Below, in pieces: positions 1 through 30,667 of a DNA stretch of 30,667 bases. The translations under genes were made by a program, and so were the position numbers. How positions within the stretch are numbered: the first letter of the stretch is position 1; the number at the start of each line of letters is the position of its first letter. The stretch comes from an uncultured Candidatus Saccharibacteria bacterium (lineage in GTDB: Bacteria > Patescibacteriota > Minisyncoccia > Minisyncoccales > MHMH01). A model generated the notes under the pieces. It was given only the letters and a program-made list of their open reading frames with translations. It made no database searches and was not told the origin of the DNA. Location: the NCBI GenBank assembly GCA_964486395.1, contig CAZALP010000001.1, positions 1 through 30,667 of the forward strand, read 5' to 3'.

Positions 1-1554
1 GAGATTTTGGGCCCGGAAGAAGCAGAATTGGCCCAAGAAATAGAATACACGGTGAAATACAAGAACAACGGCAATATTAAGCTGGAAGACCCACGTTTGG
101 TTTTCGAGCACCCCAAATATTCGATTACCGAAGAAGGGGAATCATTGAGGCAGGAATTGGTGCTGGATGACATTTACCCGGGAGAAGAAAAAACCTTCCA
201 CTTCAAATCCAGATTATTAGGGAAGGAAGGAGAAATAAAAAAGGCCCAGGCGTGGTTGTCATATCGCCCCAAAAATTTAAAGGCCAGATACGAGTCTAAA
301 ACTTCCCATGCCGTTCAGATAAAATCCGTTCCTCTAACCTTGGAATTTGATCTTCCTTCGAAAATAGAATCCGGCAAGGAAATCAGTTTTAGGCTGAATT
401 ATTTTTCCAACGTGAATTATCCTCTTTCCAATTTGGGAATAAAATTAGAGTATCCATCCGATTTTGAATTTAAATCCGCTCGCCCTCAGCCTTTGGAGGA
501 AACAGATTGGGAAATCGGGCTTTTAAACAAAGCCGAGGGCGGCAGAATTGAAATTACTGGCAATATTATGGGTAAGGTAGGCGAGCAGAAAAATTTCAAA
601 GCCCAATTAGGTTCTTGGCAGGACGGGGAGTTTGTTTTTTTGAAAGAAGCGGTTAGGGCCGTTCAAATAGTGACCCCCTCTTTATATATTACCCAGGAAA
701 TCAACAACAATCCCCAGTATATAGCTACTCCGGGGGACGCTTTGCACTACGAAATTTATTTTAAAAACATTGGTGAAGAGTCTTTCAGCAATTTGTTTTT
801 GGTGGTCAAATTAGAAGGAGAACTTTTCGATTTTAATTCTTTAAAAGCGCCTTTAGGGGAATTTGAGACAGGGGACAATTCGATAATTTTTGACTGGCGG
901 CGGGTGCCCAAGCTTCAATTTTTGGACGCTCAAGAGGAGGGAAAGGTGGAGTTTTGGATTGAATTGAAAGATGACTGGCAAATTGCCACAGAAAAAGACA
1001 AAAATCCGGTTTTGCGAAACAAAGTTTATTTAAGCCAAGCCAGGGAAGAATTTGTCACCAAAGTCAATTCCAAATTGGAAATCGTCCAGAAAGGATACTA
1101 CCAAGACGAAATTTTTGGCAATACAGGTCCTTTACCTCCCAGAGTGGGCAATGTGACTACTTATACCATCACTTGGCAGGCTAAAAACTACTATAACGAC
1201 GTTAAAAATGTCAAAGTCAGAGCGGTTTTGGGCAAAAACGCGGAGCTTACTGGAAAAATTTTTCCAGAAGACGCCAGACTGACTTTTGATTCGGTTTCCC
1301 GGGAAGTGGTTTGGAAGATGGAAACTTTGCATGCTGGCGAAGGAATTTTAGGAGGAGCTCCCAATGTTTCTTTTCAGATTTCTTTTTCTCCTTCTGCTTC
1401 TCAAAAGGGAACTACCCCAATTTTGATAAATCAGGCTAAAATTTCCGGAGAAGACCAATTTACGGAAAACTTGGTCGAGAGCACGACCCATCCCATTGAT
1501 ACCACTTTGCCCGACGATAATACAGTTACAGCTTCCGAGGGGGTGATTCAATAA
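1..1554 (+). CDS. Surface/secreted protein with repeated Ig-like (DUF11-like) domains, 5'-partial
   Basis: The frame is open from base 1. Four similar beta-strand openers (EYTVKYKNNG, ISFRLNYFSN, LHYEIYFKNIG, TTYTITWQAKN) suggest tandem Ig-like repeats. Family assignment is by pattern only. Confidence 0.6.
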   Translation, partial: EILGPEEAELAQEIEYTVKYKNNGNIKLEDPRLVFEHPKYSITEEGESLRQELVLDDIYPGEEKTFHFKSRLLGKEGEIKKAQAWLSYRPKNLKARYESKTSHAVQIKSVPLTLEFDLPSKIESGKEISFRLNYFSNVNYPLSNLGIKLEYPSDFEFKSARPQPLEETDWEIGLLNKAEGGRIEITGNIMGKVGEQKNFKAQLGSWQDGEFVFLKEAVRAVQIVTPSLYITQEINNNPQYIATPGDALHYEIYFKNIGEESFSNLFLVVKLEGELFDFNSLKAPLGEFETGDNSIIFDWRRVPKLQFLDAQEEGKVEFWIELKDDWQIATEKDKNPVLRNKVYLSQAREEFVTKVNSKLEIVQKGYYQDEIFGNTGPLPPRVGNVTTYTITWQAKNYYNDVKNVKVRAVLGKNAELTGKIFPEDARLTFDSVSREVVWKMETLHAGEGILGGAPNVSFQISFSPSASQKGTTPILINQAKISGEDQFTENLVESTTHPIDTTLPDDNTVTASEGVIQ

Positions 1555-1569
1555 ATAGATTATTTTTCA

Positions 1570-1640
1570 ACCCGGTAGTGAAAATTTGGCTGCTGCCGGG
1601 CAGCGAATAATTTTAAATTGTCGAATTTCTACTACCGGAT
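1570..1640. repeat. Inverted-repeat-bounded element, copy 1 (ACCCGGTAGTGAAA...AATTTCTACTACCGGAT)
   Basis: Imperfect terminal inverted repeats with an internal GCTGC-cgg-GCAGC hairpin. Both ends recur at 20679-20756. Confidence 0.75.
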
Positions 1641-2963
1641 ATGGAAGATTTAATGCAGAAAATAATATCTTTGTGCAAACGGCGGGGGTTTGTGTATCCC
1701 TCATCTGAGATATACGGAGGATTTGGCTCAGGTTACGACTTCGGACCTTTGGGCGTGGAATTGAAAAACAATATCAAAAGCGCTTGGTGGGAGGAAATGA
1801 GAAAGAGGCATGATAATATCGTGGGTCTGGATTCTGCCATTTTGATGTCGCCCAAAATTTGGGAAGCTTCCGGGCACTTGACCGCCGGCTTTGCCGACGA
1901 GTTGGTGGAATGTAAAAAATGCCACAAACGCTTCCGCTTAGACAAAACGTACAGAGGCCGGGCCTATGTACGCTGTTTTGAGTGTGGAGGGGAGGTCACC
2001 AAGCCTCGTAAGTTCAACCTGATGATGAAGACTTTTGTGGGGCCGGTGGAAGATAAAGCTTCTACTGCCTACCTGAGGGCTGAAACCTGCCAAGGAATTT
2101 ATGTGAATTTTAACAATATTATTAATTCAATGAGGTTGAAGTTGCCTTTCGGAGTGGCTCAAATCGGCAAGGCTTTCCGCAACGAGATTACTCCCGGCAA
2201 CTTCATTTACCGAACTCGGGAATTCGAGCAAATGGAAATGCAGTGGTTTTGTAAGCCCGAGACAGCCCCCCAATTTTTCGAATACTGGAAAAAAGAAAGA
2301 ATGAAATGGTATTTGCAGTTGGGAATTAAAAAGGAAAATTTGAGAGCGAGAGAGGTTTCTCAGAAAGAATTGGCCCACTATGCCAAGAGGGTAGTGGATA
2401 TAGAGTACAAGTTTCCTTTCGGTTGGAAAGAGATTGAAGGAATCCACAACCGAGGAGACTGGGATTTGTCCAATCATTCCAAGCATTCTGGTCAAGACCT
2501 CAAATACGAGGGCTACTATCCGCATATTATTGAGACTTCCGGGGGAGCCGACAGGAGCTTTTTAGCGTTCTTGGTTGACGCTTTTCAAGAAATCAAAGGC
2601 GGGAGAAGCAAGACCACCGAATCTGTCAAGGAGGTGGAAACCGTGCTTAAACTTCACAAAGACTTGGCTCCGATCAAAGTCGCCGTCTTGCCTTTGGTGA
2701 AAAACAAGCCGGAATTAACTAAGAAAGCCAAAGAAGTTCACAAGCTGTTAAAGCCGCATTTTGCGATTCAGTACGACGAGGTGGGTTCTATTGGTCGTCG
2801 CTATCGCCGGCAAGATGAAATCGGTACTCTTTTTGCCGTTACCGTTGACTTTGATACTTTGAAGAAAAAAGACGTTACTTTGCGCGACCGCGACACCATG
2901 AAACAAAAAAGAGTGAAGATTAAGGATTTGGTTAAAATTCTAAAAGAAAAACTAGAGAATTAA
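1641..2963 (+). CDS. glyQS: Glycine--tRNA ligase, alpha2 (homodimeric) type
   Basis: YDFGPLGVELKNN, LRAETCQG, GKAFRNEITPG, RTREFEQMEMQ, IETSGG and the anticodon-binding SIGRRYRRQDEIG motif. Confidence 0.97.
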   Translation: MEDLMQKIISLCKRRGFVYPSSEIYGGFGSGYDFGPLGVELKNNIKSAWWEEMRKRHDNIVGLDSAILMSPKIWEASGHLTAGFADELVECKKCHKRFRLDKTYRGRAYVRCFECGGEVTKPRKFNLMMKTFVGPVEDKASTAYLRAETCQGIYVNFNNIINSMRLKLPFGVAQIGKAFRNEITPGNFIYRTREFEQMEMQWFCKPETAPQFFEYWKKERMKWYLQLGIKKENLRAREVSQKELAHYAKRVVDIEYKFPFGWKEIEGIHNRGDWDLSNHSKHSGQDLKYEGYYPHIIETSGGADRSFLAFLVDAFQEIKGGRSKTTESVKEVETVLKLHKDLAPIKVAVLPLVKNKPELTKKAKEVHKLLKPHFAIQYDEVGSIGRRYRRQDEIGTLFAVTVDFDTLKKKDVTLRDRDTMKQKRVKIKDLVKILKEKLEN

Positions 2964-3023
2964 ATCTAAAACATTCAGAATATAACATTTCTAAATCCCT
3001 TTTATAATTTAATACGGGCTTTT

Positions 3024-3051
3024 TTGTTTTTGGGAGGATTTGGGGTATAAT
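3024..3051 (+). promoter_or_regulatory. Putative sigma70 promoter for the M16 peptidase operon
   Basis: TATAAT at 3046-3051 with TTGTTT 16 bp upstream; ATG at 3064. Confidence 0.4.
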
Positions 3052-3063
3052 TTAGATAGGCAT

Positions 3064-4329
3064 ATGTACAAAAAGACCACGCTCAAGAACGGTTTAAGGA
3101 TAATTACCGTTTCCCAGAAAGGGACGCAGGCGGTGACGGTTTTGGTATTGGTGGGGACGGGTTCCAAGTACGAAACCAAAAAGACTTCGGGTATTTCCCA
3201 TTTTTTGGAACATATGCTGTTCAAAGGAACAAAAAAGCGCCCGGATAAACTGGAAATTGCCGAAACTTTGGATAAGATCGGGGGCATTTACAACGCTTTC
3301 ACGGGAGAAGATTATACCGGATACTTTGCCAAAGTGGCCTCTCAGAAGTTTGATTTGGCTTTGGATTGGGTTTCAGACATTTTCTTAAACAGTCTTCTTC
3401 CAGAGAGAGAAGTCAAAAGAGAAAAGGGAGTGATTATCGAAGAAATAAATATGCAGTATGACAACCCCATGTTGCACGTGGGGATTTTGTGGAACCAGCT
3501 TTTGTACGGAGATCAACCGGCGGGTTGGGACATCGCGGGAACCAAAGAAAGCGTATTGGGAATCAACCGCAAAGACCTTTTTAATTATATGAAAAGGCAG
3601 TATGTTGCCGCCAATACCGTTGTCTGCGTGGCAGGAAAAATAGACAATTCGCTTGCCGTGGAAAAAGTTAAGAAATATTTTTCTGGCATGGGAAACATTC
3701 CCCCGAAAGAAAAGCAAAAGGTCGTTGAGAAACAAAGCTCTCCTCAGTTGCTTTTGTATCCCAAGAAAACCGATCAAACCCATCTTTGCCTGGGAGTGCG
3801 GGGATACAATCTTTTTCATCCTCAAAAATATGTCCAAGATGTGCTGGGGATAATACTGGGGGGCATGATGAGTTCCCGCCTTTTCATAGAAATAAGAGAA
3901 AAGCTGGGCATAGCTTACTATATTAAGACCAACATTGATTCCAATCCCGATACGGGTTCTTTGTCAGCTCAGGCCGGGGTGGACAATAAAAACGTTGAAA
4001 AGGCCATCTCGGTGATTTTAAAAGAATACAAGAAAATTTCTCAAAAAATGGTTCCTTCGGCGGAATTAAAGAAGGCCAAAGACTACATCAAAGGGAAAAT
4101 GGCTTTGATGCTTGAGCCTTCTGATGCCTTGGCTTCCTTTTACGCCACGCAGGACCTTTTGAAAAAAGAAATCTTAACCTTAAAGGAAATTTATGCTAAA
4201 ATTGATAAAGTTTCAGCCAATGATGTTCAAAAAGTGGCCCGAAACATTTTTCGGTCCGATAATTTGAATTTAGCCATGGTGGGTCCTTTCAGAGATAAAA
4301 ATAAATTTAGGAAACTATTGAAACTATAA
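3064..4329 (+). CDS. M16 (pitrilysin/insulinase) family zinc peptidase
   Basis: Inverted zinc motif HFLEH, NAFT, EKGVIIEE and SSRLFIEIREKLGIAY. The start is placed at ATG 3064 (MYKKTTLKNGLR), typical of the family, rather than at 3040. Confidence 0.93.
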   Translation: MYKKTTLKNGLRIITVSQKGTQAVTVLVLVGTGSKYETKKTSGISHFLEHMLFKGTKKRPDKLEIAETLDKIGGIYNAFTGEDYTGYFAKVASQKFDLALDWVSDIFLNSLLPEREVKREKGVIIEEINMQYDNPMLHVGILWNQLLYGDQPAGWDIAGTKESVLGINRKDLFNYMKRQYVAANTVVCVAGKIDNSLAVEKVKKYFSGMGNIPPKEKQKVVEKQSSPQLLLYPKKTDQTHLCLGVRGYNLFHPQKYVQDVLGIILGGMMSSRLFIEIREKLGIAYYIKTNIDSNPDTGSLSAQAGVDNKNVEKAISVILKEYKKISQKMVPSAELKKAKDYIKGKMALMLEPSDALASFYATQDLLKKEILTLKEIYAKIDKVSANDVQKVARNIFRSDNLNLAMVGPFRDKNKFRKLLKL

Positions 4330-4332
4330 TTT

Positions 4333-5367
4333 ATGGAAAATCATAAGATTTTAGATATTTCTTGGGGCACTATTCTTAAAATCGCCGTTGCCTCTTTGGC
4401 TTTTTATATTCTCTTTTTGGTGAGAGATGTTATAATCTGGATTATTTTTGCTTTGATTATTTCGGTATTATTTAGCCCGGCCATTAATTTTTTTCATAAA
4501 AAAGGCATTCCTCGCGGGATAGCGGTAGTTTTGGTTTATATTTTCATTTTTGGAATTTTAGGTGTTTCTATTTGGATGATTGCCCCGGTTTTCGGCAAAG
4601 AGATCAAGAGTTTTTCCGATGACTTCCGCGTCTATTTCGAAGAAATATCCCCCCTCCTGAAAGGCTTAAAAATTGAAGCCTTTGAGAGTTTTGAGAAATT
4701 CACCTTAGCTGTTCAAAACTGGCTGGCTGACGCTTCAACCAATATTTTTACCGCCTTGGGAGCTATTTTCGGCGGGATTTTTGCCGCCATAACTATTTTT
4801 ACCATCGCTCTTTTTATTTCGCTTGAAGATAAAGGAGTAGAGAGAATGGTGGCAATTTTTACTCCCAAAAAATACGAAGCCTTCGTTTTAACTCTTTGGG
4901 AAAAAAGCCAAAGAAAAGTGTCGGGGTGGTTCGGGGCCAGAATTATTTCCAGCATTTTCGTAGGTTTGATGACTTTTGTGGTTTGTTCGGAATACGTTTT
5001 AAAAATAGATTATGCAGTTTCTTTTGCTTTTTTTGCCGGCGTCACCAATTTTATTCCCATTATTGGACCTTTGGCTGCCGGCGTTATCATTGCTTTATTG
5101 ACAGCTTTGGATTCTTGGCTTAAGGCTTTATTTGTTGTCGCAGCTTTTATTATCATTCAACAGATAGAAGGCAACATTTTAACCCCGATCTTGAGCAAGA
5201 GATTTGTGGGTCTTCCCCCGGTCCTGGTATTGATCGCTCTAATTGTGGGAGGAAAGCTCTGGGGAATTATGGGGGCGGTATTGGCCATACCCCTAGCCGG
5301 AATCTTATTTGAATTTCTAAGGGATTTTTTGAAAAAAAGAAAAGAAGAGAAAGCTGTAATCGTATGA
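4333..5367 (+). CDS. AI-2E family (PerM-like) transporter
   Basis: Multi-TM protein with NFIPIIGP, IIQQIEGNILTP and GGKLWGIMGAVLAIP motifs. Confidence 0.9.
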   Translation: MENHKILDISWGTILKIAVASLAFYILFLVRDVIIWIIFALIISVLFSPAINFFHKKGIPRGIAVVLVYIFIFGILGVSIWMIAPVFGKEIKSFSDDFRVYFEEISPLLKGLKIEAFESFEKFTLAVQNWLADASTNIFTALGAIFGGIFAAITIFTIALFISLEDKGVERMVAIFTPKKYEAFVLTLWEKSQRKVSGWFGARIISSIFVGLMTFVVCSEYVLKIDYAVSFAFFAGVTNFIPIIGPLAAGVIIALLTALDSWLKALFVVAAFIIIQQIEGNILTPILSKRFVGLPPVLVLIALIVGGKLWGIMGAVLAIPLAGILFEFLRDFLKKRKEEKAVIV

Positions 5368-6065
5368 GCACTTTATATGTTGTCGGCACTCCCATCGGGA
5401 ACCTTCATGATATTTCAGCAAGAGCCCTCGACGTTCTCAGAAACGTCGATTTAATTTTATGCGAAGACACCAGGGTGACCGCCAGATTGCTGGAACACTA
5501 TCAAATCAAAACCCCCACTTTAAGTTATCACCAGCATTCAAAACTAAAGAAAGTAGAAAACGTAATTCAGTTCCTGAAAGAGGGGAAAGATTTAGCTTTG
5601 GTTTCGGATGCGGGCACTCCGAGCATTTCCGATCCCGGCTCAAAGCTGATTGAGAAAATAATTGAAGAGAAATTGACTTCGGTTAAAATCACATCTGTGC
5701 CCGGCCCTTCAGCTCTTACAACGGCAGCTTCTGTTTCCGGATTTCCCATGGATAAATTTTTGTTTCTCGGTTTCCCGCCTGCAAAAAAGAAGAGAAAGAA
5801 ATTTTTCGAAGAAGCGGCCAACTCAAGATATCCCGTAATTTTCTATGAATCTCCCTATCGGATAATAAAAACTTTAAAAGAATTACAGGAGGCGTTGATT
5901 TATAGCGATCGTCATAAATCAGCAACATTGGTGGTTTGCCGCGAACTAACCAAAAAATTCGAAGCGATTTACCGAGGCAAAGTTGAGGAGGTGATAAAAA
6001 AAATAGAAAGAGATAAAATAAAAGGAGAGTTTGTTATAGTTGTTAGCTCTAAATATGAAAAATAA
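5364..6065 (+). CDS. rsmI: 16S rRNA (cytidine1402-2'-O)-methyltransferase
   Basis: LYVVGTPIGNL, CEDTR, SDAGTPSISDPG, PGPSA, YESPYR and RELTKKFE motifs; ATGA overlap with the upstream gene. Confidence 0.95.
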   Translation: MSTLYVVGTPIGNLHDISARALDVLRNVDLILCEDTRVTARLLEHYQIKTPTLSYHQHSKLKKVENVIQFLKEGKDLALVSDAGTPSISDPGSKLIEKIIEEKLTSVKITSVPGPSALTTAASVSGFPMDKFLFLGFPPAKKKRKKFFEEAANSRYPVIFYESPYRIIKTLKELQEALIYSDRHKSATLVVCRELTKKFEAIYRGKVEEVIKKIERDKIKGEFVIVVSSKYEK

Positions 6066-6098
6066 AAAAAGTGGGCGGTTGTTATACCGCTACCACTT
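6064..6098 (-). terminator. Intrinsic terminator of the DUF3307-like gene
   Basis: On the minus strand, AGTGG(ta)GCGGT...ACCGC-CCACT is followed by a long T run; it sits between convergent genes. Confidence 0.7.
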
Positions 6099-6473
6099 GG
6101 ATATCACTTGAAAGAACAAGGGGACAAGAAATAGAAAATGTAATCCTTGGTCTAAAAATAAAGCCGTGTCTAACTTAAGTAATCTTTGGAAATAGTTTCC
6201 CGAATAACTTCTCTTAAATTTGAAGTTCTTTATTTCGACGTCTACCAATGCGTGTCCCAGAAATAGCCAAAATAGCCAAGCCCAGTTTAGTCTTAAAAAC
6301 CAAAAAATTGGGATAAAAAACACTAAATAAGTCAAGCAATGCCCCCATAACTGCCATCCCGATTTTGTATATCTTATTTCCCATTTTTTCAGCACTTTTT
6401 GCAGTGCTTTTTGCAGAAAATAGTCCCCTAGAAAATGCGCGCTAGTCAGTAATCCTATCGTTAATCCAATCAA
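6090..6473 (-). CDS. DUF3307-like small membrane protein
   Basis: HFLGDYFLQ, HCLTY, HALVD and DQGLH His/Asp motifs in TM helices; TTG start 7 nt after AAGGAGG. Confidence 0.75.
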   Translation of the reverse strand: MIGLTIGLLTSAHFLGDYFLQKALQKVLKKWEIRYTKSGWQLWGHCLTYLVFFIPIFWFLRLNWAWLFWLFLGHALVDVEIKNFKFKRSYSGNYFQRLLKLDTALFLDQGLHFLFLVPLFFQVISKW

Positions 6474-6530
6474 GACATGCCCTCCTTGTCTATTTTGTCG
6501 TTCTAAATGAGCTTACCGCCGAGATTTAAA

Positions 6531-6559
6531 AGCTTAGCAAATTAACTTAAATCTGTCAA
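6531..6559 (-). promoter_or_regulatory. sigma70 promoter of the DUF3307-like gene
   Basis: TTGACA-17 bp-TAAGCT with an extended TG on the minus strand; the -35 overlaps the stop codon of the upstream gene. Confidence 0.65.
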
Positions 6560-7014
6560 CCTCGCAATAGAAAGATAGCCGTTAAGATTATTATTACTTG
6601 GATAATAATTCCTTCCCAGGTAGCCCTTTTTTGAATTTTAGAATTACAAATAAGATTTATGGCGCTATGGAGTCTTTGATGCCAGGCCAATGGTTTGGAG
6701 CGAGGGAAAATAAGATTCAGTAGATGCAAGCCGTCCGGCACAATAGCCAAAAACGCGGCAGCGAAAATTATCGGACTGCCATCAGAAAATAATATAATTA
6801 GCAGCATTCCGAAAAAGATATCCAGGAAAACTTTTAAAAAATCAGAAGACGCCTTGTGCCAGCGCGCTTTTTTGATATTTTCAACTTCGTATTCTGTTTG
6901 GGGCGGAAGATCGAGAAGATAATGGCTTAGAAAAGCTAAGGGGAAAGCAAGAGCAGGATTGGAAATTTTTGAGGCGATAGCCGCTCCGGTTAATAAGTGG
7001 GCAGTTAAAATCAT
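6556..7014 (-). CDS. Membrane-bound metal-dependent hydrolase-like protein (YdjM-like)
   Basis: N-terminal TAHLLTGAAIA, SHYLLD and PD...H pattern in a hydrophobic 152-aa protein. Confidence 0.65.
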   Translation of the reverse strand: MILTAHLLTGAAIASKISNPALAFPLAFLSHYLLDLPPQTEYEVENIKKARWHKASSDFLKVFLDIFFGMLLIILFSDGSPIIFAAAFLAIVPDGLHLLNLIFPRSKPLAWHQRLHSAINLICNSKIQKRATWEGIIIQVIIILTAIFLLRG

Positions 7015-7029
7015 AATTTTAATTTAATG

Positions 7030-7038
7030 TGATATAAT
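7030..7038 (+). promoter_or_regulatory. Extended -10 promoter for metG-tatD
   Basis: TGaTATAAT ending 11 nt before the metG ATG, within a 35-bp divergent intergenic region. Confidence 0.6.
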
Positions 7039-7049
7039 TATTATAACAT

Positions 7050-8501
7050 ATGACAAAGAAAAAGTTTTATATCTCAACTAGTATAGCTTATACTAATGCT
7101 CCTCCGCATATAGGTTATGCATTAGAGATAATCCAGGCAGATGTGATAGCTAGATATCGGCGGCTTTTGGGCGAAGATGTTTTCTTTTTGACCGGAACTG
7201 ATGAGCATGGGAGAAAGGTGGTAGAAGCAGCTAAAGAGGCAGGGAAAAGCCCTAAAGATTTTACGGACTTGCTTGCAAAAAAATTCAAAAAATTGACCGA
7301 AACTTTAAATATCTCTAATGACGATTTTATTCGCACTACCGATCAAATAAAACATTGGCCATCAGTAAGGAAAGTTTGGTTGGCATTAAGGGAAAACGGC
7401 GATATTTACAAGAAGAAATACAAGGGGTTTTATTGTGTCGGTTGCGAGGCATTTATTACAAAAAAGGATTTGGAAAGCGGTAAATGCAGAATTCACCAAA
7501 AAGAACCTGAAATAGTTGAAGAAGAAAATTATTTTTTCCGGCTTTCCAAATATTCAAAAAAGATAGAAGAGGTTATCAAAAAAGACAAAATTAGAATTAT
7601 TCCCGAGAGCCGAAAGAATGAGATGTTGAGTTTTCTCAGGCAAGGCTTGGAAGACATTAGTTTTTCTCGGCCTAGAAAAGACTTAAAGTGGGGGATACCA
7701 GTACCGGATGATAAAAGTCAGACGATATATGTCTGGGGAGACGCTTTAACCAATTATATTTCAGCTCTTGGTTATTCAAAAAATAGCAAAAAATTTAAAA
7801 AGTTTTGGCCAGCTGATGTTCATTGCATTGGCAAAGATATTCAAAAGTTCCATTGTTTGATTTGGCCGGGAATGTTGTTGTCTTTAGGTTTAGACTTGCC
7901 GAAAAATATTCTGGTTCACGGATTCATCACTGTTAATGGGCAGAAAATGTCAAAGAGCTTGGGGAATGTTATTGATCCTTTTGAATTGGTTGAGAAATAC
8001 GGAATGGATCCCGTGAGATATTTTCTCTTGCGGGAGATTCCGCCGACGGAAGATGGAGACTTTACGCGCGAAAAATTTGAGGGGCGCTATAATTCTGACT
8101 TGGCAAAAGGGCTCGGGAATTTGGTTGCCAGAGTAATAAAAATGGCGCAAATTTCTAATTTCCAATTTTTAATTTCCAATAAATTTTCAAAAACCCACTG
8201 TTCCCACACAGCCAAATTCAAAGCGGAAATAAACAAAACCTGGAAAGAATACCATCGTCTCTTTAACGAGTTTCGGTTTAATGAGGTATTAATGGCGGTT
8301 TGGGAATTGATCGGTTTTTGCGACAAATATATTGAGCAAAAGAAGCCGTGGGAAACCAAGGACAAGAAAGTTATCGGTGATTTATTGCTCGCCCTGAATC
8401 ATATTGCTGAAATGTTAAGGCCGTTTTTGCCGGAAACTTCGGAAAAAATATTGAAACAAATAAAAAATAAAAAAAGTCAGTCTTTATTTCCAAGGATTTA
8501 A
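7050..8501 (+). CDS. metG: Methionine--tRNA ligase (short form, no C-terminal tRNA-binding domain)
   Basis: YTNAPPHIGY (HIGH-like), FLTGTDEHG, knuckle CVGC...CRIH, WGIPVP, YVWGDAL and KMSKS. Confidence 0.97.
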   Translation: MTKKKFYISTSIAYTNAPPHIGYALEIIQADVIARYRRLLGEDVFFLTGTDEHGRKVVEAAKEAGKSPKDFTDLLAKKFKKLTETLNISNDDFIRTTDQIKHWPSVRKVWLALRENGDIYKKKYKGFYCVGCEAFITKKDLESGKCRIHQKEPEIVEEENYFFRLSKYSKKIEEVIKKDKIRIIPESRKNEMLSFLRQGLEDISFSRPRKDLKWGIPVPDDKSQTIYVWGDALTNYISALGYSKNSKKFKKFWPADVHCIGKDIQKFHCLIWPGMLLSLGLDLPKNILVHGFITVNGQKMSKSLGNVIDPFELVEKYGMDPVRYFLLREIPPTEDGDFTREKFEGRYNSDLAKGLGNLVARVIKMAQISNFQFLISNKFSKTHCSHTAKFKAEINKTWKEYHRLFNEFRFNEVLMAVWELIGFCDKYIEQKKPWETKDKKVIGDLLLALNHIAEMLRPFLPETSEKILKQIKNKKSQSLFPRI

Positions 8502-9409
8502 TGTTGATCGATACTCACGCGCATTTGAATTTTAGCGCTTTTAGGAACGATGTCGACGAAGTGATCCGCCGGTCTTTAGGTAATGAATTTTTTGCGAAAG
8601 CAAAAAATTACAGGAGTGGTCGGGAGAGTTGGGTATCCTCCCGCGATGGAAAACCAGCGAGCCGAAGGCGAGCGCCAGAAACCGAAGGCGTCTGGGGAGC
8701 AAAGCGGGAGCGGAACGACGTTTGGATGATTAATGTCGGCTCTCAATTGACTACCAGCAAAAGAGCTGTAAAAATCGCCGAGCAATACGAAAAAGGAGTT
8801 TATGCCGCTGTTGGCCTGCACCCCATTTATGCCCAAGAAAAATTTCAATATGAAAAGTTCAAGGAGCTGGCAAAATCAAAAAAAGTGGTAGCCATTGGAG
8901 AAATCGGCCTGGATTATGAGCCAGAATATGCCCCGTTCGCAGAAAAACAGAAGGAAGTTTTCCGTCAGCAAATGAATATGGCCATAGAATTGGACCTGCC
9001 CGTGATTTTTCACTGTCGCAAAGCGCACGATGATCTTATAGAAGTTTTGTTACAATGGAACAATAATTATACACCTGTAGATTTATTACACCGGGGAGTG
9101 GTTCATTGCTTTACCGGGAAATGGAGCCAGGCAGAAAAATTCTTAGGGATGGGGATGTATTTGGGTTTTAACGGGATAATATTTAAGCTGAATTTGGATG
9201 AAATTATCAAAAAAGTTCCTCTGGATAGAATTTTGATTGAAACCGATTGTCCTTTTTTGACCCCGCCTCAAAAAAGAGGTCGGAACGAGCCGGCCTATGT
9301 AAAATATGTGGCAGAGAAAATTGCTAAAATCAAGAATTTGGATTATAAAGAAATAGCCAAGATTACCACCCAAAATGCCAAAGAGCTGTTTAAAATTATG
9401 GAGAGATAG
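8501..9409 (+). CDS. tatD: TatD family metallo-hydrolase/DNase with an N-terminal insertion of about 44 aa
   Basis: DTHAH, GLHP, GEIGLD, FHCR, HCF, ETDCP and RNEP motifs are intact; extra segment at residues 29-72. Confidence 0.93.
   Translation: MLIDTHAHLNFSAFRNDVDEVIRRSLGNEFFAKAKNYRSGRESWVSSRDGKPASRRRAPETEGVWGAKRERNDVWMINVGSQLTTSKRAVKIAEQYEKGVYAAVGLHPIYAQEKFQYEKFKELAKSKKVVAIGEIGLDYEPEYAPFAEKQKEVFRQQMNMAIELDLPVIFHCRKAHDDLIEVLLQWNNNYTPVDLLHRGVVHCFTGKWSQAEKFLGMGMYLGFNGIIFKLNLDEIIKKVPLDRILIETDCPFLTPPQKRGRNEPAYVKYVAEKIAKIKNLDYKEIAKITTQNAKELFKIMER
8585..8716. mobile_element. In-frame 132-bp structured insertion in tatD (REP/MITE-like)
   Basis: 10-bp perfect stem with GAAA loop (8586-8609), CGGGAG/CTCCCG stem, CCAGA/TCTGG stem and CCGAAGGCG twice; the length is a multiple of 3. 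Boundaries are estimated from the TatD consensus. Confidence 0.6.
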
Positions 9410-9455
9410 TTTAAAAAGTCAATCGGGCTCCAGCATACATTCATTAGTGCATTTT

Positions 9456-9485
9456 AAAAGGTCGGCTTGAAAGAGCCGGCTTTTT
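9456..9485 (+). terminator. Intrinsic terminator between tatD and glyA
   Basis: GTCGGCTT-GAAA-GAGCCGGC stem-loop (two G-U pairs) followed by TTTTT. Confidence 0.7.
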
Positions 9486-9501
9486 GTGGTAAATATAAGA
9501 T

Positions 9502-10740
9502 ATGGACATTAAAAAAATCAAAAAAATCGATCCGAAAATAGCTGAATTAATCAAAAAAGAAGAAGAGCGCCAAAAAAACACTCTCAACCTGATAGCCTCC
9601 GAGAATTATCCTTCTCGGGCGGTCAAAGAAGCTTTGGGTTCTATTTTCGTTGCCAAATATGCTGAGGGGAGGCCGCATAAAAGATATTACGGAGGCATGG
9701 AAAACATCGACGAACTGGAAACTCTTGTGGAGAAAAGAGCGCTTAAGGCTTTTGGGTTGGATTCTAAAAAATGGGCCGTTAACGTACAGCCTCTTTCCGG
9801 AGCTCCGGCCAATTACGAAATATTAAGAGGCCTTCTGAATTTAAAAGATAAGATCCTTTCTCTCCATTTATCTCATGGCGGGCATTTGAGCCAGGGAGCA
9901 AAAGTTTCCCTGAGCGGCAGGGATTTCAAGCCTGTTTACTATTATTTGGGAAAAGACGGATTTTTGGACTATGAGGAAATTGAAAAAGTAGCCCAGAAAG
10001 AGAAACCGAAGCTTATCATTGTAGGCTACAGTGCTTATCCTCGCAAAGTCGATTTCAAGAGGTTTTCGCAGATTGCCAGAAAAGTTGGAGCTTACCTTTT
10101 GGCAGACACCTCGCACATTACCGGTCTTATCGTTGGCGGAGTTCACCCCAGCCCTTTTCCCTGGGTCGATATTTTGATGACCACTACTCATAAAACATTA
10201 AGGGGTCCCCGGGGGGCTATGATTATCTGTCGGAAGGAATTAGAGCAGAAGATTTTTCCCAAGGTTTTTCCGGGATTACAAGGCGGTCCCCATGAACATA
10301 CAATTTGCGCCATTGGCGTGGCTTTGAAGGAGGCGATGTCTCCGGCTTTCAGGAAATATGCCAAGCAGATTGTTAAGAATGCGAAAGTTTTATCCCAGGA
10401 GTTGGAAAAATACGGCTTTGATTTGGTTTCCGGCGGCACCGATAATCATTTGGTTTTGATTGACTTGAGGAATAAGAATATTACGGGGAAACCCTGCCAA
10501 GAATTACTGGAAAAAGCCGGGATAGTAACAAATAGGAACACCATACCTTATAACCCCGGGACTTCTTACGATCCTTCGGGAATTCGTTTGGGAACGCCGG
10601 CTTTAACTACCAGGGGGATGAAGGAAAAAGAGATGAGAATGGTTGCCGGCTGGATAAATGAAGTCCTCAGTAATCCCAAAAGCGTAAAGGAAATTAGGGG
10701 AAAAGTTAAAGCGCTCTGCAAGAAATTTCCGCTTCCTTAA
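9502..10740 (+). CDS. glyA: Serine hydroxymethyltransferase
   Basis: LIASEN, KYAEG, RYYGG, HGGHLS, PLP lysine motif TTTHKTLRGPRG, QGGP, SGIRLGTPA. Confidence 0.98.
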   Translation: MDIKKIKKIDPKIAELIKKEEERQKNTLNLIASENYPSRAVKEALGSIFVAKYAEGRPHKRYYGGMENIDELETLVEKRALKAFGLDSKKWAVNVQPLSGAPANYEILRGLLNLKDKILSLHLSHGGHLSQGAKVSLSGRDFKPVYYYLGKDGFLDYEEIEKVAQKEKPKLIIVGYSAYPRKVDFKRFSQIARKVGAYLLADTSHITGLIVGGVHPSPFPWVDILMTTTHKTLRGPRGAMIICRKELEQKIFPKVFPGLQGGPHEHTICAIGVALKEAMSPAFRKYAKQIVKNAKVLSQELEKYGFDLVSGGTDNHLVLIDLRNKNITGKPCQELLEKAGIVTNRNTIPYNPGTSYDPSGIRLGTPALTTRGMKEKEMRMVAGWINEVLSNPKSVKEIRGKVKALCKKFPLP

Positions 10741-10762
10741 ATTAAACGCTCGGCGATAAGAT

Positions 10763-10907
10763 TCGGAATTAGTCGCACGAAAAACCGCAGTCGCTCGTCC
10801 AGCGCGCTCGCGCTGCTCGAACCTCGGGCTCGCTCTTCTGCCAGACACTTTGGCAGAAACCACGCCCGCTCGCCCTGCGGAACGTTTTTCTTAGCGACTG
10901 ATTCCGA
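10763..10907. ncRNA. GC-rich multi-branched structured element between glyA and folD (ncRNA or REP-like; function unknown)
   Basis: 14-bp closing stem (10763-10776/10894-10907), 7-bp GAAAAAC/GTTTTTC stem, CGCAG/CTGCG stem, two inner hairpins and five GCTCG motifs. Confidence 0.5.
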
Positions 10908-10918
10908 GTTCACTAATT

Positions 10919-11686
10919 ATGGCTATTATTTTGGACGGCAAAAAATTATCAGAAAAGATTTTAGAGGATCTTAGAAAGAAGATTAAAAAGAGCGGCAAAA
11001 AGTTAAAACTTGCCGCTGTTTTGGTTGGGGAAGATGAACGATCAAAGATTTTCCTTCGTCAGAAAGAAAAAGCCTGTAAAAAAGTCGGCGTTGACTTTAA
11101 GCTTTACCAGTTTTCCCAAGATATTGGCCAGGAAAAATTAGCCAAAGAAGTAAAGACGATAGGGCGTCACAAATTATGCCATGGCATAGTTATTCAGCTG
11201 CCTCTGCCAGAATATATTAATGCCAATGAAATTTTATCTTTAATTCCGCCGGAAAAAGACGTTGATGCGCTTTCTGGCAAAGCTCTTGTTTTGTCGCCGG
11301 TTTTGGAGGGTATTCTGGAATTACTGAAAGAATACAAAATAGAGCTTAAAGGTAAAAAAGTGGCAGTCGTCGGCAGAGGAAGACTGGTGGGGGAACCGGT
11401 TGCCACCTGGTTTTTAAAACAAGGAATTGAGGTTGTGGAAAATGTCGAGGAAGCTGACGTTATCATTTCCGGAGTTGGCAAGCCGGGATTTGTCATTAAC
11501 GGCAATATAATAAAAGAAGGGGCGGTGGTAATTGATGCCGCAGGGGATGTAGATTTTGATAGTGTGGAAAAAAAGGCGAGCTACATCACTCCCGTTTTCG
11601 GAGGCGTAGGCCCCATGACGGTCGCCATGGTTATTAAAAACCTTATCGTTTTAAACAAGGTTTACCCGGGTAGATTTATGGGTTAA
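10919..11686 (+). CDS. folD: Methylenetetrahydrofolate dehydrogenase/cyclohydrolase (streamlined)
   Basis: ILDGKKLS, QLPLP, EKDVD, VGRGRLVGEP, ADVIISGVG, VID and GGVGPMTVAM motifs. Confidence 0.93.
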   Translation: MAIILDGKKLSEKILEDLRKKIKKSGKKLKLAAVLVGEDERSKIFLRQKEKACKKVGVDFKLYQFSQDIGQEKLAKEVKTIGRHKLCHGIVIQLPLPEYINANEILSLIPPEKDVDALSGKALVLSPVLEGILELLKEYKIELKGKKVAVVGRGRLVGEPVATWFLKQGIEVVENVEEADVIISGVGKPGFVINGNIIKEGAVVIDAAGDVDFDSVEKKASYITPVFGGVGPMTVAMVIKNLIVLNKVYPGRFMG

Positions 11687-11691
11687 AATAA

Positions 11692-14190
<2,499 letters not shown>

Positions 14191-14196
14191 ATACAC

Positions 14197-16008
14197 ATGT
14201 GCGGCATAGTCGGCTATTTGGGTAAACAGAAAGCAGTTCCCATTTTAATGACCGGCCTCCAAAGAGAAAGCTACCGAGGATACGACTCCTCGGGTCTTGT
14301 TGTTTTTGAAAATGGTAAAGCCGTTTGTTTAAAAGCAGTAGGCAAATTAGATAAATTAGAACAAAAATTACAAGGCAGAGAGATTGCCGGCGTCCTTGGG
14401 CTCGGCCACGTGCGCTGGGCGACTCATGGCGCGGTAACCGAAGCCAACACCCATCCTCATTCAGGTTGCAAAGGCAATATTTGGTTGGTTCATAACGGCA
14501 TAATTGAGAATTACAAAGAATTAAAAGAACAACTTCAAAAAGAGGGGCATAAGTTTGCCTCAGAAACAGACACGGAAATAGTGGCCCATTTGGTGGAAAA
14601 ATATTTTCAAGGAAATTTGGAAGATGCCGTTAGAAAAGCGCTGAAGCTCATTAGGGGGGCTTACGCCTTGGCCATTATTGCTAAAGAAGATCCGGGAAAA
14701 ATAGTAGTGGCCCGTCTTTCCAGCCCGCTTTTAATCGGGGTAGGAACCAAAAATGAATATTTTGTGGCTTCCGATGCCACGGCCATCGCTCCCTATTGCA
14801 AAAAAGTGGTTAATCTTGACGATAACGAAATAGCCGTTTTGACTCCTTCAGATCTTCTTATTCTTCGGGAGAAACAGCCTGAATTATTAGAAGCGGAAGC
14901 AGGGGATGAGGGCAAAAAAGGTTACCCCCATTTCATGTTGAAAGAAATCATGGAGCAATCAGAGTCCATAGAAAATTCCCTCAAAGGAAGAGTTCTTTTG
15001 GGGTCGGGCTCTGCCAGGCTGGGAGGATTGGAATTTGTCCGAGAGAAGCTGAGGGAGATTGAAAGAATTAATATTATCGCTTGCGGCACAGCTTATTACG
15101 CTGGCCTTGTCGGCGAATACATGCTGGAAGAATATGCCGGTCTTCCCACCGAAGTAGACTTTGCATCGGAGTTTCGTTATCGCAAGCCAATTATTGATAA
15201 AAAGACGGCAGTTTTGGCTATTTCCCAATCCGGAGAAACGGCTGACACGCTTGCCGCCTTAAAAGAAATCAAGAGGAAGGGGATTTTAAGCCTGGGAATT
15301 ATCAACGCGGCGGGATCTTCTGTCTCTCGGGAAACTGACGCCGGAGTCTATAATCGGGTGGGAGCTGAAGTTGGCGTAGCTTCCACCAAGGCTTTTACTT
15401 CCCAATTGGCCGTTTTGGCCCTTTTTACCTTGTATTTGGGAAGACAAAAAGATTTGTCGGTGGTGATGGGACAAAGAATAGCAAAAGAACTGCAGCGTTT
15501 GCCCAGTTTGGTAAAAGAGGTTTTGCAAAAAGACAACCAGATTAAAAAATTGGCTGAAAAGTACAAAGACTATAACAATTTTCTTTATCTGGGCAGAAAA
15601 TATAACTATCCTATCGCTTTGGAGGGCGCCTTGAAATTGAAAGAAATTTCATATATTCACGCCGAAGGCTACGGAGCCGGGGAAATGAAGCACGGCCCCA
15701 TTGCTTTGGTTGATGATTACTTCCCGACTTTTGTAATTTGTCCGACGGATTCTGTCTACGAAAAAACTATTTCCAACATTGAAGAAATTAAAGCCAGAAA
15801 GGGTCCTTTGTTAGCTTTGGCCACGGAAGGCGACAAAGAAATCAAAAAGCTGGCAAACGACGTAATTTACATACCAAAAACCCTGGAAATGCTCACCCCG
15901 ATTTTAAGCGTAATACCTTTGCAGCTTTTCGCTTACCATATGGGGGTATTGCGCGGCTGCGATGTGGACAAGCCTCGTAATCTTGCAAAAAGCGTTACGG
16001 TAGAGTAG
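14197..16008 (+). CDS. glmS: Glutamine--fructose-6-phosphate aminotransferase
   Basis: N-terminal MCGIVG, RGYDS, GHVRWATHG, HNGIIEN, SQSGETADT and C-terminal DVDKPRNLAKSVTVE. Confidence 0.98.
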   Translation: MCGIVGYLGKQKAVPILMTGLQRESYRGYDSSGLVVFENGKAVCLKAVGKLDKLEQKLQGREIAGVLGLGHVRWATHGAVTEANTHPHSGCKGNIWLVHNGIIENYKELKEQLQKEGHKFASETDTEIVAHLVEKYFQGNLEDAVRKALKLIRGAYALAIIAKEDPGKIVVARLSSPLLIGVGTKNEYFVASDATAIAPYCKKVVNLDDNEIAVLTPSDLLILREKQPELLEAEAGDEGKKGYPHFMLKEIMEQSESIENSLKGRVLLGSGSARLGGLEFVREKLREIERINIIACGTAYYAGLVGEYMLEEYAGLPTEVDFASEFRYRKPIIDKKTAVLAISQSGETADTLAALKEIKRKGILSLGIINAAGSSVSRETDAGVYNRVGAEVGVASTKAFTSQLAVLALFTLYLGRQKDLSVVMGQRIAKELQRLPSLVKEVLQKDNQIKKLAEKYKDYNNFLYLGRKYNYPIALEGALKLKEISYIHAEGYGAGEMKHGPIALVDDYFPTFVICPTDSVYEKTISNIEEIKARKGPLLALATEGDKEIKKLANDVIYIPKTLEMLTPILSVIPLQLFAYHMGVLRGCDVDKPRNLAKSVTVE

Positions 16009-16042
16009 CAGACAGCTTCCCGGGGATTGAGGAATTTTCGCC

Positions 16043-16071
16043 AAAAGAGGATTGATTCCTCTTTTCTTTTT
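16043..16071 (+). terminator. Intrinsic terminator after glmS
   Basis: AAAAGAGGA-ttgat-TCCTCTTTT 9-bp stem followed by CTTTTT. Confidence 0.65.
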
Positions 16072-16081
16072 GGAAGAAAAA

Positions 16082-16090
16082 TGATATCAT
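16082..16090 (+). promoter_or_regulatory. Extended -10 for the oxidoreductase operon (leaderless-like)
   Basis: TGaTATCAT ending 7 nt before the ATG at 16098. Confidence 0.5.
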
Positions 16091-16094
16091 TTAA

Positions 16095-17618
16095 ATGATG
16101 CAAAAAACCATTTTAATTGGTGGGGAAGCCGGGCTCGGGACGGCTGTCACCTCCCATCTTATCGGAAAAATATTTTGCAGCTTGGGATATTACGTTTTTA
16201 ATTACCGGGATTATCCTTCTTTGATCCGGGGAGGGCATAATTTTAATGTTCTCAGGATTTCTGACAAACCCATTCATTCTCACGAAGAAAAATACGACAT
16301 TATTTTGGCCTTGGACCAAAAAACCGCCGATATTCATGAAAAGGATTTGAATAAAGGCGGTTTTGTTTTTGGAGTTAAAGAGACAGAACCCGTACTTCAA
16401 AAGCTACAAGGCCCCAAGATATTGGCTAATGACGTTTTGATAGGGCTGCTTTTTAAATATTTCGGAGTGGATTTGAAAGTTGTGATGTCCGCAGCCGAAA
16501 AAGAGTTCGGTCAAAAATCGAAATTAATCAAGCAAGCTATCGAGGAGGGCTACGGGCTGACAGACGTAAAGGAAAAGCTGGAAAAAGTCGACAAGGAAAA
16601 ATACTTTATTTCCGGCAACGAAGCCATAGGCATAGGGTCTATTGCCGGGAATGTGGATATACATTTGGCCTATCCCATGACTCCCGCGAGTCCTGTTCTT
16701 CATTTTTTGGCCAAAAATCAGCTGGAAAATAACATTTTGGTTTTTCAGCCGGAGAACGAAATCGCAGTTATCAATGCGGCTTTGGGAGCCTCTTTCACAG
16801 GCGCCAAGGTTCTGGTGGGAACATCGGGCGGAGGCTTTGCTTTAATGACAGAAGCTGTAAGCCTTGCGGGCATGGCGGAATTGCCAATAGTTATTTATTT
16901 AGCCCAGAGGACGGCTCCTTCTACCGGAGTTCCTACTTACACCGCCCAGGGAGATTTAAAATTCGCTTTGAATGCGGGGCACGGCGAATTCGCCAGAATT
17001 GTGGTGGCTCCCGGCGATCCACAGGAAGCCATCATCAGAACCCAGGAGGCCTTTTATTTAACCTGCAAATACAGGACGCCAGCAATTATTTTGGGCGACA
17101 AACATTTGGGGGAATCAAATTACACTTTTGACGAACTTAAAAAATCTCAATTAGCGGGTGTTTCTCACCCGGTGGACAGGGCCAACAGTTATGAACATTC
17201 AGAAAATGGCCACACCGTGGAAGACGCAGAAAGCGTAGCCAGAGGTCAGGAAAAAAGATTGAGCAAGATGCCGTTGATTGAAAAAGAAATTCAGAAGCTA
17301 AATCCCGTTGCTGTTTACGGTAAGGGTAATAATTTAATTGTCAGTCACGGCTCGACAAAGGGAGCCATCCTGGACGCCTTACCTGAACTTCCGGACTTCA
17401 GATTTTTACAAATTTCCTATTTGAGCCCGTTTCCCCGGGAGCAGGTTTCCGATGAAATCAAAAAGTCACAAAAAGTGATTTTGGTGGAAAATTCAGCCAC
17501 GGGCGCTTTGGCCGACTTCATCGCCGAGCAAACCGGTTTAATCATAAAAAACAAAGTTTTAAAGTATGATGGCCGACCCTTCACCCCCGATTATCTTATA
17601 AAAAACATTGTAATATAA
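16095..17618 (+). CDS. 2-oxoacid:ferredoxin oxidoreductase alpha subunit (gamma-like domain fused)
   Basis: IGGEAG, YPSLIRGGHN, SGNEA, YPMTPAS, ENEIA, TSGGGF, QRTAPSTGVPT. The start may be 16095 or 16098. Substrate cannot be assigned from sequence. Confidence 0.93.
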   Translation: MMQKTILIGGEAGLGTAVTSHLIGKIFCSLGYYVFNYRDYPSLIRGGHNFNVLRISDKPIHSHEEKYDIILALDQKTADIHEKDLNKGGFVFGVKETEPVLQKLQGPKILANDVLIGLLFKYFGVDLKVVMSAAEKEFGQKSKLIKQAIEEGYGLTDVKEKLEKVDKEKYFISGNEAIGIGSIAGNVDIHLAYPMTPASPVLHFLAKNQLENNILVFQPENEIAVINAALGASFTGAKVLVGTSGGGFALMTEAVSLAGMAELPIVIYLAQRTAPSTGVPTYTAQGDLKFALNAGHGEFARIVVAPGDPQEAIIRTQEAFYLTCKYRTPAIILGDKHLGESNYTFDELKKSQLAGVSHPVDRANSYEHSENGHTVEDAESVARGQEKRLSKMPLIEKEIQKLNPVAVYGKGNNLIVSHGSTKGAILDALPELPDFRFLQISYLSPFPREQVSDEIKKSQKVILVENSATGALADFIAEQTGLIIKNKVLKYDGRPFTPDYLIKNIVI

Positions 17619-17657
17619 TTTTGCCGATCGGTAAAAAAGTATTATAAGGGAATTTTT

Positions 17658-18515
17658 ATGGATTTAGAAAAACTTAAAACAAACGAAATAATTACCTGGT
17701 GTCCGGGTTGCTTGAATTTCGGCATTTTGCAGGCCGTAAAAGAAGCTATTGCCGAGCTGAATATCGCCGGCAGCACAGCCATGGTTACGGGCATCGGCTG
17801 CCACGCCAAAATTTACGACTATCTCAATTTGAAAGGATTTTACGGCATTCACGGCAGAGTATTGCCTATAGCTTTCGGCATTAAACTGGGCAATCCCGAC
17901 CTGAAAGTCATTGGTTTTGGCGGTGATGGTGATACTTATGCCGAAGGCATGGAGCATTTCGTTCATAACTGCCGTTACAATGCCGATATAACCATGATGG
18001 TGCACAATAATCAGGTTTTTTCTCTGACCACCGGGCAGTTTACTCCCACTACGGAAAAAGGATTTAAGGACGGTTCCAGTCCCCTAGGCCTGGCAGAAAG
18101 TCCCATAAATCCGCTTGTTTTGGCAATGGAAGCGGGAGCCACTTTTGTGGCCAGGGCTTATGCCCTGGAGGTTTCTCATTTGAAAGATTTGATGAAGCGG
18201 GCCATAAATCATAAAGGATTTTCCTTTATTGACATTTTGCAGCCGTGCATCGTTTATCATAAATACTCCGTTTCTTATTTGAACAAAAATGTTTACAAGC
18301 TTGACAATACTCACGACGCGAGTAATTTTAATAAAGCTTTGGAAAAAGCGAGAGAATGGGACTATTCTTATGAAAAAGACACTAAAGTTCCCATTGGTCT
18401 TTTTTACGAAACTAAGAGGCCTGCTTTTGAATCCCAATGGCCGCAATTGAAAAGACCCTGGTATAATATAAAGAGAGAAGTCAATTGGCATAATGTTATC
18501 AATAAATTTAAATAA
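17658..18515 (+). CDS. 2-oxoacid:ferredoxin oxidoreductase beta subunit (TPP-binding)
   Basis: WCPGC, GIGC, HGR, GGDGD...NNQVFSLTTGQ and QPC motifs. Confidence 0.94.
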   Translation: MDLEKLKTNEIITWCPGCLNFGILQAVKEAIAELNIAGSTAMVTGIGCHAKIYDYLNLKGFYGIHGRVLPIAFGIKLGNPDLKVIGFGGDGDTYAEGMEHFVHNCRYNADITMMVHNNQVFSLTTGQFTPTTEKGFKDGSSPLGLAESPINPLVLAMEAGATFVARAYALEVSHLKDLMKRAINHKGFSFIDILQPCIVYHKYSVSYLNKNVYKLDNTHDASNFNKALEKAREWDYSYEKDTKVPIGLFYETKRPAFESQWPQLKRPWYNIKREVNWHNVINKFK

Positions 18516-19470
18516 AAAAATCGTTTGTCTGGGCGGGGGAAATGCCATGCCGAAAGCCGTGCTTGAGGGATTGAAAAATTATCCTCTGCAGATTTCGGTA
18601 ATTTCGGCCATGCTTGATTCGGGGGGATCTGCCGGGCGGGAGAGAGATTATTTCAAAACTAAAGTGTCTTTTGGCGATTTCCGCCGGGCAGCTTTGGCTT
18701 TATCCGGTGCGCCCCCGGAGAAAAAAGAAATACTGGCTTCTCGCCTCAAGGACGGTCCCCTGGAGAATCACGTTTTAGCCAATCTTTATTGTTCTTCTTT
18801 TGTAACGGCTGCCAACAATTTTGAGCAATCTATGGAAGAGCTGGAAGAAGAAATTAAAGAAGATTTGGAAATTCTGCCCAGGCATGAGCTTTTGCCGGCC
18901 ACTCTTGACGACGCCACCCTTTGCGTAGAATTGGACAACGGGCAAATTATTAAAGGAGAGGGTAATATAGACGTTCCCAAGCATGACGGCAAAATAGGAA
19001 TAAAGAGGATATTTTTGGAGCCCGAAGCCAAAGCATACCCAAAAGCCCTGGCCGAAATTAAAAAAGCAGATTTAATAGTTATCGGCCCGGGGGATTTGTT
19101 TTCTTCCCTGATCCAGATTTTATTAGTCCGAGGAATCCCCGAAGCTATTAAGAAAAGCAAAGCCACAAAAGTCTATATCTGCAATTTAATGACCAAAAAC
19201 GGCGAAACTAACAATTTCTCGGTTTTGAATTTCGCCGGAGAGATTGAAAAATTGTTGGCAGACAGATTGGACTTCGTAATTTACAATAATTCTTTTCCCA
19301 GAAAAGAGATAATCGAAAAATATAAAAAAGATCATCCTCAATTTCTGGAACCGGTTCCCTTCGACCAAGCTTCTTTGCCCTCTAATTTCATAGGCCTGGA
19401 TTTATTGAGACCCGGCCTTCTGGAGCACGACCCTCAAAAAATATCCGATATTCTAATTTCCATAATATGA
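18493..19470 (+). CDS. YvcK/GlmR (CofD-related) uridine-diphosphate-sugar-binding protein
   Basis: IVCLGGG, DSGGSAG, GDFRR, GEGNID, IGPGDLFSSL, YICNLMT and HDP motifs; overlaps the beta subunit gene by 23 bp. Confidence 0.88.
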   Translation: MLSINLNKKIVCLGGGNAMPKAVLEGLKNYPLQISVISAMLDSGGSAGRERDYFKTKVSFGDFRRAALALSGAPPEKKEILASRLKDGPLENHVLANLYCSSFVTAANNFEQSMEELEEEIKEDLEILPRHELLPATLDDATLCVELDNGQIIKGEGNIDVPKHDGKIGIKRIFLEPEAKAYPKALAEIKKADLIVIGPGDLFSSLIQILLVRGIPEAIKKSKATKVYICNLMTKNGETNNFSVLNFAGEIEKLLADRLDFVIYNNSFPRKEIIEKYKKDHPQFLEPVPFDQASLPSNFIGLDLLRPGLLEHDPQKISDILISII

Positions 19471-20687
19471 TTTCCCAAGTTGTAATTTTGGCTGCGGGTG
19501 AAAGTTCCCGCTTTTGGCCGCTGAATTACCGGCATAAGGCTCTTTTTAAAATAATGGGTAGGCCTTTGATTTGGTATACGCTGGATGGCTTCAAAAAGGC
19601 AGGGATTAAGGAAGCTGTTATCGTTCAGGGGCCCCAAAAAGAAATCCAGCAGGGATTGAAAAACTATGTTTTTCCCAACTTAAAGTTGAATTACGTCATC
19701 CAAAAAAAACCCAAGGGAATGGGCGATGCTCTGTTTCAGGCTAAAAATTCACTAAAAGACAGGTTCTTTGTTGCGCATGCTCATCGTTTGGATGCCCCAG
19801 AGTATATCAAGCCTTTGAAATCGGAAAAAGCCTCCTTGGTTTTGTTTGCGGTAAAAACAGCCACCCCCTACCTTTACGGAGTTTTAGAATTCCAGGGGAA
19901 CAAAGTGAAGAGAATCGTTGAACAGCCAAAAAAGGGAAAGGAGCCTTCCGATTGGGGGGTGAGAGGATTTTATCTTTTGTCCAAAGATTTCTTCGATTAT
20001 TACACAAAAGTGAGAGGGGGGCGCTACGACTTTGAAAAGACTCTTAATTTATTAATTAAATACAAGGGAGCCAAACTGGTGAAGACCAATAAAGAGGAAT
20101 TAAATTTGAAATACCCTTGGCATTTGTTTTCCGTCTCTCAGTATCTGATGCAGAATTACTTGAAATCAAAGATTTCCAAGTCCGCTGCCGTTGCTAAAGA
20201 CGCTGTGATTAAGGGGCCAGTATACATTGGAGAAAGAGTCAAGGTTTTCGAAGGAGCTGTAATCAAAGGCCCTTGCTATATCGGAGACGACTGCATGATA
20301 GGAAGCAATTCTATAGTCAGAGATAATACCAATCTGGAAAAGAATGTTTTAATCGGAGCTTTGAGCGAAGTGACCCGCTCCATTTTTCAGGAAGGCGCTC
20401 ATTGTCACTCCGGATATTTCGGAGACTCGGTTTTCGGAGAAAATTGCCGATTGGGAGCGGGAACCGTAACAGCCAACGTCAAATTGGACAGGGGAGAGAT
20501 AAAATCTACCGGTTTGAGTTCTCTGGGAGCAATCGCGGGAAAAAATACCAACATAGGAATCAATGCTTCTTTGATGCCAGGCGTTTTGATCGGATCAAAT
20601 TGCACAGTTGGTCCGGGTTCAGTAGTTTTTGATAATGTTAAAGATAATCAAGTGCACTTTACCAAATTCCAGACCTTGACCCGGTAG
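19467..20687 (+). CDS. Sugar-1-phosphate nucleotidyltransferase with C-terminal left-handed beta-helix (archaeal GlmU-like)
   Basis: VILAAGESSRFWPL, KALFKIMGRPL, YPWHL and hexapeptide repeats including HSGYFGDS and GAGTVTAN. Confidence 0.85.
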   Translation: MISQVVILAAGESSRFWPLNYRHKALFKIMGRPLIWYTLDGFKKAGIKEAVIVQGPQKEIQQGLKNYVFPNLKLNYVIQKKPKGMGDALFQAKNSLKDRFFVAHAHRLDAPEYIKPLKSEKASLVLFAVKTATPYLYGVLEFQGNKVKRIVEQPKKGKEPSDWGVRGFYLLSKDFFDYYTKVRGGRYDFEKTLNLLIKYKGAKLVKTNKEELNLKYPWHLFSVSQYLMQNYLKSKISKSAAVAKDAVIKGPVYIGERVKVFEGAVIKGPCYIGDDCMIGSNSIVRDNTNLEKNVLIGALSEVTRSIFQEGAHCHSGYFGDSVFGENCRLGAGTVTANVKLDRGEIKSTGLSSLGAIAGKNTNIGINASLMPGVLIGSNCTVGPGSVVFDNVKDNQVHFTKFQTLTR

Positions 20688-20756
20688 TGAAATTTTAACA
20701 GGATTTCCGAAACGGAAATTTTATCCACGACGTGGGTCAAAATTCTACCACCGGAT
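20679..20756. repeat. Inverted-repeat-bounded element, copy 2 (ACCCGGTAGTGAAA...AATTCTACCACCGGAT)
   Basis: Same termini as 1570-1640 with a different interior: ATTTCCG-aaa-CGGAAAT and CCAC-gac-GTGG hairpins. It contains the TAG stop of the GlmU-like gene. Confidence 0.75.
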
Positions 20757-20814
20757 TGATAAAAAAAGAGATAATCTGATAAGATGTAATATCGTTAACA
20801 AAAGGAGGTGTCGA

Positions 20815-21024
20815 ATGCTTATCATTGAAAAGAATTCCACGTGGTTGGGCAAAGGGGCGATTGTTCCGACGAAAAAAGAACTTGAGGTGATTATTCATGC
20901 TCTTATAGAAGAGTATGACCAAGTAGTCCGCAGCGGTGGAAATCGTTACGGACCGATGGATCATCTCGAAATGAAAGCTTTAATAGAAGAATTACAAAAA
21001 TACAAGACAGAAAGGGGCTTATAG
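20815..21024 (+). CDS. Small hypothetical protein (69 aa)
   Basis: Strong SD AAAGGAGGTG at 20801-20810, TGaTAAGAT extended -10 at 20777-20785, and a hairpin plus T tract over the stop. No family recognised. Confidence 0.75.
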   Translation: MLIIEKNSTWLGKGAIVPTKKELEVIIHALIEEYDQVVRSGGNRYGPMDHLEMKALIEELQKYKTERGL

Positions 21025-21065
21025 TCCCCTTTTCGTTTTTAGGAAATAGGTTAGAGTAAAATAAT

Positions 21066-21611
21066 ATGGAGATTATAAAGCCCAATCTTGGGAAGGCGGC
21101 AATGGCGATAAAAGAGGGGAAGGTTTTGGTTTGTCCCACGGATACAGTTTACGGGCTGATTTGTGATGCCGGAAATAAAAAGGCCCTTGAAAGACTGTAT
21201 AAGATAAAAAAAAGATCCAGAAAAAAACCGATTCCCATTTTCGTCGGAAGCATTAGGATGGCAAAAAAGCTGGCTCGCATCAGCGGGGAGCAGGAGGAAT
21301 TTTTAAGGAAAGTCTGGCCAGGCAAAATGACAGTGGTTTTGGAAAGAAAGAAAGGAGGGACCGTTGGTTTGAGGGTGCCCAATTACGCTTTTGTGTTGAA
21401 TTTGATCGGGAGGGTCAACCGTCCCCTGACAGGCACTTCCGCCAATATTTCCGGCCAGCCGGCCTCGACGAAAGTTAAAGAAGTCCGGGAACAATTTAAT
21501 AATCGGAGGCCTCAACCTGATCTGATTATTGATGCTGGCAATTTGCCTCCTTCCAAGCCGTCTACTGTAATTGATTTAACCATATGGCCGCCAAAAATAT
21601 TAAGAAATTAA
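21066..21611 (+). CDS. tsaC: L-threonylcarbamoyladenylate synthase (short TsaC/YrdC type)
   Basis: PTDTVYGL, LYKIKKR, GLRVP, TSANISG and PSTVIDL motifs; no Sua5 C-terminal domain. Confidence 0.94.
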   Translation: MEIIKPNLGKAAMAIKEGKVLVCPTDTVYGLICDAGNKKALERLYKIKKRSRKKPIPIFVGSIRMAKKLARISGEQEEFLRKVWPGKMTVVLERKKGGTVGLRVPNYAFVLNLIGRVNRPLTGTSANISGQPASTKVKEVREQFNNRRPQPDLIIDAGNLPPSKPSTVIDLTIWPPKILRN

Positions 21612-21623
21612 AACGTTAGTTTT

Positions 21624-22634
21624 ATGCGTATTTTAGGTATAGATACTTCCTGCGACGATACAGCCGTTGCTTTATTAAAGGTTGGCAATTCGAAGTTCGA
21701 AATTTTGAGCAACATTGTTTCGTCACAAGTAAAAATCCATCAAAAATATGGCGGAGTTTACCCTTTTTTAGCCAAAAGAGAACATCAGAAGAATTTGCCC
21801 ATAGTTTTGAAAAGCGCCATTAAAGGATACAAATTTTCCAACATTGACTTGATTGGAGTGACGGTAGGGCCTGGCTTGGAGCCATGTCTTTGGCAGGGAA
21901 TAAATTTCGCTAAAGAAATTGCAAGAAAACACAAAAAGCCGTTAATCCCCGTAAATCACATCGAAGCCCACATTCTCGCTAATTTCATTAATCGCAGTTC
22001 AACCGCGATTAAATTTCCGGCGGTGGCTTTAGTGGTAAGCGGCGGGCACACGCAGTTAGTTTTAATAAAGAAGATTGGTCAATATAAACTGATTGGCGAG
22101 ACGAGAGATGATGCGGCAGGGGAATGTTTTGATAAGGTAGCTAGAATTCTCGACTTGGGATACCCTGGCGGTCCCGCTATTGCCGCTCAGGCAGCAAAAT
22201 TTAAAAAGGACAAAAACTATACAGGTGTAGAATTATTGTACTCTTTGCCGAGACCGATGATTAAGCAGAAAAATTACGATTTCAGTTTCTCCGGGCTCAA
22301 AACTGCGGTATTATATAAAGTGAAGGAAAAGAAATACAACAAAAAAGCTATGGCAGCTGAAGTTCAACAGGCAATTATTGATGTTTTAATTTATAAAACA
22401 TTGAAAGCCGTCAAAGATTACAAGGTGAAATCAGTACTTCTTGGGGGAGGTGTGGCCGCCAATGACGAATTAAGGAAGCAATTCCGAAAAAAGACCAAAA
22501 TTTTTGTTCCCCCTAAAAACTTATGCACAGACAATGCAGCCATGGTGGCGGCAACCTGCTATTTCCACAGAAAAGAAAGAAAGAAATTAGAAGGCATTAA
22601 GGCCGACGCCAACTTTAGAATTAAAAATTTATAA
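21624..22634 (+). CDS. tsaD: tRNA N6-adenosine threonylcarbamoyltransferase
   Basis: LGIDTSCDDT, TVGPGL, NHIEAH, VVSGGHT, DDAAGECFDK, FSFSGLKT, GGVAAN, TDNAAM. Confidence 0.96.
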   Translation: MRILGIDTSCDDTAVALLKVGNSKFEILSNIVSSQVKIHQKYGGVYPFLAKREHQKNLPIVLKSAIKGYKFSNIDLIGVTVGPGLEPCLWQGINFAKEIARKHKKPLIPVNHIEAHILANFINRSSTAIKFPAVALVVSGGHTQLVLIKKIGQYKLIGETRDDAAGECFDKVARILDLGYPGGPAIAAQAAKFKKDKNYTGVELLYSLPRPMIKQKNYDFSFSGLKTAVLYKVKEKKYNKKAMAAEVQQAIIDVLIYKTLKAVKDYKVKSVLLGGGVAANDELRKQFRKKTKIFVPPKNLCTDNAAMVAATCYFHRKERKKLEGIKADANFRIKNL

Positions 22635-22644
22635 AATTTTAGGT

Positions 22645-22720
22645 TCCCCTCGTGTTGGAAATTATTCAAAACCTCGGGGAGTTGCCCGAAGGCCGCAAGA
22701 GGAATCCGTCTGCGGCGGAT
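22645..22720. repeat. GC-rich REP-like hairpin cluster between tsaD and the MFS gene
   Basis: TCCCC...GGGGA ends, a CCGAAGGC core and an ATCCGTC-tgc-GGCGGAT hairpin. Confidence 0.4.
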
Positions 22721-22730
22721 AAAAGAAGGT

Positions 22731-23981
22731 ATGCCTTTTCATTTTCCTCCAATTAATTTTCTTCAATATCTTCTCAAAAGAGAGTCGGAGCAATTTTTTG
22801 TCTCAATCGCCATCAGAAGTCTGGCTTTGGGAATGATTTTAATCTTCGAGCCGGTTTATCTTTATCTTTATTTTAACTATTCTCTTCCTCTGACCCTGTT
22901 GTTCTTTGGCGCCGTCCACATGCTTTTTGGAGTATTGGCAGTTTACGGAGGAAAGGCCATGGCTAAGTTCGGTTTGAAACGCGTTATGCTTTTTAGCCAT
23001 TTTTTCTTTTTCGGATATTATCTTTGCTTGTTTTTTCTTTACCAATCTTTTTTGCTGGTACCCTTGGCCATAATTTTAAAAGGATTTGGCATGATTCTTT
23101 TTTGGCCGGCTTTCCATGTTGATTTTTGCCGCTTTTCAGAAAGAAATCACCAGGGGAGAGAGGTGGGCAAAATGAATGTCGCTATTTTGATTCCCACCAT
23201 CATTAGTCCGATGATCGGCGGATGGATTTTGGCCGGTTTGGGTTATCCGGCCCTGTTTGTCGCAGTTTTGGTAGTTCTTTTTGCTTCTTCTATTCCTATG
23301 TTTCTTTCTAAAGAAGTTCATGTAATTTATAGCGATTCCTACCGTATGGCTTGGAGAAGAATCTTAAGAAAAGCTAACAAAAGAATCAATTGGGGGATTA
23401 TTGCCAATAGTATAGAGATGGGGGTCAATTCTTACTGTTGGCCTTTATTTATGGCTATTTTGGCGATCGGTTACGGCACTATGGGAGGGATTACCACTTT
23501 TGCTTTAGGGATGGCTGTTCTTTTTACTCTTTATATCGGCAGAATGTCTGATAAAATTATTAATCGAGTTAAACTTTTGAATTTGGGCTCCTTTTTAACT
23601 TCTATCGCCTGGATATTGAAATATTTTGTTACTACTCCCTTTACGGCTTTTTTAGCTCAAACTCTTTATAGAATTTGTCGGACTACGGCTGGTGTTCCTC
23701 ATCAAACCCTTCTTTATGAAAGAGCTTCTCTTAAGGGAGCCGAAACCGATGAATTTATAATTTACCGCGAAACGATTTTTAATGTTTCTCGCGGCGTCTT
23801 TTTTATATTTTTGGCGCTTCTTTTTTTGGTAATTCCTAAAATCAACATAGCTTTTATATTAGCGGCAGTAGTTTCTTTGGGTATGACTTTTTTGGGGGTA
23901 CCTCCCAAGGCAATTAGAAATCTAAAATGGATAAGAGAAATGAAAAATCATGGATTATCTATTATTTCAAAAAATAAATAG
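22731..23981 (+). CDS. MFS-type transporter
   Basis: About 12 hydrophobic segments; GGKAMAKFGLK and GRMSDKII loop motifs resembling MFS motif A. Confidence 0.8.
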   Translation: MPFHFPPINFLQYLLKRESEQFFVSIAIRSLALGMILIFEPVYLYLYFNYSLPLTLLFFGAVHMLFGVLAVYGGKAMAKFGLKRVMLFSHFFFFGYYLCLFFLYQSFLLVPLAIILKGFGMILFWPAFHVDFCRFSERNHQGREVGKMNVAILIPTIISPMIGGWILAGLGYPALFVAVLVVLFASSIPMFLSKEVHVIYSDSYRMAWRRILRKANKRINWGIIANSIEMGVNSYCWPLFMAILAIGYGTMGGITTFALGMAVLFTLYIGRMSDKIINRVKLLNLGSFLTSIAWILKYFVTTPFTAFLAQTLYRICRTTAGVPHQTLLYERASLKGAETDEFIIYRETIFNVSRGVFFIFLALLFLVIPKINIAFILAAVVSLGMTFLGVPPKAIRNLKWIREMKNHGLSIISKNK

Positions 23982-24450
23982 TTGGGCCGGACGATGGAAT
24001 TGGCTGGATGCTTTGGGTATTTTTTCGGCCAAATATTTAATTTTCATACTGGTAGCCCTAGTGATTTTCATTTTTTGGAGAAAACGAAAAGTTATCATCG
24101 GCACCTTTTTAGCGGCAGTTTTGGCCAAATTTGTGATTGTTGATTTGATTCGTTGGATTTGGCCCAAGGCCAGACCATTTGTTGAAAATAATGTTCATTT
24201 GCTTATCAATAAAATTAACCAATCGGCTTTTCCCTCGGGCCATGCCGCTTTTGCCTTCGCTTTATCGGCAGTTGTTTATTTTTATAATAAAAAGGCCGGC
24301 ATTTTATTTTTTGTTGCCAGCTTTTTGATTGCTGTTTCCCGAGTTTTTGTTGGCGTTCATTGGCCATCAGACATTGTGGCTGGAGCCGGAATCGGAATTT
24401 TTTCCGGCTGGCTGGTTATAAGGATTTTCAAAAAGAAAAACTCGAAATAA
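23950..24450 (+). CDS. PAP2 family phosphatase (undecaprenyl-pyrophosphate phosphatase-like)
   Basis: KARPF, FPSGHA and SRVFVGVHWPSD catalytic motifs. Confidence 0.92.
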   Translation: MDYLLFQKINSWAGRWNWLDALGIFSAKYLIFILVALVIFIFWRKRKVIIGTFLAAVLAKFVIVDLIRWIWPKARPFVENNVHLLINKINQSAFPSGHAAFAFALSAVVYFYNKKAGILFFVASFLIAVSRVFVGVHWPSDIVAGAGIGIFSGWLVIRIFKKKNSK

Positions 24451-24477
24451 CAACTATGGTCTTGATTTCGAGTTTTT
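24436..24477. repeat. 42-bp palindrome, copy 1 (terminator-like)
   Basis: 13-bp perfect arms AAAAACTCGAAAT/ATTTCGAGTTTTT overlapping the PAP2 stop codon; a second copy lies at 28618-28659. Confidence 0.85.
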
Positions 24478-24574
24478 GGGGGCGGGAGGAGTCGCCCTAA
24501 GAGAGCAAAGGAGTTTACCTCTTTCATTTTTTTGTTGCACAAAGTTAAAATCCCCATGAAGAGGATTCAGTTTG

Positions 24575-24658
24575 TGCCGCGGGAGGGAGTTGAACCCTCA
24601 AGAGCATAAGCTCATACGATTTTGAGTCGTACGCGTATTCCAATTCCGCCACCGCGGC
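24575..24658 (-). tRNA. tRNA-Leu (anticodon CAA), CCA end not encoded
   Basis: Reverse complement folds: GCCGCGG/CCGCGGC acceptor stem, TACGA-CTCAAAA-TCGTA anticodon arm, GAGC-TTAT-GCTC variable arm, GAGGG-TTCAACT-CCCTC T arm, discriminator A followed by CAA. Confidence 0.96.
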
Positions 24659-24671
24659 AAATTACCTTATT

Positions 24672-24700
24672 AATTTATCAATTTTTTTATTGTTTGTCAA
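24672..24700 (-). promoter_or_regulatory. sigma70 promoter of tRNA-Leu
   Basis: TTGACA-17 bp-TAAATT with an extended TG on the minus strand. Confidence 0.7.
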
Positions 24701-24722
24701 TTTAAAAATTATGTGCTAATTT
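24694..24722 (+). promoter_or_regulatory. sigma70 promoter of parAB (predicted leaderless)
   Basis: TTGTCA-17 bp-TAATTT with an extended TG; predicted +1 falls at about the ATG at 24729. Confidence 0.6.
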
Positions 24723-24728
24723 GATTTA

Positions 24729-25502
24729 ATGACCCGTATTATCGCCATAGCGAACCAGAAAGGAGGCGTGGGGAAGAGTTCTGTTGCAACTAATTTGCCT
24801 GTTTTTTTAAGTGCCACGGGCAAAAGAGTTTTGCTGGTTGATATGGACTCTCAAGCCAACGCCACTTTATCTTTGGGGATTGCTCCGCGCCGTCTGCCTC
24901 TTTCTATATATCACGCTTTGATGGGTCAAATTAGCCCTTCGGCTATTATCAGGAAAAGCCCGTTTTTTAATTACGAAATTATGCCGGCTTCCCCGGATTT
25001 GGCGGGAGCCACAGTAGAATTGGTTAATTCGGAAGCCAGAGAATTCAAGCTCCGCCAGATTTTAGAAAAAGTAAAAGAACCCTACGATTTTATCTTCATT
25101 GATTCTCCTCCCAGTTTGGGCTTGCTGACCATAAACGCTCTTTGTGCCGCCGATGAAGTTTTGATACCCGTGCAGTGCGAGTACTTGGCTTTGGAAGGCT
25201 TGAAACAACTCCTCAGTACCATTAATTTAGTCAAAGATAACTTAAAGCCGGATTTGAGGATTGCCGGCGCCCTTTTGACAATGTATAGTAGAAATAACAA
25301 GGTTTCTCGGGAAGTAGCCAAAGAAGTGAGGAGAAATTTTCCAGGTTACGTTTTTGATACCGTCATTCCTAGAACTATAGTATTGGCGGAAGCCCCAAAA
25401 TTCGGAAAAACTATTTTGCAATACGCTCCCGCTTCCATGGCCGTAAAGGCTTATCGGGAGCTGGCAGAGGAGTTGATAAATTTAAATAATAAAAAAACAT
25501 GA
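24729..25502 (+). CDS. parA: ParA/Soj chromosome partitioning ATPase
   Basis: Deviant Walker A NQKGGVGKS, DMDSQANAT, IDSPPSLG, PVQCEYLALEG and LAEAP. Confidence 0.96.
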   Translation: MTRIIAIANQKGGVGKSSVATNLPVFLSATGKRVLLVDMDSQANATLSLGIAPRRLPLSIYHALMGQISPSAIIRKSPFFNYEIMPASPDLAGATVELVNSEAREFKLRQILEKVKEPYDFIFIDSPPSLGLLTINALCAADEVLIPVQCEYLALEGLKQLLSTINLVKDNLKPDLRIAGALLTMYSRNNKVSREVAKEVRRNFPGYVFDTVIPRTIVLAEAPKFGKTILQYAPASMAVKAYRELAEELINLNNKKT

Positions 25503-26377
25503 AGAACAACACATTTGGCAAAGGTTTGGAATCGCTGATTCCCAAAAAATCAGAAAAAAATAAAAAAGATTCCGAGCAGAAACAAGAACCTATATTTTAT
25601 ATTGAGCTTGAGAAAATAAAACCCAATCCTTACCAACCAAGAAAAAACTTTGATCAGGCGGGCTTGGAAGCTTTGGCAGATTCCGTCAAAGAATACGGCA
25701 TTCTGCAGCCCTTGCTGGTGAGTCGCATTGAAAAGGAGGGCGGGAACGAATATCAGCTGGTGGCAGGAGAAAGGAGGCTGTTGGCGGCCAAGATGGTGGG
25801 CTTGACCCAAATACCGGTAATTATCAGGGAGCCTACCGAGCAGGAGAAATTGGAGGTTTCCTTAATAGAGAATGTCCAGCGTTTGGATTTGAATCCGATG
25901 GAAAAAGCCGAGGCTTATAAAAGACTGCAAGACGAATTCAAATTTCTGCAAAAAGACATTGCTAAACTGGCCGGCAAAAGCCGGGAAGCAGTAGCCAACA
26001 CCATGCGCCTTCTTGATTTGCCTGACGAAATAAAGCAGGCCCTAAGAGAAGAAAAAATTTCAGAAGGTCATGCCAGGGCTATGTTAGCAGTAGAAGATTC
26101 CCAAAAACAAAAAACCCTTTTTGCAAGAGTTGTAAGGGATGGGCTTAATGTTAGAGAAACGGAGAGTTTAACCCAGAAGCTGAATATTTGGAAGCCCGTT
26201 AAAAAGCAAATTTCCGCAGCTTCCAAAGAAGTGAAGACCCTGGAGGAAAAACTAAGGGACATTTTGAAGATTAAAAATCTCCGATTAAGAATGGAAGCGG
26301 GCCGCCCCAAATTGACCATCTTTTTCAACTCCAAAAAAGAACTGGAGAGCTTATTAAAGAAAATTAAATCTTCCTGA
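25499..26377 (+). CDS. parB: ParB/Spo0J partitioning protein
   Basis: PNPYQPRK, GILQPLLV, CTP-binding VAGERR, ENVQRLDLNP, HTH GKSREAVANTMRLL and SEGHARA. Confidence 0.96.
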   Translation: MKNNTFGKGLESLIPKKSEKNKKDSEQKQEPIFYIELEKIKPNPYQPRKNFDQAGLEALADSVKEYGILQPLLVSRIEKEGGNEYQLVAGERRLLAAKMVGLTQIPVIIREPTEQEKLEVSLIENVQRLDLNPMEKAEAYKRLQDEFKFLQKDIAKLAGKSREAVANTMRLLDLPDEIKQALREEKISEGHARAMLAVEDSQKQKTLFARVVRDGLNVRETESLTQKLNIWKPVKKQISAASKEVKTLEEKLRDILKIKNLRLRMEAGRPKLTIFFNSKKELESLLKKIKSS

Positions 26378-28538
26378 CCTCAAGAACGCCCTTGACTTGT
26401 TTGAGTTGGCCGAAAAGTTTATCTAAATCCTCCCAGTCAGATATTTCAACATTAGCCTTAAGAGTGGCTAATTTTTCTTTTGGAGATTCGGCTTGGAAGT
26501 TCAGAATATTAATTCCCAACGCGCTAATGGCCGAAGAAATGTCTCTAAACAAACCAATTCTATCTTCAGCTTCTATTGCCAGCGATGCAGTATATGACAT
26601 TTTTTCTCTGCTCGGCCAAGAAGCTTCAATGATCCGCTGGGGACATTTTTTTTGAGCTTGTATTAAGTTTTCACAATTAGTTTTATGAATGGAAGCGCCC
26701 CTTTCTTTGGTAATCCAAGCGCGGATTTCGTCTCCGGGCTGGGGGCAGCAGCATTTGGCGAGATAGGTTTTAATTCCTCTTTCGCCAGCTAGGGAAATTT
26801 CTTCCTTTCCTTTTCTTTGGATTTGTTCCCAGTGAAGACGGGGAGAAACTTTGGGAGTAGGAATAAGAATTTCCTCTTCTTTAAATAATTTTTTAAAAAT
26901 TTCTTTGGCAGAAACCTCTCCTTCTCCCACGGCCACAATCAAATTTTCCAAATTTTTATATGGAAAGACTTTCAAAAGCTCTTCTTTTTTTGGTTGAGAG
27001 AGATTTTCAAAAGTAATGCCTTTCATTCTTTGAAATTCCTGATTTAACAGCTTCAAGCCCCTGTCTATATTTTGTGGGCGGGATTCCGATTTCAGCCAGC
27101 GTTTGACCCTGGTTCTGGCAAAGCTGGTTTTAATGAATTCCAGCCAGTCCCGGGAAGGCTTTTTATTTTTATCAGTTATAATTTCTACCACATCACCGTT
27201 ATTTAGGGGCTGGGAAAGAGAGGACATTTTCCCGTTTATTTTTGCTCCCGCACATTGATTGCCGATGTCGGAGTGGACGGCGTAAGCGAAATCCACTGGG
27301 CTGGCACCCTCCGGCAGATCAATGACGTCTCCTTTGGGAGTAAAGACGAAAATTCTGTTTTTAAAAAAGTCTATTTTTAGGCCCTCTAGGAATTCCTTTG
27401 ATTTGGAAACCTCTCTTTGCCAATCTCTCAATTGTTGGACCCAGGCGAATTTTTTTCCCTGGGTTTTGAGGTCAATGCCTTCTTTCATTGCCCAGTGGGC
27501 ACAAATTCCGTTTTCCGCTTCTTGATGCATTGCTTTAGTTTTGATTTGTATCTCGGTAATTTTCCCGTCTAGGCAAAAGCAGGTGGTATGGAGCGCTTGG
27601 TAATTGTTGGGTTTGGGAAAGGCAATGAAATCTTTAATTTTTCCCGGAAGCGGCTTCCAAAATTTATGGATAATGCCTAAGACCTCATAACAGGTTTTAA
27701 CGTCTTCCACCACCACCCTGAGAGCTATCAGGTCGTGGATTCTGTCAAAGTTCATTTCGTATTTTAACAGCTTTTGATAAAGGCTCCAATAAGATTTGGC
27801 ACGGGAACTGATTTCCAAAAGTTTTATCTTTTCTTTTCTCAGCAACTCTTTTAAAATTGGCTGCAGCTTTTCAAGGTATTTTTTTCTTTTTTCATATTTT
27901 TCTTTTACGTTTTGAATCAGCCATTCGTATTCTTTGGGATAAAGGTAGGGGAAAGCCAGGTCTTCCAATTTCGCTTTCATTTCTCCCATTCCCAGCCTAT
28001 CTGCCAAGGGAGCATAAATTTCCAAAGTTTCCAGAGCGATTCTTTTTTGTTTTTCCGGAGGCAAAGAGCCCAAAGTTTCCATGTTGTGGAGACGGTCGGC
28101 TAGTTTTATCAGGACCACCCTTAAATCTTCTGCCATGGCAAAGAACATTTTTCTGAGATTTTCCGCTTTTAAGTCGATTGGCTCCCCGACTCTTTCTTCC
28201 ATGGGCTTCACTTCCAGCCTTTCTTTGGGGTAGCGCAGTTTTCCAAGCTTACTGACTCCTTCTACCAGGAAAGCCACTTCTTTGCCGAATTCTTTTTCTA
28301 TATCTTCCAGGGTTTTTTCCGTATCATCTGGCACGTCATGCAGGAGGCCGGCTATGATGGTTTTGGAATCCAGATGCATTTCCTTTAATATTTGAGCCAC
28401 TCTGGCCGGGTGCTGGATGTATTCGTCGCCGGAAAGTCTTTTCTGGCTCGCATGGGCGGTTTTAGCAAACTTAAAGGCTTTCTCAATGGATTTTGAGTCA
28501 AAGCCCGGCTTAAATATTTTTTGAATTATGGTTGACAT
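26364..28538 (-). CDS. Long RelA/SpoT homologue ((p)ppGpp synthetase/hydrolase)
   Basis: HD domain (QKRLSGDEYIQHP, LLHD), KLADRLHNM, synthetase motifs DLIALR, KDFIAFPKPNNYQALHT and EIQIKT, TGS domain FTPKG, zinc-finger CCCP..GD..H..C and C-terminal ACT. Confidence 0.96.
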   Translation of the reverse strand: MSTIIQKIFKPGFDSKSIEKAFKFAKTAHASQKRLSGDEYIQHPARVAQILKEMHLDSKTIIAGLLHDVPDDTEKTLEDIEKEFGKEVAFLVEGVSKLGKLRYPKERLEVKPMEERVGEPIDLKAENLRKMFFAMAEDLRVVLIKLADRLHNMETLGSLPPEKQKRIALETLEIYAPLADRLGMGEMKAKLEDLAFPYLYPKEYEWLIQNVKEKYEKRKKYLEKLQPILKELLRKEKIKLLEISSRAKSYWSLYQKLLKYEMNFDRIHDLIALRVVVEDVKTCYEVLGIIHKFWKPLPGKIKDFIAFPKPNNYQALHTTCFCLDGKITEIQIKTKAMHQEAENGICAHWAMKEGIDLKTQGKKFAWVQQLRDWQREVSKSKEFLEGLKIDFFKNRIFVFTPKGDVIDLPEGASPVDFAYAVHSDIGNQCAGAKINGKMSSLSQPLNNGDVVEIITDKNKKPSRDWLEFIKTSFARTRVKRWLKSESRPQNIDRGLKLLNQEFQRMKGITFENLSQPKKEELLKVFPYKNLENLIVAVGEGEVSAKEIFKKLFKEEEILIPTPKVSPRLHWEQIQRKGKEEISLAGERGIKTYLAKCCCPQPGDEIRAWITKERGASIHKTNCENLIQAQKKCPQRIIEASWPSREKMSYTASLAIEAEDRIGLFRDISSAISALGINILNFQAESPKEKLATLKANVEISDWEDLDKLFGQLKQVKGVLEVRKI

Positions 28539-28556
28539 GCTTCAAATTATCCCCTT

Positions 28557-28585
28557 ATTATACTTTATAGTACTTGAAAAATCAA
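28557..28585 (-). promoter_or_regulatory. sigma70 promoter of the RelA/SpoT gene
   Basis: TTGATT-17 bp-TATAAT on the minus strand, ending 18 nt before the ATG. Confidence 0.65.
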
Positions 28586-28617
28586 GGCAGAAAAATCAAA
28601 AAAAGAGGCCGTTAATA

Positions 28618-28659
28618 AAAAACTCGAAATAACAACCATGGTTGCGATTTCGAGTTTTT
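28618..28659. repeat. 42-bp palindrome, copy 2 (probable topA terminator)
   Basis: Same 13-bp arms as 24436-24477, inner CAACCATGGTTG palindrome; begins in the topA stop codon and ends in a T tract on the minus strand. Confidence 0.85.
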
Positions 28660-30667
28660 ATTTTACGTAATGGCAGTTTTTGTTGGAGCAATGGGTGCCT
28701 TTTTTGGTTTCTACTAACAGAGAACCGCATTTAGGGCATTTTTCTCCAGTGGGCTTATCCCATAAGGCAAAGTCGCATTTGGGAAAACGGTTGCAGGCGT
28801 AAAAAATCTTTTTCTTTTTGGTTCTTTTTTCTACGAGTTCACCATCCTTGCATTTGGGGCATTTGATTCCCAATTTGTTTTCCGGCAGAGATTCCGTGTA
28901 TTGACATTGAGGAAATTTGGAGCAAGCATAGAACTTTCCGTATTTTCCCAAGCGAATCAGCAGGGGAGCCCCGCATTTGGGACATTTCTTTTTTGTCGGC
29001 TCTTCGGTGAATTCTTTTTTAGAAACTTCGGAGTATTTTTTCTTTAAGTTTTCAGCAAATGAGCCGTAAAAATCTTTGATGATTTTTACCCACTTCTTTT
29101 CACCCTCGGCAATTTCATCTAAATCTTCCTCCATTGTGGCTGTAAATTTCAAATCAACGATATTGGGGAAGTGTTTCACCAGCAAGTCGTTGACCACGGT
29201 GCCAATTTCCGTGGGTCGGAAATATTTCTTTTCATCTTTTTCAATATAATTTCTTTCTTGGATAGTAGAAATAATAGGGGCATAAGTGGAAGGTCGGCCG
29301 ATGCCTTCTGCCTCCAGCTTTTTAATCAGGGTGGCTTCGGTATATCTCGGAGGCGGTTGGGTAAAATGCTGAGAAGGAGCAAGTTTTAATAATTTCAAAA
29401 TCTCGTTTTTGTCCAATGACGGAAGTTCTGCTTGCTCATATTTTATTGGATAAACTTTTAAGAAACCGTCGAATTTTAAGGTTTGACCGGTGGCTCGGAA
29501 AGTGTAGTTCTTAGCATTAATATCGACTCCAATAAAATCAAAAACAGCAGGCGCCATTTGACAAGCGATGAATCTTTGCCAAATCAGTTCATAAAGGCGG
29601 TACTGATTTTGGTCTAGCTTGGCTTCTCCTTTTATCTTCTCCGGAGTTCTGTCGGCGTATGTCGGACGAATGGCTTCGTGCGCTTCCTGGGCTCTGCCTT
29701 TGGCTTTGTATTTCCTGAATTGGTGGTAATTTTGGCCGTAGTTTTCGATAATGAATTTTTTAGCAGTCCCCAAAGCCAAACCGGAAAGATTGAGAGAGTC
29801 GGTCCTGTGATAAGTCGTTAGCCCCATTTCATAGAGTTGCTGGGCTGTTCGCATTGTAAATTTGGCCGGCCACCTTAATTTTCTCCAGGAATCCTGCTGT
29901 AAAGTTGAAGTGGTGAAGGGGGGAAATGGATTCTTCCGTGTTTCTTTCTTTTCCACTTCAGCTACTCGATATTCAGCTTCTTTTAAATCATTGACGATTT
30001 TTTCTGCTTCTTTTTTGTTTTTTATTTCCAGTTTATCTAAAATCTTGCCGCCTTTCTTGGTTAATGTTGCCTCAAAGGAAGGAGTTTTACCTGAGTTAAT
30101 TTTTTCCAGTAGAGCGGTAATGCTCCAATATTCTTGGGGAACGAATTTTTTTATTTCTCTTTCCCTTTCCACTACCAGTCTGACTGCTACCGACTGCACT
30201 CTTCCTGCCGACAGTCCCCTGGCCACTTTTTTCCACAAAAATGGGGAAAGCTTGTAGCCGACGATTCTGTCCAGTACTCTTCTGGCCTGCTGGGCGTCAA
30301 CCAACTTCATATCTATCTTTCTTGGATTTTGCAGGGCCTCTTCTATGGCTTGTTTGGTAATTTCGTGAAAGGCAATTCTTTGATATGGTTTTTGTCCGTT
30401 TAGGCCGAGAACTTGAGATAAATGCCAAGCAATGGCTTCTCCTTCTCTGTCTTCATCCGTAGCTAAAATAGTCAAATCTGCTCTTTGAGCGTTTTCAGCC
30501 AACAACTGAATTACCTTTTTTGATTTAAGAGGAATTACGTATTTAGGCTTGAAATCGTTTTCAATATCCACTCCCAGTTCGTCTTTAGGCAGATCCCTAA
30601 CATGCCCATAGCAAGAAAGGACCTGATAATTCGGCCCTAAAAATCTTTTTATGGTATTTCCCTTAGT
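28658..30667 (-). CDS. topA: DNA topoisomerase I (type IA) with C-terminal zinc ribbons, 5'-partial
   Basis: The frame is open to the window end (…YGHVRDLP…). TOPRIM ATDEDREGE, SAGRVQS, catalytic TYHRTDS, AHEAIRPT, GIGRPST and three C4 ribbons. Confidence 0.97.
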   Translation of the reverse strand, partial: TKGNTIKRFLGPNYQVLSCYGHVRDLPKDELGVDIENDFKPKYVIPLKSKKVIQLLAENAQRADLTILATDEDREGEAIAWHLSQVLGLNGQKPYQRIAFHEITKQAIEEALQNPRKIDMKLVDAQQARRVLDRIVGYKLSPFLWKKVARGLSAGRVQSVAVRLVVEREREIKKFVPQEYWSITALLEKINSGKTPSFEATLTKKGGKILDKLEIKNKKEAEKIVNDLKEAEYRVAEVEKKETRKNPFPPFTTSTLQQDSWRKLRWPAKFTMRTAQQLYEMGLTTYHRTDSLNLSGLALGTAKKFIIENYGQNYHQFRKYKAKGRAQEAHEAIRPTYADRTPEKIKGEAKLDQNQYRLYELIWQRFIACQMAPAVFDFIGVDINAKNYTFRATGQTLKFDGFLKVYPIKYEQAELPSLDKNEILKLLKLAPSQHFTQPPPRYTEATLIKKLEAEGIGRPSTYAPIISTIQERNYIEKDEKKYFRPTEIGTVVNDLLVKHFPNIVDLKFTATMEEDLDEIAEGEKKWVKIIKDFYGSFAENLKKKYSEVSKKEFTEEPTKKKCPKCGAPLLIRLGKYGKFYACSKFPQCQYTESLPENKLGIKCPKCKDGELVEKRTKKKKIFYACNRFPKCDFALWDKPTGEKCPKCGSLLVETKKGTHCSNKNCHYVK

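Follow-up and report, generated by a model that had tools for sequence, protein, structure and literature searches.

The window, by which we mean the whole stretch of 30,667 nucleotides analyzed here, is housekeeping DNA of a bacterium with a tiny genome, and contains two short elements, W1 and W2. W1 sits between the stop codon (1552-1554) of a 517-codon open reading frame, which is open at the 5' edge of the window, and the ATG of glyQS (1641-2963), whose product has a class II synthetase core and an anticodon-binding domain. W2 overlaps the 3' end of a reading frame for a GlmU-like nucleotidyl/acetyl-transferase (19467-20687), and is followed by a promoter-like site, a 69-codon reading frame (20815-21024), and then tsaC and tsaD. 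Both are in the sense orientation of the flanking genes, and neither contains any open reading frame within its 69 or 76 bp. The features of the two elements are as follows.

1571-1639, + strand: W1, a probable gene-less MITE of 69 bp, GAAAATT(C/T)G subfamily; boundaries from family-wide comparison.
1571-1590, + strand: left terminal inverted repeat of W1, CCCGGTAGTGAAAATTTGGC; 20-bp arm as determined from 39 copies.
1589-1605, + strand: internal hairpin of W1, GCTGCTGCCGGGCAGC, followed by an A/T-rich run; from folding, and recurring in other genomes.
1620-1639, + strand: right terminal inverted repeat of W1, GTCGAATTTCTACTACCGGA; the final base is A, and is G in most copies.
1640-1643, + strand: TATG, the word targeted by copies of the W1 type; glyQS starts with its ATG (1641-1643).
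20676-20679, + strand: TTGA, upstream copy of the W2 target-site duplication.
20680-20755, + strand: W2, a probable gene-less MITE of 76 bp, GAAATTTT subfamily, with two hairpins inside; boundaries from family-wide comparison.
20685-20687, + strand: TAG in the left arm of W2, the current stop of the GlmU-like reading frame 19467-20687.
20756-20759, + strand: TTGA, downstream copy of the W2 target-site duplication, which also opens a -35-like hexamer.
20756-20785, + strand: promoter-like TTGATA-18-TAAGAT (with TG), its -35 starting in the downstream TTGA; a consensus match only.

An earlier note on this DNA, made from the letters of the window, had described two look-alike elements here with conserved, asymmetric ends and unrelated, exchangeable interiors. 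The likeness of the two is borne out, with the exact bounds given above. Both start with CCCGGTAGTGAAA and finish with TTCTAC(T/C)ACCGGA, and they have in common 20-bp terminal inverted repeats (CCCGGTAGTGAAA...TTCTACYACCGGA) that enclose different hairpin interiors. The left 13-mer occurs exactly twice in the window, and with up to two mismatches allowed it has four matches against 0.65 expected, a number that none of 100 shuffles reaches; the right 14-mer is matched exactly in the window only at the two positions predicted for it. Each element folds as a single long hairpin closed by its own two ends, with folding energies of -29.1 kcal/mol on the + strand (z -4.4) and -23.5 kcal/mol on the - strand for W1, and of -24.6 and -31.9 kcal/mol, respectively, for W2. 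The interiors also fold as proposed, with one hairpin in W1 (GCTGC/GCAGC) and two in W2, but the W1 interior is not free-form, as it recurs elsewhere (see below). The GC hairpin of W1 together with GAATAATTTT (1589-1614), just 5' of glyQS, has a weak score as an intrinsic terminator.

A search for both termini throughout this genome (G000; 484 kb in 47 contigs, 93.5% complete), which the earlier note had proposed, recovered W1 and W2 only, with no third copy of either end at up to one mismatch. Other genomes carry more. We searched for the pattern CCGGTAGTG-N20-110-CTACYACCGG in two genome samples, one drawn from the order and one from the phylum, and found copies with exact ends in 24 of 401 genomes of the order, at unrelated loci and with one to eight per genome; the two in G000 thus compare with up to eight in G144 and seven in G159. 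The reversed control pattern gave no matches in the order sample, and outside the order exact ends are present in only two genomes of the 401-genome phylum sample.

Comparison of 39 distinct copies gives an inverted repeat length of 20 bp. Pairing between the arms holds at positions 1-9 and 12-20 in almost every copy, with compensatory two-sided changes at positions 13, 14, and 17-20, and position 1 is a C-A in four copies, W1 among them. At position 11 an A is opposite a C in 36 copies; the G opposite T at position 10 is present in all 39 but is uninformative, since positions 2-10 were set by the search pattern. The left/right asymmetry claimed for the window copies is therefore real and family-wide, being seen across these 39 copies from many genomes. 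As reconstructed from the aligned sequences, the anatomy of the family is one of 20-bp repeats starting with CCCGGTAGTG, a two-base asymmetry that marks left versus right, and a 4-bp target duplication. The W1 hairpin CTGC-CGGG-GCAG recurs in at least eight other genomes, including G040, G043, G069, G078, G083, G159, and G248, so that the interiors fall into subfamilies and are variable yet not arbitrary.

Evidence that these are mobile elements comes from their flanks, from empty sites, and from a nested copy. A perfect 4-nt direct repeat lies just outside C-CCGG...CCGG-G in 20 of the 39 copies, and in most of the others three of the four positions match when inspected by eye; as a control, most shifted registers give 0-2 such repeats, and one register a single base off gives eight. 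W2 is flanked by a perfect duplication, TTGA/TTGA. No duplication is present at the boundaries of W1, where TCAA (1567-1570) lies on one side and TATG (1640-1643) on the other. A copy in another genome (L053; G159:C136:1357-1503) is nested, with a variant, CCCCGTAGTG...CTACTACGGGG, lying within the CGGG loop of another copy and having CGGG on both sides as its own duplication; two insertions, one after the other, are cleanly recorded here.

The orthologous loci in related genomes are equally informative for W1. Genome G001, which is of the same genus and has 84-85% DNA identity in the flanking genes, has an empty site before glyQS, in which the stop of the upstream gene is followed by 8-9 nt and then by glyQS (...ATTGAATAG GAAATCAT TATGGAAGATTTAATG...), the element being absent. 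Genomes G005, G010, and G004 are also without the element at this position; the T before the ATG is kept in all of them, and TATGGA(A/T)GATTTAATG is kept in the element-free G001, G005, and G010. Diverged W1- and W2-type copies are present in G001 and G004, at loci other than those of G000. No clean empty site was found for W2, as the region in G001 is rearranged and has two other genes between the GlmU-like gene and tsaC.

The view that W1 and W2 are MITE-like mobile elements with conserved ends and a variable interior, as the earlier note had supposed, is thus backed by the target duplications, the empty site, the nesting, and the unrelated loci. The note had recognized that only two copies, unchanged at orthologous positions across relatives, would favor a conserved regulatory site; this genome does have just the two, but W1 is absent from the orthologous position in the closest relative, and the same four lines of evidence rule out such a site. 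A related proposal is that both are conserved structured RNAs (leaders, terminators, or processing sites) selected at the two loci and are not mobile DNA. The stable + strand folds, the covariation of the arms, the weak terminator-like hairpin in W1, and the sense orientation of both elements are consistent with it. However, W1 is absent from the glyQS site of a same-genus relative, the duplications and the nested copy speak of insertion, and an Rfam search of the window at the gathering score has its sole match at a tRNA-Leu (24575-24658), leaving both elements unmatched. Moreover, the copies in other genomes lie beside unrelated genes and in either orientation relative to them, which makes a sense-strand RNA function an unlikely reason for the elements to exist, and we consider structured RNA a very improbable explanation. 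A T-box-like leader, a Y-RNA-like stem, a kink-turn, and an integron attC site were also considered, and were dropped given the empty sites and duplications.

The choice of target differs among subfamilies. In the GAAAATTCGAC subfamily, which is of the W1 type, practically all copies are flanked by (T/C)ATG, always in one orientation, and in at least nine copies, including that at glyQS, the ATG after the right end opens a reading frame of 82 to more than 499 codons. Because this subfamily is regularly seated at a start-codon ATG, the position of W1 at the glyQS ATG is a family property and not a coincidence. The flanking words of other subfamilies include CTTG, CAAG, TTGA, TCAA, and CAAA, as well as others. 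We considered that start-codon copies are tolerated through in-frame read-through from the ATG of the upstream duplicate, but this is not a rule and holds in two of nine. At one locus (L022; G159:C3, 1497-1640) the upstream duplicate ATG is in frame through a 71-bp element and would add 25 residues. At another (L004; G033:C48:1103-1253) there is a tandem pair of copies 5 nt apart (gatac), the second of which ends on a TATG start.

When all of the ends in five copy-rich genomes were listed, pairs about 300 bp apart were apparent, and three units that measure 306-309 bp and share the 20-bp ends were recovered, at G144:C20, G144:C22, and G200:C11. The only open reading frame in the units at G144:C20 and G200:C11 is intact and codes for about 87 residues (MFYTY(M/I)LRS...LYIGYT.NLKKRL.EHN...); that at G144:C22 appears degraded, judging by eye. 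The product matches the Pfam GIY-YIG family with an E value of 1.9e-16 (the general family only), and an NCBIfam search with it gave nothing above the cut-off. Among proteins of solved structure, the closest are BH0048 (PDB 1zg2) and EF2693 (PDB 1ywl) of UPF0213, with weak E values of 4e-4 to 8e-4. These stand-alone, UPF0213/Slx1-like GIY-YIG proteins have the same size and single-domain layout as the element nuclease in spite of the weak similarity, and we know of no mobile-element context for either of them. The TAG stop of the nuclease gene overlaps the right arm (..TTAGTCGAATTTC), and the same TTAGTCGAA is kept in many of the short copies. W1 and the full-length unit have in common the 20-bp ends and a few subterminal bases; the W1 internal hairpin is absent from the latter. 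Full-length copies with ends exactly of the W1/W2 type are found in one genus only.

Two species of a single genus have units at the same start codon: G144:C22:4084-4389 is 306 bp long with a GIY-YIG gene that appears degraded, and G200:C32:14808-14922 is 115 bp long. The two have the same outer ends and unrelated interiors, and the site is either a reused hotspot or one at which a unit has been replaced in place.

Homologues of the nuclease are far more widespread than the exact ends, with one to nine copies in 210 of the 401 genomes of the order, nearly all of them in frames of 85-120 codons. Most of the 30 best homologous loci lie within inverted repeats starting with CCC(C/G/A)GTA and flanked by (T)ATG...TATG, and among these best 30 the closer a protein is to the query, the closer are its ends, so that the gene and its ends move and change together. 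In 28 copies spanning about 45-99% identity, the catalytic residues Tyr, Tyr, Arg, His, and Glu are conserved. Of the 11 genomes whose nuclease homologues are closest (E < 1e-30), five carry exact-end MITEs, as against 19 of the 390 others, although related genomes are not independent, so these figures overstate the association and are indicative only. Five of the 24 MITE-bearing genomes are without a GIY-YIG match.

Genome searches found no small GIY-YIG gene in G000 or G001, and the sole GIY-YIG match in G000 is a 336-codon frame on contig C18 that is probably uvrC. W1 and W2 are therefore most likely stranded relics in this genome. A generic scan of G000 for further copies gave a single candidate, a 104-bp hairpin unit outside the window (C22:1939-2042) with the ends CCCCGTTTAGAAATTT...AAATTTCTAACGGGG and no clear duplication visible. 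Ends of this type bracket GIY-YIG genes in G274, G349, and G197, and we take the unit to be a probable third copy left stranded in G000, one that belongs to another subfamily.

We conclude that W1 and W2 are probably non-autonomous, gene-less MITEs of a family of very small mobile elements in the CPR/Patescibacteria whose full-length members carry a GIY-YIG gene; the insertions, the duplications, the empty site, and the ends in common with the nuclease-bearing copies are all directly observed. Two features of the sequences would count against this, namely that W1 is without an upstream duplicate and that its hairpin is absent from the full-length element. Whether the GIY-YIG nuclease, acting in trans, recognizes ends of the W1/W2 type and moves the element is a more evenly balanced matter, and we would put the chances at about half. 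Counting against the nuclease link would be the restriction of exact-end full-length copies to one genus and the five MITE-bearing genomes that have no GIY-YIG match. GIY-YIG enzymes are not known to us as transposases, and we know of no property of theirs that predicts a 4-bp duplication. The fuller proposal, that the nuclease of about 87 residues is itself the transposase of an autonomous element of about 0.3 kb, with asymmetric ends, a 4-bp staggered cut, and an aim for TATG, and that W1 and W2 are its stranded MITEs, is tentative and falls a little short of an even chance.

If the nuclease does act in this way, it would recognize the ends, which might be presented as a hairpin of single-stranded DNA, and would mobilize units with and without the gene. 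The two ends, or the two strands, could then be told apart by the fixed G-T/A-C mismatch. A unit in single-stranded form would fold whole into a hairpin, which recalls the Ssn nucleases discussed below, enzymes that cut single-stranded DNA beside their hairpin repeats. Members of the W1 subfamily insert at TATG in one orientation, which in most cases places the right end against the start codon of a host gene, glyQS being one example; the insertion of W2 was at a TTGA in the 3' end of the GlmU-like gene, whose last codons it replaced and whose TAG stop it now supplies.

A second possibility is that W1 and W2 are MITEs moved by another enzyme, such as an unrecognized DDE-type transposase or a host function, with the small GIY-YIG gene being a passenger or a selfish gene that repeatedly settles in such hairpins. 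Inverted ends together with a 4-bp duplication are what DDE transposition classically leaves behind, and this explanation would also accommodate the wide variation of the MITE interiors, the MITE-bearing genomes with no GIY-YIG match, and the 115-bp element of different interior in G200 at the site of the 306-bp element of G144. However, no reading frame other than the nuclease was ever seen between these ends, and in many subfamilies the divergence of the nuclease gene is matched by that of its ends. The search for transposases covered three families overall; among G000, G144, G159, G200, and G045, DDE_Tnp_1 was unmatched in all five and rve was above the cut-off only in G159. On the three families covered we regard a different mover as unlikely, and the nuclease-bearing family as the better account of the two elements.

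The earlier note had instead linked these elements to REP sequences, and had suggested looking for an HUH transposase elsewhere, pointing to the GTAG within the arm as a hallmark of REP classes. GTAG is indeed in the arm, and two Y1_Tnp proteins are encoded in G000, on contigs C4 and C23, as spread by a Y1 (HUH) RAYT-type enzyme would call for. But GTAG is not conserved at the ends of sister subfamilies, in which only CCCNGTA is roughly kept, and each Y1_Tnp gene has GC-rich hairpins of its own (GGGGCACTTTGTGCTCGGTCCGACCGA and AAATGCCGGGGTCGGACCCCGGCATTT) that bear no relation to CCCGGTAGTG. The Y1 (HUH) peel-and-paste elements leave no target duplication to our knowledge, unlike the duplications here, which are variable in sequence and 4 bp long; the full-length copies carry a GIY-YIG gene and not an HUH transposase; and the genome has no further copy of the W1/W2 ends. 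The HUH link thus fails at several points, and we give it hardly any credence. REP/REPIN-RAYT systems do resemble the W1/W2 family in having asymmetric hairpin repeats between genes and one small nuclease-type gene flanked by repeats, and differ in the enzyme and in the duplication. The two Y1_Tnp frames lie outside the window at C4:~24050-24830 and C23:~320-1050, are RAYT-like and about 240-260 codons long, and are each flanked on both sides by their own hairpin repeat; they are a separate REP/RAYT-like system in G000.

Among known bacterial MITEs, the Correia/NEMIS, RUP, and ERIC elements are short and gene-less, with inverted repeats and target duplications; they form hairpins in transcripts, lie between genes and next to them, and are often orphaned from their parent element. 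W1 and W2 are likewise gene-less and hairpin-forming, with terminal inverted repeats, and are most likely orphaned. The Correia/NEMIS, RUP, and ERIC elements descend from DDE insertion sequences at least about 1 kb long, whereas the only full-length relatives here are about 310 bp long and encode a GIY-YIG nuclease, and one subfamily is seated on TATG start codons in a fixed orientation.

The closest published system to the CPR element is that of the Ssn nucleases and their NTS repeats (Chenal et al., Nat Commun 2025, PMC11893778). Ssn are small GIY-YIG nucleases flanked by NTS/SRM hairpins, of which there are hundreds of solo repeats, and they cut single-stranded DNA beside their own hairpin repeats; the authors point out that NTS-ssnA-NTS is built like an insertion sequence, and draw a comparison with REP/RAYT (PMC11893778). 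In both systems, then, a small single-domain GIY-YIG gene has a hairpin repeat on both sides and there are many scattered copies without the gene, and the CPR nuclease gene with its solo repeats conforms to the Ssn arrangement in outline. The Ssn repeat is a hairpin of about 30 bp (CGTCATTCCCGCG..GCGGGAATC), whereas the CPR element has a 20-bp terminal inverted repeat enclosing the whole unit, and the CPR repeat is unrelated in sequence to the Ssn NTS. A target duplication, an empty site, and a seat at start codons are features of the CPR element, and none of these is reported for Ssn in the sections of the paper that were consulted; CPR/Patescibacteria are not mentioned in it (PMC11893778). 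Our search of the literature, which was incomplete in coverage, found no other report of a bacterial GIY-YIG element with inverted ends and duplications.

Were the nuclease to move these units, GIY-YIG would join the short list of transposase chemistries, and the family would be a class of prokaryotic transposon with an enzyme of a new kind. A unit of only about 300 bp would then count as autonomous, in bacteria that are poorer in genes than any others known. We know of no smaller prokaryotic transposon than this element of about 0.3 kb, if it is autonomous. Movement by the nuclease would further provide a natural origin for nuclease and hairpin systems of the Ssn/NTS type, on whose mobile ancestry the Ssn authors were limited to speculation.

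The two insertions have left marks on the host genes. W1 is in place of the 8-nt spacer of G001, which holds a Shine-Dalgarno-like AGGAAA, and the glyQS start in G000 comes directly after a hairpin of -29 kcal/mol. Initiation at glyQS may be aided by another conserved ATG, at 1653, which is preceded by GGAAGA. The last codons of the GlmU-like gene have been exchanged by W2 for ..TR-stop, and TTGATA-18-TAAGAT, which begins in the downstream TTGA duplicate, is promoter-like by its match to the consensus. Any use of the W1 and W2 hairpins by the host would be secondary, and any present effect would come only through the stable hairpins they add to transcripts. A modest practical point for the annotation of this genome is that the glyQS hairpin and the GlmU-like stop codon are then by-products of insertion and not conserved regulatory signals. 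A strong Shine-Dalgarno sequence precedes the 69-codon reading frame at 20815-21024; in G001, two different genes occupy this position.

Follow-up and report, generated by a model that had tools for sequence, protein, structure and literature searches.

Short palindromes are in several-fold excess in the coding DNA of the window (the whole 30,667-nucleotide stretch of DNA analysed here) and of related Patescibacteria, lie in frame in variable loops of housekeeping enzymes, and turn over among relatives. A subset belongs to sequence families whose best copies, found in the relatives, bracket a gene for a small winged-helix and Cas2-like (PaaX_M) protein. As an overall explanation we propose fold-back copying filtered by selection, together with a family subset tied to the PaaX_M protein, and we give this combination about an even chance of being correct.

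Excess of palindromes in coding DNA

Nine palindromes had been listed in an earlier, sequence-only reading of the window, and a sequence check found all nine in place in correctly named genes (Table 1); the folD palindrome was missing from that list. The nine measure 17-46 nt, with a spacer of 0-2 nt in seven and of 5 nt in the other two. Their OFOR alpha member lies below all scan thresholds and is by itself consistent with chance: simple probability predicts dozens of similar hairpins in 30 kb, so it is not significant alone.

Table 1. Palindromes and repeat elements in the window. L-numbers are loci of relatives; self-complementarity is given as matching positions over length.
Feature	Position	Strand	Self-complementarity	Description
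glyQS palindrome	1948..1972		22/25	CGTACAGAGGCC g GGCCTATGTACG; 11/12 pairs; codons 103-111; within Cys-rich insertion
rsmI palindrome	5894..5923		24/30	codons 177-187; loop 7-11 codons shorter in L003 and L004
metG in-frame repeat element	8130..8250	+		(AATTTCN) heptamer array 8150-8180; 18-nt core CCACTGTTCCCACACAGC 8195-8212
tatD in-frame insertion	8582..8716	+		about 44 codons; present in L004; absent from L001 and L003
tatD loop palindrome	9062..9087		20/26	AATAATTATACA cc TGTAGATTTATT; codons 188-196; loop 3-4 codons longer than in relatives
folD palindrome	11172..11191			AATTATGCCATGGCATAGTT; perfect 14-bp core 11175-11188; right arm is conserved H-G-I codons
leuS partial core copy, inverted	12409..12421	-		GTGAACAGTGGGC; same loop in L003 has the full core in forward orientation
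leuS palindrome	12805..12833		22/29	arms TTAACGAAG / CTTCGTTAA; 5-nt loop; codons 370-379; hypervariable linker
leuS in-frame core element, other reading frame	13634..13689	+		partial duplicate 13653-13665; core 13666-13683
leuS CCATGG-centred palindrome	13831..13876 (core 13839-13868)		24/30	codons 712-727; right arm enters conserved I-K-T-L-L codons
leuS perfect palindrome	13927..13949		22/23	TGTGTAATGTC t GACATTACACA; codons 744-751; three codons longer than L001 and L004
OFOR alpha hairpin	17155..17171		12/17	CGGGTG tttct CACCCG; 6-bp arms, 5-nt loop
tsaD palindrome	21988..22012		22/25	TTAATCGCAGTT c AACCGCGATTAA; codons 122-130
tsaD loop palindrome	22211..22238		20/28	codons 196-205; at least 4 codons longer than in relatives
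Intergenic palindrome after PAP2 gene	24436..24477			two-copy family with 28610-28667
Intergenic CCATGG-centred palindrome	28610..28667			58 nt; between relA and topA

Excess was assessed in coding DNA only, against 400 shuffles of each of five codon-preserving kinds, among them permutation within 10- and 20-codon blocks. At a strict score of at least 9 the window holds seven palindromes where 1.2-2.2 are expected (about 3-6-fold, P<=0.0025), and at a loose score of at least 10 it holds eight where 2.0-2.7 are expected (P<=0.005). Three syntenic relatives contain 16 palindromes for 3.4 expected and thirteen further Patescibacteria loci contain 39 for 12.4; across 20 related Patescibacteria loci an excess of 3-7-fold recurs. 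Sixty other leuS loci, which served as controls, show a weak excess of 1.5-fold (82 palindromes for 55.6 expected). The palindrome excess is a property of the clade. It is also not a product of assembly, because strain variants from three assemblies are 99.8-100% identical; their proteins are identical and the loops carry no strain differences.

Placement in variable loops and turnover among relatives

When aligned proteins are ranked by conservation windows, all nine palindromes fall in the lowest 24% and five in the lowest 2.1% (Fisher P=3.6e-7). Four strong palindromes lie in stringently defined loops, which cover 5.3% of the aligned coding DNA and would be expected to hold 0.08 (0/150 shuffles), and six palindrome sites coincide with indels relative to the closest relatives. 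The sequence-only reading had placed the palindromes in tolerant loops, which the analysis supports, as it does a density above that of codon-preserving shuffles. We consider it extremely improbable that the palindromes reflect chance and a reader's readiness to see symmetry, or an artefact of assembly or amplification. The OFOR hairpin is within chance, and tatD 9062 and tsaD 22211 are loose palindromes whose imperfect symmetry is unremarkable taken singly, their resemblance to each other being their chief notable feature. However, the identical proteins of the three assemblies stand against an artefact, and for the whole set chance is refuted by the shuffle test under five null models, by replication in 20 independent related loci and by the loop enrichment.

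The same loops carry different sequences in different genomes. Unrelated palindromes or 7-nt arrays occupy four LeuS loops, two TsaD loops and one TatD loop in different relatives, which agrees with the recurrent process that had been suggested from the window alone. At leuS 13839, L003 has an unrelated perfect 29-bp palindrome, L004 a quasi-palindrome and further relatives 7-nt arrays; at leuS 13927, L003 forms 8 of 11 pairs and in L029 an unrelated perfect palindrome of 30 bp is inserted there. In the tsaD 22211 loop L001 carries (AAATTCG)3, L003 carries ATACACGGGTT c AACCCGTGTAT and L099 a 33-nt palindrome built of heptamers, and at tsaD 21988 the L001 copy has a different single mismatch. 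Palindromes common to the window and L001 are 85% identical, against 80% for genes. Since they have diverged about as far as the genes, mostly by changes on one side only, they do not demonstrate active maintenance.

Dyads in DNA or hairpins in mRNA

The palindromes had been described as dyads of double-stranded DNA rather than RNA hairpins, and their short spacers and mismatch bias agree with that description. None of the nine is followed by a T-run, as a terminator would be, and no Rfam match was found. Hairpins formed in mRNA, serving stability, ribosome pausing or attenuation within operons, are a very unlikely explanation. Some palindromes do have 4-5 nt loops, all but four genes are co-oriented in long operon-like runs, and the tatD insertion opens with a perfect hairpin (8586-8609, 10-bp arms) whose GNRA-type loop is GAAA in the window and GGAA in L004. 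However, 44 of 87 clade palindromes have spacers of 0-2 nt, the sequences are not kept at a given position, and sense-strand A.C mismatches outnumber G.T mismatches by 45 to 20, compared with 157 to 177 in shuffles. We have no explanation for this excess of A.C over G.T.

Proposed local copying by template switching

We hypothesize that coding DNA in the tiny-genome Candidatus Nealsonbacteria lineage of the window, and that of related Patescibacteria, keeps gaining short inverted repeats and regaining their symmetry. Short-range template switching would copy one arm from the other by fold-back, as the inverted counterpart of the slippage that would build 7-nt tandem arrays in the same loops. 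Purifying selection would spare only events of multiple-of-three length in loops that tolerate almost any sequence, and because the genomes are about 95% coding, such loops would be nearly the sole refuge for this kind of DNA.

Template switching is described, in passages of three papers, as homogenising the arms of inverted repeats, coding DNA included (PMC5941160, PMC8604942, PMC8794818). Two patterns are consistent with it here. In the first, one arm consists of conserved codons and the other lies in a variable part, as with the H-G-I codons of folD, the I-K-T-L-L codons of leuS 13839 and the I-L-A-N codons that form the left arm of another palindrome at the tsaD 21988 site in L003. In the second, a palindrome that is perfect in one genome is quasi-palindromic in a relative, with the differences clustered in an arm (glyQS, leuS 13927, folD), and L003 and L004 differ in the leuS 13839 loop by three adjacent two-sided changes. 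The glyQS site has no indel relative to L001, whose quasi-palindrome forms 8 of 12 pairs, and five of the seven differences are in the right arm; the orthologous rsmI copy in L001 is a better palindrome than that in the window. The closest relative of the window has a fourfold-site identity of about 0.60, a distance too great for polarising the putative template-switch events.

Some observations stand against template switching. Both arms are new relative to every relative in tatD 9062, tsaD 22211 and the leuS palindromes of L029 and L020, and these cases look more like insertion of a ready-made palindrome. Local copying also leaves unexplained the similarity of the tatD and tsaD palindromes and a 40-nt identity between ligA and pilD. 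Fold-back copying and mini-element insertion, which the sequence-only reading had both offered, are still viable, and the evidence suggests that each accounts for part of the set.

Sequence families, a dispersed core element and heptamer arrays

For most palindromes, about 450 kb of related DNA holds no second copy. A family-like spread had been claimed for the whole set; it holds for tatD 9062 with tsaD 22211, for rsmI with palindromes elsewhere in the L001 genome, and for folD with the type found in L003 and L099, and fails for glyQS, leuS 12805, leuS 13927 and tsaD 21988, which have no paralogous copy in those 450 kb. The tatD palindrome matches tsaD 22220-22239 at 19 of 20 positions. Per half-site, 16/18 positions agree between the L001 rsmI palindrome and those on either side of its own genome's PaaX_M gene (L007), and likewise between the L011 pilD palindrome and the L003 type. 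Scores between palindromes, which this kind of comparison inflates, reach 23 for the window's folD copy against the palindrome bracketing the L003 PaaX_M gene (28/36 identical; null maximum near 11.7), 17 for the window's rsmI copy against the L007d palindrome, and 17 for tatD 9062 against the palindrome upstream of the L102 PaaX_M gene, a match that is marginal per half-site (11/12); each was reached by 0/200 shuffles. The strict family pattern is rare outside PaaX_M gene flanks across 108 loci (20-70 kb per genome) and never occurs in the window.

A separate 18-nt core is inserted in frame in metG, leuS, tsaD, ligA and pilD, and the element is identical over 40/40 nt between ligA and pilD of one genome. 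The metG element is identical to that of L001 at 120/121 positions, against 80% identity genome-wide, and the leuS 13634 element is a 12-codon insertion relative to L001. In-frame heptanucleotide arrays are widespread. The tatD insertion of about 44 codons is 92% identical to that of L004 over 120 nt, and intergenic leader-like elements of L003, L007 and L008 align with its 3' part.

A palindrome-bracketed PaaX_M gene

The PaaX_M gene has a copy of a lineage-specific palindrome on each side in all nine relatives' loci examined, and two PaaX_M paralogs in one genome have two palindrome types. The protein, of about 187 residues, combines a winged helix with a Cas2-like domain. It matches Pfam PF20803 (the PaaX central Cas2-like domain) and the NCBIfam cas2 and PaaX models, with cas2 model TIGR01573 just above cut-off, and its structure model superposes on Cas2 and on PaaX (8a39). 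It differs from these in lacking the PaaX C-terminal domain and in having no CRISPR array, cas1 or phenylacetate genes nearby; its N-terminus is hydrophobic and poorly modelled. At least 1397 homologs were found (E <= 1e-10); their annotation wavers between Cas2, PaaX and hypothetical protein, and those that are named belong to Patescibacteria. The upstream palindrome ends 2-37 nt before the start codon in eight of the nine loci and about 65 nt before the called start in the other (L104).

The window encodes no PaaX_M gene and, as the sequence-only reading had noted, no mobilising enzyme. That reading had also proposed looking for a Y1/HUH transposase (RAYT, IS200) flanked by the same palindromes. 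None was found, and such an identity for the cognate gene is ruled out by its matches to the PaaX_M, cas2 and PaaX models and its Cas2-like fold. The arrangement of palindrome and gene resembles, by analogy, REP-RAYT or operator-regulator pairs.

Mobile units or protein-binding sites

Could most palindromes be REP/REPIN/RPE-like units inserted ready-made, mobilised by the bracketed winged-helix/Cas2-like protein and surviving in frame in loops because intergenic space is almost lacking? We think this unlikely, although it is the strongest of the alternatives. Such a reading would accommodate the bracketing itself and the paralogs' separate palindrome types, the family members within rsmI, pilD, folD, tatD and tsaD, the loops in which both arms are new, and the 18-nt core, which is demonstrably dispersed. 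A palindrome-gene-palindrome cassette is moreover present in L003 and L099 and missing from the same site in the window and L001. However, most palindromes are singletons in the sampled DNA, the strict family pattern is almost confined to gene flanks, and the PaaX_M gene sits at conserved chromosomal positions. The conserved codons in the right arm of folD fit growth in place better than insertion. Traces of insertion and excision were also lacking: no flanks are duplicated at any of the nine sites, no terminal inverted repeats of MITE type occur at the nine palindromes, and no presence/absence polymorphism was seen among the strains of three assemblies. We know of no Cas2-like or PaaX protein that acts as a transposase.

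PaaX is a repressor that binds dyad sites. The palindromes might be selected binding sites of dimeric DNA-binding proteins (operators, roadblocks or chromosome-organising sites), placed where coding sequence permits. In the relatives the flanking palindromes abut the start codon of the winged-helix gene, a position expected of auto-regulated operators, the PaaX-like fold belongs to a dyad-binding repressor, and the full folD site is built on a pre-existing half-site. The arms of leuS 12805 are identical in the window, L001 and L003 although silent sites are near saturation (fourfold-site identity of just 0.44-0.60). As an account of the whole set we nevertheless find this improbable, and more so than mobile units. 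Many unrelated sequences, GC-rich ones included, form the palindromes, and neither position nor sequence is kept beyond close relatives (leuS 12805 itself is absent from L004 and more distant relatives). One-sided changes in shared palindromes occur at about the background rate, and there is no evident reason for operators within tatD, tsaD, rsmI or leuS.

We return to fold-back copying with a distinct family subset, which would comprise rsmI 5894, folD 11172, tatD 9062, tsaD 22211 and perhaps leuS 13839. Most likely a dimer of the PaaX_M protein recognises these putative sites, and it may either spread them in the manner of REP-RAYT systems or employ them like a regulator with its operators. 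A bolder possibility, which we hold tentatively and lean against, is a previously undescribed Patescibacteria system in which a small dimeric winged-helix/Cas2-like protein, always palindrome-bracketed, would recognise short dyad elements and propagate them through a genome that is almost wholly coding. Together with unusually active slippage and template switching (heptamer arrays, the 18-nt core), it would continually rewrite the surface loops of essential enzymes, as a Cas2-fold analogue of REP-RAYT that generates loop diversity.

Implications and comparison with known systems

If our proposal is correct, most of the sequence in the lineage-specific loops of Patescibacteria housekeeping proteins would come from repeat processes at the DNA level (inverted copying, 7-nt slippage, tiny dispersed elements) and not from ordinary point substitution. 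It would bear on the reading of insertions in CPR proteins and on how markers such as LeuS, MetG and TsaD are aligned and used in phylogeny. Tests of positive selection would be affected as well, because clustered changes can stem from single events. The bracketed gene offers a specific candidate, open to testing, for a new family of palindrome-associated proteins, and these genomes a natural setting for how compact genomes accommodate selfish or regulatory dyad DNA.

RPEs are roughly 100-150 nt long, and the tatD insertion, RPE-like in size, comes closest to them; the palindromes described here are 17-46 nt, mostly single-copy instead of forming a conserved multi-copy family, and belong to a different phylum. 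What they share with RPEs and in-frame MITEs (e.g. Coxiella QMITEs, PMC5896051; review PMC10969869) is palindromic DNA inserted in frame at tolerated positions in the housekeeping genes of a reduced genome. The comparison with REP/REPIN-RAYT differs in that the gene encodes PaaX_M and not a Y1 transposase, and that the copies, in the 20-70 kb sampled per genome, are apparently few and degenerate instead of numbering hundreds, and lie inside genes instead of between them. REP sequences also feature a GTAG motif, which is absent here. The likeness to REP/REPIN-RAYT (PMC3116915) consists of imperfect palindromes of 20-40 nt and of a vertically inherited, single-copy gene that lies between two copies of its own palindrome type, with paralogs having their own types.

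Passages of four papers on quasi-palindrome template switching (PMC5941160, PMC8604942, PMC8794818, PMC7202029) likewise describe an over-representation of perfect short inverted repeats and clustered multi-nucleotide changes that match the other arm, replacing neighbouring amino acids in coding DNA. Here the excess is much larger than in control bacteria and restricted to loops; it is often accompanied by insertions several codons long and occurs together with 7-nt arrays. Cyanobacteria are said to have heptanucleotide STRR repeats and small dispersed repeats (work attributed to Mazel in 1990 and Elhai in 2008), and there too 7-nt arrays have tiny dispersed elements nested in them. Tandem repeats within ORFs of Borgs (PMC9879509) similarly create new protein segments, with unit lengths divisible by three, whereas the units here are 7 nt and lie in essential genes; 7-nt units do not fit the triplet frame one by one, so that only the length of the whole array preserves it. 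Outside coding DNA, the palindrome at 24436 is terminator-like in its position and its A/T-run flanks.

A clade-level excess of palindromes

We hypothesize that a short-range copying of DNA, both inverted and direct and acting across the whole lineage, would make the palindromes and repeats of this region, that selection would then confine the copied segments to tolerant loops, and that some of the palindromes are putative recognition sites for the winged-helix/Cas2-like protein whose gene they bracket. This is the most likely of the explanations considered, and we put it at about even chances. Literature searches turned up no account of these palindrome and repeat features in Patescibacteria. 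The sequence-only reading had proposed that palindromes are written in frame into variable enzyme loops by a mini-element or by fold-back; the excess and the loop placement are confirmed and extended, and its interpretation is supported in part, mobilisation and fold-back copying being candidate processes.

The window is an entire contig of 30,667 bp from Candidatus Nealsonbacteria (Patescibacteria), with a G+C content of 42% and about 95% coding. Its genes, correctly named in that reading, run glyQS, M16 peptidase, AI-2E transporter, rsmI, metG, tatD, glyA, folD, leuS, glmS, the alpha and beta subunits of a 2-oxoacid:ferredoxin oxidoreductase (OFOR), yvcK, archaeal-type glmU, tsaC, tsaD, MFS transporter, PAP2 phosphatase, parA and parB, followed on the opposite strand by relA and topA. 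Three assemblies supply strain variants of LeuS and TatD with 99.8-100% identity, so the features of the window are not assembly artefacts; no indel polymorphism occurs at the LeuS and TatD loops among these variants, recent events being invisible at this closeness.

All nine palindromes proposed earlier were recovered where they had been placed, seven of them with spacers of 0-2 nt. That in the OFOR gene has arms of 6 bp and is at chance level taken alone, and those at tatD 9062 and tsaD 22211 are loose. The window was scanned under two scoring schemes, counting only intragenic palindromes, against five null models with 400 shuffles apiece: synonymous codons shuffled over whole genes or inside 40-codon blocks, and codons permuted over whole genes or in 20- or 10-codon blocks. 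At a strict score of at least 9 its genes hold 7 palindromes against 1.3-2.2 expected (P<=0.0025), and at a loose score of at least 10 they hold 8 against 2.0-2.7 (P<=0.005). Density is thus above the codon-shuffled controls, the reverse of the outcome that the sequence-only reading had named as counting against it.

The comparison set comprised three syntenic relatives (L001, whose LeuS is 83% identical, L003 and L004), further contigs of the L001 genome and 80 metagenome leuS loci, the last, with closest relatives at 68%, serving as clade and control sets rather than for event tracing. Observed and expected numbers were 7 and 1.2 in the window (ratio 5.8), 16 and 3.4 in the syntenic relatives (4.7), 7 and 1.0 in the other L001-genome contigs (7.2), 39 and 12.4 in 13 Patescibacteria loci with LeuS at least 55% identical (3.1, P=1e-9), and 82 and 55.6 in 60 other loci (1.5). 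The palindrome excess is a clade-level property.

Positions of palindromes, repeats and PaaX_M cassettes (LeuS and TsaD positions are residues)
Feature	Locus	Position	Remark
Palindrome	window glyQS	1948	
Palindrome	window rsmI	5894	
Palindrome	window tatD	9062	
Palindromes	window leuS	12805, 13839, 13927	
Palindrome	window OFOR	17155	
Palindromes	window tsaD	21988, 22211	
Palindrome	window folD	11172-11191	absent from the sequence-only list
18-nt core	window metG	8195-8212	in frame
18-nt core	window leuS	13666-13683	reading frame other than that in metG; 13653-13683 with partial duplicate
18-nt core, partial inverted copy	window leuS	12409-12421	
18-nt core	L003 leuS (twice), tsaD, one spacer	9097, 10714, 11980, 20479	
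18-nt core	L007, L008, L011, L013, L014		
Heptanucleotide arrays	window	8150-8180, 12529-12549, 13634-13652	
Heptanucleotide arrays	L003, L004, L019-L029, L060		many sites
PaaX_M cassette	L003	17008-17672	
PaaX_M cassette	L007	7076-7739	
PaaX_M cassette	L099	8971-9594	
PaaX_M cassettes	L100-L105	around 10000	
LeuS loop	window	712-727	palindrome centred on CCATGG
LeuS loop	L003	712-727	perfect 29-bp palindrome, unrelated to the window's
LeuS loop	L004	712-727	quasi-palindrome; three adjacent two-sided changes from L003
LeuS loop	L019, L020, L025, L026, L029	712-727	7-nt tandem arrays
LeuS loop	window	744-751	perfect palindrome
LeuS loop	L003	744-751	8/11 pairs
LeuS loop	L029	744-751	unrelated 30-bp perfect palindrome
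LeuS loop	L020	647-675	42-nt perfect palindrome
LeuS loop	L022, L025, L029	647-675	7-nt arrays
LeuS loop	window, L003	647-675	dispersed core element
TsaD loop	window	196-205	palindrome
TsaD loop	L003	196-205	different palindrome
TsaD loop	L001	196-205	(AAATTCG)3
TsaD loop	L099	196-205	33-nt palindrome built of heptamers

Placement and turnover in loops

In codon alignments with relatives each palindrome lies where conservation is poor, as the sequence-only reading had proposed, and six of the nine sites coincide with indels. By conservation window, the nine all rank within the lowest 24%, and five of them within the lowest 2.1% (Fisher P=3.6e-7). Stringently defined loops make up 5.3% of the aligned coding DNA and hold 4 strong palindromes against 0.08 expected (reached in 0/150 shuffles); in the rest, which is conserved, there are 4 where 1.5 are expected.

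Within given LeuS and TsaD loops the repeat-structured DNA differs between genomes, and an alignment of 27 LeuS sequences shows the three leuS sites to be linkers of variable length. At silent sites, the window has an identity of 0.60 with L001 and of 0.44 with L003 or L004. Palindromes common to the window and L001 are about 85% identical, against 80% overall, with mostly one-sided differences; the arms of leuS 12805 are the exception, being identical in three genomes. Among palindromes common to relatives there are 4 two-sided and about 21 one-sided changes, too few to tell selection from homogenisation.

Proposed local copying and the mobile-unit rival

Several arms reach into conserved codons. 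The right arm of the folD palindrome consists of the universally conserved H-G-I codons, and its left arm of variable residues upstream, with one codon more than in L001; the tsaD palindrome of L003 has conserved I-L-A-N codons on the left and variable V-G-K-N on the right; and the right arm of leuS 13831-13876 in the window extends into conserved I-K-T-L-L codons. The glyQS, leuS 13927 and folD palindromes are nearer perfect in the window than in the relative, and the differences are clustered. Conserved-codon arms with clustered differences match the known signature of template switching between inverted-repeat arms. Published work describes this process as enriching and conserving perfect repeats in Proteobacteria and as producing multi-residue replacements in yeast genes (PMC5941160, PMC8604942).

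The main rival, that most palindromes arrive as mobile units like the Rickettsia palindromic elements or the RAYT-linked REP palindromes, seems to us rather unlikely.

The evidence on the proposed family-like spread is divided: some palindromes cluster (tatD with tsaD; rsmI with L007, a contig of the L001 genome), but most are unique. The tatD 9062 and tsaD 22211 palindromes have 19/20 nt in common, and in L001 the orthologous rsmI palindrome agrees with a pair of intergenic L007 palindromes at 16/18 per half-site. When palindromes flanking the PaaX_M gene were matched to the window and scored against 200 block-shuffles of it, the type found in L003 and L099 matched folD (identity 28/36; a score of 23 where the null reaches about 11.7 at most, 0/200 shuffles), and the L102 type matched tatD and the L007 type rsmI, each with a score of 17 that 0/200 shuffles reach. 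Such palindrome-against-palindrome scores count each half twice; per half-site, the folD (12/13), L001 rsmI (16/18) and L011 pilD (prepilin peptidase, 16/18) matches are robust and the tatD match (11/12) is marginal. Searched by BLAST against every locus fetched, the palindromes gave hits to orthologues only, tatD/tsaD excepted. Over 108 loci a strict family pattern is nearly confined to the flanks of the PaaX_M gene, which argues against a perfect-form, high-copy REP-like family; it has no occurrence in the window.

The PaaX_M gene and its flanking palindromes

A gene of about 190 codons lies between the two L007 palindromes, and likewise between two identical palindromes of 34-36 bp in L003; its product matches Pfam PF20803 (PaaX_M), which is the central, Cas2-like domain of PaaX. 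At E <= 1e-10 the family numbers at least 1397 homologs; those bearing a name are Patescibacteria, and their annotation varies between Cas2, PaaX and hypothetical. With seven further loci fetched beyond L003 and L007, the gene, of about 187 codons, lies between two copies of a lineage-specific long palindrome in 9/9 loci. L101 and L103, which are paralogs from a single genome, have different palindrome types. Its positions are conserved, between recG and pilM in three genomes and between OFOR-beta and yvcK in two; the window and L001 lack it at the latter junction, and the window has none anywhere. No cas1 or CRISPR array lies near the gene.

Against NCBIfam, the protein scores slightly over the cut-off of the cas2 model, and it also matches PaaX residues 40-140. 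Its AlphaFold model, confident for residues 105-189 only, superposes on Cas2 structures with TM-scores of 0.5-0.67 (normalised to target) and on E. coli PaaX across 139 columns. By these profile matches and superpositions it is a winged helix joined to a Cas2-like domain; as a predicted dimer, such a protein would be suited to a dyad site.

RNA, terminator and phage readings

The suggestion that these are dyads of double-stranded DNA rather than RNA hairpins is borne out. Spacers of 0-2 nt occur in 44 of 87 intragenic palindromes of the clade, and sense-strand arm mismatches in the same 87 comprise 45 A.C and 20 G.T (157 and 177 in shuffles), so the wobble-compatible strand is the antisense one. 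Selection for mRNA hairpins predicts the opposite bias. Rfam searches of the window and ten loci matched tRNA and rRNA only, and terminator and promoter scans flagged none of the nine palindromes, none being terminator-like. Scans of viral contigs gave one match to the L099-type palindrome and two to the 18-nt core treated below, from which we take the elements not to be phage-borne.

Two intergenic palindromes of the window, at 24436-24477 and 28610-28667, have AAAAACTCGAAATAACAAC..GTTGCGATTTCGAGTTTTT in common; each is found at the end of a gene and has the look of a bidirectional terminator. CCATGG forms the centre of the second, whose outer ends, CGTTAATAA..TTATTTTACG, are similar to the pilD palindrome of L011.

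Core element, heptanucleotide arrays and other features

An 18-nt core, CCACTGTTC-N-CACACAGC, usually flanked by AT-rich 7-8-nt arrays, is truly dispersed. It lies in frame within metG, leuS, tsaD, ligA and prepilin peptidase genes, in three reading frames and both orientations, as well as in spacers, and Rfam gave no match to it. At least 7 copies occur in the L001 genome; those in ligA and pilD are in frame, identical over 40/40 nt and have palindromic AATATTCG flanks. A parS site, DnaA box, LexA box or uptake signal was weighed, by eye, as a putative identity of the core, which is at least 18 nt long.

Period 7 accounts for 47 of 115 tandem arrays scoring at least 40 in Patescibacteria coding DNA (277 kb) and for 16 of 144 in other loci (869 kb). 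Eleven of those 16 belong to L028, L030, L031, L033, L034 and L039 (LeuS 51-54% identical), which may also be CPR; in non-CPR loci heptanucleotide arrays are nearly absent and array periods are multiples of three. The arrays typically have about 4.5 units (30-35 nt) and lie within essential genes. Their units differ between genomes and change in concert within an array, and loop length is kept between relatives.

About 44 codons are inserted in frame in tatD (8582-8716); the insertion is common to the window and L004 (92% over 120 nt) and absent from L001 and L003. It begins with a GNRA-type-loop hairpin, GAAA in the window and GGAA in L004, and towards its 3' end it is similar to leader-like elements with an RBS that lie between genes in L003, L007 and L008. 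The glyA-folD spacer (10741-10918, 178 nt) is GC-rich, has long complementary stretches and no Rfam match, and is 92.7% identical to that of L001, above the 80% of the genes on either side; a leader or riboswitch of folD not described before may lie here. Between glmU and tsaC, a 378-nt non-coding gap (20688-21065) carries a terminator-like hairpin at 21010-21033, and L001 has two small genes there, one for a GNAT acetyltransferase and one for a protein with a zinc ribbon. Three unrelated genome records (L005, L006 and L017, from Rhizobiaceae, Thalassococcus and Alcanivorax) have near-identical sequence on either side of a chance match to the core, which suggests shared contaminant or vector-like DNA in those assemblies. 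Right after leuS, a 65-nt unit that includes a hairpin is perfectly duplicated in tandem in L004 (12419-12556).

Follow-up and report, generated by a model that had tools for sequence, protein, structure and literature searches.

A short GC-rich motif at three sites in metG and leuS

The stretch of DNA analysed here (the window; 30,667 nucleotides from an uncultured Candidatus Saccharibacteria bacterium) poses a simple question: why does one short GC-rich motif stand at three places, and in both orientations, inside two aminoacyl-tRNA synthetase genes? An earlier note on this DNA had placed such sites in metG and on both strands of leuS, and all three were recovered at the same coordinates. 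The motif is the 5' half of an 18-nucleotide GC-rich repeat unit, CCCACTGTTCNCACACAG, of which the three sites together hold four copies. The genes, inserts and flanking sequences are as follows:

7050..8501, + strand: metG (methionyl-tRNA synthetase), host gene; phmmer against the PDB, MetRS 2csx, E 1e-127
8150..8193, + strand: metG, AT-rich heptamer array (AATTTCC x 4.4) and A-run up to the insertion point; TRF period 7, 8150-8180
8194..8211, + strand: metG, one intact 18-nucleotide unit, CCCACTGTTCCCACACAG; in-frame 18-nucleotide insert, reads THCSHT
11698..14190, + strand: leuS (leucyl-tRNA synthetase), host gene; phmmer against the PDB, LeuRS 1h3n, E 7e-250
12383..12400, + strand: LeuRS site 1, left AT-rich, heptamer-like flank ACATAAAATTTTCAATTT; site empty, with unbroken array, in L127
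12401..12427, - strand: LeuRS site 1, GC-rich insert with one inverted degenerate unit; reads LGVNSGH
12428..12441, + strand: LeuRS site 1, right AT-rich flank AATTTTCAATACCT
13634..13653, + strand: LeuRS site 2, left heptamer array (AAAAATT), then A-run and G to the insertion point; TRF; present in the empty L082 site
13654..13689, + strand: LeuRS site 2, 36-nucleotide insert of two rearranged units (CCCACTGTTCAC / CAACTGTTCTCACACAG / CACACAG)
13690..13722, + strand: LeuRS site 2, right heptamer array (AAAAATT x 4.7); TRF; already in the empty site

The metG motif site (8194-8213, + strand) reads CCCACTGTTCCCACACAGCC, and its unit lies in the loop that follows the first helix in the MetRS anticodon-binding domain. 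At LeuRS site 1 the inverted unit (12403-12420, - strand; CCCACTGTTCACACCCAA, two mismatches) is found in a beta-hairpin loop just ahead of the editing domain, and the insert at site 2 (13654-13689, + strand; CCCACTGTTCACCAACTGTTCTCACACAGCACACAG) encodes a 12-residue peptide. The window copies are decaying, with one to three mismatches and one rearrangement. Each unit begins with CCCA, followed by a 4-bp hairpin, CTGT/ACAG, whose 6-nucleotide loop contains the variable base. The motif had been described as not palindromic, which needs a small correction: the CTGT/ACAG pair is a true inverted repeat, although it is the only inverted part of the unit and an extended palindrome is absent. The 18 nucleotides amount to six codons, and the sense frames are free of stops.

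Taken singly, a 10-mer found three times or a 13-mer found twice in 30 kb is unremarkable (372 different 10-mers occur at least three times in the window), as would suit an origin by chance, or by local slippage and convergent change within low-complexity loops. The whole unit argues otherwise: with a consensus defined from other genomes, CCCACTGTTCNCACACAG has four matches in the window at up to three mismatches against 0.02 expected, none of 100 shuffles reached four, and relatives, as well as dozens of unrelated genes, carry the same 20-mer. We discard an origin by chance or slippage as extremely improbable. A motif model of the kind that the earlier note had suggested, an HMM of 37 units, external and internal, found exactly these four units in the window and nothing else.

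The note had further held that the encoded peptides are unrelated and that conservation is at the DNA level. Both points were borne out, as GVNSG at the inverted leuS site is unlike the other peptides and copies of the unit are read in different frames and lie on either strand, for which reason a protein-level motif was rejected. An assembly or adaptor artefact was ruled out by the presence of the same inserts in independent JGI, NCBI, ENA and Logan assemblies.

Filled and empty sites in relatives

In three close syntenic relatives the same three MetRS and LeuRS loops show clean filled and empty states, in line with the association with indels that had been suspected. The inserts measure 18 or 36 nucleotides, keep the frame open and have no target duplication, since the candidate flanking direct repeats, AATTTTCAAT and AAATTAAAAA, already stand in the empty sites. 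The metG unit has an identical copy in L082, L083 and L099 and corresponds to an 18-nucleotide gap in L081; it is absent from L127, where all three window sites are empty. L081 and many other MetRS genes have the metG heptamer array itself but lack the unit. LeuRS site 1 has three different fillings in three lineages (L081 has a single unit in sense, the window a single inverted unit and L082 a 37-nucleotide variant) and is empty in a fourth, L127, where the array runs unbroken as AAAGTTCAAAGTTCAAAG^CTCAAAGTTC; the window's insert is absent from L127 and from 22 of the 26 aligned LeuRS sequences. LeuRS site 2 is a clean 36-nucleotide gap in L082 and is empty in L127 too. The LeuRS AlphaFold model is poor (mean pLDDT 56) and adds little on loop position, so structural support for permissive insert positions is weak.

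The L082 variant at LeuRS site 1 and the window insert at site 2 are identical at 27 of 37 positions, whereas the next best segment in 75 kb reaches 22 of 37. The same odd two-unit variant of 36/37 nucleotides is therefore present at two non-orthologous sites, which fits the mobile, copy-and-paste origin that the earlier note had put forward. Nine of the ten differences within this pair are ordinary transitions (five A/G and four C/T, with one A/C), so that adenine-specific mutagenesis of the DGR kind was rejected; no DGR-type reverse transcriptase was found in the screened loci. Within populations, no presence/absence polymorphism was seen in the assembled contigs of four runs, which are blind to rare variants, and one population has a SNP inside the metG unit. 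The exact 20-mer occurs at four places in 22 kb of the syntenic L081, and the density in the window and L081 is about one unit per 6-8 kb; there were no copies at up to three mismatches in 80 other related loci (1.25 Mb), and none in L127.

Dispersal across metagenomes and the target of insertion

A metagenome scan matched 43 loci, about 36 of them low-GC and CPR-like, and added some 20 distinct coding sites (ArgRS, the FtsZ linker, the RpoA tail, the L22 tail, KsgA, a PilO-like protein and others). ORFs contain most of the copies, which use each of the three sense frames, with about five antisense sites; the resulting sense to antisense ratio, about 15:5, reaches only weak significance and could also result from selection against stop codons. 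The unit occurs singly or in tandem runs of two to four that vary at the N position; the arrays never shift phase and are exact multiples of 18 in length, and in L089, L095, L097 and L111 head-to-tail units encode PTVxTQ repeats in linkers and tails. Across lineages of 30-45% GC, 19 of 20 positions are identical and the variable base falls in the hairpin loop, a conservation that is partly ascertainment because the scan returns exact matches only. These copies belong to an 18-nucleotide GC-rich repeat that has been copied, with the frame kept, to surface loops of essential genes among a set of ultra-small bacteria of the CPR/Patescibacteria. It is apparently mobile and ranks among the smallest dispersed DNA units known from within coding sequence.

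Other searches were less productive. Nothing scored in a protein search with the PTVxTQ-repeat peptide, the recurrence of GC-rich k-mers across loci recovered conserved coding segments alone, and a scan for GC islands between AT-rich flanks was discarded as far too permissive (6123 matches). Viral contigs gave no match and then a single one, which is 45% GC, stands without an A-run and is likely due to chance; a phage origin was rejected. A literature search by sequence and topic found the 15- to 18-mers in no paper, and no paper connecting Patescibacteria with uptake sequences.

The insertion point follows a simple rule. Units stand almost always immediately 3' of an A-run (AAAA[G/A]^), with A at positions -5 to -2 and G or A at -1 in nearly all independent copies, on any gene strand; their orientation is fixed with respect to the A-run and goes either way with respect to the gene. 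The rule also holds in GC-rich contexts without arrays, such as the hairpin loop GAAACG^CCCAG and the L081 element site, GGAAAG^...^CAGCGAGC, whose empty version reads GGAAAA^CAGCGAGC. In other lineages it is the A-run 5' of the unit, rather than a heptamer array, that stays constant. The motif had been said to be always nested in heptamer arrays and to target them or travel with them. TRF does call period-7 arrays beside the metG unit (8150-8180) and around the leuS 13654 insert (13634-13652 and 13691-13722), but the flanks at leuS 12403 only look 7-periodic and were not called, and the unit, which recurs in such arrays, also follows A-runs in GC-rich loops and Lys-rich linkers. Seven is the commonest tandem-repeat period in these genomes. 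As AT-rich heptamer arrays supply many A-runs within permissive loops, they probably act as recurrent insertion hot spots. Copies are located in surface loops, domain linkers, tails of housekeeping proteins and GC-rich intergenic hairpin loops; they sit where six extra codons per unit are harmless.

A GC-rich intergenic hairpin element

A GC-rich intergenic repeat also carries the unit, in its hairpin loops. In at least seven diverged lineages the unit occupies the same loop of this element, whose stems covary; the loop has the form CCCA-N14-CCCA and is closed by a 9-bp stem, and the CUGU/ACAG stem is predicted in all nine aligned elements. A 141-nucleotide copy of the repeat lies in frame inside the window's tatD, a precedent for in-frame insertion in the same genome. 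Since copies with empty loops exist (L100, L111 and the window's tatD), the element may be a mere host, and its candidacy as the source of the unit is weakened. Rfam 15 covariance models matched only tRNAs in the window, in L081 and in eight element-bearing loci, and a known structured RNA family was set aside for both unit and element. In L093 an IS481-like ORF adjoins the intergenic element, not a coding unit.

Proposed mechanism and alternative explanations

We think it somewhat probable that the unit, which is found in some Patescibacteria (CPR) genomes, is a mobile or selfish insert, non-autonomous and acting at the DNA level. Additions comprise one to four units, joined head to tail, just 3' of an A-run and without target duplication; a candidate trans-acting activity would copy and paste the unit, either handling it as a single-stranded hairpin or copying it from a template. 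A tetranucleotide next to a hairpin, no duplication, an orientation fixed by a short target and a mild strand bias would together come closest to HUH enzymes of the IS200/IS605-RAYT type acting on REP-like hairpins, and tandem arrays might lengthen by slippage or by further insertion at ACAG^CCCA, a junction similar to the target. To our knowledge, an 18-nucleotide element with a 4-bp stem is far below any known HUH transposase substrate. A crude screen with short flanks found no transposase, HUH enzyme or reverse transcriptase in the screened loci, and phmmer with an IS200 TnpA query returned nothing in 1.5 Mb of loci. The notion that the motif is the mobile end of a larger transposon did not survive, as the insert is the whole 18-nucleotide unit or a multiple of it and no transposase or recombinase was seen adjoining the coding copies.

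Several of these features could also arise by ectopic gene conversion, in which the unit, lacking insertion machinery of its own, would be carried between heptamer arrays by short-homology recombination with the arrays as arms, possibly after natural transformation with fragments. The absence of target duplication is compatible with such exchange, as are the similar flanks within the Nealsonbacteria clade (TCCAAAAA/unit/CCAAATTCC at L081 leuS sites 1 and 2, with a close version at the window's metG) and the similar AAAATTCAAAA flanks of both copies of the 36/37-nucleotide variant. However, the unit is also found without array or flank similarity (GC-rich hairpin loops and the FtsZ, PilO-like and RpoA linkers), homology arms cannot explain an inverted copy at LeuRS site 1 of the window within an array kept forward, and arms of 10-20 nucleotides barely reach, or fall short of, the length that RecA-dependent exchange usually requires, all of which makes this origin rather unlikely. 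Selection on a functional cis element, that is, an 18- to 20-mer kept by protein or RNA recognition, and accumulating in genes on that account, such as a DNA-uptake signal in these naturally competent bacteria or an RNA-binding hairpin, is a proposition to which we give a low probability. It would account for the near-identical 20-mer with its variable base in the loop, for the repeated occupation of one loop among covarying stems and for the predominance of the sense orientation, but the exact-match search inflates the apparent conservation, the window copies are decaying and the metG unit carries a SNP in one population. Moreover, all copies are indels in variable loops and not sites derived by point mutation, the intergenic element exists with an empty loop, and the density of the unit, with no copy in 1.25 Mb of relatives, contrasts with the one per kb or so of uptake sequences.

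By analogy with telomerase or DRT2, a reverse transcriptase or polymerase might instead extend a DNA 3' end, exposed at a break or nick, with the loop of the intergenic element as its template; the loop would provide one 18-nucleotide unit plus a 4-nucleotide realignment repeat, and repeated copying would yield in-phase tandem 18-mers. The CCCA + 14 nucleotides + CCCA loop bounded by its 9-bp stem could serve as such a template, the arrays keep one phase and exact multiples of 18, and the bases that border coding copies, AAA[A/C]G to the left and CC(C)A to the right, agree with the element's GAAAC[G/A] and CCCAG. Nevertheless, the search pattern itself partly imposes the right-hand CC, the screen showed no reverse transcriptase close to any of the copies and the empty-loop elements suggest that the element may only be a host, so we consider templated addition very unlikely. 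Returning to a mobile or selfish insert, its boldest form would make the 18-nucleotide unit a new ultra-small class of mobile element at A-tracts, spread by a single-strand DNA enzyme or by telomerase/DRT2-like copying of a CPR small-RNA hairpin loop, with heptamer arrays as landing pads. This form strikes us as doubtful; if true, it would give CPR bacteria a previously unrecognised way to remodel loops of essential proteins.

CPR/Patescibacteria proteins are known for unexplained extra segments, and the unit and the ~140-nucleotide element offer a concrete DNA-level source for some of them, with the warning that such loops are scars of selfish DNA and not adaptive domains. The unit is also a sharp marker for strain and lineage tracking. 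Should an insertion activity be found, the unit would be smaller than every other mobile unit known in bacteria and might serve as a tool for placing short in-frame insertions at chosen targets.

Comparison with known systems

Several known repeat systems resemble the unit in part. Coding minisatellites (VNTRs) share head-to-tail 18-nucleotide units encoding PTVxTQ repeats, but slippage explains copy number at one locus and not the same unit in about 20 unrelated genes, three frames and both strands. The target-site duplication of MITEs has no counterpart in the clean 18- and 36-nucleotide junctions, and neither MITE-type terminal inverted repeats nor a related IS element was found for the unit. 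The uptake sequences of Pasteurellaceae (USS) and Neisseriaceae (DUS) are likewise short, lineage-specific, over-represented motifs in weakly conserved coding segments, and CPR bacteria are thought to rely on DNA uptake; USS and DUS, however, have a density of about one per kb, owe their origin mainly to point mutation and form no tandem arrays, whereas the unit occurs once per 6-8 kb and always as an insertion.

REP/REPIN sequences and their RAYTs (IS200/IS605-type HUH enzymes) share with the unit clustering into arrays, high copy number, orientation specificity and no target duplication, and may resemble it in having a conserved tetranucleotide 5' of a short hairpin. REPs, though, are about 35 nucleotides long, extragenic and start with GTAG, whereas the unit, with its conserved CCCA, 4-bp stem and 6-nucleotide loop, is much shorter and lies mostly in genes, and no RAYT or TnpA was found in the screened loci. 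The mobile GC clusters of yeast mitochondrial DNA and the byp elements of Magnusiomyces are similar as short, GC-rich, hairpin-forming and strain-polymorphic inserts in an AT-rich genome, some of them in coding sequence. They differ in length (30-55 nucleotides) and in their frequent small target duplications, and byps are out-of-frame inserts that the ribosome skips; as every insert of the unit is a multiple of three with an open frame, plain translation is the simplest reading here.

The Rickettsia palindromic elements (RPEs), reportedly described by Ogata et al. in 2000, are also short repeats dispersed in many copies and in frame into surface regions of proteins in a reduced, AT-rich genome, much as the unit is (four units in the window, four in L081 and dozens of metagenome loci). 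RPEs are palindromes of 100-150 bp, whereas the unit has 18 nucleotides, a 4-bp stem and tandem arrays and belongs to another phylum (CPR); the 141-nucleotide GC-rich element in tatD is the closer analogue. We know of no transposase for RPEs. By this analogy, the unit may be viewed as a non-autonomous mobile mini-repeat of RPE-like character, about ten times smaller.

A recurrent 18-nt unit in two synthetase genes

The source of the window is a member of the Patescibacteria (CPR) that resembles Candidatus Nealsonbacteria; the closest MetRS among species-representative genomes is 74% identical. The window appears to make up an entire contig of 30,667 nt. An earlier note had reported one motif at three places in the methionyl- and leucyl-tRNA synthetase genes; each site is present where it was placed, and corresponds to a GC-rich 18-nt unit (CCCA and a CTGT/ACAG stem around a 6-nt loop) or an insert made from it:

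8194-8213, plus strand: unit in metG, CCCACTGTTCCCACACAGCC
12403-12420, minus strand: unit in leuS (site 1), CCCACTGTTCACACCCAA
13654-13689, plus strand: insert in leuS (site 2), CCCACTGTTCACCAACTGTTCTCACACAGCACACAG

A 10-mer found three times is not rare by itself, as 372 different 10-mers occur at least three times in 30 kb, and the decisive test used a consensus defined from outside the window rather than the 10-mer of the earlier note. At up to three mismatches, CCCACTGTTCNCACACAG matched the window four times versus 0.02 expected (none of 100 shuffles reached four), and an HMM built from 37 units recovered exactly these four units in the window and no others. The metG unit is not invariant at strain level, since its tenth base (window 8203) is changed from C to T in a population contig of one public run (X2); none of the three sites varied by an indel in the population data, which consisted of contigs only.

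Filled and empty sites

Using LeuRS homologues we obtained three syntenic relatives, L082/L083 (80% identical), L081 (77%) and L127 (77%), and read filled and empty states from DNA alignments of the window, L081, L082 and L127. At the metG site, CCCACTGTTCCCACACAG is present in the window and L082, replaced by an 18-nt gap in L081 and absent from L127. At leuS site 2 the window carries 36 extra bases relative to L082, between ...TTAAAAA[G/T] and AAAAAAT..., while L081 has a single unit and L127 is empty. Site 1 is an unbroken heptamer array in L127 (AAAGTTCAAAGTTCAAAG^CTCAAAGTTC), and is filled by one sense unit in L081, one inverted, decayed unit in the window and a 37-nt GC-richer variant in L082. 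The unit is gained or lost as exact multiples of 18 nt, in a fixed orientation relative to a run of A and without target duplication, since the short direct repeats flanking the inserts already exist in the empty sites.

The L082 variant at site 1 and the window insert at site 2 have in common an odd, rearranged 12+17+7 structure and are identical at 27 of 37 positions (next best match in 75 kb, both strands, 22 of 37). The presence of one idiosyncratic variant at two non-orthologous places favours copying from one locus to another over separate slippage events. A poor structural model of LeuRS (mean pLDDT 56) puts a strand on each side of site 1, and a helix on each side of the low-confidence stretch that contains site 2.

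Target rule and heptamer arrays

A run of A with G or A as its last base stands before almost all independent copies (AAAA[G/A]^CCCAC..., in motif orientation), irrespective of gene strand and of the presence of a heptamer array. The earlier note had tied the motif to such arrays; they probably act as hot spots, but are not required, as the A-run rule holds without them. The AT-rich period-7 arrays of the window include:

8150-8180
12529-12549
13634-13652
13691-13722

Seven is also the commonest tandem-repeat period (n=262, against 194 for period 9 and 102 for period 6) in ~1.3 Mb of coding-dense related loci (L001-L083). The MetRS array, (AATTTYC)4AATAAATTTTCAAAT, is conserved at the DNA level across lineages at ~60% protein identity, its units shifting in concert (AATTTCC, AATTTTC, AATTTCG). 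In five loci (L008, L002, L033, L003 and L071) the MetRS loop, approximately window 8150-8220, has unrelated, GC-rich and mostly palindromic inserts within the array, one of them (CCCTACGGGGAGTCGC..GCGAC) common to L008 and L002; several insert families share this loop as a general hot spot. Two LeuRS homologues, P0008 and P0016 (alignment A1, columns 1-30 and 317-338), have a duplicated N-terminus (KYNPQKI ... MAYNPQKI) around insert DPAPEQSSVRGKKK, and P0016 has an additional 22-residue insert, STRAELGAGLVPHRNEVSGAGF; these are further insert families in leuS.

Spread through coding sequences

The unit recurs at hot spots, has spread to many genes and is tolerated in loops. Its roughly 20 distinct coding sites (sense to antisense ~15:5) include the following, a partial list with host proteins identified by our reading of translations:

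ArgRS: loop following the first helix of the anticodon-binding domain, a spot structurally equal to those in MetRS and LeuRS
FtsZ: C-terminal linker
RpoA: tail
Ribosomal protein L22: tail
KsgA: unit-bearing gene
RlmE-like methyltransferase: unit-bearing gene
VirD4-like ATPase: tail
PilO-like protein: two copies
GT39 glycosyltransferase: antisense unit

Because the unit is read in all three sense frames (PTVxTQ, HCSHTA, PLFxHS) and at about five sites in antisense, the similarity lies at the DNA level, as the earlier note had argued. Tandem arrays of two to four units occur at L089/L109, L092, L095, L097, L108 and L111, in constant phase and with the N position differing between units of an array.

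Four places within 22 kb of L081 hold the unit with 0-1 mismatch, namely both LeuRS sites (each with the exact 20-mer), a TsaD loop and the SHMT-folD spacer. L127 has none, and 80 other related loci (1.25 Mb) yielded no copy at up to three mismatches, where chance alone predicts ~3. One public metagenome scan with CCNACTGTTCNCACACAGCC returned 43 loci, exact matches only, so that apparent conservation of the unit is inflated. About seven look like chance matches (39-64% GC, non-CPR-like context, no A-run); the remainder lie on contigs of low GC content, several of them recovered from 0.1-µm groundwater filtrates. Viral contigs gave no match at first and later one, probably by chance.

A structured intergenic element carries the unit

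A structured, GC-rich intergenic element of ~110-190 nt, without a match in Rfam, also holds the unit, which makes up the internal loops and the tip of one hairpin, CGGGGAAAC-RCCCA-CUGU-UCNCAC-ACAG-CCCA-GUUUCCCCG. The outer stem covaries (GGGGAAAC/GUUUCCCC versus GGGAAAAC/GUUUUCCC), as does a 5' hairpin (GAAACC/GGUUUC), and folding of the L085 copy gives z = -3.5. The element is multi-copy, in either orientation, among varied neighbours (fusA-tuf, upstream of rpsL, nusG-rplK, ftsH, pilB). An inverted pair, L085 5829(+) and L112 4047(-), on the two halves of contig Ga0210044_10004579 (see also L110), flanks an island of 7 kb with genes for Type III restriction-modification (Mod, NYN, Res); the island has the opposite orientation in another sample, which indicates an inversion polymorphism through the element repeats.

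Some copies have plain, empty loops (L100, GGGGAAACC-GAAG-GGUUUCCCC; another in L111). A circularly permuted copy in the L081 SHMT-folD spacer has the unit elsewhere in the element and reversed, at GGAAAG^unit^CAGCGAGC, where other lineages read GGAAAA^CAGCGAGC. The element hosts the unit but need not be its source. One member of the element family lies within a window gene:

8582-8722, minus strand (antisense): element-family copy in tatD (8501-9409), 141 nt, 47 codons, in frame (nhmmer E = 5.5e-5)

The insertion (peptide NEFFAKAKNYRSGRESWVSS...KRERNDV) is absent from the TatD orthologues of L082 and L081, and indicates that this genome tolerates RPE-style in-frame repeats.

Several neighbouring features were recorded. 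The window SHMT-folD spacer (10741-10918) forms a long, very stable GC-rich hairpin structure (-76.5 kcal/mol, z = -5.8), kept in L082 and without Rfam match. Two near-identical terminator-like hairpins, AAAAACTCGAAAT...ATTTCGAGTTTTT, lie at 24436-24477 and 28618-28659, one after a PAP2 gene and the other between relA/spoT and topA. The parA-parB genes (24729-26377) adjoin a switch of gene orientation from plus to minus and a flattening of cumulative GC skew (~26.3 kb), and may mark a region near the replication origin or terminus. In L098 (~700-1330, nusG-rplK) an element separates a duplicated rplK 5' end of 27 codons from full rplK, whose apparent start ATG is followed by an in-frame TAG. 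A DDE transposase ORF in L093 (268-1551; IS481-like by translation reading) lies 70 nt from a unit-bearing element copy, which may be coincidence.

Possible mechanisms

We lean slightly towards a selfish mobile mini-repeat, moved by a trans-acting copy-and-paste activity. The ACAG^CCCA unit end resembles the A-run target, which would favour re-insertion and hence array growth. Sites without an array and the inverted copy speak against short-homology gene conversion through the arrays, and a functional binding or uptake site sits poorly with low density, decaying copies, the polymorphism within the metG unit and the origin of copies as indels only. Telomerase- or DRT2-like copying of the element loop could fit its layout, a stem-bounded 18-nt unit plus 4-nt realignment repeat, but no polymerase is in sight; a crude screen of the examined loci found neither a reverse transcriptase nor an HUH transposase.

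Single-strand transposition of the REP/RAYT or IS200/IS605 type comes closest to the anatomy of the unit, which combines a conserved tetranucleotide with a small hairpin, no duplication, placement oriented by a short target and a sense-to-antisense ratio of ~15:5, though on a much smaller scale. As the enzyme class behind a selfish mobile mini-repeat it would still have a rather low probability.

Comparison with known repeats

The 15- to 18-mers of the unit were absent from the searchable literature, no Rfam family matched, and a search by topic gave nothing on such repeats in CPR. Selfish repeats lying in frame within genes of reduced, AT-rich genomes are exemplified by the RPEs of Rickettsia and the GC clusters of mitochondria. 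The unit would be of the same kind; its 18-nt size, in-phase tandem arrays, A-run target without duplication, CPR host range and link to heptamer arrays appear to be new.

Follow-up and report, generated by a model that had tools for sequence, protein, structure and literature searches.

A 132-nt in-frame insert in tatD probably belongs to a multi-copy family of structured, GC-rich elements in Patescibacteria that is apparently undescribed

The window (the whole stretch of 30,667 nt of DNA that was analysed) encodes a TatD-family metal-dependent hydrolase at positions 8501-9409 of the + strand. The product of this tatD gene matches Pfam PF01026 with E = 1.4e-78, and the match covers residues 3-298. 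Within the gene, 132 nt at 8585-8716 (+ strand) form 44 codons that are in frame and free of stops, and the surrounding open reading frame reads RRSLGN|EFFAKAKNYRSGRESWVSSRDGKPASRRRAPETEGVWGAKRERN|DVWMINVG. An alternative placement of the insert lies 2-5 nt to the right. The GC content of the insert is 56% vs 41.6% for the window. Stop codons are depleted in it, with 5 of 6 frames open (p = 0.0013, shuffles); frame 0 was open in 14% of composition-preserving shuffles.

When 25 TatD sequences were aligned, the insert was carried only by P0001 (99% identical) and P0002 (70%) besides the window. The remaining 22 orthologues read RRSL-x-N|DVWMINVG with no gap. The 132 extra bases recognized in the initial annotation are therefore an insertion, lacking in 22 of the 24 other aligned orthologues. 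Empty-site DNA (n = 4) reads ...GATAATGATGTTTGG.... A relative at ~80% nucleotide identity from the same metagenomes (runs X3 and X4) is without exactly 132 nt; its contig skips 188 nt and has 56 nt in between. An assembly chimera is ruled out, since the same junctions recur in L002, an ENA assembly made independently, and in L001, the 70%-identity relative from JGI. In two diverged tatD lineages the insert (132 and 165 nt) is a multiple of 3 in length and contains no stop.

The junctions had been described as near-duplicates, AATGA versus AACGA. This resemblance is limited to the window copy and is not supported as a target-site duplication. Because the L001 insert ends ...GGAGCGA|CGTTTGG, only GA(C) is common to its end and the target. 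Judged by the other copies, the 3' end of the element is GAC (8717-8719), which lets the boundaries slide by 2-5 nt.

The metal ligands of TatD are intact, as had been proposed: H6, H8, H171, H202 and D249 are invariant in the 25-sequence alignment, and E134 is kept in at least 90% of its sequences. AlphaFold gave pLDDT below 50 at residues 37-72, between helix H15-26 and strand E76-78, and a confident, intact barrel around them. The model predicts that the insert is a disordered loop joining helix 1 to strand 2 in an otherwise intact barrel, and it places this loop on the non-catalytic (alpha-beta loop) face.

We compared conservation of the insert with that of the rest of the gene. Between the window and L001, identity in the insert is 0.856 over all nucleotides, 0.864 at third codon positions and 0.75 at the amino-acid level. 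The corresponding values for the remainder of tatD are 0.711, 0.451 and 0.74. These identities indicate that the insert is conserved at the nucleotide rather than the codon level and is not a lineage-specific peptide.

All of the stems named earlier are present in the insert, namely AATTTTTTGC-GAAA-GCAAAAAATT, CGGGAG/CTCCCG (within 8621-8643) and CCAGA/TCTGG (within 8675-8695), as are the four GAGC motifs and the repeated motif CCGAAGG (at 8662 and 8682). The first of these stems, a 5' hairpin at 8586-8609, appears in all fold predictions, and L001 has kept it. At its tip stands GCGAAAGC (8594-8601), a canonical DNA mini-hairpin sequence. In L022, an intergenic copy, another hairpin, GTATCGGAATTT-CAAT-AAATTCCGATAC, takes the same place directly 5' of the family core. 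The DNA mini-hairpin motif (GCGAAGC / GCGAAAGC / CCGAAGG) has been described (PMC13037366), and by sequence it is represented by the tip and the two CCGAAGG in the window and by GCGAAGC in other copies. Altogether, C-GAA-G mini-hairpin sequences number 3 in the window copy and 3-5 in other copies.

The family core occupies 8610-8719 of the window, and its parts, like the 5' hairpin, are given on the + strand. It opens with a conserved 5' junction, ACAGGAGTGGT (8610-8620; family consensus ACAGAGGGGGT, alignments A3 and A4). Helix P2, CGGGAGAGT-TGGGT-ATCCTCCCG (8621-8643), has one A.C mismatch and one G.U pair in the window and is a flawless 9-bp helix in L001 and L008. Across 8 copies, 4 of its 9 pairs are changed on both sides, and 98.6% of cells are paired vs 36-61% when P2 is slid by 1-3 columns. 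The next segment is a conserved single-stranded block, CGATGGAAAACCAG (8644-8657; consensus TGGTGGAAAAACAG, alignment A4), in which all other strains in X1-X4 have the consensus T at 8644 and G at 8646. Variable hairpin V1 (8658-8674) contains a GCC-GAA-GGC mini-hairpin at 8661-8669. In other copies this position holds 7 to ~45 nt, and the long forms resemble hairpins between duplicated GCGAAGC. Helix P4, CCAGAAACC-GAA-GGCGTCTGG (8675-8695), is an invariant block in all copies, partly through ascertainment because P4 served as a search pattern; the window has C at 8688 vs T in other copies, which breaks one A-T pair. The 3' tail, GGAGCAAAGCGGGAGCGGAACGAC (8696-8719), corresponds to a family tail of GGAGCG, variable hairpins and AGCGAC, and the GAC at its end is also the Asp codon of DVWMINVG. 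Both V1 and V2 are hairpins nested within hairpins.

The window copy departs from the subfamily consensus at four positions, two of which break pairs, suggesting that it is now decaying. As a single-sequence + strand RNA, the insert folds unexceptionally (z = -1.1); folded as DNA, it gives z = -2.9. What supports the structure is how the copies compare with one another, and not the folding energy.

Outside the window, the core was found in at least 11 other genomic contexts on Parcubacteria/Paceibacterota-type contigs, with host genes assigned by Pfam and ARAGORN. It lies in frame inside dnaG, which reads it in the same frame as tatD, and just past the 3' ends of rpmJ, rpmA, rpsI, fusA, gyrB, a PBP gene and tRNA-Asn. 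Further copies lie in intergenic spacers. Core matches came from 11 metagenome loci and, among species-representative genomes, from 4 real matches, two of them within one Parcubacteria MAG; translated searches added more copies. Copies within open reading frames are a minority (~2 of 12 contexts), the orientation is near-uniformly sense relative to the host gene, and the copies in L010 and L003 are circularly permuted. Copy number is low, at ~4-5 per genome by depth and with a handful of exact-pattern matches in very large collections. In X1 and X2, which like X3 and X4 come from hydrothermal-vent and sediment communities, the core showed loose ends and its depth was 3-4x, with depths comparable to those of the window's own contigs.

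The family model R1, which has the window copy among its 8 building sequences, scores that copy at 97.7 bits (E = 3e-20). When the window and 25 loci were scanned with R1, no further diverged copy was found, leaving one family member in the window. Viral contigs scanned with the core pattern gave no match. Rfam 15 gave no gathering-score match in the window, and none at E <= 10 on 8480-8820 or overlapping the element in L013, L012 and L003. A short-peptide search with the 44-residue insert peptide returned no candidates, in an index whose word size limits such short queries. Among representative proteins, HMMER with the frame-b peptide gave one match only, suggesting that, at the protein level, the element is either uncommon or concealed. 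A 21-mer match in L016 (Riflebacteria) was set aside as chance, lying inside a coding region that encodes ETEGVWGG.

The insert is thus one copy of a structured, GC-rich element that occurs many times in Patescibacteria and is apparently undescribed. The initial annotation had proposed a non-autonomous element inserted in frame in a TIM-barrel loop, and the multi-copy core, the empty sites, the non-coding-like evolution and the AlphaFold loop all favour that proposal. We consider it likely that the insert is a non-autonomous structured mobile element that was inserted in frame and is translated through. Its relatives probably make up a family of non-coding, GC-rich structured repeats of ~100-165 nt that spreads inside genomes of Patescibacteria (Parcubacteria/Paceibacterota-type) and from one genome to another, a mobility that we read from the distribution of the copies.

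At gene 3' ends, copies share a layout in which an intact gene end is followed by the element and then by a duplicate of the gene end (18-87 nt). An inverted arm of 10-18 nt pairs with the start of the duplicate. This layout was measured in 7 protein-gene loci, with duplications of 18, 49 and 75-87 nt, and is also present at tRNA-Asn, where the duplicate begins in the T-loop and stops at the tRNA 3' end. The unit between the repeats (core, spacer and arm) spans 113-186 nt in the seven loci and ~180 nt at tRNA-Asn. The direct repeats run from the insertion point to the gene end, and therefore the gene stays intact. At protein-gene 3' ends the gene end and stop lie upstream of the element, which is thus outside the reading frame. 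The tatD copy of the window has no gene-end duplication. Unlike in the 3'-end copies, its 5' arm is unpaired with the tatD flank, so the two types may not share a mechanism.

Two other origins of the duplicated ends were considered. A diversity-generating retroelement (DGR, with template and variable repeats) or a retron was rejected, since differences between the copies are not adenine-specific and are mostly synonymous or absent, and there is no adjacent reverse transcriptase gene. A stop-codon-coupled translational origin of the duplication boundary became less likely in view of the tRNA-Asn case and the short intergenic spacers.

Rickettsia palindromic elements (RPEs) are ~100-150 nt long and lie in frame in housekeeping genes, in surface loops (PMC10969869). 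Like RPEs, the present family comprises non-autonomous structured repeats of reduced, AT-rich genomes that keep the frame open and give fold-compatible loops. It is likewise a short, structured, multi-copy repeat that sits in frame in unrelated reading frames (tatD and dnaG). Unlike RPEs, it occurs in Patescibacteria (Parcubacteria/Paceibacterota-type MAGs) and not in Rickettsiales, is low-copy, and, in place of a simple palindrome, combines several helices and invariant unpaired blocks in its core with a separate 5' hairpin. The likeness concerns shared features, and given these hosts we do not claim RPE membership. Most of the present copies, again unlike RPEs, stand behind gene ends with an 18-87 nt duplication and an inverted arm, an arrangement that to our knowledge has not been described for RPEs.

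In fungal mitochondria, the hairpins of GC clusters, double-hairpin elements and byp elements nest, shuffle and enter coding regions, and these elements pass from lineage to lineage when their conserved flanks recombine homologously (PMC4478555). The present family similarly consists of GC-rich hairpin modules in AT-rich genomes that nest, merge, shuffle and enter coding regions, and it may travel between lineages by the same kind of recombination. The fungal clusters, in contrast, are organellar, mostly 30-50 nt long and flanked by AG/ACT repeats. Byp elements also differ in being skipped by the ribosome, whereas the evidence for the tatD insert favours read-through.

The 3'-end copies resemble tyrosine-integrase islands and prophages, which target tRNA and protein genes at their 3' ends, in that direct repeats bracket the element at rpmJ, rpmA, rpsI, fusA, gyrB, PBP and tRNA-Asn. 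Repeats of this attL/attR type are found at 7 protein-gene loci and at tRNA-Asn, but not at the tatD copy. Unlike integrative elements, the present element is only 100-165 nt long (~150-300 nt with spacer, arm and duplicate), is without an integrase open reading frame or a recognisable core-type site, and holds an inverted copy of the repeat start. Like MITEs and REP/REPIN sequences, the family is made of small, dispersed, structured units that encode nothing and are presumably mobilised in trans. However, in the copies compared it has no terminal inverted repeats, its ends being ACAG... and ...GCGAC (ACAGAGG... / ...GAGCGAC in the family, GAATTTTTTGC... / ...GGAACGAC in the window). Long inverted repeats occur only as the 5' hairpin or between the arm and the adjoining target. 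It also differs in lying inside genes as well and in having no conserved, fixed-length target-site duplication, with just GA shared in L001 and 18, 49 or 75-87 nt in other copies. In the loci fetched, no transposase, integrase or reverse transcriptase lies beside any copy, and no related autonomous IS or RAYT gene was seen. By analogy, the layout recalls guide pairing and reverse splicing of group I introns: 10-18 nt next to the 5' side of the element pair with the target that is joined to its 3' end, nearly all copies are in sense orientation, and abundant RNAs are the targets. Unlike such introns, the element has no group I/II core (Rfam), is far too small and shows no evident splicing, and the guide of the tatD copy is unmatched to its target.

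How such copies might move can be outlined in conditional terms, with less confidence than the mobile origin itself. The moving unit could perhaps be a 5' hairpin (X-loop-rcX) plus the core, and the 3' end of the core (GAC, by microhomology) might join the target. At gene 3' ends, the "loop" would hold a replacement for the target 3' end, as in integrative elements at tRNA genes. A small circular or snap-back single-stranded intermediate would integrate by homology or microhomology. The intermediate could be DNA because of the C-GAA-G mini-hairpins, or RNA plus cDNA because nearly all copies are in sense orientation and the arm is guide-like, and an enzyme, if any, would work in trans. The family as a whole could then be a miniature enzyme-less integrative element, trans-mobilised or self-catalysed, whose short antisense arm aims a structured, single-stranded core, whose 3' end joins a target in the sense strand of abundant genes or RNAs and which carries a replacement 3' end. 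We regard this as possible though doubtful. If true, essential genes and tRNAs would survive insertion thanks to the replacement 3' end, and the circular or snap-back intermediate would have left its traces in the circularly permuted copies and in those made of hairpin plus core (tatD, L022).

The mobile origin of the insert has to be weighed against an ordinary indel, fixed as protein sequence, by which a TatD loop expanded in particular lineages. Such an expansion would account for an in-frame, stop-free insert at the same site in two tatD lineages, and other TatD orthologues have loop insertions too. However, those insertions are themselves GC-rich hairpins, different ones in the three other orthologues examined. 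The same 100-nt core also recurs in dnaG, behind seven other genes and in spacers, and third codon positions of the insert are no less conserved than first and second. Contamination or assembly artefacts among the copies would revive the loop expansion, but four independent assemblies of the rpmJ locus counter this, and we find such an expansion hardly credible. A domesticated cis-acting signal, either for single-stranded DNA priming or replication restart or as an mRNA 3' stabiliser, would make the tatD copy an accident. Its C-GAA-G mini-hairpins would be like those of G4-type and ssiA priming signals, most copies follow closely behind highly expressed essential genes and share their orientation, and the unpaired blocks are invariant. 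Nevertheless, the family is patchy among close relatives (the empty tatD site; L001 glyA-folD without the spacer), and the in-frame genic and decaying copies resemble parasitic behaviour, which makes a domesticated signal unlikely.

If the mobile element in tatD is retained, it would be transcribed and translated through as a 44-residue disordered loop that TatD tolerates. It could instead be removed, either from the RNA by an unrecognised small ribozyme or intron or by ribosomes that bypass it, going from AAT (8582-8584) to AAC (8714-8716), and either route would restore ...RRSLGN|DVWMINVG. Synonymous Asn codons do flank the insert, a strong hairpin begins 2 nt past the first, and the core is ribozyme-like in its conserved junctions, covarying helix and circular permutation. 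In yeast mitochondria, GC-rich mobile hairpins are reportedly bypassed (Lang et al. 2014, as cited in PMC4478555). However, L001 has AGC, which is not an Asn codon, ahead of GAC. The stop-free 132 and 165 nt and the same-frame dnaG copy argue against skipping because neither would be needed if the element were skipped. Relative to bypass of the T4 gene 60 or mitochondrial byp type, the flanks are AAT...AAC in the window and AAT...AGC in L001 around a frame without stops, the take-off codon is followed by GAA with no stop or rare codon after it, and 132 nt far exceeds known bypass gaps. Rfam gave no ribozyme or intron match at E <= 10, and a self-removing element would not need the host's own gene end and stop upstream of it. 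The initial annotation saw no group I/II intron or intein signature, which the Rfam negatives and the insert termini bear out: the insert has 44 residues, a Glu start and Arg-Asn followed by Asp, vs at least ~130 residues, an N-terminal Cys/Ser and a C-terminal His-Asn followed by Cys/Ser/Thr in an intein. We judge removal by either route very improbable.

On the reading that the insert is a mobile element translated in place, selfish DNA, and not protein adaptation, can underlie short GC-rich "loops" that lie in frame in proteins of Patescibacteria. Such inserts would swell apparent protein novelty in these reduced genomes, and RPE-like life inside essential open reading frames would exist in the Candidate Phyla Radiation too. 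The family would combine it with an unusual second strategy, residing beside the duplicated end of essential or tRNA genes with no integrase. With its unpaired conserved blocks, covarying helix and permuted forms, the core is a candidate new structured single-stranded DNA or RNA motif.

Other regions of the window were also considered. A GC peak at 14353-14486 proved to be conserved glmS coding sequence, and an inverted match between 8181-8222 and 12392-12433 was judged chance from the estimated number expected in a 30-kb window. The glyA-folD spacer holds a second, different GC-rich structured element at 10763-10907, with a 14-bp closing stem, a GC content of 0.69 and DNA fold z scores of -4.6 and -5.4 on the two strands. 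In L001, which is without this spacer, glyA and folD overlap. The glyA-folD element is separate from the tatD insert but is the same kind of object, and another copy of it lies in X2 in a different context, nested in a loop of the first family.

We found all of the stems and motifs that the initial annotation had listed for an insert of 44 extra codons (8585-8716, GC 56%, in a window of 41.6% GC) in tatD. The gene (8501-9409) encodes a full-length TatD hydrolase (Pfam PF01026, E = 1.4e-78), and the insert lies between RRSLGN and DVWMINVG. By protein comparison, the nearest relatives of the window proteins are Parcubacteria/Nealsonbacteria-type MAGs. Among 25 close orthologues that we aligned, only P0001 (99% identical) and P0002 (70%) carry the insert. 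The DNA of four insert-free orthologues is uninterrupted across the site (...GATAATGATGTTTGG...), and in two metagenomes that also hold the window, contigs of a relative of ~80% nucleotide identity skip exactly 132 nt there. Because the same junctions recur in L002, an independent ENA assembly, and in L001, a relative from JGI, the assembly chimera that had been raised as a possible refutation is excluded. The AATGA/AACGA junction repeat proposed earlier is not conserved in L001. Logan contigs from all four metagenome runs (X1-X4) break at a perfect A/T hairpin, where depth falls to 0 (8564-8587) or below 1 (8588-8611). Elements of this family may therefore systematically fragment short-read graph assemblies, in which case copies may be under-represented in MAGs.

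The insert does not evolve like the gene around it. When comparing the window to L001, tatD outside the insert is 71% identical, with third positions at 45%, and the insert is 86% identical both overall and at third positions. Amino-acid identity is equal in the two parts (75% in the insert, 74% in the rest of tatD). On this comparison, the insert is not ordinary coding sequence. At 165 nt, the L001 insert is likewise divisible by three; it has an additional 33-nt GCCCC-GAAG-GGGC hairpin. Stop codons are absent from five of the six frames of the window insert (shuffling test, P = 0.0013); considering only frame 0, 14% of the shuffled sequences are open.

In the four metagenomes, other Logan contigs match 8610-8706 at 80% likeness and then continue into unrelated sequence. 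The tatD insert is a copy of a dispersed family. We searched for other copies with a 21-nt core pattern, which gave 11 loci in JGI metagenome contigs and four real loci in species-representative genomes (two in a single Parcubacteria MAG, one in a Paceibacterota MAG and one in a bin labelled Saccharibacteria). A fifth species-representative match (L016 374-394, Riflebacteria) is a chance match inside a coding region encoding ...ETEGVWGG..., an example of why single-pattern matches need the remainder of the core to be present too. Translated searches added L022, L026 and L027. A covariance model (R1) built from eight copies, including the window copy, scores that copy at 97.7 bits and detects no second family member in the window. 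No form of the element matched Rfam, and our literature search returned no description of it in the Candidate Phyla Radiation.

The copies in tatD and dnaG are both in frame, giving ...PETEGVWG.... Elsewhere, the element lies directly beyond the 3' ends of rpmJ, rpmA, rpsI, gyrB, a PBP transpeptidase gene, tRNA-Asn and fusA, the last at one site in two lineages, and in spacers downstream of ftsW and pth. Its orientation is that of the adjacent gene at every locus except the pth-downstream spacer. The rpmA locus (L008) is present in run X1 at 100% identity and at a depth similar to that of the window's own contigs. Core depth in X1 is 3-4x that of these contigs, and there are at least five distinct core flanks across X1 and X2; together these data suggest that the window's genome or close co-resident genomes contain some 4-5 copies.

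Alignments of element copies (A3 and A4) gave the order of the core from 5' to 3': the 5' junction (ACAGAGGGGGT), helix P2 (CGGGGAGAT-TGGGT-ATCTCCCCG), an invariant unpaired block (TGGTGGAAAAACAG), a variable hairpin (V1, 7 to about 45 nt), helix P4 (CCAGAAACC-GAA-GGTGTCTGG), and a 3' part of GGAGCG, variable hairpin(s) V2 and AGCGAC. In P2, 4/9 pairs are changed on both sides and 98.6% are paired, compared with 36-61% in registers slid by 1-3 columns. P4 is invariant among copies, in part by ascertainment, as it had served as search pattern. Each copy has 3-5 C-GAA-G hairpins (GCGAAGC, CCGAAGG), which in the window copy are GCGAAAGC, GCCGAAGGC and ACCGAAGGC. In DNA form, they correspond to the "extraordinarily stable mini-hairpins" that have been reported at signals for single-strand priming (PMC13037366). 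Long V1 forms (L005, L007, L012) resemble a GCGAAGC mini-hairpin interrupted by a small hairpin, so that GCGAAGC stands on both sides (GCGAAGC-CAAGTCAGACTTG-GCGAAGC in L007). The copies in dnaG (L010) and after rpsI (L003) are both circularly permuted: P2 is an open, closing helix, and sequence 3' of P4 leads directly into GGGGGTC-P2.

At seven protein-gene loci, the order is gene body, intact gene 3' end with stop codon (T1), a 0-20 nt spacer, an arm, 1-2 nt, a core ending ...GAGCGAC, a duplicate of the gene 3' end (T2) and native downstream sequence. The arm matches the start of T in reverse complement; it measures 10-18 nt at five of the seven loci, and its pairing is only fragmentary at PBP and rpsI. 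T is 87, 78, 79-82, 49, 79, 75 and 18 nt long, and ends 0-6 nt beyond the stop codon; T2 starts 0-1 nt beyond the core. No differences separate T1 from T2 in rpmA or in the L018 fusA, indicating that these duplications are young. T1 and T2 match at 73/87 positions in gyrB and 67/78 in rpmJ, and the differences are mainly synonymous, suggesting that one of the two copies derived from another lineage's orthologue. In six cases (three read directly as ORFs, three by eye), leaving out rpsI, where the duplicate is too short to place, T2 starts on a codon boundary directly after the element's last codon, GAC in five and ACG in L018. The layout is the same at tRNA-Asn (L026 2487-2760), where the intact tRNA (2487-2559) is followed by spacer, arm, core and duplicate. 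This arm (GGATTCGAACCT) is complementary to the T-arm of the tRNA, and the duplicate (GAATCCTGCCTCCGGAGCA) is its last ~20 nt, ending exactly at the tRNA 3' end. The rpmJ locus is contained in four independent assemblies and the PBP locus in three, and Logan contigs reproduce both rpmA junctions. Downstream of T2 at rpmJ, L006 and L017 have a module (GCCAAGCCAGACTTGGC) near-identical to that in the long V1 forms, with CTTCGC/GCTTCGC flanks and in opposite orientation.

In the window copy, the target is not duplicated, and a closed hairpin (AATTTTTTGC-GAAA-GCAAAAAATT) lies directly 5' of the core. The layout is the same in intergenic copy L022, where the hairpin is of unrelated sequence. In one unifying view, the element would be X-loop-rcX plus core, joined to its target via the core's 3' GAC; the "loop" of gene-end copies would contain T1, and in tatD and gyrB the target's own Asp codon coincides with the core's GAC, a microhomology. 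Compared with L008, L001 and the other strains in X1-X4, which are its nearest relatives in the subfamily, the window copy carries four derived changes: two (8627/8628 and 8688) disrupt pairs in P2 and P4, and two (8644 and 8646) affect conserved unpaired bases. The copy appears to be decaying.

With the orthologue alignment as input, AlphaFold gave a confident TatD barrel, with the insert between helix 15-26 and strand 76-78. Its start is modelled as a short helical extension (residues 28-36), and pLDDT is <50 for residues 37-72. As a general rule, (beta/alpha)8 barrels have their catalytic beta-to-alpha loops on one face and their alpha-to-beta loops on the other. All TatD metal ligands are conserved in the orthologue alignment. 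Translation through the element as a tolerated TatD loop would fit its multiple-of-three, stop-free state in two lineages, the use of the same frame by the dnaG copy, and the position of protein-gene 3'-end copies, which follow the gene's own end and stop codon and are outside the reading frame.

From the distribution, the empty sites and the permuted forms, we infer that the element moves via a small single-stranded intermediate, circular or snap-back, which uses homology or microhomology to integrate. This intermediate may be DNA, as the mini-hairpin motifs and their likeness to priming signals would favor, or it may be RNA plus cDNA, which is favored by the near-uniform sense orientation, by targets that are abundant RNAs, a tRNA included, by the coincidence of a duplication boundary with the tRNA 3' end, and by an arm that behaves like an internal guide. 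No enzyme gene is linked to any element copy. Rickettsia palindromic elements (PMC10969869) and mitochondrial GC clusters (PMC4478555) are the closest systems to the tatD copy in behaviour. The gene-end copies are similar in behaviour to the integrase-borne islands of tRNA genes, but are ~1% of their size and have no integrase. As a selfish structured repeat that resides in frame in an ORF, the tatD copy is of a kind already known; the family-level architecture may be more novel.

The glyA-folD spacer (10741-10918) holds a second GC-rich (0.69) structured element (10763-10907), unrelated to the tatD insert and undetected by R1. Its interior is branched and is closed by a 14-bp stem (TTCGGAATTAGTCGC/GCGACTGATTCCGA); folded as DNA, the two strands gave z = -4.6 and -5.4. 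L001, where glyA and folD overlap, lacks this element. A further copy on an X2 contig has flanks (GGAAAACAGCGAGCC...) resembling the V1 loop of the first family, and looks as if it would be nested in such an element. Three further TatD orthologues that we examined have different small GC-rich hairpin inserts, in frame and at other loops: a 69-nt insert of GC 0.64 with paired ends that form an imperfect inverted repeat of roughly 13 bp (L019 3430-3498), ATGAGAGC-GAA-GCTCTCAT (L020 1995-2048), and GCGAAGG plus GAAGAGAC...GTTTCTTC (L021 3541-3588). Together with the glyA-folD element, these inserts indicate that structured inserts are a general phenomenon in the lineage.

Short inserts are also present in TatD orthologues P0055, P0053, P0063, P0076, P0056 and P0105. 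In the window, a 42-47 nt palindrome (AAAAACTCGAAATAACAAC(T/C)ATGG...ATTTCGAGTTTTT) occurs twice, at 24431-24477 and 28618-28664; the two copies are 85-90% alike and look like terminators, and one is near a tRNA gene (24575-24658). The 3' part of metG has an AT-rich repetitive stretch (8150-8230, aatttccaatttttaatttccaataaatttt) encoding ISNFQFLISNKFSK..., which may be another small insertion; MetG is 483 aa long in the window and 460-474 aa in relatives L001 and L023.

Follow-up and report, generated by a model that had tools for sequence, protein, structure and literature searches.

A short dyad-symmetric DNA element shared by coding loops of tatD and tsaD and by intergenic DNA of Parcubacteria

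Two similar segments in tatD and tsaD

The window, i.e. the whole stretch of 30,667 nucleotides that was analysed, contains the reading frames of two unrelated enzymes, TatD and TsaD, each of which carries a short segment with dyad symmetry (Table 1). In tatD, the 28-mer CAATAATTATACACCTGTAGATTTATTA (9061-9088) is read in frame as N-N-Y-T-P-V-D-L-L, and in tsaD the 28-mer CAAAAACTATACAGGTGTAGAATTATTG (22211-22238) is read as K-N-Y-T-G-V-E-L-L, which continues to Y over the 26-mer (K-N-Y-T-G-V-E-L-L-Y). Both 28-mers match at 22 of 28 positions in direct comparison, at 23 when shifted one base left, and also at 23 when either copy is set against the reverse complement of the other. Their cores, TACACCTGTA and TACAGGTGTA, are mutual reverse complements. 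The letters and coordinates given in the initial annotation, together with the 22/28 identity and the complementary cores, were thus reproduced.

Table 1. Segments and host genes in the window, with proteins of other genomes that carry the same cassette
Feature	Position or proteins	Strand	Remark
tatD (TatD-family hydrolase)	8501..9409	+	host gene of copy 1; Pfam PF01026, 1.4e-78
tatD dyad copy	9056..9093	+	conserved 26-mer AATAATTATACACCTGTAGATTTATT at 9062-9087, CC centre
folD	10919..11686	+	
folD look-alike TTTACCCGGGTAGATTTAT	11661..11679	+	judged not a family member
tsaD (tRNA t6A37 threonylcarbamoyltransferase)	21624..22634	+	host gene of copy 2; Pfam PF00814, 2.1e-83
tsaD dyad copy, opposite orientation	22206..22243	+	26-mer AAAAACTATACAGGTGTAGAATTATT at 22212-22237, GG centre
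TatD loops with cassette	P0005, P0006, P0008-14, P0016, G024		
TsaD with cassette	P0125, P0135		
ArgS with cassette	P0245-P0247		
PilD with cassette	L176, L182, L192		

The outer arms of the tsaD copy are GGACAA...TTGTAC. Both window copies have kept 10 of 14 inner pairs; as single-stranded DNA the tatD copy has lost its fold (z +1.0), and the tsaD copy is likewise without a stable fold. Neither terminator-like nor promoter-like sites were detected at the two copies, and a function as hairpin or terminator was rejected on these grounds. An Rfam search of the window returned one tRNA and no other known RNA family, with no match at tatD.

A third site, at the end of folD, had been proposed as a variant member. 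This match (TACCCGGGTAGATTTAT at 11663-11679) is read in a different frame as VYPGRFMG*, the last 8 codons of the gene, and the tail VYP(G/T)(R/K)FMG is common to the same-genus relative G001 (VYPTKFMG*, CCGACCAAATTTATG). The site shows no dyad beyond CCCGGG and no fold (z -0.1). Because the tail is conserved within the genus and is read in another frame, the folD match was judged to be a chance resemblance; GTAGATTTAT arose via point changes within the pre-existing tail. The consensus TAC-N-nn-N'-GTAGAwTTAT, which had been derived from these three sites, proved too narrow, since GTAGA is private to the coding copies of this genome. As a family signature it was rejected: a genome-wide search with it recovers only the three window sites, and the 484-kb genome contains the 10-mer GTAGAWTTAT at three places, where composition predicts ~4. 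The figure of 0 expected applies to a pattern drawn up post hoc.

Coding and intergenic members of the family

Taken alone, the tatD-tsaD pair is not exceptional for this window, in which 14 pairs of 28-mers on the same strand agree at 22 or more positions, compared with 5.7 +/- 2.1 in dinucleotide shuffles. A family search revealed further copies in argS, in other genes and in intergenic DNA. The copy in argS of the same genome (G000 C6:18654-18681) matches the tatD copy at 24 of 28 positions; a shuffled genome gives 0.2 matches at 21/28 or better. It still folds (z -3.5), is also present in the congener G001, and shares the flanks AGGACAA and TTATTGT with the tsaD copy (28/35 identical, counted by eye). 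Among 401 genomes of the order, three exact pattern matches are found only in this one, and the remaining 400 contain 0-1 each, the same level as a control pattern. The codons of the cassette are rare in this genome (ACA 0.16, GGT 0.15, GTA 0.18, TTA 0.18, CCT 0.26) and nonetheless agree with the palindrome consensus. The family stands above chance because of the argS copy, because no other of the 401 genomes has three copies, and because of the members in other genomes. Chance resemblance between AT-rich variable loops, for which the surplus of window pairs, the post hoc pattern and the chance match in folD may speak, has next to no probability against these data, the identity reaching into the flanks elsewhere and the codon test, and is counted as refuted for tatD, tsaD and argS. 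Of the at least three independent insertions that the initial annotation had claimed, a third copy does exist, in argS and not in folD.

The cassette N-K/N-Y-T-P/G-V/D-D/E-L-L recurs in TatD, TsaD, ArgS and PilD loops of other Parcubacteria (Table 1), which bears out the proposal of one element family that gives unrelated enzymes similar loop peptides, with opposite orientations and with copies beyond the window. PilD of this genome lacks the element at the site that is occupied in three metagenome PilDs. The cassette is also absent from the nearest orthologues of the two window genes: in G001, the closest relative, TatD and TsaD are without it and ArgS has it. At the cassette position, G001 TsaD carries a heptamer-repeat loop (KIRNSKFEIS), and both G001 loops contain (AAATTCG)n arrays with a 14-mer in common. 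The present genome has 35 nt in place of the 23-nt heptamer array of G001, i.e. a replacement and no clean insertion. Compared with solved homologues, the tsaD copy corresponds to an 8-residue insertion relative to Thermotoga maritima TsaD (6nak_B), and TatD exceeds its T. maritima counterpart (1j6o) by 6 aa. Both segments are insertions with respect to solved structures, and the FolD tail is shared with G001. Neither a target-site duplication nor an empty site could be defined. The flanks lack any consistent duplication, and the copies have no associated transposase.

In a TatD tree, computed with the loop columns left out, the 13 cassette-bearing proteins require at least 8 changes, at least 5 of which are forced (gains or losses), and TatD of this genome clusters with cassette-less proteins. 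The same TatD loop received the cassette several times and in both orientations. Between different genes of different genomes, the copies in G024 TatD and L118 TsaD are identical at 28 of 29 positions. ArgS and TsaD of G018 represent another case of loop sharing within one genome.

For the family as a whole, the consensus is AATAAWTATACA-SS-TGTATAWTTATT, flanked by outer arms that covary, and near-perfect intergenic palindromes read ATTAATAATTATACA-CC-TGTATATTTATTAAT. The element is AT-rich and dyad-symmetric, with a core of ~26 bp that extends to ~30-36 bp with its arms. Across 22 copies, 80.6% of the cells of the 18-pair dyad are paired, compared with 71% in shuffles; in the outer pairs both sides have changed in 7-12 of the 22 copies, and G-U pairs do not occur. 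Canonical copies fold at z -7.4. A metagenome scan yielded 35 loci, about 22 of which are near-perfect palindromes that match both strands and lie mostly outside long ORFs. Since the search pattern had been built on the coding copies, the inner arms of the matches are symmetric partly by construction, and only outer arms, positions and neighbouring genes are independent of it. At a single position (G for T), the tatD 26-mer departs from AATAATTATACACCTGTATATTTATT, the canonical intergenic 26-mer (L118, L171, L182, L189, L201), and in the tsaD copy GAA stands where the canonical GG orientation would give a TAA stop. On contig L118, an intergenic copy lies 4.8 kb from the TsaD copy of the same contig and is identical to it at 33 of 39 positions including the flanks. 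The centre of the copies changes from CC to GG, as DNA inversion would give, and the synonymous choices ACA, GAC and TTA repeat across genomes and genes.

Genomes carry very few copies (1-3 each), and the element is no proliferating repeat. When 596 Gb of reference genomes were scanned, all matches except that in G024 were at chance level: a 24-nt degenerate pattern matched 50 times across diverse phyla in the GTDB-wide scan, which is chance level, and only the G024 TatD match is relevant. Matches in RarA and SpeH were recognised as native protein motifs and rejected.

The intergenic copies are linked to PaaX-like genes. On five independent contigs (L118, L171, L183, L190, L201) the element is followed by a PaaX-like gene whose ATG is 7-32 nt away, and on L202 copies are found on both sides of such a gene. 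The encoded protein matches PF20803 (Cas2-like PaaX_M domain) at 1e-18 and has a weak winged-helix match. On L118, a TTGACA-17-TACAAT promoter ends 7 nt before the palindrome. In relatives, at least 15 of 30 PaaX-like paralog loci have their own upstream palindrome of 34-42 bp, with paralog-specific sequences. This is the place expected of an autoregulatory operator, and the PaaX-like protein may bind the element. The same dyad also occurs upstream of grpE (L189) and of a CapD-like gene (L187), and a PaaX-like gene lies directly 3' of argS in G001, G009, G014, G018 and G035. The present assembly, which lacks 6.5% of the genome, contains no cognate PaaX-like gene with the CACCTG-centred palindrome and only two paralogs (C8, C13) with 35-36% identity; no such palindrome is present in the one readable upstream region, that of C13 being N-masked, and a PaaX operator in this genome was rejected as a candidate. 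Upstream of the C8 paralog lies a 13-nt tandem array with loose half-site likeness only.

Origin of the coding copies

We consider it likely that both 28-mers are degenerate copies, read in frame, of a dispersed short dyad element of the ultra-small Parcubacteria. The element natively occupies operator positions and was copied into permissive loops, where selection on the protein has worn it. Copying would have proceeded from non-coding to coding DNA. The well-preserved copies sit in intergenic DNA, recurrently before a PaaX-like gene, and permissive loops at the surface of TatD, TsaD, ArgS and PilD may have received copies in either orientation. Since the reverse complement of the element is almost identical to the element itself, the sole frame that gives a tolerable peptide would read N-(K/N)-Y-T-(P/G)-V-Y-L-L in either case. 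Selection would then alter a few harmful positions, i.e. the TAA stop or Tyr to Glu/Asp, by GTATAA to GTAGAA in tsaD and GTATAT to GTAGAT in tatD, and the end state would be a helix-N-cap-like peptide encoded by a decayed palindrome. The argS copy is probably the older one in this genome because it is common to the congener, and the tatD and tsaD copies would have been gained once the two species had split; tsaD and argS probably received their copies from one source. Our best guess for the copying mechanism is trans-mobilisation or templated repair at loops that contain fragile 7-nt repeat arrays in relatives.

An alternative that we regard as unlikely is that the intragenic copies are working PaaX-like binding sites, such as intragenic operators, roadblocks or internal promoters, kept in variable loops that compact genomes can spare. 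The dyad does stand at the operator position of PaaX-like genes and before grpE and the CapD-like gene, the argS copy folds and is kept in the congener, and in several relatives argS is followed by a PaaX-like gene. In contrast, neither the tatD nor the tsaD copy is conserved, even inside the genus; both have decayed to 10 of 14 inner pairs without a fold and overlap no promoter-like site, and the gene of a cognate regulator was not found in this assembly. Binding would also leave unexplained how a 30-bp site enters a gene.

Ectopic gene conversion or templated repair that is confined to one genome and uses no element-specific machinery, with breaks in the fragile heptamer-repeat loops of tsaD and tatD repaired from the old argS segment or from an intergenic palindrome, appears quite improbable. 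It would account for the flanks that tsaD and argS share past the family core (AGGACAA...TTATTGT), for the replacement in place of a clean insertion, for the (AAATTCG)n arrays with their common 14-mer in the G001 loops, and for loop sharing as in G018. However, the 28/29-identical copies in G024 TatD and L118 TsaD, together with the repeated gains of the cassette by the same loop in both orientations, require spread between lineages, beyond one genome.

It is highly improbable that convergent selection produced a helix-capping or interaction motif (Y-T-P/G-x-D/E-L-L) from which the likeness of the DNA simply follows. A T/S-x-x-E sequence that precedes hydrophobic residues forms a standard helix N-cap, NYTAEDLF-type motifs in unrelated long ORFs of marine contigs matched the DNA pattern, and the LL-HPSEL part of ArgS is conserved across its family. 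Nevertheless, the codons are rare in the genome, yet identical between the copies and to the non-coding palindromes, and this codon test largely refutes convergence. Perfect palindromes of the same sequence outside genes, the recurrent synonymous choices and the flip of the centre from CC to GG also contradict it.

With copying from an intergenic element as the preferred reading, a further role of the multi-copy PaaX-like proteins, with their winged helix and Cas2-like nuclease-fold domain, is conceivable, albeit doubtful: they may be more than regulators and, in a partnership like that of REP and RAYT, recognise their cognate 30-42-bp palindrome and help to copy it to new sites, including coding loops of essential genes. 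If this were true, the ultra-short coding insertions of CPR proteomes would arise as a side effect of a mobilisation system that is as yet undescribed.

Proteins of CPR/Patescibacteria are known for odd insertions of unexplained source. Here, a loop peptide in three essential enzymes can be followed base by base back to a non-coding palindrome whose place in the genome is defined, and the element is among the shortest dispersed DNA units documented within coding sequence. Surface loops of essential enzymes in minimal genomes emerge as recurrent landing sites, the same loop being used several times and in both orientations, for cassettes tied to a family of regulators that has been little studied, occurs in multiple copies and has palindromes specific to each paralog. 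Such cassettes mark insertion-tolerant loops, and they can mislead alignments and phylogenies because they give unrelated proteins false similarity.

Relation to known palindromic elements

The element was compared with several known systems. The dif/Xer site, a 28-bp imperfect palindrome of which each replicon has one copy between genes, consists of 11-bp arms on either side of a 6-bp centre; it was rejected because the three copies of this genome all lie inside genes and have another layout of arms and centre. Diversity-generating retroelement (DGR) and intein readings fit neither copy number nor position nor size. MITEs have terminal inverted repeats with a target-site duplication, and relatives show the empty site; here the whole unit is an inverted repeat, the flanks lack a consistent duplication, and the difference to G001 is a replacement. 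Like autoregulated operators of PaaX/MarR-type dimers, the element is a dyad, lies at or just downstream of the factor's own promoter and is paralog-specific; the five contigs, the consensus promoter on L118 and the at least 15 of 30 paralog loci agree with this position. In contrast, arms of 15-17 perfect bp are long for an operator, and operators are not normally copied into coding loops of unrelated essential genes.

REP/RAYT systems (REPtrons) also consist of imperfect palindromes of 20-40 bp, of classes tied to a flanked cognate gene, which recalls L202 and the paralog-specific palindromes. However, REPs are GC-rich, extragenic, present in hundreds of copies and partnered with a Y1 (IS200/IS605-type) transposase, whereas the present element has few copies, some of them inside genes, and a winged-helix/Cas2-like PaaX-type partner; its neighbour is PaaX-like (PF20803) with no Y1 transposase, and two-sided flanking is seen only on L202. 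Inverted repeats inside functional coding sequence, where protein function and DNA symmetry have to be reconciled, are shared with the coding palindromes of up to 284 bp in Nematomorpha mitochondria (PMC6649704) and with the tandem amphipathic repeat modules of PARCEL (PMC2996958); different from these, the element is a single short loop unit that decays instead of being maintained. Among the papers searched, none linked CPR, PaaX and in-frame palindromes.

Rickettsia palindromic elements (RPEs) are described in PMC10969869, after Ogata et al. (2000, 2002), as ten families of ~100-150 bp with tens of copies per genome, which are found in intergenic DNA and, in frame, within unrelated housekeeping genes of host-dependent bacteria with reduced genomes. 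As far as this description reaches, both are palindromic repeats that occur intergenically and in frame in unrelated housekeeping genes, at positions absent from orthologues, and that encode a conserved peptide at fold-compatible positions. By the same description, the element of 26-36 bp (9-12 codons) is about five times shorter, has 1-3 copies per genome (three in 484 kb here), belongs to another phylum and has its non-coding copies at a defined position before a regulator gene. Homology to the RPE families is unlikely given phylum, length and composition; by analogy, RPEs are the closest known kind of element.

The palindromic element in tatD, tsaD and argS

A DNA-level family of AT-rich dyad elements (core about 26 bp, 30 to 36 bp with arms) occurs in genic and intergenic copies and in both orientations, has been gained repeatedly in the same protein loops and is linked to PaaX-like genes. 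The source genome, G000 (484 kb, 42% GC, 47 contigs, 93.5% complete), whose contig C1 is the window, belongs to a Parcubacteria-type CPR bacterium, and homologues of its proteins carry the names Nealsonbacteria or Parcubacteria. An initial annotation had proposed at least three independent insertions, in tatD, tsaD and folD, giving two unrelated enzymes similar loop peptides, and the letters that it quoted for the three genes are all in place.

Genes and element copies in the window and on contig C6 of the same genome
Feature	Position	Strand	Sequence	Peptide	Basis
tatD	8501..9409	+			Pfam
tsaD	21624..22634	+			Pfam
folD	10919..11686	+			Pfam
tatD copy	9061-9088		CAATAATTATACACCTGTAGATTTATTA	NNYTPVDLL	
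tsaD copy	22211-22238		CAAAAACTATACAGGTGTAGAATTATTG	KNYTGVELL	
argS copy	C6:18654-18681		CAAGAAATATACACCTGTCGATTTATTG	KKYTPVDLL	

The tatD and tsaD 28-mers agree at 22 of 28 positions directly and at 23 when one is reverse-complemented. Taken alone, this pair is not beyond chance: 14 same-strand pairs of 28-mers agree at 22 or more positions in the window, where dinucleotide shuffles give 5.7 ± 2.1, and the tatD–tsaD pair, at 23/28, ranks second among the window's 28-mer pairs. GTAGAWTTAT occurs three times in the genome, about what simple arithmetic on composition predicts. The genome-wide search for further copies that the initial annotation had suggested proved decisive. When both 28-mers were run against the whole genome in a Hamming scan, a third true copy emerged, in argS. 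It agrees with the tatD copy at 24 of 28 positions and with the tsaD copy at 22; shuffled genomes give 0.2 matches at 21/28 or better. The similarity between tatD and argS reaches into the flanks (about 30/40), and that between tsaD and argS amounts to 28/35 with flanks included, AGGACAA and TTATTGT being common to both. Among 401 genomes of the same order, the pattern TATACASSTGTNGAWTTATT has three matches, in G000 only, and a control pattern has two; at up to one mismatch, four other genomes have one match each, one lying in the TatD of the relative G024 and the remainder being stray.

The folD site was rejected as a member of the family and judged a chance resemblance. Positions 11663-11679 fit the proposed pattern but in another frame (VYPGRFMG*), with no dyad beyond CCCGGG and no fold. 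The tail is common to G000 (NKVYPGRFMG*) and its same-genus relative G001 (NNVYPTKFMG*), as CCGACCAAATTTATG and CCGGGTAGATTTATG, and therefore the shared 10-mer in folD came by point changes in an existing tail. The initial interpretation holds for tatD and tsaD and fails for folD, the true third copy being that in argS.

Codon bias cannot account for the identity of the copies, because they share, near-uniformly, codons that are in the minority in G000 (ACA 0.16, GGT 0.15, GTA 0.18, TTA 0.18, CCT 0.26) and that are dictated by the palindrome consensus. The GC content of the 28-mers is about 21%, as against 42% genome-wide. Among the frames of the element, one is tolerable (I-N-N-Y-T-P-V-Y-L-L), one is very hydrophobic (LIIIHLYIY) and the third contains stops. 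The canonical GG orientation reads GGT GTA TAA, a stop at which the intergenic ORF of locus L171 terminates, and the coding copies in this orientation, in tsaD (GTAGAA) and locus L120, have GAA at the stop position; in the CC orientation, the canonical V-Y has become V-D in tatD (GTAGAT). GTAGAW, which the initial annotation read as a family signature, is therefore no such thing but the trace of one T-to-G change, made at equivalent positions of the two copies. The peptide Y-T-P/G-x-D/E-L-L resembles a helix N-cap, which fits the tolerance of the loops for the cassette.

Loop positions and history of gain

Both segments are insertions relative to the Thermotoga maritima structures. TsaD carries an 8-residue insertion exactly at n-y-t-g-v-e-l compared with 6nak_B, and the TatD loop is 6 residues longer than in 1j6o; across 30 relatives, both loops are hypervariable in sequence and length. 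The cassette is absent from both proteins of G001 (TsaD 85% identical), which has KFKIRNSKFEIS in the TsaD loop and NLKFKARNSKLRG in the TatD loop, encoded by 7-nt tandem arrays, (AAATTCG)n. In G000, a 35-nt stretch stands in place of the 23-nt array of G001, with identical flanks. The ArgS of G001 does have the cassette (KKYTPVNLL), and therefore the argS copy is older than the G000/G001 split, while those in tatD and tsaD were either gained afterwards or lost from G001. A tree of 146 TatD proteins, computed with the loop columns excluded, requires no fewer than 8 changes to account for the 13 proteins with the cassette; supported branches force at least 5 of these. On this tree the G000 protein groups with cassette-less homologues from G001, G011 and P0112.

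Most TatD, TsaD and ArgS loops of the clade are 7-aa-periodic peptides (KFEIRNSKFEI, KYKIQDTKYKI, KLQTTNYKLQT; L002, L008, L019, L026, L033; P0018-P0242), which at the DNA level correspond to heptanucleotides repeated in tandem, (AAATTCG)n and the like, the heptamer differing from genome to genome. The 14-mer CGAAATTCGAAATT is common to the TatD and TsaD loops of G001, and the relative G018 has another cassette in two unrelated enzymes, KYKISPYGRSPEGRQTTSYK in TsaD (L009) and RYKISPYGRYLEGRQDTRYK in ArgS (L087).

Other repeats were also observed in G000, where blastn found 263 internal repeat pairs, many of them in 50-115-bp families. A 44-aa in-frame insert in tatD (8585-8715, residues about 28-71) is missing from all 29 TatD relatives and has no Rfam match. 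After a perfect hairpin at its start, AATTTTTTGC-GAAA-GCAAAAAATT, comes a GC-rich element (about 100 bp) that recurs at C2:26892-26988 (93%; with the same 49-bp direct repeat on either side), on the opposite strand at C3:333-445 (80-86%) and in part at C4:2084-2191. Window positions 22622-22729 (tsaD 3' end and next spacer) recur at C9:12838-12952 (91% over 115 nt), and 17607-17654 at C2:21931-21977 (90%).

Copies in other genomes and PaaX-like genes

Region-restricted searches of a 5.8-billion-protein collection showed that the loops concerned hold this cassette in other Parcubacteria too: in TatD (NKYTGDELLYNG, NNYTGVNLLHQG, NKSTGVDLLPSG, KKNTPDELLIRG, NINKYTPDELLIKG), in TsaD (KINKYTPDELLIQ, NKKYTPVYLLMK) and in ArgS (NKFTGVNLL, RKYTGVELL). 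It also lies in frame in the prepilin peptidase PilD (INNYTPVYLLIM) on three contigs. The copies in the TatD of G024 and the TsaD of L118, different genes of different organisms, are identical at 28 of 29 nt. The 35-kb contig L118 also has an intergenic copy, GATAAATAATTATACACCTGTATATTTATTAATCCAATT, 4.8 kb from its TsaD copy GATAAATAAATACACACCTGACGAATTATTAATCCAATT (33/39 match).

A metagenome scan with AANAAHTAYACASSTGWMKAWTTATT yielded 35 loci, most of them outside long ORFs; about 22 match on both strands and are near-perfect palindromes, for example TTTGCAATAAATATACA-GG/CC-TGTATATTTATTGCAAA with 17-bp perfect arms. Aligning 22 copies shows 80.6% pairing across the 18-pair dyad, where shuffles reach 71%. 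At the four outer pairs, 7-12 copies have changes on both sides, and G-U pairs are virtually absent; the symmetry is that of a DNA dyad and not of an RNA helix. A T/T or A/A mismatch at columns 15/30 goes with the CC or GG centre and marks orientation, the tatD copy lying one way and the tsaD copy the opposite. Single-strand folding gives z-scores of +1.0 for tatD and 0.0 for tsaD (neither folds any longer), against -3.5 for argS and -7.4 and -2.6 for canonical copies, all of which fold. The window's tatD and tsaD copies are overlapped by no promoter-like or terminator-like site and look like decaying passengers.

A gene of 185-190 aa has the palindrome 7-32 nt upstream of its ATG in L118, L171 (identical in sequence to L184 and L186), L183, L190 and L201, and is flanked by a copy on either side in L202. 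Its product scores 1.4e-18 against PaaX_M, the central, Cas2-like domain of PaaX, and its N-terminal half has weak winged-helix matches. On the gene strand of L118, a near-consensus promoter (TTGACA-17-TACAAT, 11/12) ends 7 nt before the palindrome, which is therefore predicted to span about +1 to +26, where an operator would classically sit; this palindrome also has a TATAAT facing the gene. The PaaX-like gene family has 0-8 copies per genome in 41 relatives with genomes of 0.5-0.9 Mb, one paralog lying directly downstream of argS in G001, G009, G014, G018 and G035. Of 30 paralog loci (L206-L235), at least 15 are preceded, 4-32 nt before the start, by a 34-42-bp palindrome of their own; sequences and centres differ (CATATG, CCATGG, CGTACG), suggesting paralog-specific pairs of protein and palindrome. 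The cognate gene was not found in the G000 assembly, which has two distant paralogs only, one on C8 and one at C13:8952-9473, where the sequence upstream of the gene reads as N. G000 does have a cousin palindrome, TAATAAAAATACGTACGTATAATTATTA, between thrS and dnaE (C5:18922-18949), with the same AT-rich arms as the tatD/tsaD element and a CGTACG centre like that upstream of a PaaX-like paralog in G035 (L216).

Two further repeats were noted in G000. At the end of contig C8 (19012-19142), some 120 nt upstream of a minus-strand PaaX-like gene (C8:18367-18909), the 13-mer CAAGAATATACT(A/G) occurs as ten tandem copies; it has a loose resemblance to the element half-site CAAGAAATATACA in argS. The palindrome AAAAACTCGAAATAACAAC(C/T)ATGG...ATTTCGAGTTTTT, the best 28-mer repeat of the window (25/28), has its only two genomic copies at 24436-24477 and 28618-28659, and in G008 (L213) and G007 (L225) PaaX-like paralogs are immediately preceded by what is essentially this palindrome.

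Possible routes of spread and known systems

The non-coding copies, putatively bound by the PaaX-like protein, are the probable source of the coding ones. Copies could have been mobilised in trans, like REP, MITE or RPE elements, or could have arisen by templated repair or ectopic conversion at loops that carry 7-nt tandem arrays in relatives. The latter is favoured within G000, because argS and tsaD share flanks and the change is a replacement, not an insertion. Spread between lineages is also required, since near-identical copies occupy different genes of different genomes. No target duplication, empty site or transposase was found for the element copies; copy number is 1-3 per genome, with chance-level matches only beyond G024 in a 596-Gb reference scan.

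Loop peptides of essential enzymes can here be traced to one particular non-coding palindrome and the gene family that partners it. A literature search found no description of such elements for CPR or PaaX-like genes. Coding palindromes are also present in Nematomorpha mitochondria (PMC6649704). The element resembles REP/RAYT systems in its size and its association with a cognate gene, although that gene does not encode a Y1 transposase. Of known kinds, the Rickettsia palindromic element comes closest, being likewise a palindromic repeat that lies in frame in unrelated genes, at fold-compatible positions (Ogata 2000, 2002, as summarised in PMC10969869). In contrast to the Rickettsia repeat, the present element is about five times shorter, has far fewer copies, belongs to another phylum and has a defined non-coding home.

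Follow-up and report, generated by a model that had tools for sequence, protein, structure and literature searches.

A sparse family of branched structured elements of proposed insertion type in candidate-phyla-radiation genomes, with one member at a glyA-folD junction

The spacer between glyA and folD in this genome (178 nt, 10741-10918 of the window, which is the whole 30,667-nt stretch of DNA analysed here) carries a branched, highly structured element of 151 nt on the + strand (10760-10910) with 17-bp complementary termini. The element belongs to a rare and sparsely distributed family, designated family A, of structured insertion-type elements of approximately 150 nt that occupy unrelated gene junctions in candidate-phyla-radiation (CPR; Patescibacteria-like) genomes. 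Within this family, evolution keeps the sequence of the core together with the pairing and length of two helices, P1 and H2, and not a link to folate genes. The reading ranked first, with a probability of about 0.45, is an accessory insertion-type structured element that is co-transcribed with glyA-folD and whose fold is under selection, the long helix probably acting between the cistrons as a stem for processing or stability. A new class of functional RNA is ranked second.

Both flanking genes are encoded on the + strand. The upstream gene, glyA (9502-10740), encodes a serine hydroxymethyltransferase (SHMT; Pfam SHMT, E = 9.8e-151), and the downstream gene, folD (10919-11686), encodes a methylene-THF dehydrogenase/cyclohydrolase with the Pfam domains THF_DHG_CYH and THF_DHG_CYH_C. 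The 5' part of the spacer (10741-10759, + strand) lies outside the closing helix and contains the first copy of the motif GCTCG and a 3-bp mini hairpin (10747-10755). The element itself, all features of which are given for the + strand, is closed by P1, a 17-bp helix (10760-10776/10894-10910) that is present in the minimum-free-energy fold and supported by covariation. A sequence-only reading of this DNA had proposed the stem TCGGAATTAGTCGC/GCGACTGATTCCGA (10763-10776/10894-10907), which extends to the full 17 bp of P1. The 3' strand of P1 (10894-10910) stops 8 nt before the folD ATG, and the distance of 11 nt given in that reading holds for the last paired base at 10907. Two further helices of the minimum-free-energy fold, P2 (GAAAAAC/GTTTTTC, 10779-10785/10884-10890) and P3 (CGCAG/CTGCG, 10786-10790/10875-10879), join P1 to give a nearly perfect closing helix of 29 bp overall (17 + 7 + 5).

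The core of the element is a pyrimidine-rich junction with two arms, H1 and P4+H2. The first junction strand, Ja (TCGCTCGTC, 10791-10799), contains GCTCG copy 2 and is followed by the H1 hairpin CAGCGC-GCTC-GCGCTG (10800-10815), in which copy 3 runs across the loop and the 3' stem. The next segment (10816-10835) comprises Jb (CTCGAACCT), the P4 5' strand CGGGC and Jc (TCGCTC), and holds copies 4 and 5. The second arm is closed by P4, a fifth helix (CGGGC/GCCCG, 10825-10829/10864-10868), and carries the variable hairpin H2, TTCTGCCAGA-CAC-TTTGGCAGAA (10836-10858). The 3' side of the core (10859-10893) is composed of Jd, the P4 3' strand GCCCG, Je (CTCGCC), the P3 3' strand, a GAAC bulge, the P2 3' strand and TTA. 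Every stem of the sequence-only reading was recovered in place, as were its six GCTCG copies at 10748, 10793, 10806, 10815, 10828 and 10868.

The predicted + strand fold has a minimum free energy of -76.5 kcal/mol, compared with -51.5 +/- 4.3 kcal/mol for 200 dinucleotide shuffles (z = -5.8, none as good), and the - strand fold of the element gives z = -4.1. The six GCTCG copies compare with 1.0 +/- 0.9 in 5000 dinucleotide shuffles of the element, none of which reach six. The window (41.6% GC) has two GC-rich islands that exceed all others in length, the element region and an insert within tatD.

The homologue set consists of four variants in three independent contexts: the window copy, L002, L013 and X3. 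L002 is the metagenome-assembled genome CAYYJV01, labelled uncultured Candidatus Saccharibacteria, with a FolD 82% identical to that of the window; it carries the element at the same glyA-folD junction, where 165 of the 178 spacer positions are identical. L013, a groundwater contig (Ga0066637), was found by a scan of metagenome contigs with a 22-mer of the core, and its element lies between a class V FBPase gene and a PFK gene, co-oriented with both and 41 nt from the PFK start codon, compared with 8 nt from that of folD in the window. The L013 core is 86-88% identical to those of the window and L002, the distal closing helix is wholly different (TTTAGACTGGTCG/CGACCAGTCTAAA), and H2 combines a covaried stem with a loop that holds a 130-nt insertion. 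The X3 variant ('record 9') is a 255-nt contig from a hydrothermal-vent metagenome, seen when the contigs of three runs were aligned to the window. It has 12 substitutions over the core (10772-10895), an H2 in which partners have been deleted together, leaving CTCGCC-CTC-GGCGAG, and a third, unrelated type of closing helix (GGACGGTGTCTTGT/ACAAGACACCATCC). At least four more partial variants, of which only 30-nt flanks were readable, occur in the groundwater runs X4-X7, including a 189-nt contig at 383x depth, and the seven CPR-rich metagenome runs together yielded only few variants.

A covariance model (R2, filters off) identifies one copy of the element in the 30.7-kb window. Run X1 contains the window organism, and there the element is covered by one contig, with no difference in depth between element and flanks, so that the element is single-copy in this genome. 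Two covariance models, R1 and R2, detect it only in the window, L002 and L013 among the 30-odd loci searched; no further copies were found in these loci, and with the filters off the models return generic palindromes that score equally on both strands. The other match of the 22-mer metagenome scan (L014) is a chance match in high-GC coding sequence, and scans of viral contigs with 18-mers gave chance matches in high-GC genes or nothing. A protein database compared with concatenated six-frame translations of the core, in search of spurious ORFs on homologues, gave no match.

For alignment, the L013 insert was trimmed, since it disturbs MAFFT in the 3' half, and a manual structural alignment was made as well. 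Across the four variants, 95.4% of the cells are paired, compared with 35-42% after a shift of the partners by 1-3 columns, and 12 pairs are changed on both sides, compared with 2-3 when slid; none of the column shuffles attain the observed pairing values. This covariation backs the earlier proposal that the spacer holds a conserved structured nucleic acid. Across the four variants, 9-10 of the 17 P1 pairs are compensatory, and the helix measures 17 bp in each of the three independent contexts. Its distal 12 bp, compared between independent contexts, share no more identity than unrelated sequences would (17-38%), and are still complementary. H2 shows three pairs changed on both sides together with paired deletions. 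P2 and P3 are nearly invariant, with one-sided changes of G-C to G-U as their sole changes, and since P2, P3, P4 and H1 are invariant, covariation neither supports nor contradicts these four helices.

The core is 82-94% identical among the variants. TCGCTCG in Ja is invariant in four of four, and 10816-10835 lies inside a 29-nt block identical across the window, L002 and L013. The five stem pairs of H1 are likewise invariant; its loop and sixth pair are altered in L013 and the X3 variant, so GCTCG copy 3 is not a conserved one. The X3 variant lacks copy 5, copy 4 is unchanged in all variants, and copy 6 (10868, in Je) reads GTTCG in L002 and the X3 variant. Only the copies at 10793 and 10815 are thus invariant in all four variants, and the presence of six copies is a trait of this copy and not of family A. 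The outlying segment 10741-10759 differs from L002 at 1 of 19 positions and is not common to L013 or the X3 variant.

The window and L002 spacers differ at 13 of 178 nt (12 transitions), where approximately 73 differences would be expected at the rate of four-fold degenerate sites (58.7% identity, n = 463; p = 1.6e-24). Eight of the substitutions fall in stems: five leave a G-U pair on the + strand, and the other three disrupt two pairs. Third-position identity to L002 is likewise high over the first 40 folD codons, at 85-90% compared with 64% overall, and a recombination tract of approximately 300-350 nt, spanning about 10700-11040, or 5' coding selection could therefore explain part of the L002 identity; this conservation rests on two sequences, between which tract and selection are inseparable. 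The conservation of the core over three independent contexts is independent of that caveat.

The glyA-folD junction was compared in relatives identified through FolD, and it lacks the element in L017-L020 and L023-L028. The two genes overlap in L019 and are separated by 1 nt in L020, and 10741-10759 is within the DNA missing from these two empty junctions. A DNA methyltransferase gene is found at the junction in L023-L026, a small ORF in L027, and unrelated structured palindromes or hairpin elements in L017, L018 and L028. The L017 spacer has CTCGGGCTCGC in common with the element (local alignment z = 2.3-4.4) and is missed by R1 and R2; judged by this similarity, it is possibly a distant relative of family A. 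The FBPase-PFK junction is likewise found without the element, with 14-15 nt between the genes in L029, whose PFK is 86% identical to that of L013, and in L032. An ancestor common to this genome and CAYYJV01 would have gained the element at the glyA-folD junction.

The second GC-rich island belongs to a different repeat, designated family B. The tatD ORF (8501-9409) contains a 45-residue in-frame insert (approximately 8582-8716) that is missing from L002, L017 and L018 and present in L019, where 121 nt align at 92% nucleotide identity. The glyA-folD spacer of L018 is a homologue of the insert, and part of the L018 element is homologous to window 22635-22661. In run X1, the core of the insert has a depth of 51-54 against a baseline of 12-17 and is covered by contigs with several different flanks, and family B is thus a dispersed multi-copy repeat. 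It occurs in frame in housekeeping genes, as the insert in tatD and as mini-modules in metG and leuS.

Copies of families A and B are nested in one another. The X3 copy is flanked by AAAACAGCGAGCCAA on its 5' side and AAAGGCGAGCG on its 3' side, and these two sequences are adjacent in the L019 tatD insert, where they overlap by two A's; the X3 element therefore interrupts a family B copy, and its insertion point is the loop of a family B mini hairpin, GCC-AAA-GGC. The 130-nt insert in the L013 H2 loop has TTTTTTGCG(A)AAGCAAAA, an AGCG.GC module and GGTGTCTG, as in family B, in the same order and with similarity in the same orientation only (z = 4.2-4.6). Both nesting events are in apical hairpin loops.

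The presence and absence of the element at the same junctions and its nesting with a repeat are the observations that favour an insertion-type element. It resembles a MITE in its length below 500 bp, its lack of an ORF, its terminal inverted repeats and its filled and empty sites, but differs in having neither conserved termini nor, within the 30.7-kb window and the X1 contigs, multiple copies. The single copy counts against the insertion reading, as the classical MITE, REP and ERIC families are multi-copy, and so do the termini, which are the least conserved part of the element, the reverse of what is seen in inverted repeats recognised by a transposase. The strong L002 identity is hard to square with a purely selfish, decaying insertion, and the recombination tract could explain it instead. 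The whole spacer is flanked by TAAATTA/TAATTA and the X3 copy by AA or AAGG, which are short, AT-rich or ambiguous, and the L013 flanks have diverged; no clear target-site duplication or mobilising gene (transposase) was found. We infer insertion as the route by which the element reached these sites.

Neither a sigma-70-like promoter nor an intrinsic terminator was found on the + strand of the spacer, and in both contexts with known genes the element points the same way as its neighbours. Since it shares the strand of glyA and folD and lacks its own promoter and terminator, the element is most likely transcribed as part of the glyA-folD message. The transcript would then fold into the 29-bp closing helix bearing the junction core and the arms H1 and P4/H2. 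By analogy with ERIC, Correia and REP elements, such a stable intercistronic stem would be a plausible substrate for RNase III or a barrier to 3' exonucleases, and as a by-product the expression of glyA and folD may be uncoupled or modulated.

Several known classes of feature were also considered for the spacer. An intrinsic terminator is rejected for lack of a T-tract, and a small ORF is rejected because the open frames across the element are not kept in L013. With Rfam 15 at gathering thresholds, the only match in the whole window is a tRNA (24575-24658). Relaxing the threshold to E <= 10 on 10600-11050 gives only chance matches outside the element, with none to a family of riboswitches, ribozymes, 6S, SRP or RNase P RNAs, and the homologous region of L013 (200-650) has no match either; a tRNA-like, SRP or RNase P RNA is rejected, as no Rfam family matches. 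A retron, omega RNA or bridge RNA was rejected, as the scanned ORFs contain no reverse transcriptase, TnpB/IscB or IS110 recombinase. In the literature searched on CPR bacteria no paper was found on structured or repeat elements, and that searched on 6S RNA or covarying noncoding RNA in Patescibacteria yielded nothing on the element.

The foremost alternative, a possible though tentative one, is that the element is a functional accessory noncoding RNA of a new class: a self-cleaving ribozyme, a small RNA excised at P1, or a protein-binding RNA recognised at its GCUCG junction. Gene transfer or recombination would move an RNA of this kind to new places from time to time. The pattern of conservation is that of a functional or ribozyme-like RNA, with near-invariant junctions and inner helices and with P1 and H2 that vary yet stay paired. 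This pattern of invariant junctions and free periphery, the single copy in this genome and the conservation against L002 far above that of four-fold degenerate sites all support a new RNA class, being atypical of MITEs; the enrichment of GCTCG beyond local composition and the several variants in groundwater communities, which point to a wider family, also speak for it. Against it, P2, P3, P4 and H1 are invariant and thus without covariation, Rfam gives no ribozyme or small-RNA match, and the element lacks its own promoter and terminator. The few variants in seven CPR-rich metagenome runs indicate that it is not a universal RNA, the local conservation may reflect a recombination tract, and nesting in another repeat and empty sites in close relatives typify insertion elements.

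A combination of the two readings, which we consider unlikely, would make family A a new functional structured RNA of Patescibacteria that travels on, or as, a mobile element targeting hairpin loops. The RNA would be self-cleaving or self-processing, or its invariant, pyrimidine-rich GCUCG junction strands would pair with the GCGAGC motifs of family B. Two perfect 8-bp matches between the element and the tatD insert occur in the window (10827-10834 with 8655-8662, and 10867-10874 with 8666-8673). Family B inserts with purine-rich GCGAGC motifs sit inside mRNAs such as that of tatD.

It is very unlikely that the element is itself a member of the mobile family of the tatD insert in the opposite orientation, as the sequence-only reading had offered as one of its two options. 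The reverse-complement motif CGAGC/GCGAGC is indeed repeated in the tatD insert, but it is short. The two also have the reverse-orientation words GGCTCGCT and CGCTCGCC in common (CCAGACAC in the comparison with L019 only), as well as CAGAAACC in the same orientation; the best reverse-strand local alignment, to the L019 insert, reaches z = 2.5-2.7, and families A and B are nested in one another. These common words are 7-8-nt GC-rich motifs, however, and local alignment of the element to the tatD insert of the window gives z = 0.2-0.9 on either strand. R1 and R2 miss the tatD insert (window 8570-8740), the L018 spacer and window 22635-22730, and in X1 family B is multi-copy with different flanks where family A is single-copy. 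The insertion-like character proposed for the element thus stands, with its presence and absence and its nesting, but the kinship to the tatD insert does not, as there is no detectable homology between them.

Still less probable is a site that acts at the DNA level, either an attC-like structure-specific recombination site or an array of GCTCG protein-binding sites, with a hairpin or cruciform of single-stranded DNA as the object of selection. The covarying helices are simple inverted repeats and could also form in single-stranded DNA, and both nesting events fell in apical hairpin loops. As in attC sites, the element lies between co-directional genes and its outer arms keep structure and not sequence. 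The + strand has 12 G-U pairs and six A-C mismatches, the latter being G-U if the - strand is read; this weak bias (12:6) slightly prefers a + strand RNA and is compatible with a single-stranded DNA hairpin. On the other side, GAAAAAC/GTTTTTC misfits the attC core sites RYYYAAC/GTTRRRY, the 30-kb window contains no integrase and the flanking genes are housekeeping genes, and a highly conserved branched core is foreign to attC sites. Selection probably acts on RNA and not on single-stranded DNA.

Least credible of all is the other option of the sequence-only reading, control of folD by a riboswitch or leader responsive to a folate or one-carbon metabolite (THF, ZMP): the element does lie directly downstream of glyA and upstream of folD, ends 8-11 nt before the ATG and has a conserved, highly structured core, but the THF-I, THF-II, ZTP and other Rfam models do not match it at E <= 10, eight related lineages have the same junction empty or otherwise occupied, homologues are found at the FBPase-PFK junction, 41 nt and not 8 nt from the start codon of PFK, and inside a repeat, which are the unrelated contexts that speak against a riboswitch, and a closing helix of 29 bp, against which no terminator or anti-terminator competes, is not suited to a ligand-driven switch.

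The preferred reading of a co-transcribed insertion-type element implies that tight operon junctions and housekeeping genes of CPR bacteria are colonised by small GC-rich structured insertions. The genomes of these bacteria are tiny, and the phylum is not yet open to genetic study. Should the fold act at the RNA level, the element would represent either a new RNA class or a new module for processing or stability, with a well-defined and testable motif. The result also averts a false annotation of the spacer as a folate riboswitch.

Among known systems, THF-I, THF-II and ZTP riboswitches resemble the element in their place beside glyA and folD, genes that they often control. The element differs from them in matching none of their models, in having no constant association with folate genes, and in its very long closing helix without an expression platform. 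The likeness to 6S RNA is only loose: both are approximately 150 nt in length and single-copy and combine a long closing helix with an open central region and a terminal hairpin, and 6S RNA can be co-transcribed with a neighbouring gene. The 6S models do not match the element at E <= 10, however, and its central region is asymmetric, with approximately 35 nt including a hairpin on one side and 6 nt on the other. The few variants in CPR-rich metagenomes also set it apart, being those of an RNA that is not universal, as does the copy nested inside a repeat. The small self-cleaving ribozymes of bacteria (hammerhead, twister, hatchet and others) likewise occur sporadically in unrelated intergenic contexts, with conserved junction nucleotides, variable peripheral helices and large optional insertions; the element differs in having no Rfam ribozyme match and no identified cleavage site or pseudoknot.

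The Rickettsia palindromic elements are small palindromic insertions in a reduced genome, and family B, in frame in housekeeping genes, is comparable to them. The family A element differs in that it is intergenic and single-copy and has no detectable homology to family B or to the Rickettsia elements. ERIC/IRU and Correia (NEMIS) elements are co-transcribed intergenic palindromic repeats of enterobacteria and Neisseria, which number tens to hundreds per genome and have conserved termini. The element is like these in its size (approximately 100-150 bp), its lack of an ORF and its long terminal inverted repeat, which would give a long stem in the transcript, and also in its location in short spacers of co-directional genes, its presence or absence between related genomes and the internal insertions of some copies. 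By the same analogy, processing by RNase III or RNase E and an altered stability of the flanking cistrons would be expected. It differs from them in being single-copy here, in having termini that are its most variable part, with only pairing and length conserved, and in its conserved branched core, and no clear target-site duplication was found for it. On the preferred reading the element is of a known kind, a small palindromic intergenic insertion acting in the transcript, from which family A departs in three ways: its variable, covarying termini, its conserved branched core and its single copy.

What occupies the junction between glyA and folD differs among nearly all related lineages. Among the relatives found through FolD and compared at this junction, three carry unrelated structured palindromes (L017, 9865-10000; L018, 9873-10000; L028, 454-541). 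A DNA methyltransferase gene and a small ORF are located here in L023 (1717-2714), a different small ORF is found in L027 (278-748), and nothing lies between the two genes in L019 and L020. From these sequence comparisons, the junction looks like an insertion hot spot. The first 40 codons of folD in the window (10919-11040) exhibit 85-90% identity at third positions with L002, a MAG carrying the same element at glyA-folD, versus 64% overall. The pattern suggests that a recombination tract covers the element as well, or else that the 5' coding region is under selection.

The groundwater contig L013, which encodes a homologue of the element between genes for a class V FBPase and PFK, contains a 130-nt insertion (368-494) positioned exactly in the apical loop of the variable hairpin arm H2. 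Several of its modules recur, equally oriented, in family B, a separate multi-copy repeat family. Groundwater runs X4 and X5 contain a close relative with the identical arrangement. In runs X4-X7 the 5' half of the element occurs in diverged form, matching L013 290-327, on a 189-nt contig (399 nt in X7) with GCTCG-rich flanks (GACCGCGCTCGCGCTCGGCTTCGCTCGTCC). The depth of this contig is very high, at 383x in X5 and about 177x in X4, and it could be a multi-copy relative or originate from a very abundant organism.

The tatD gene (8501-9409) contains an in-frame, GC-rich insertion of 45 residues (8582-8716). The insert is a member of the dispersed multi-copy family B, because in X1, the metagenome run holding the window organism, its core has a depth 3-4 times baseline and is spanned by contigs with several different flanks. 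The insertion is missing in the L002, L017 and L018 orthologues, yet it is shared by L019, a more distant genome by FolD comparison, with 92% nucleotide identity to the window copy over 121 aligned nt. Between tsaD and a gene for an MFS transporter lies a GC-rich spacer (22635-22730) that is a second family B-like fragment of the window; its 5' start, AATTTTAGGTTCCCCTCGTGTTGGAAA, exhibits 89% identity over 27 nt with the 5' end of the L018 glyA-folD element.

An 18-nt module, CCACTGTTCCCACACAGC, occurs in metG (8190-8207) as a window-specific, in-frame mini-insert encoding KTHCSH, and in reverse orientation in leuS (12392-12433), where it reads LGVNSGH. At the same position in L018 LeuS the module encodes KTHCSHTAKF, and it is also contained in the L018 glyA-folD spacer (9917-9934). 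Aminoacyl-tRNA synthetase genes therefore appear to undergo in-frame insertion of tiny repeat modules in either orientation.

Two further spacers of the window share a 42-47-nt palindrome (AAAAACTCGAAATAACAAC...GATTTCGAGTTTTT) with about 90% identity between its two copies, one after the PAP2 gene (24431-24477) and the other between the relA/spoT and topA genes (28618-28664). The pair resembles a shared bidirectional terminator-type hairpin.
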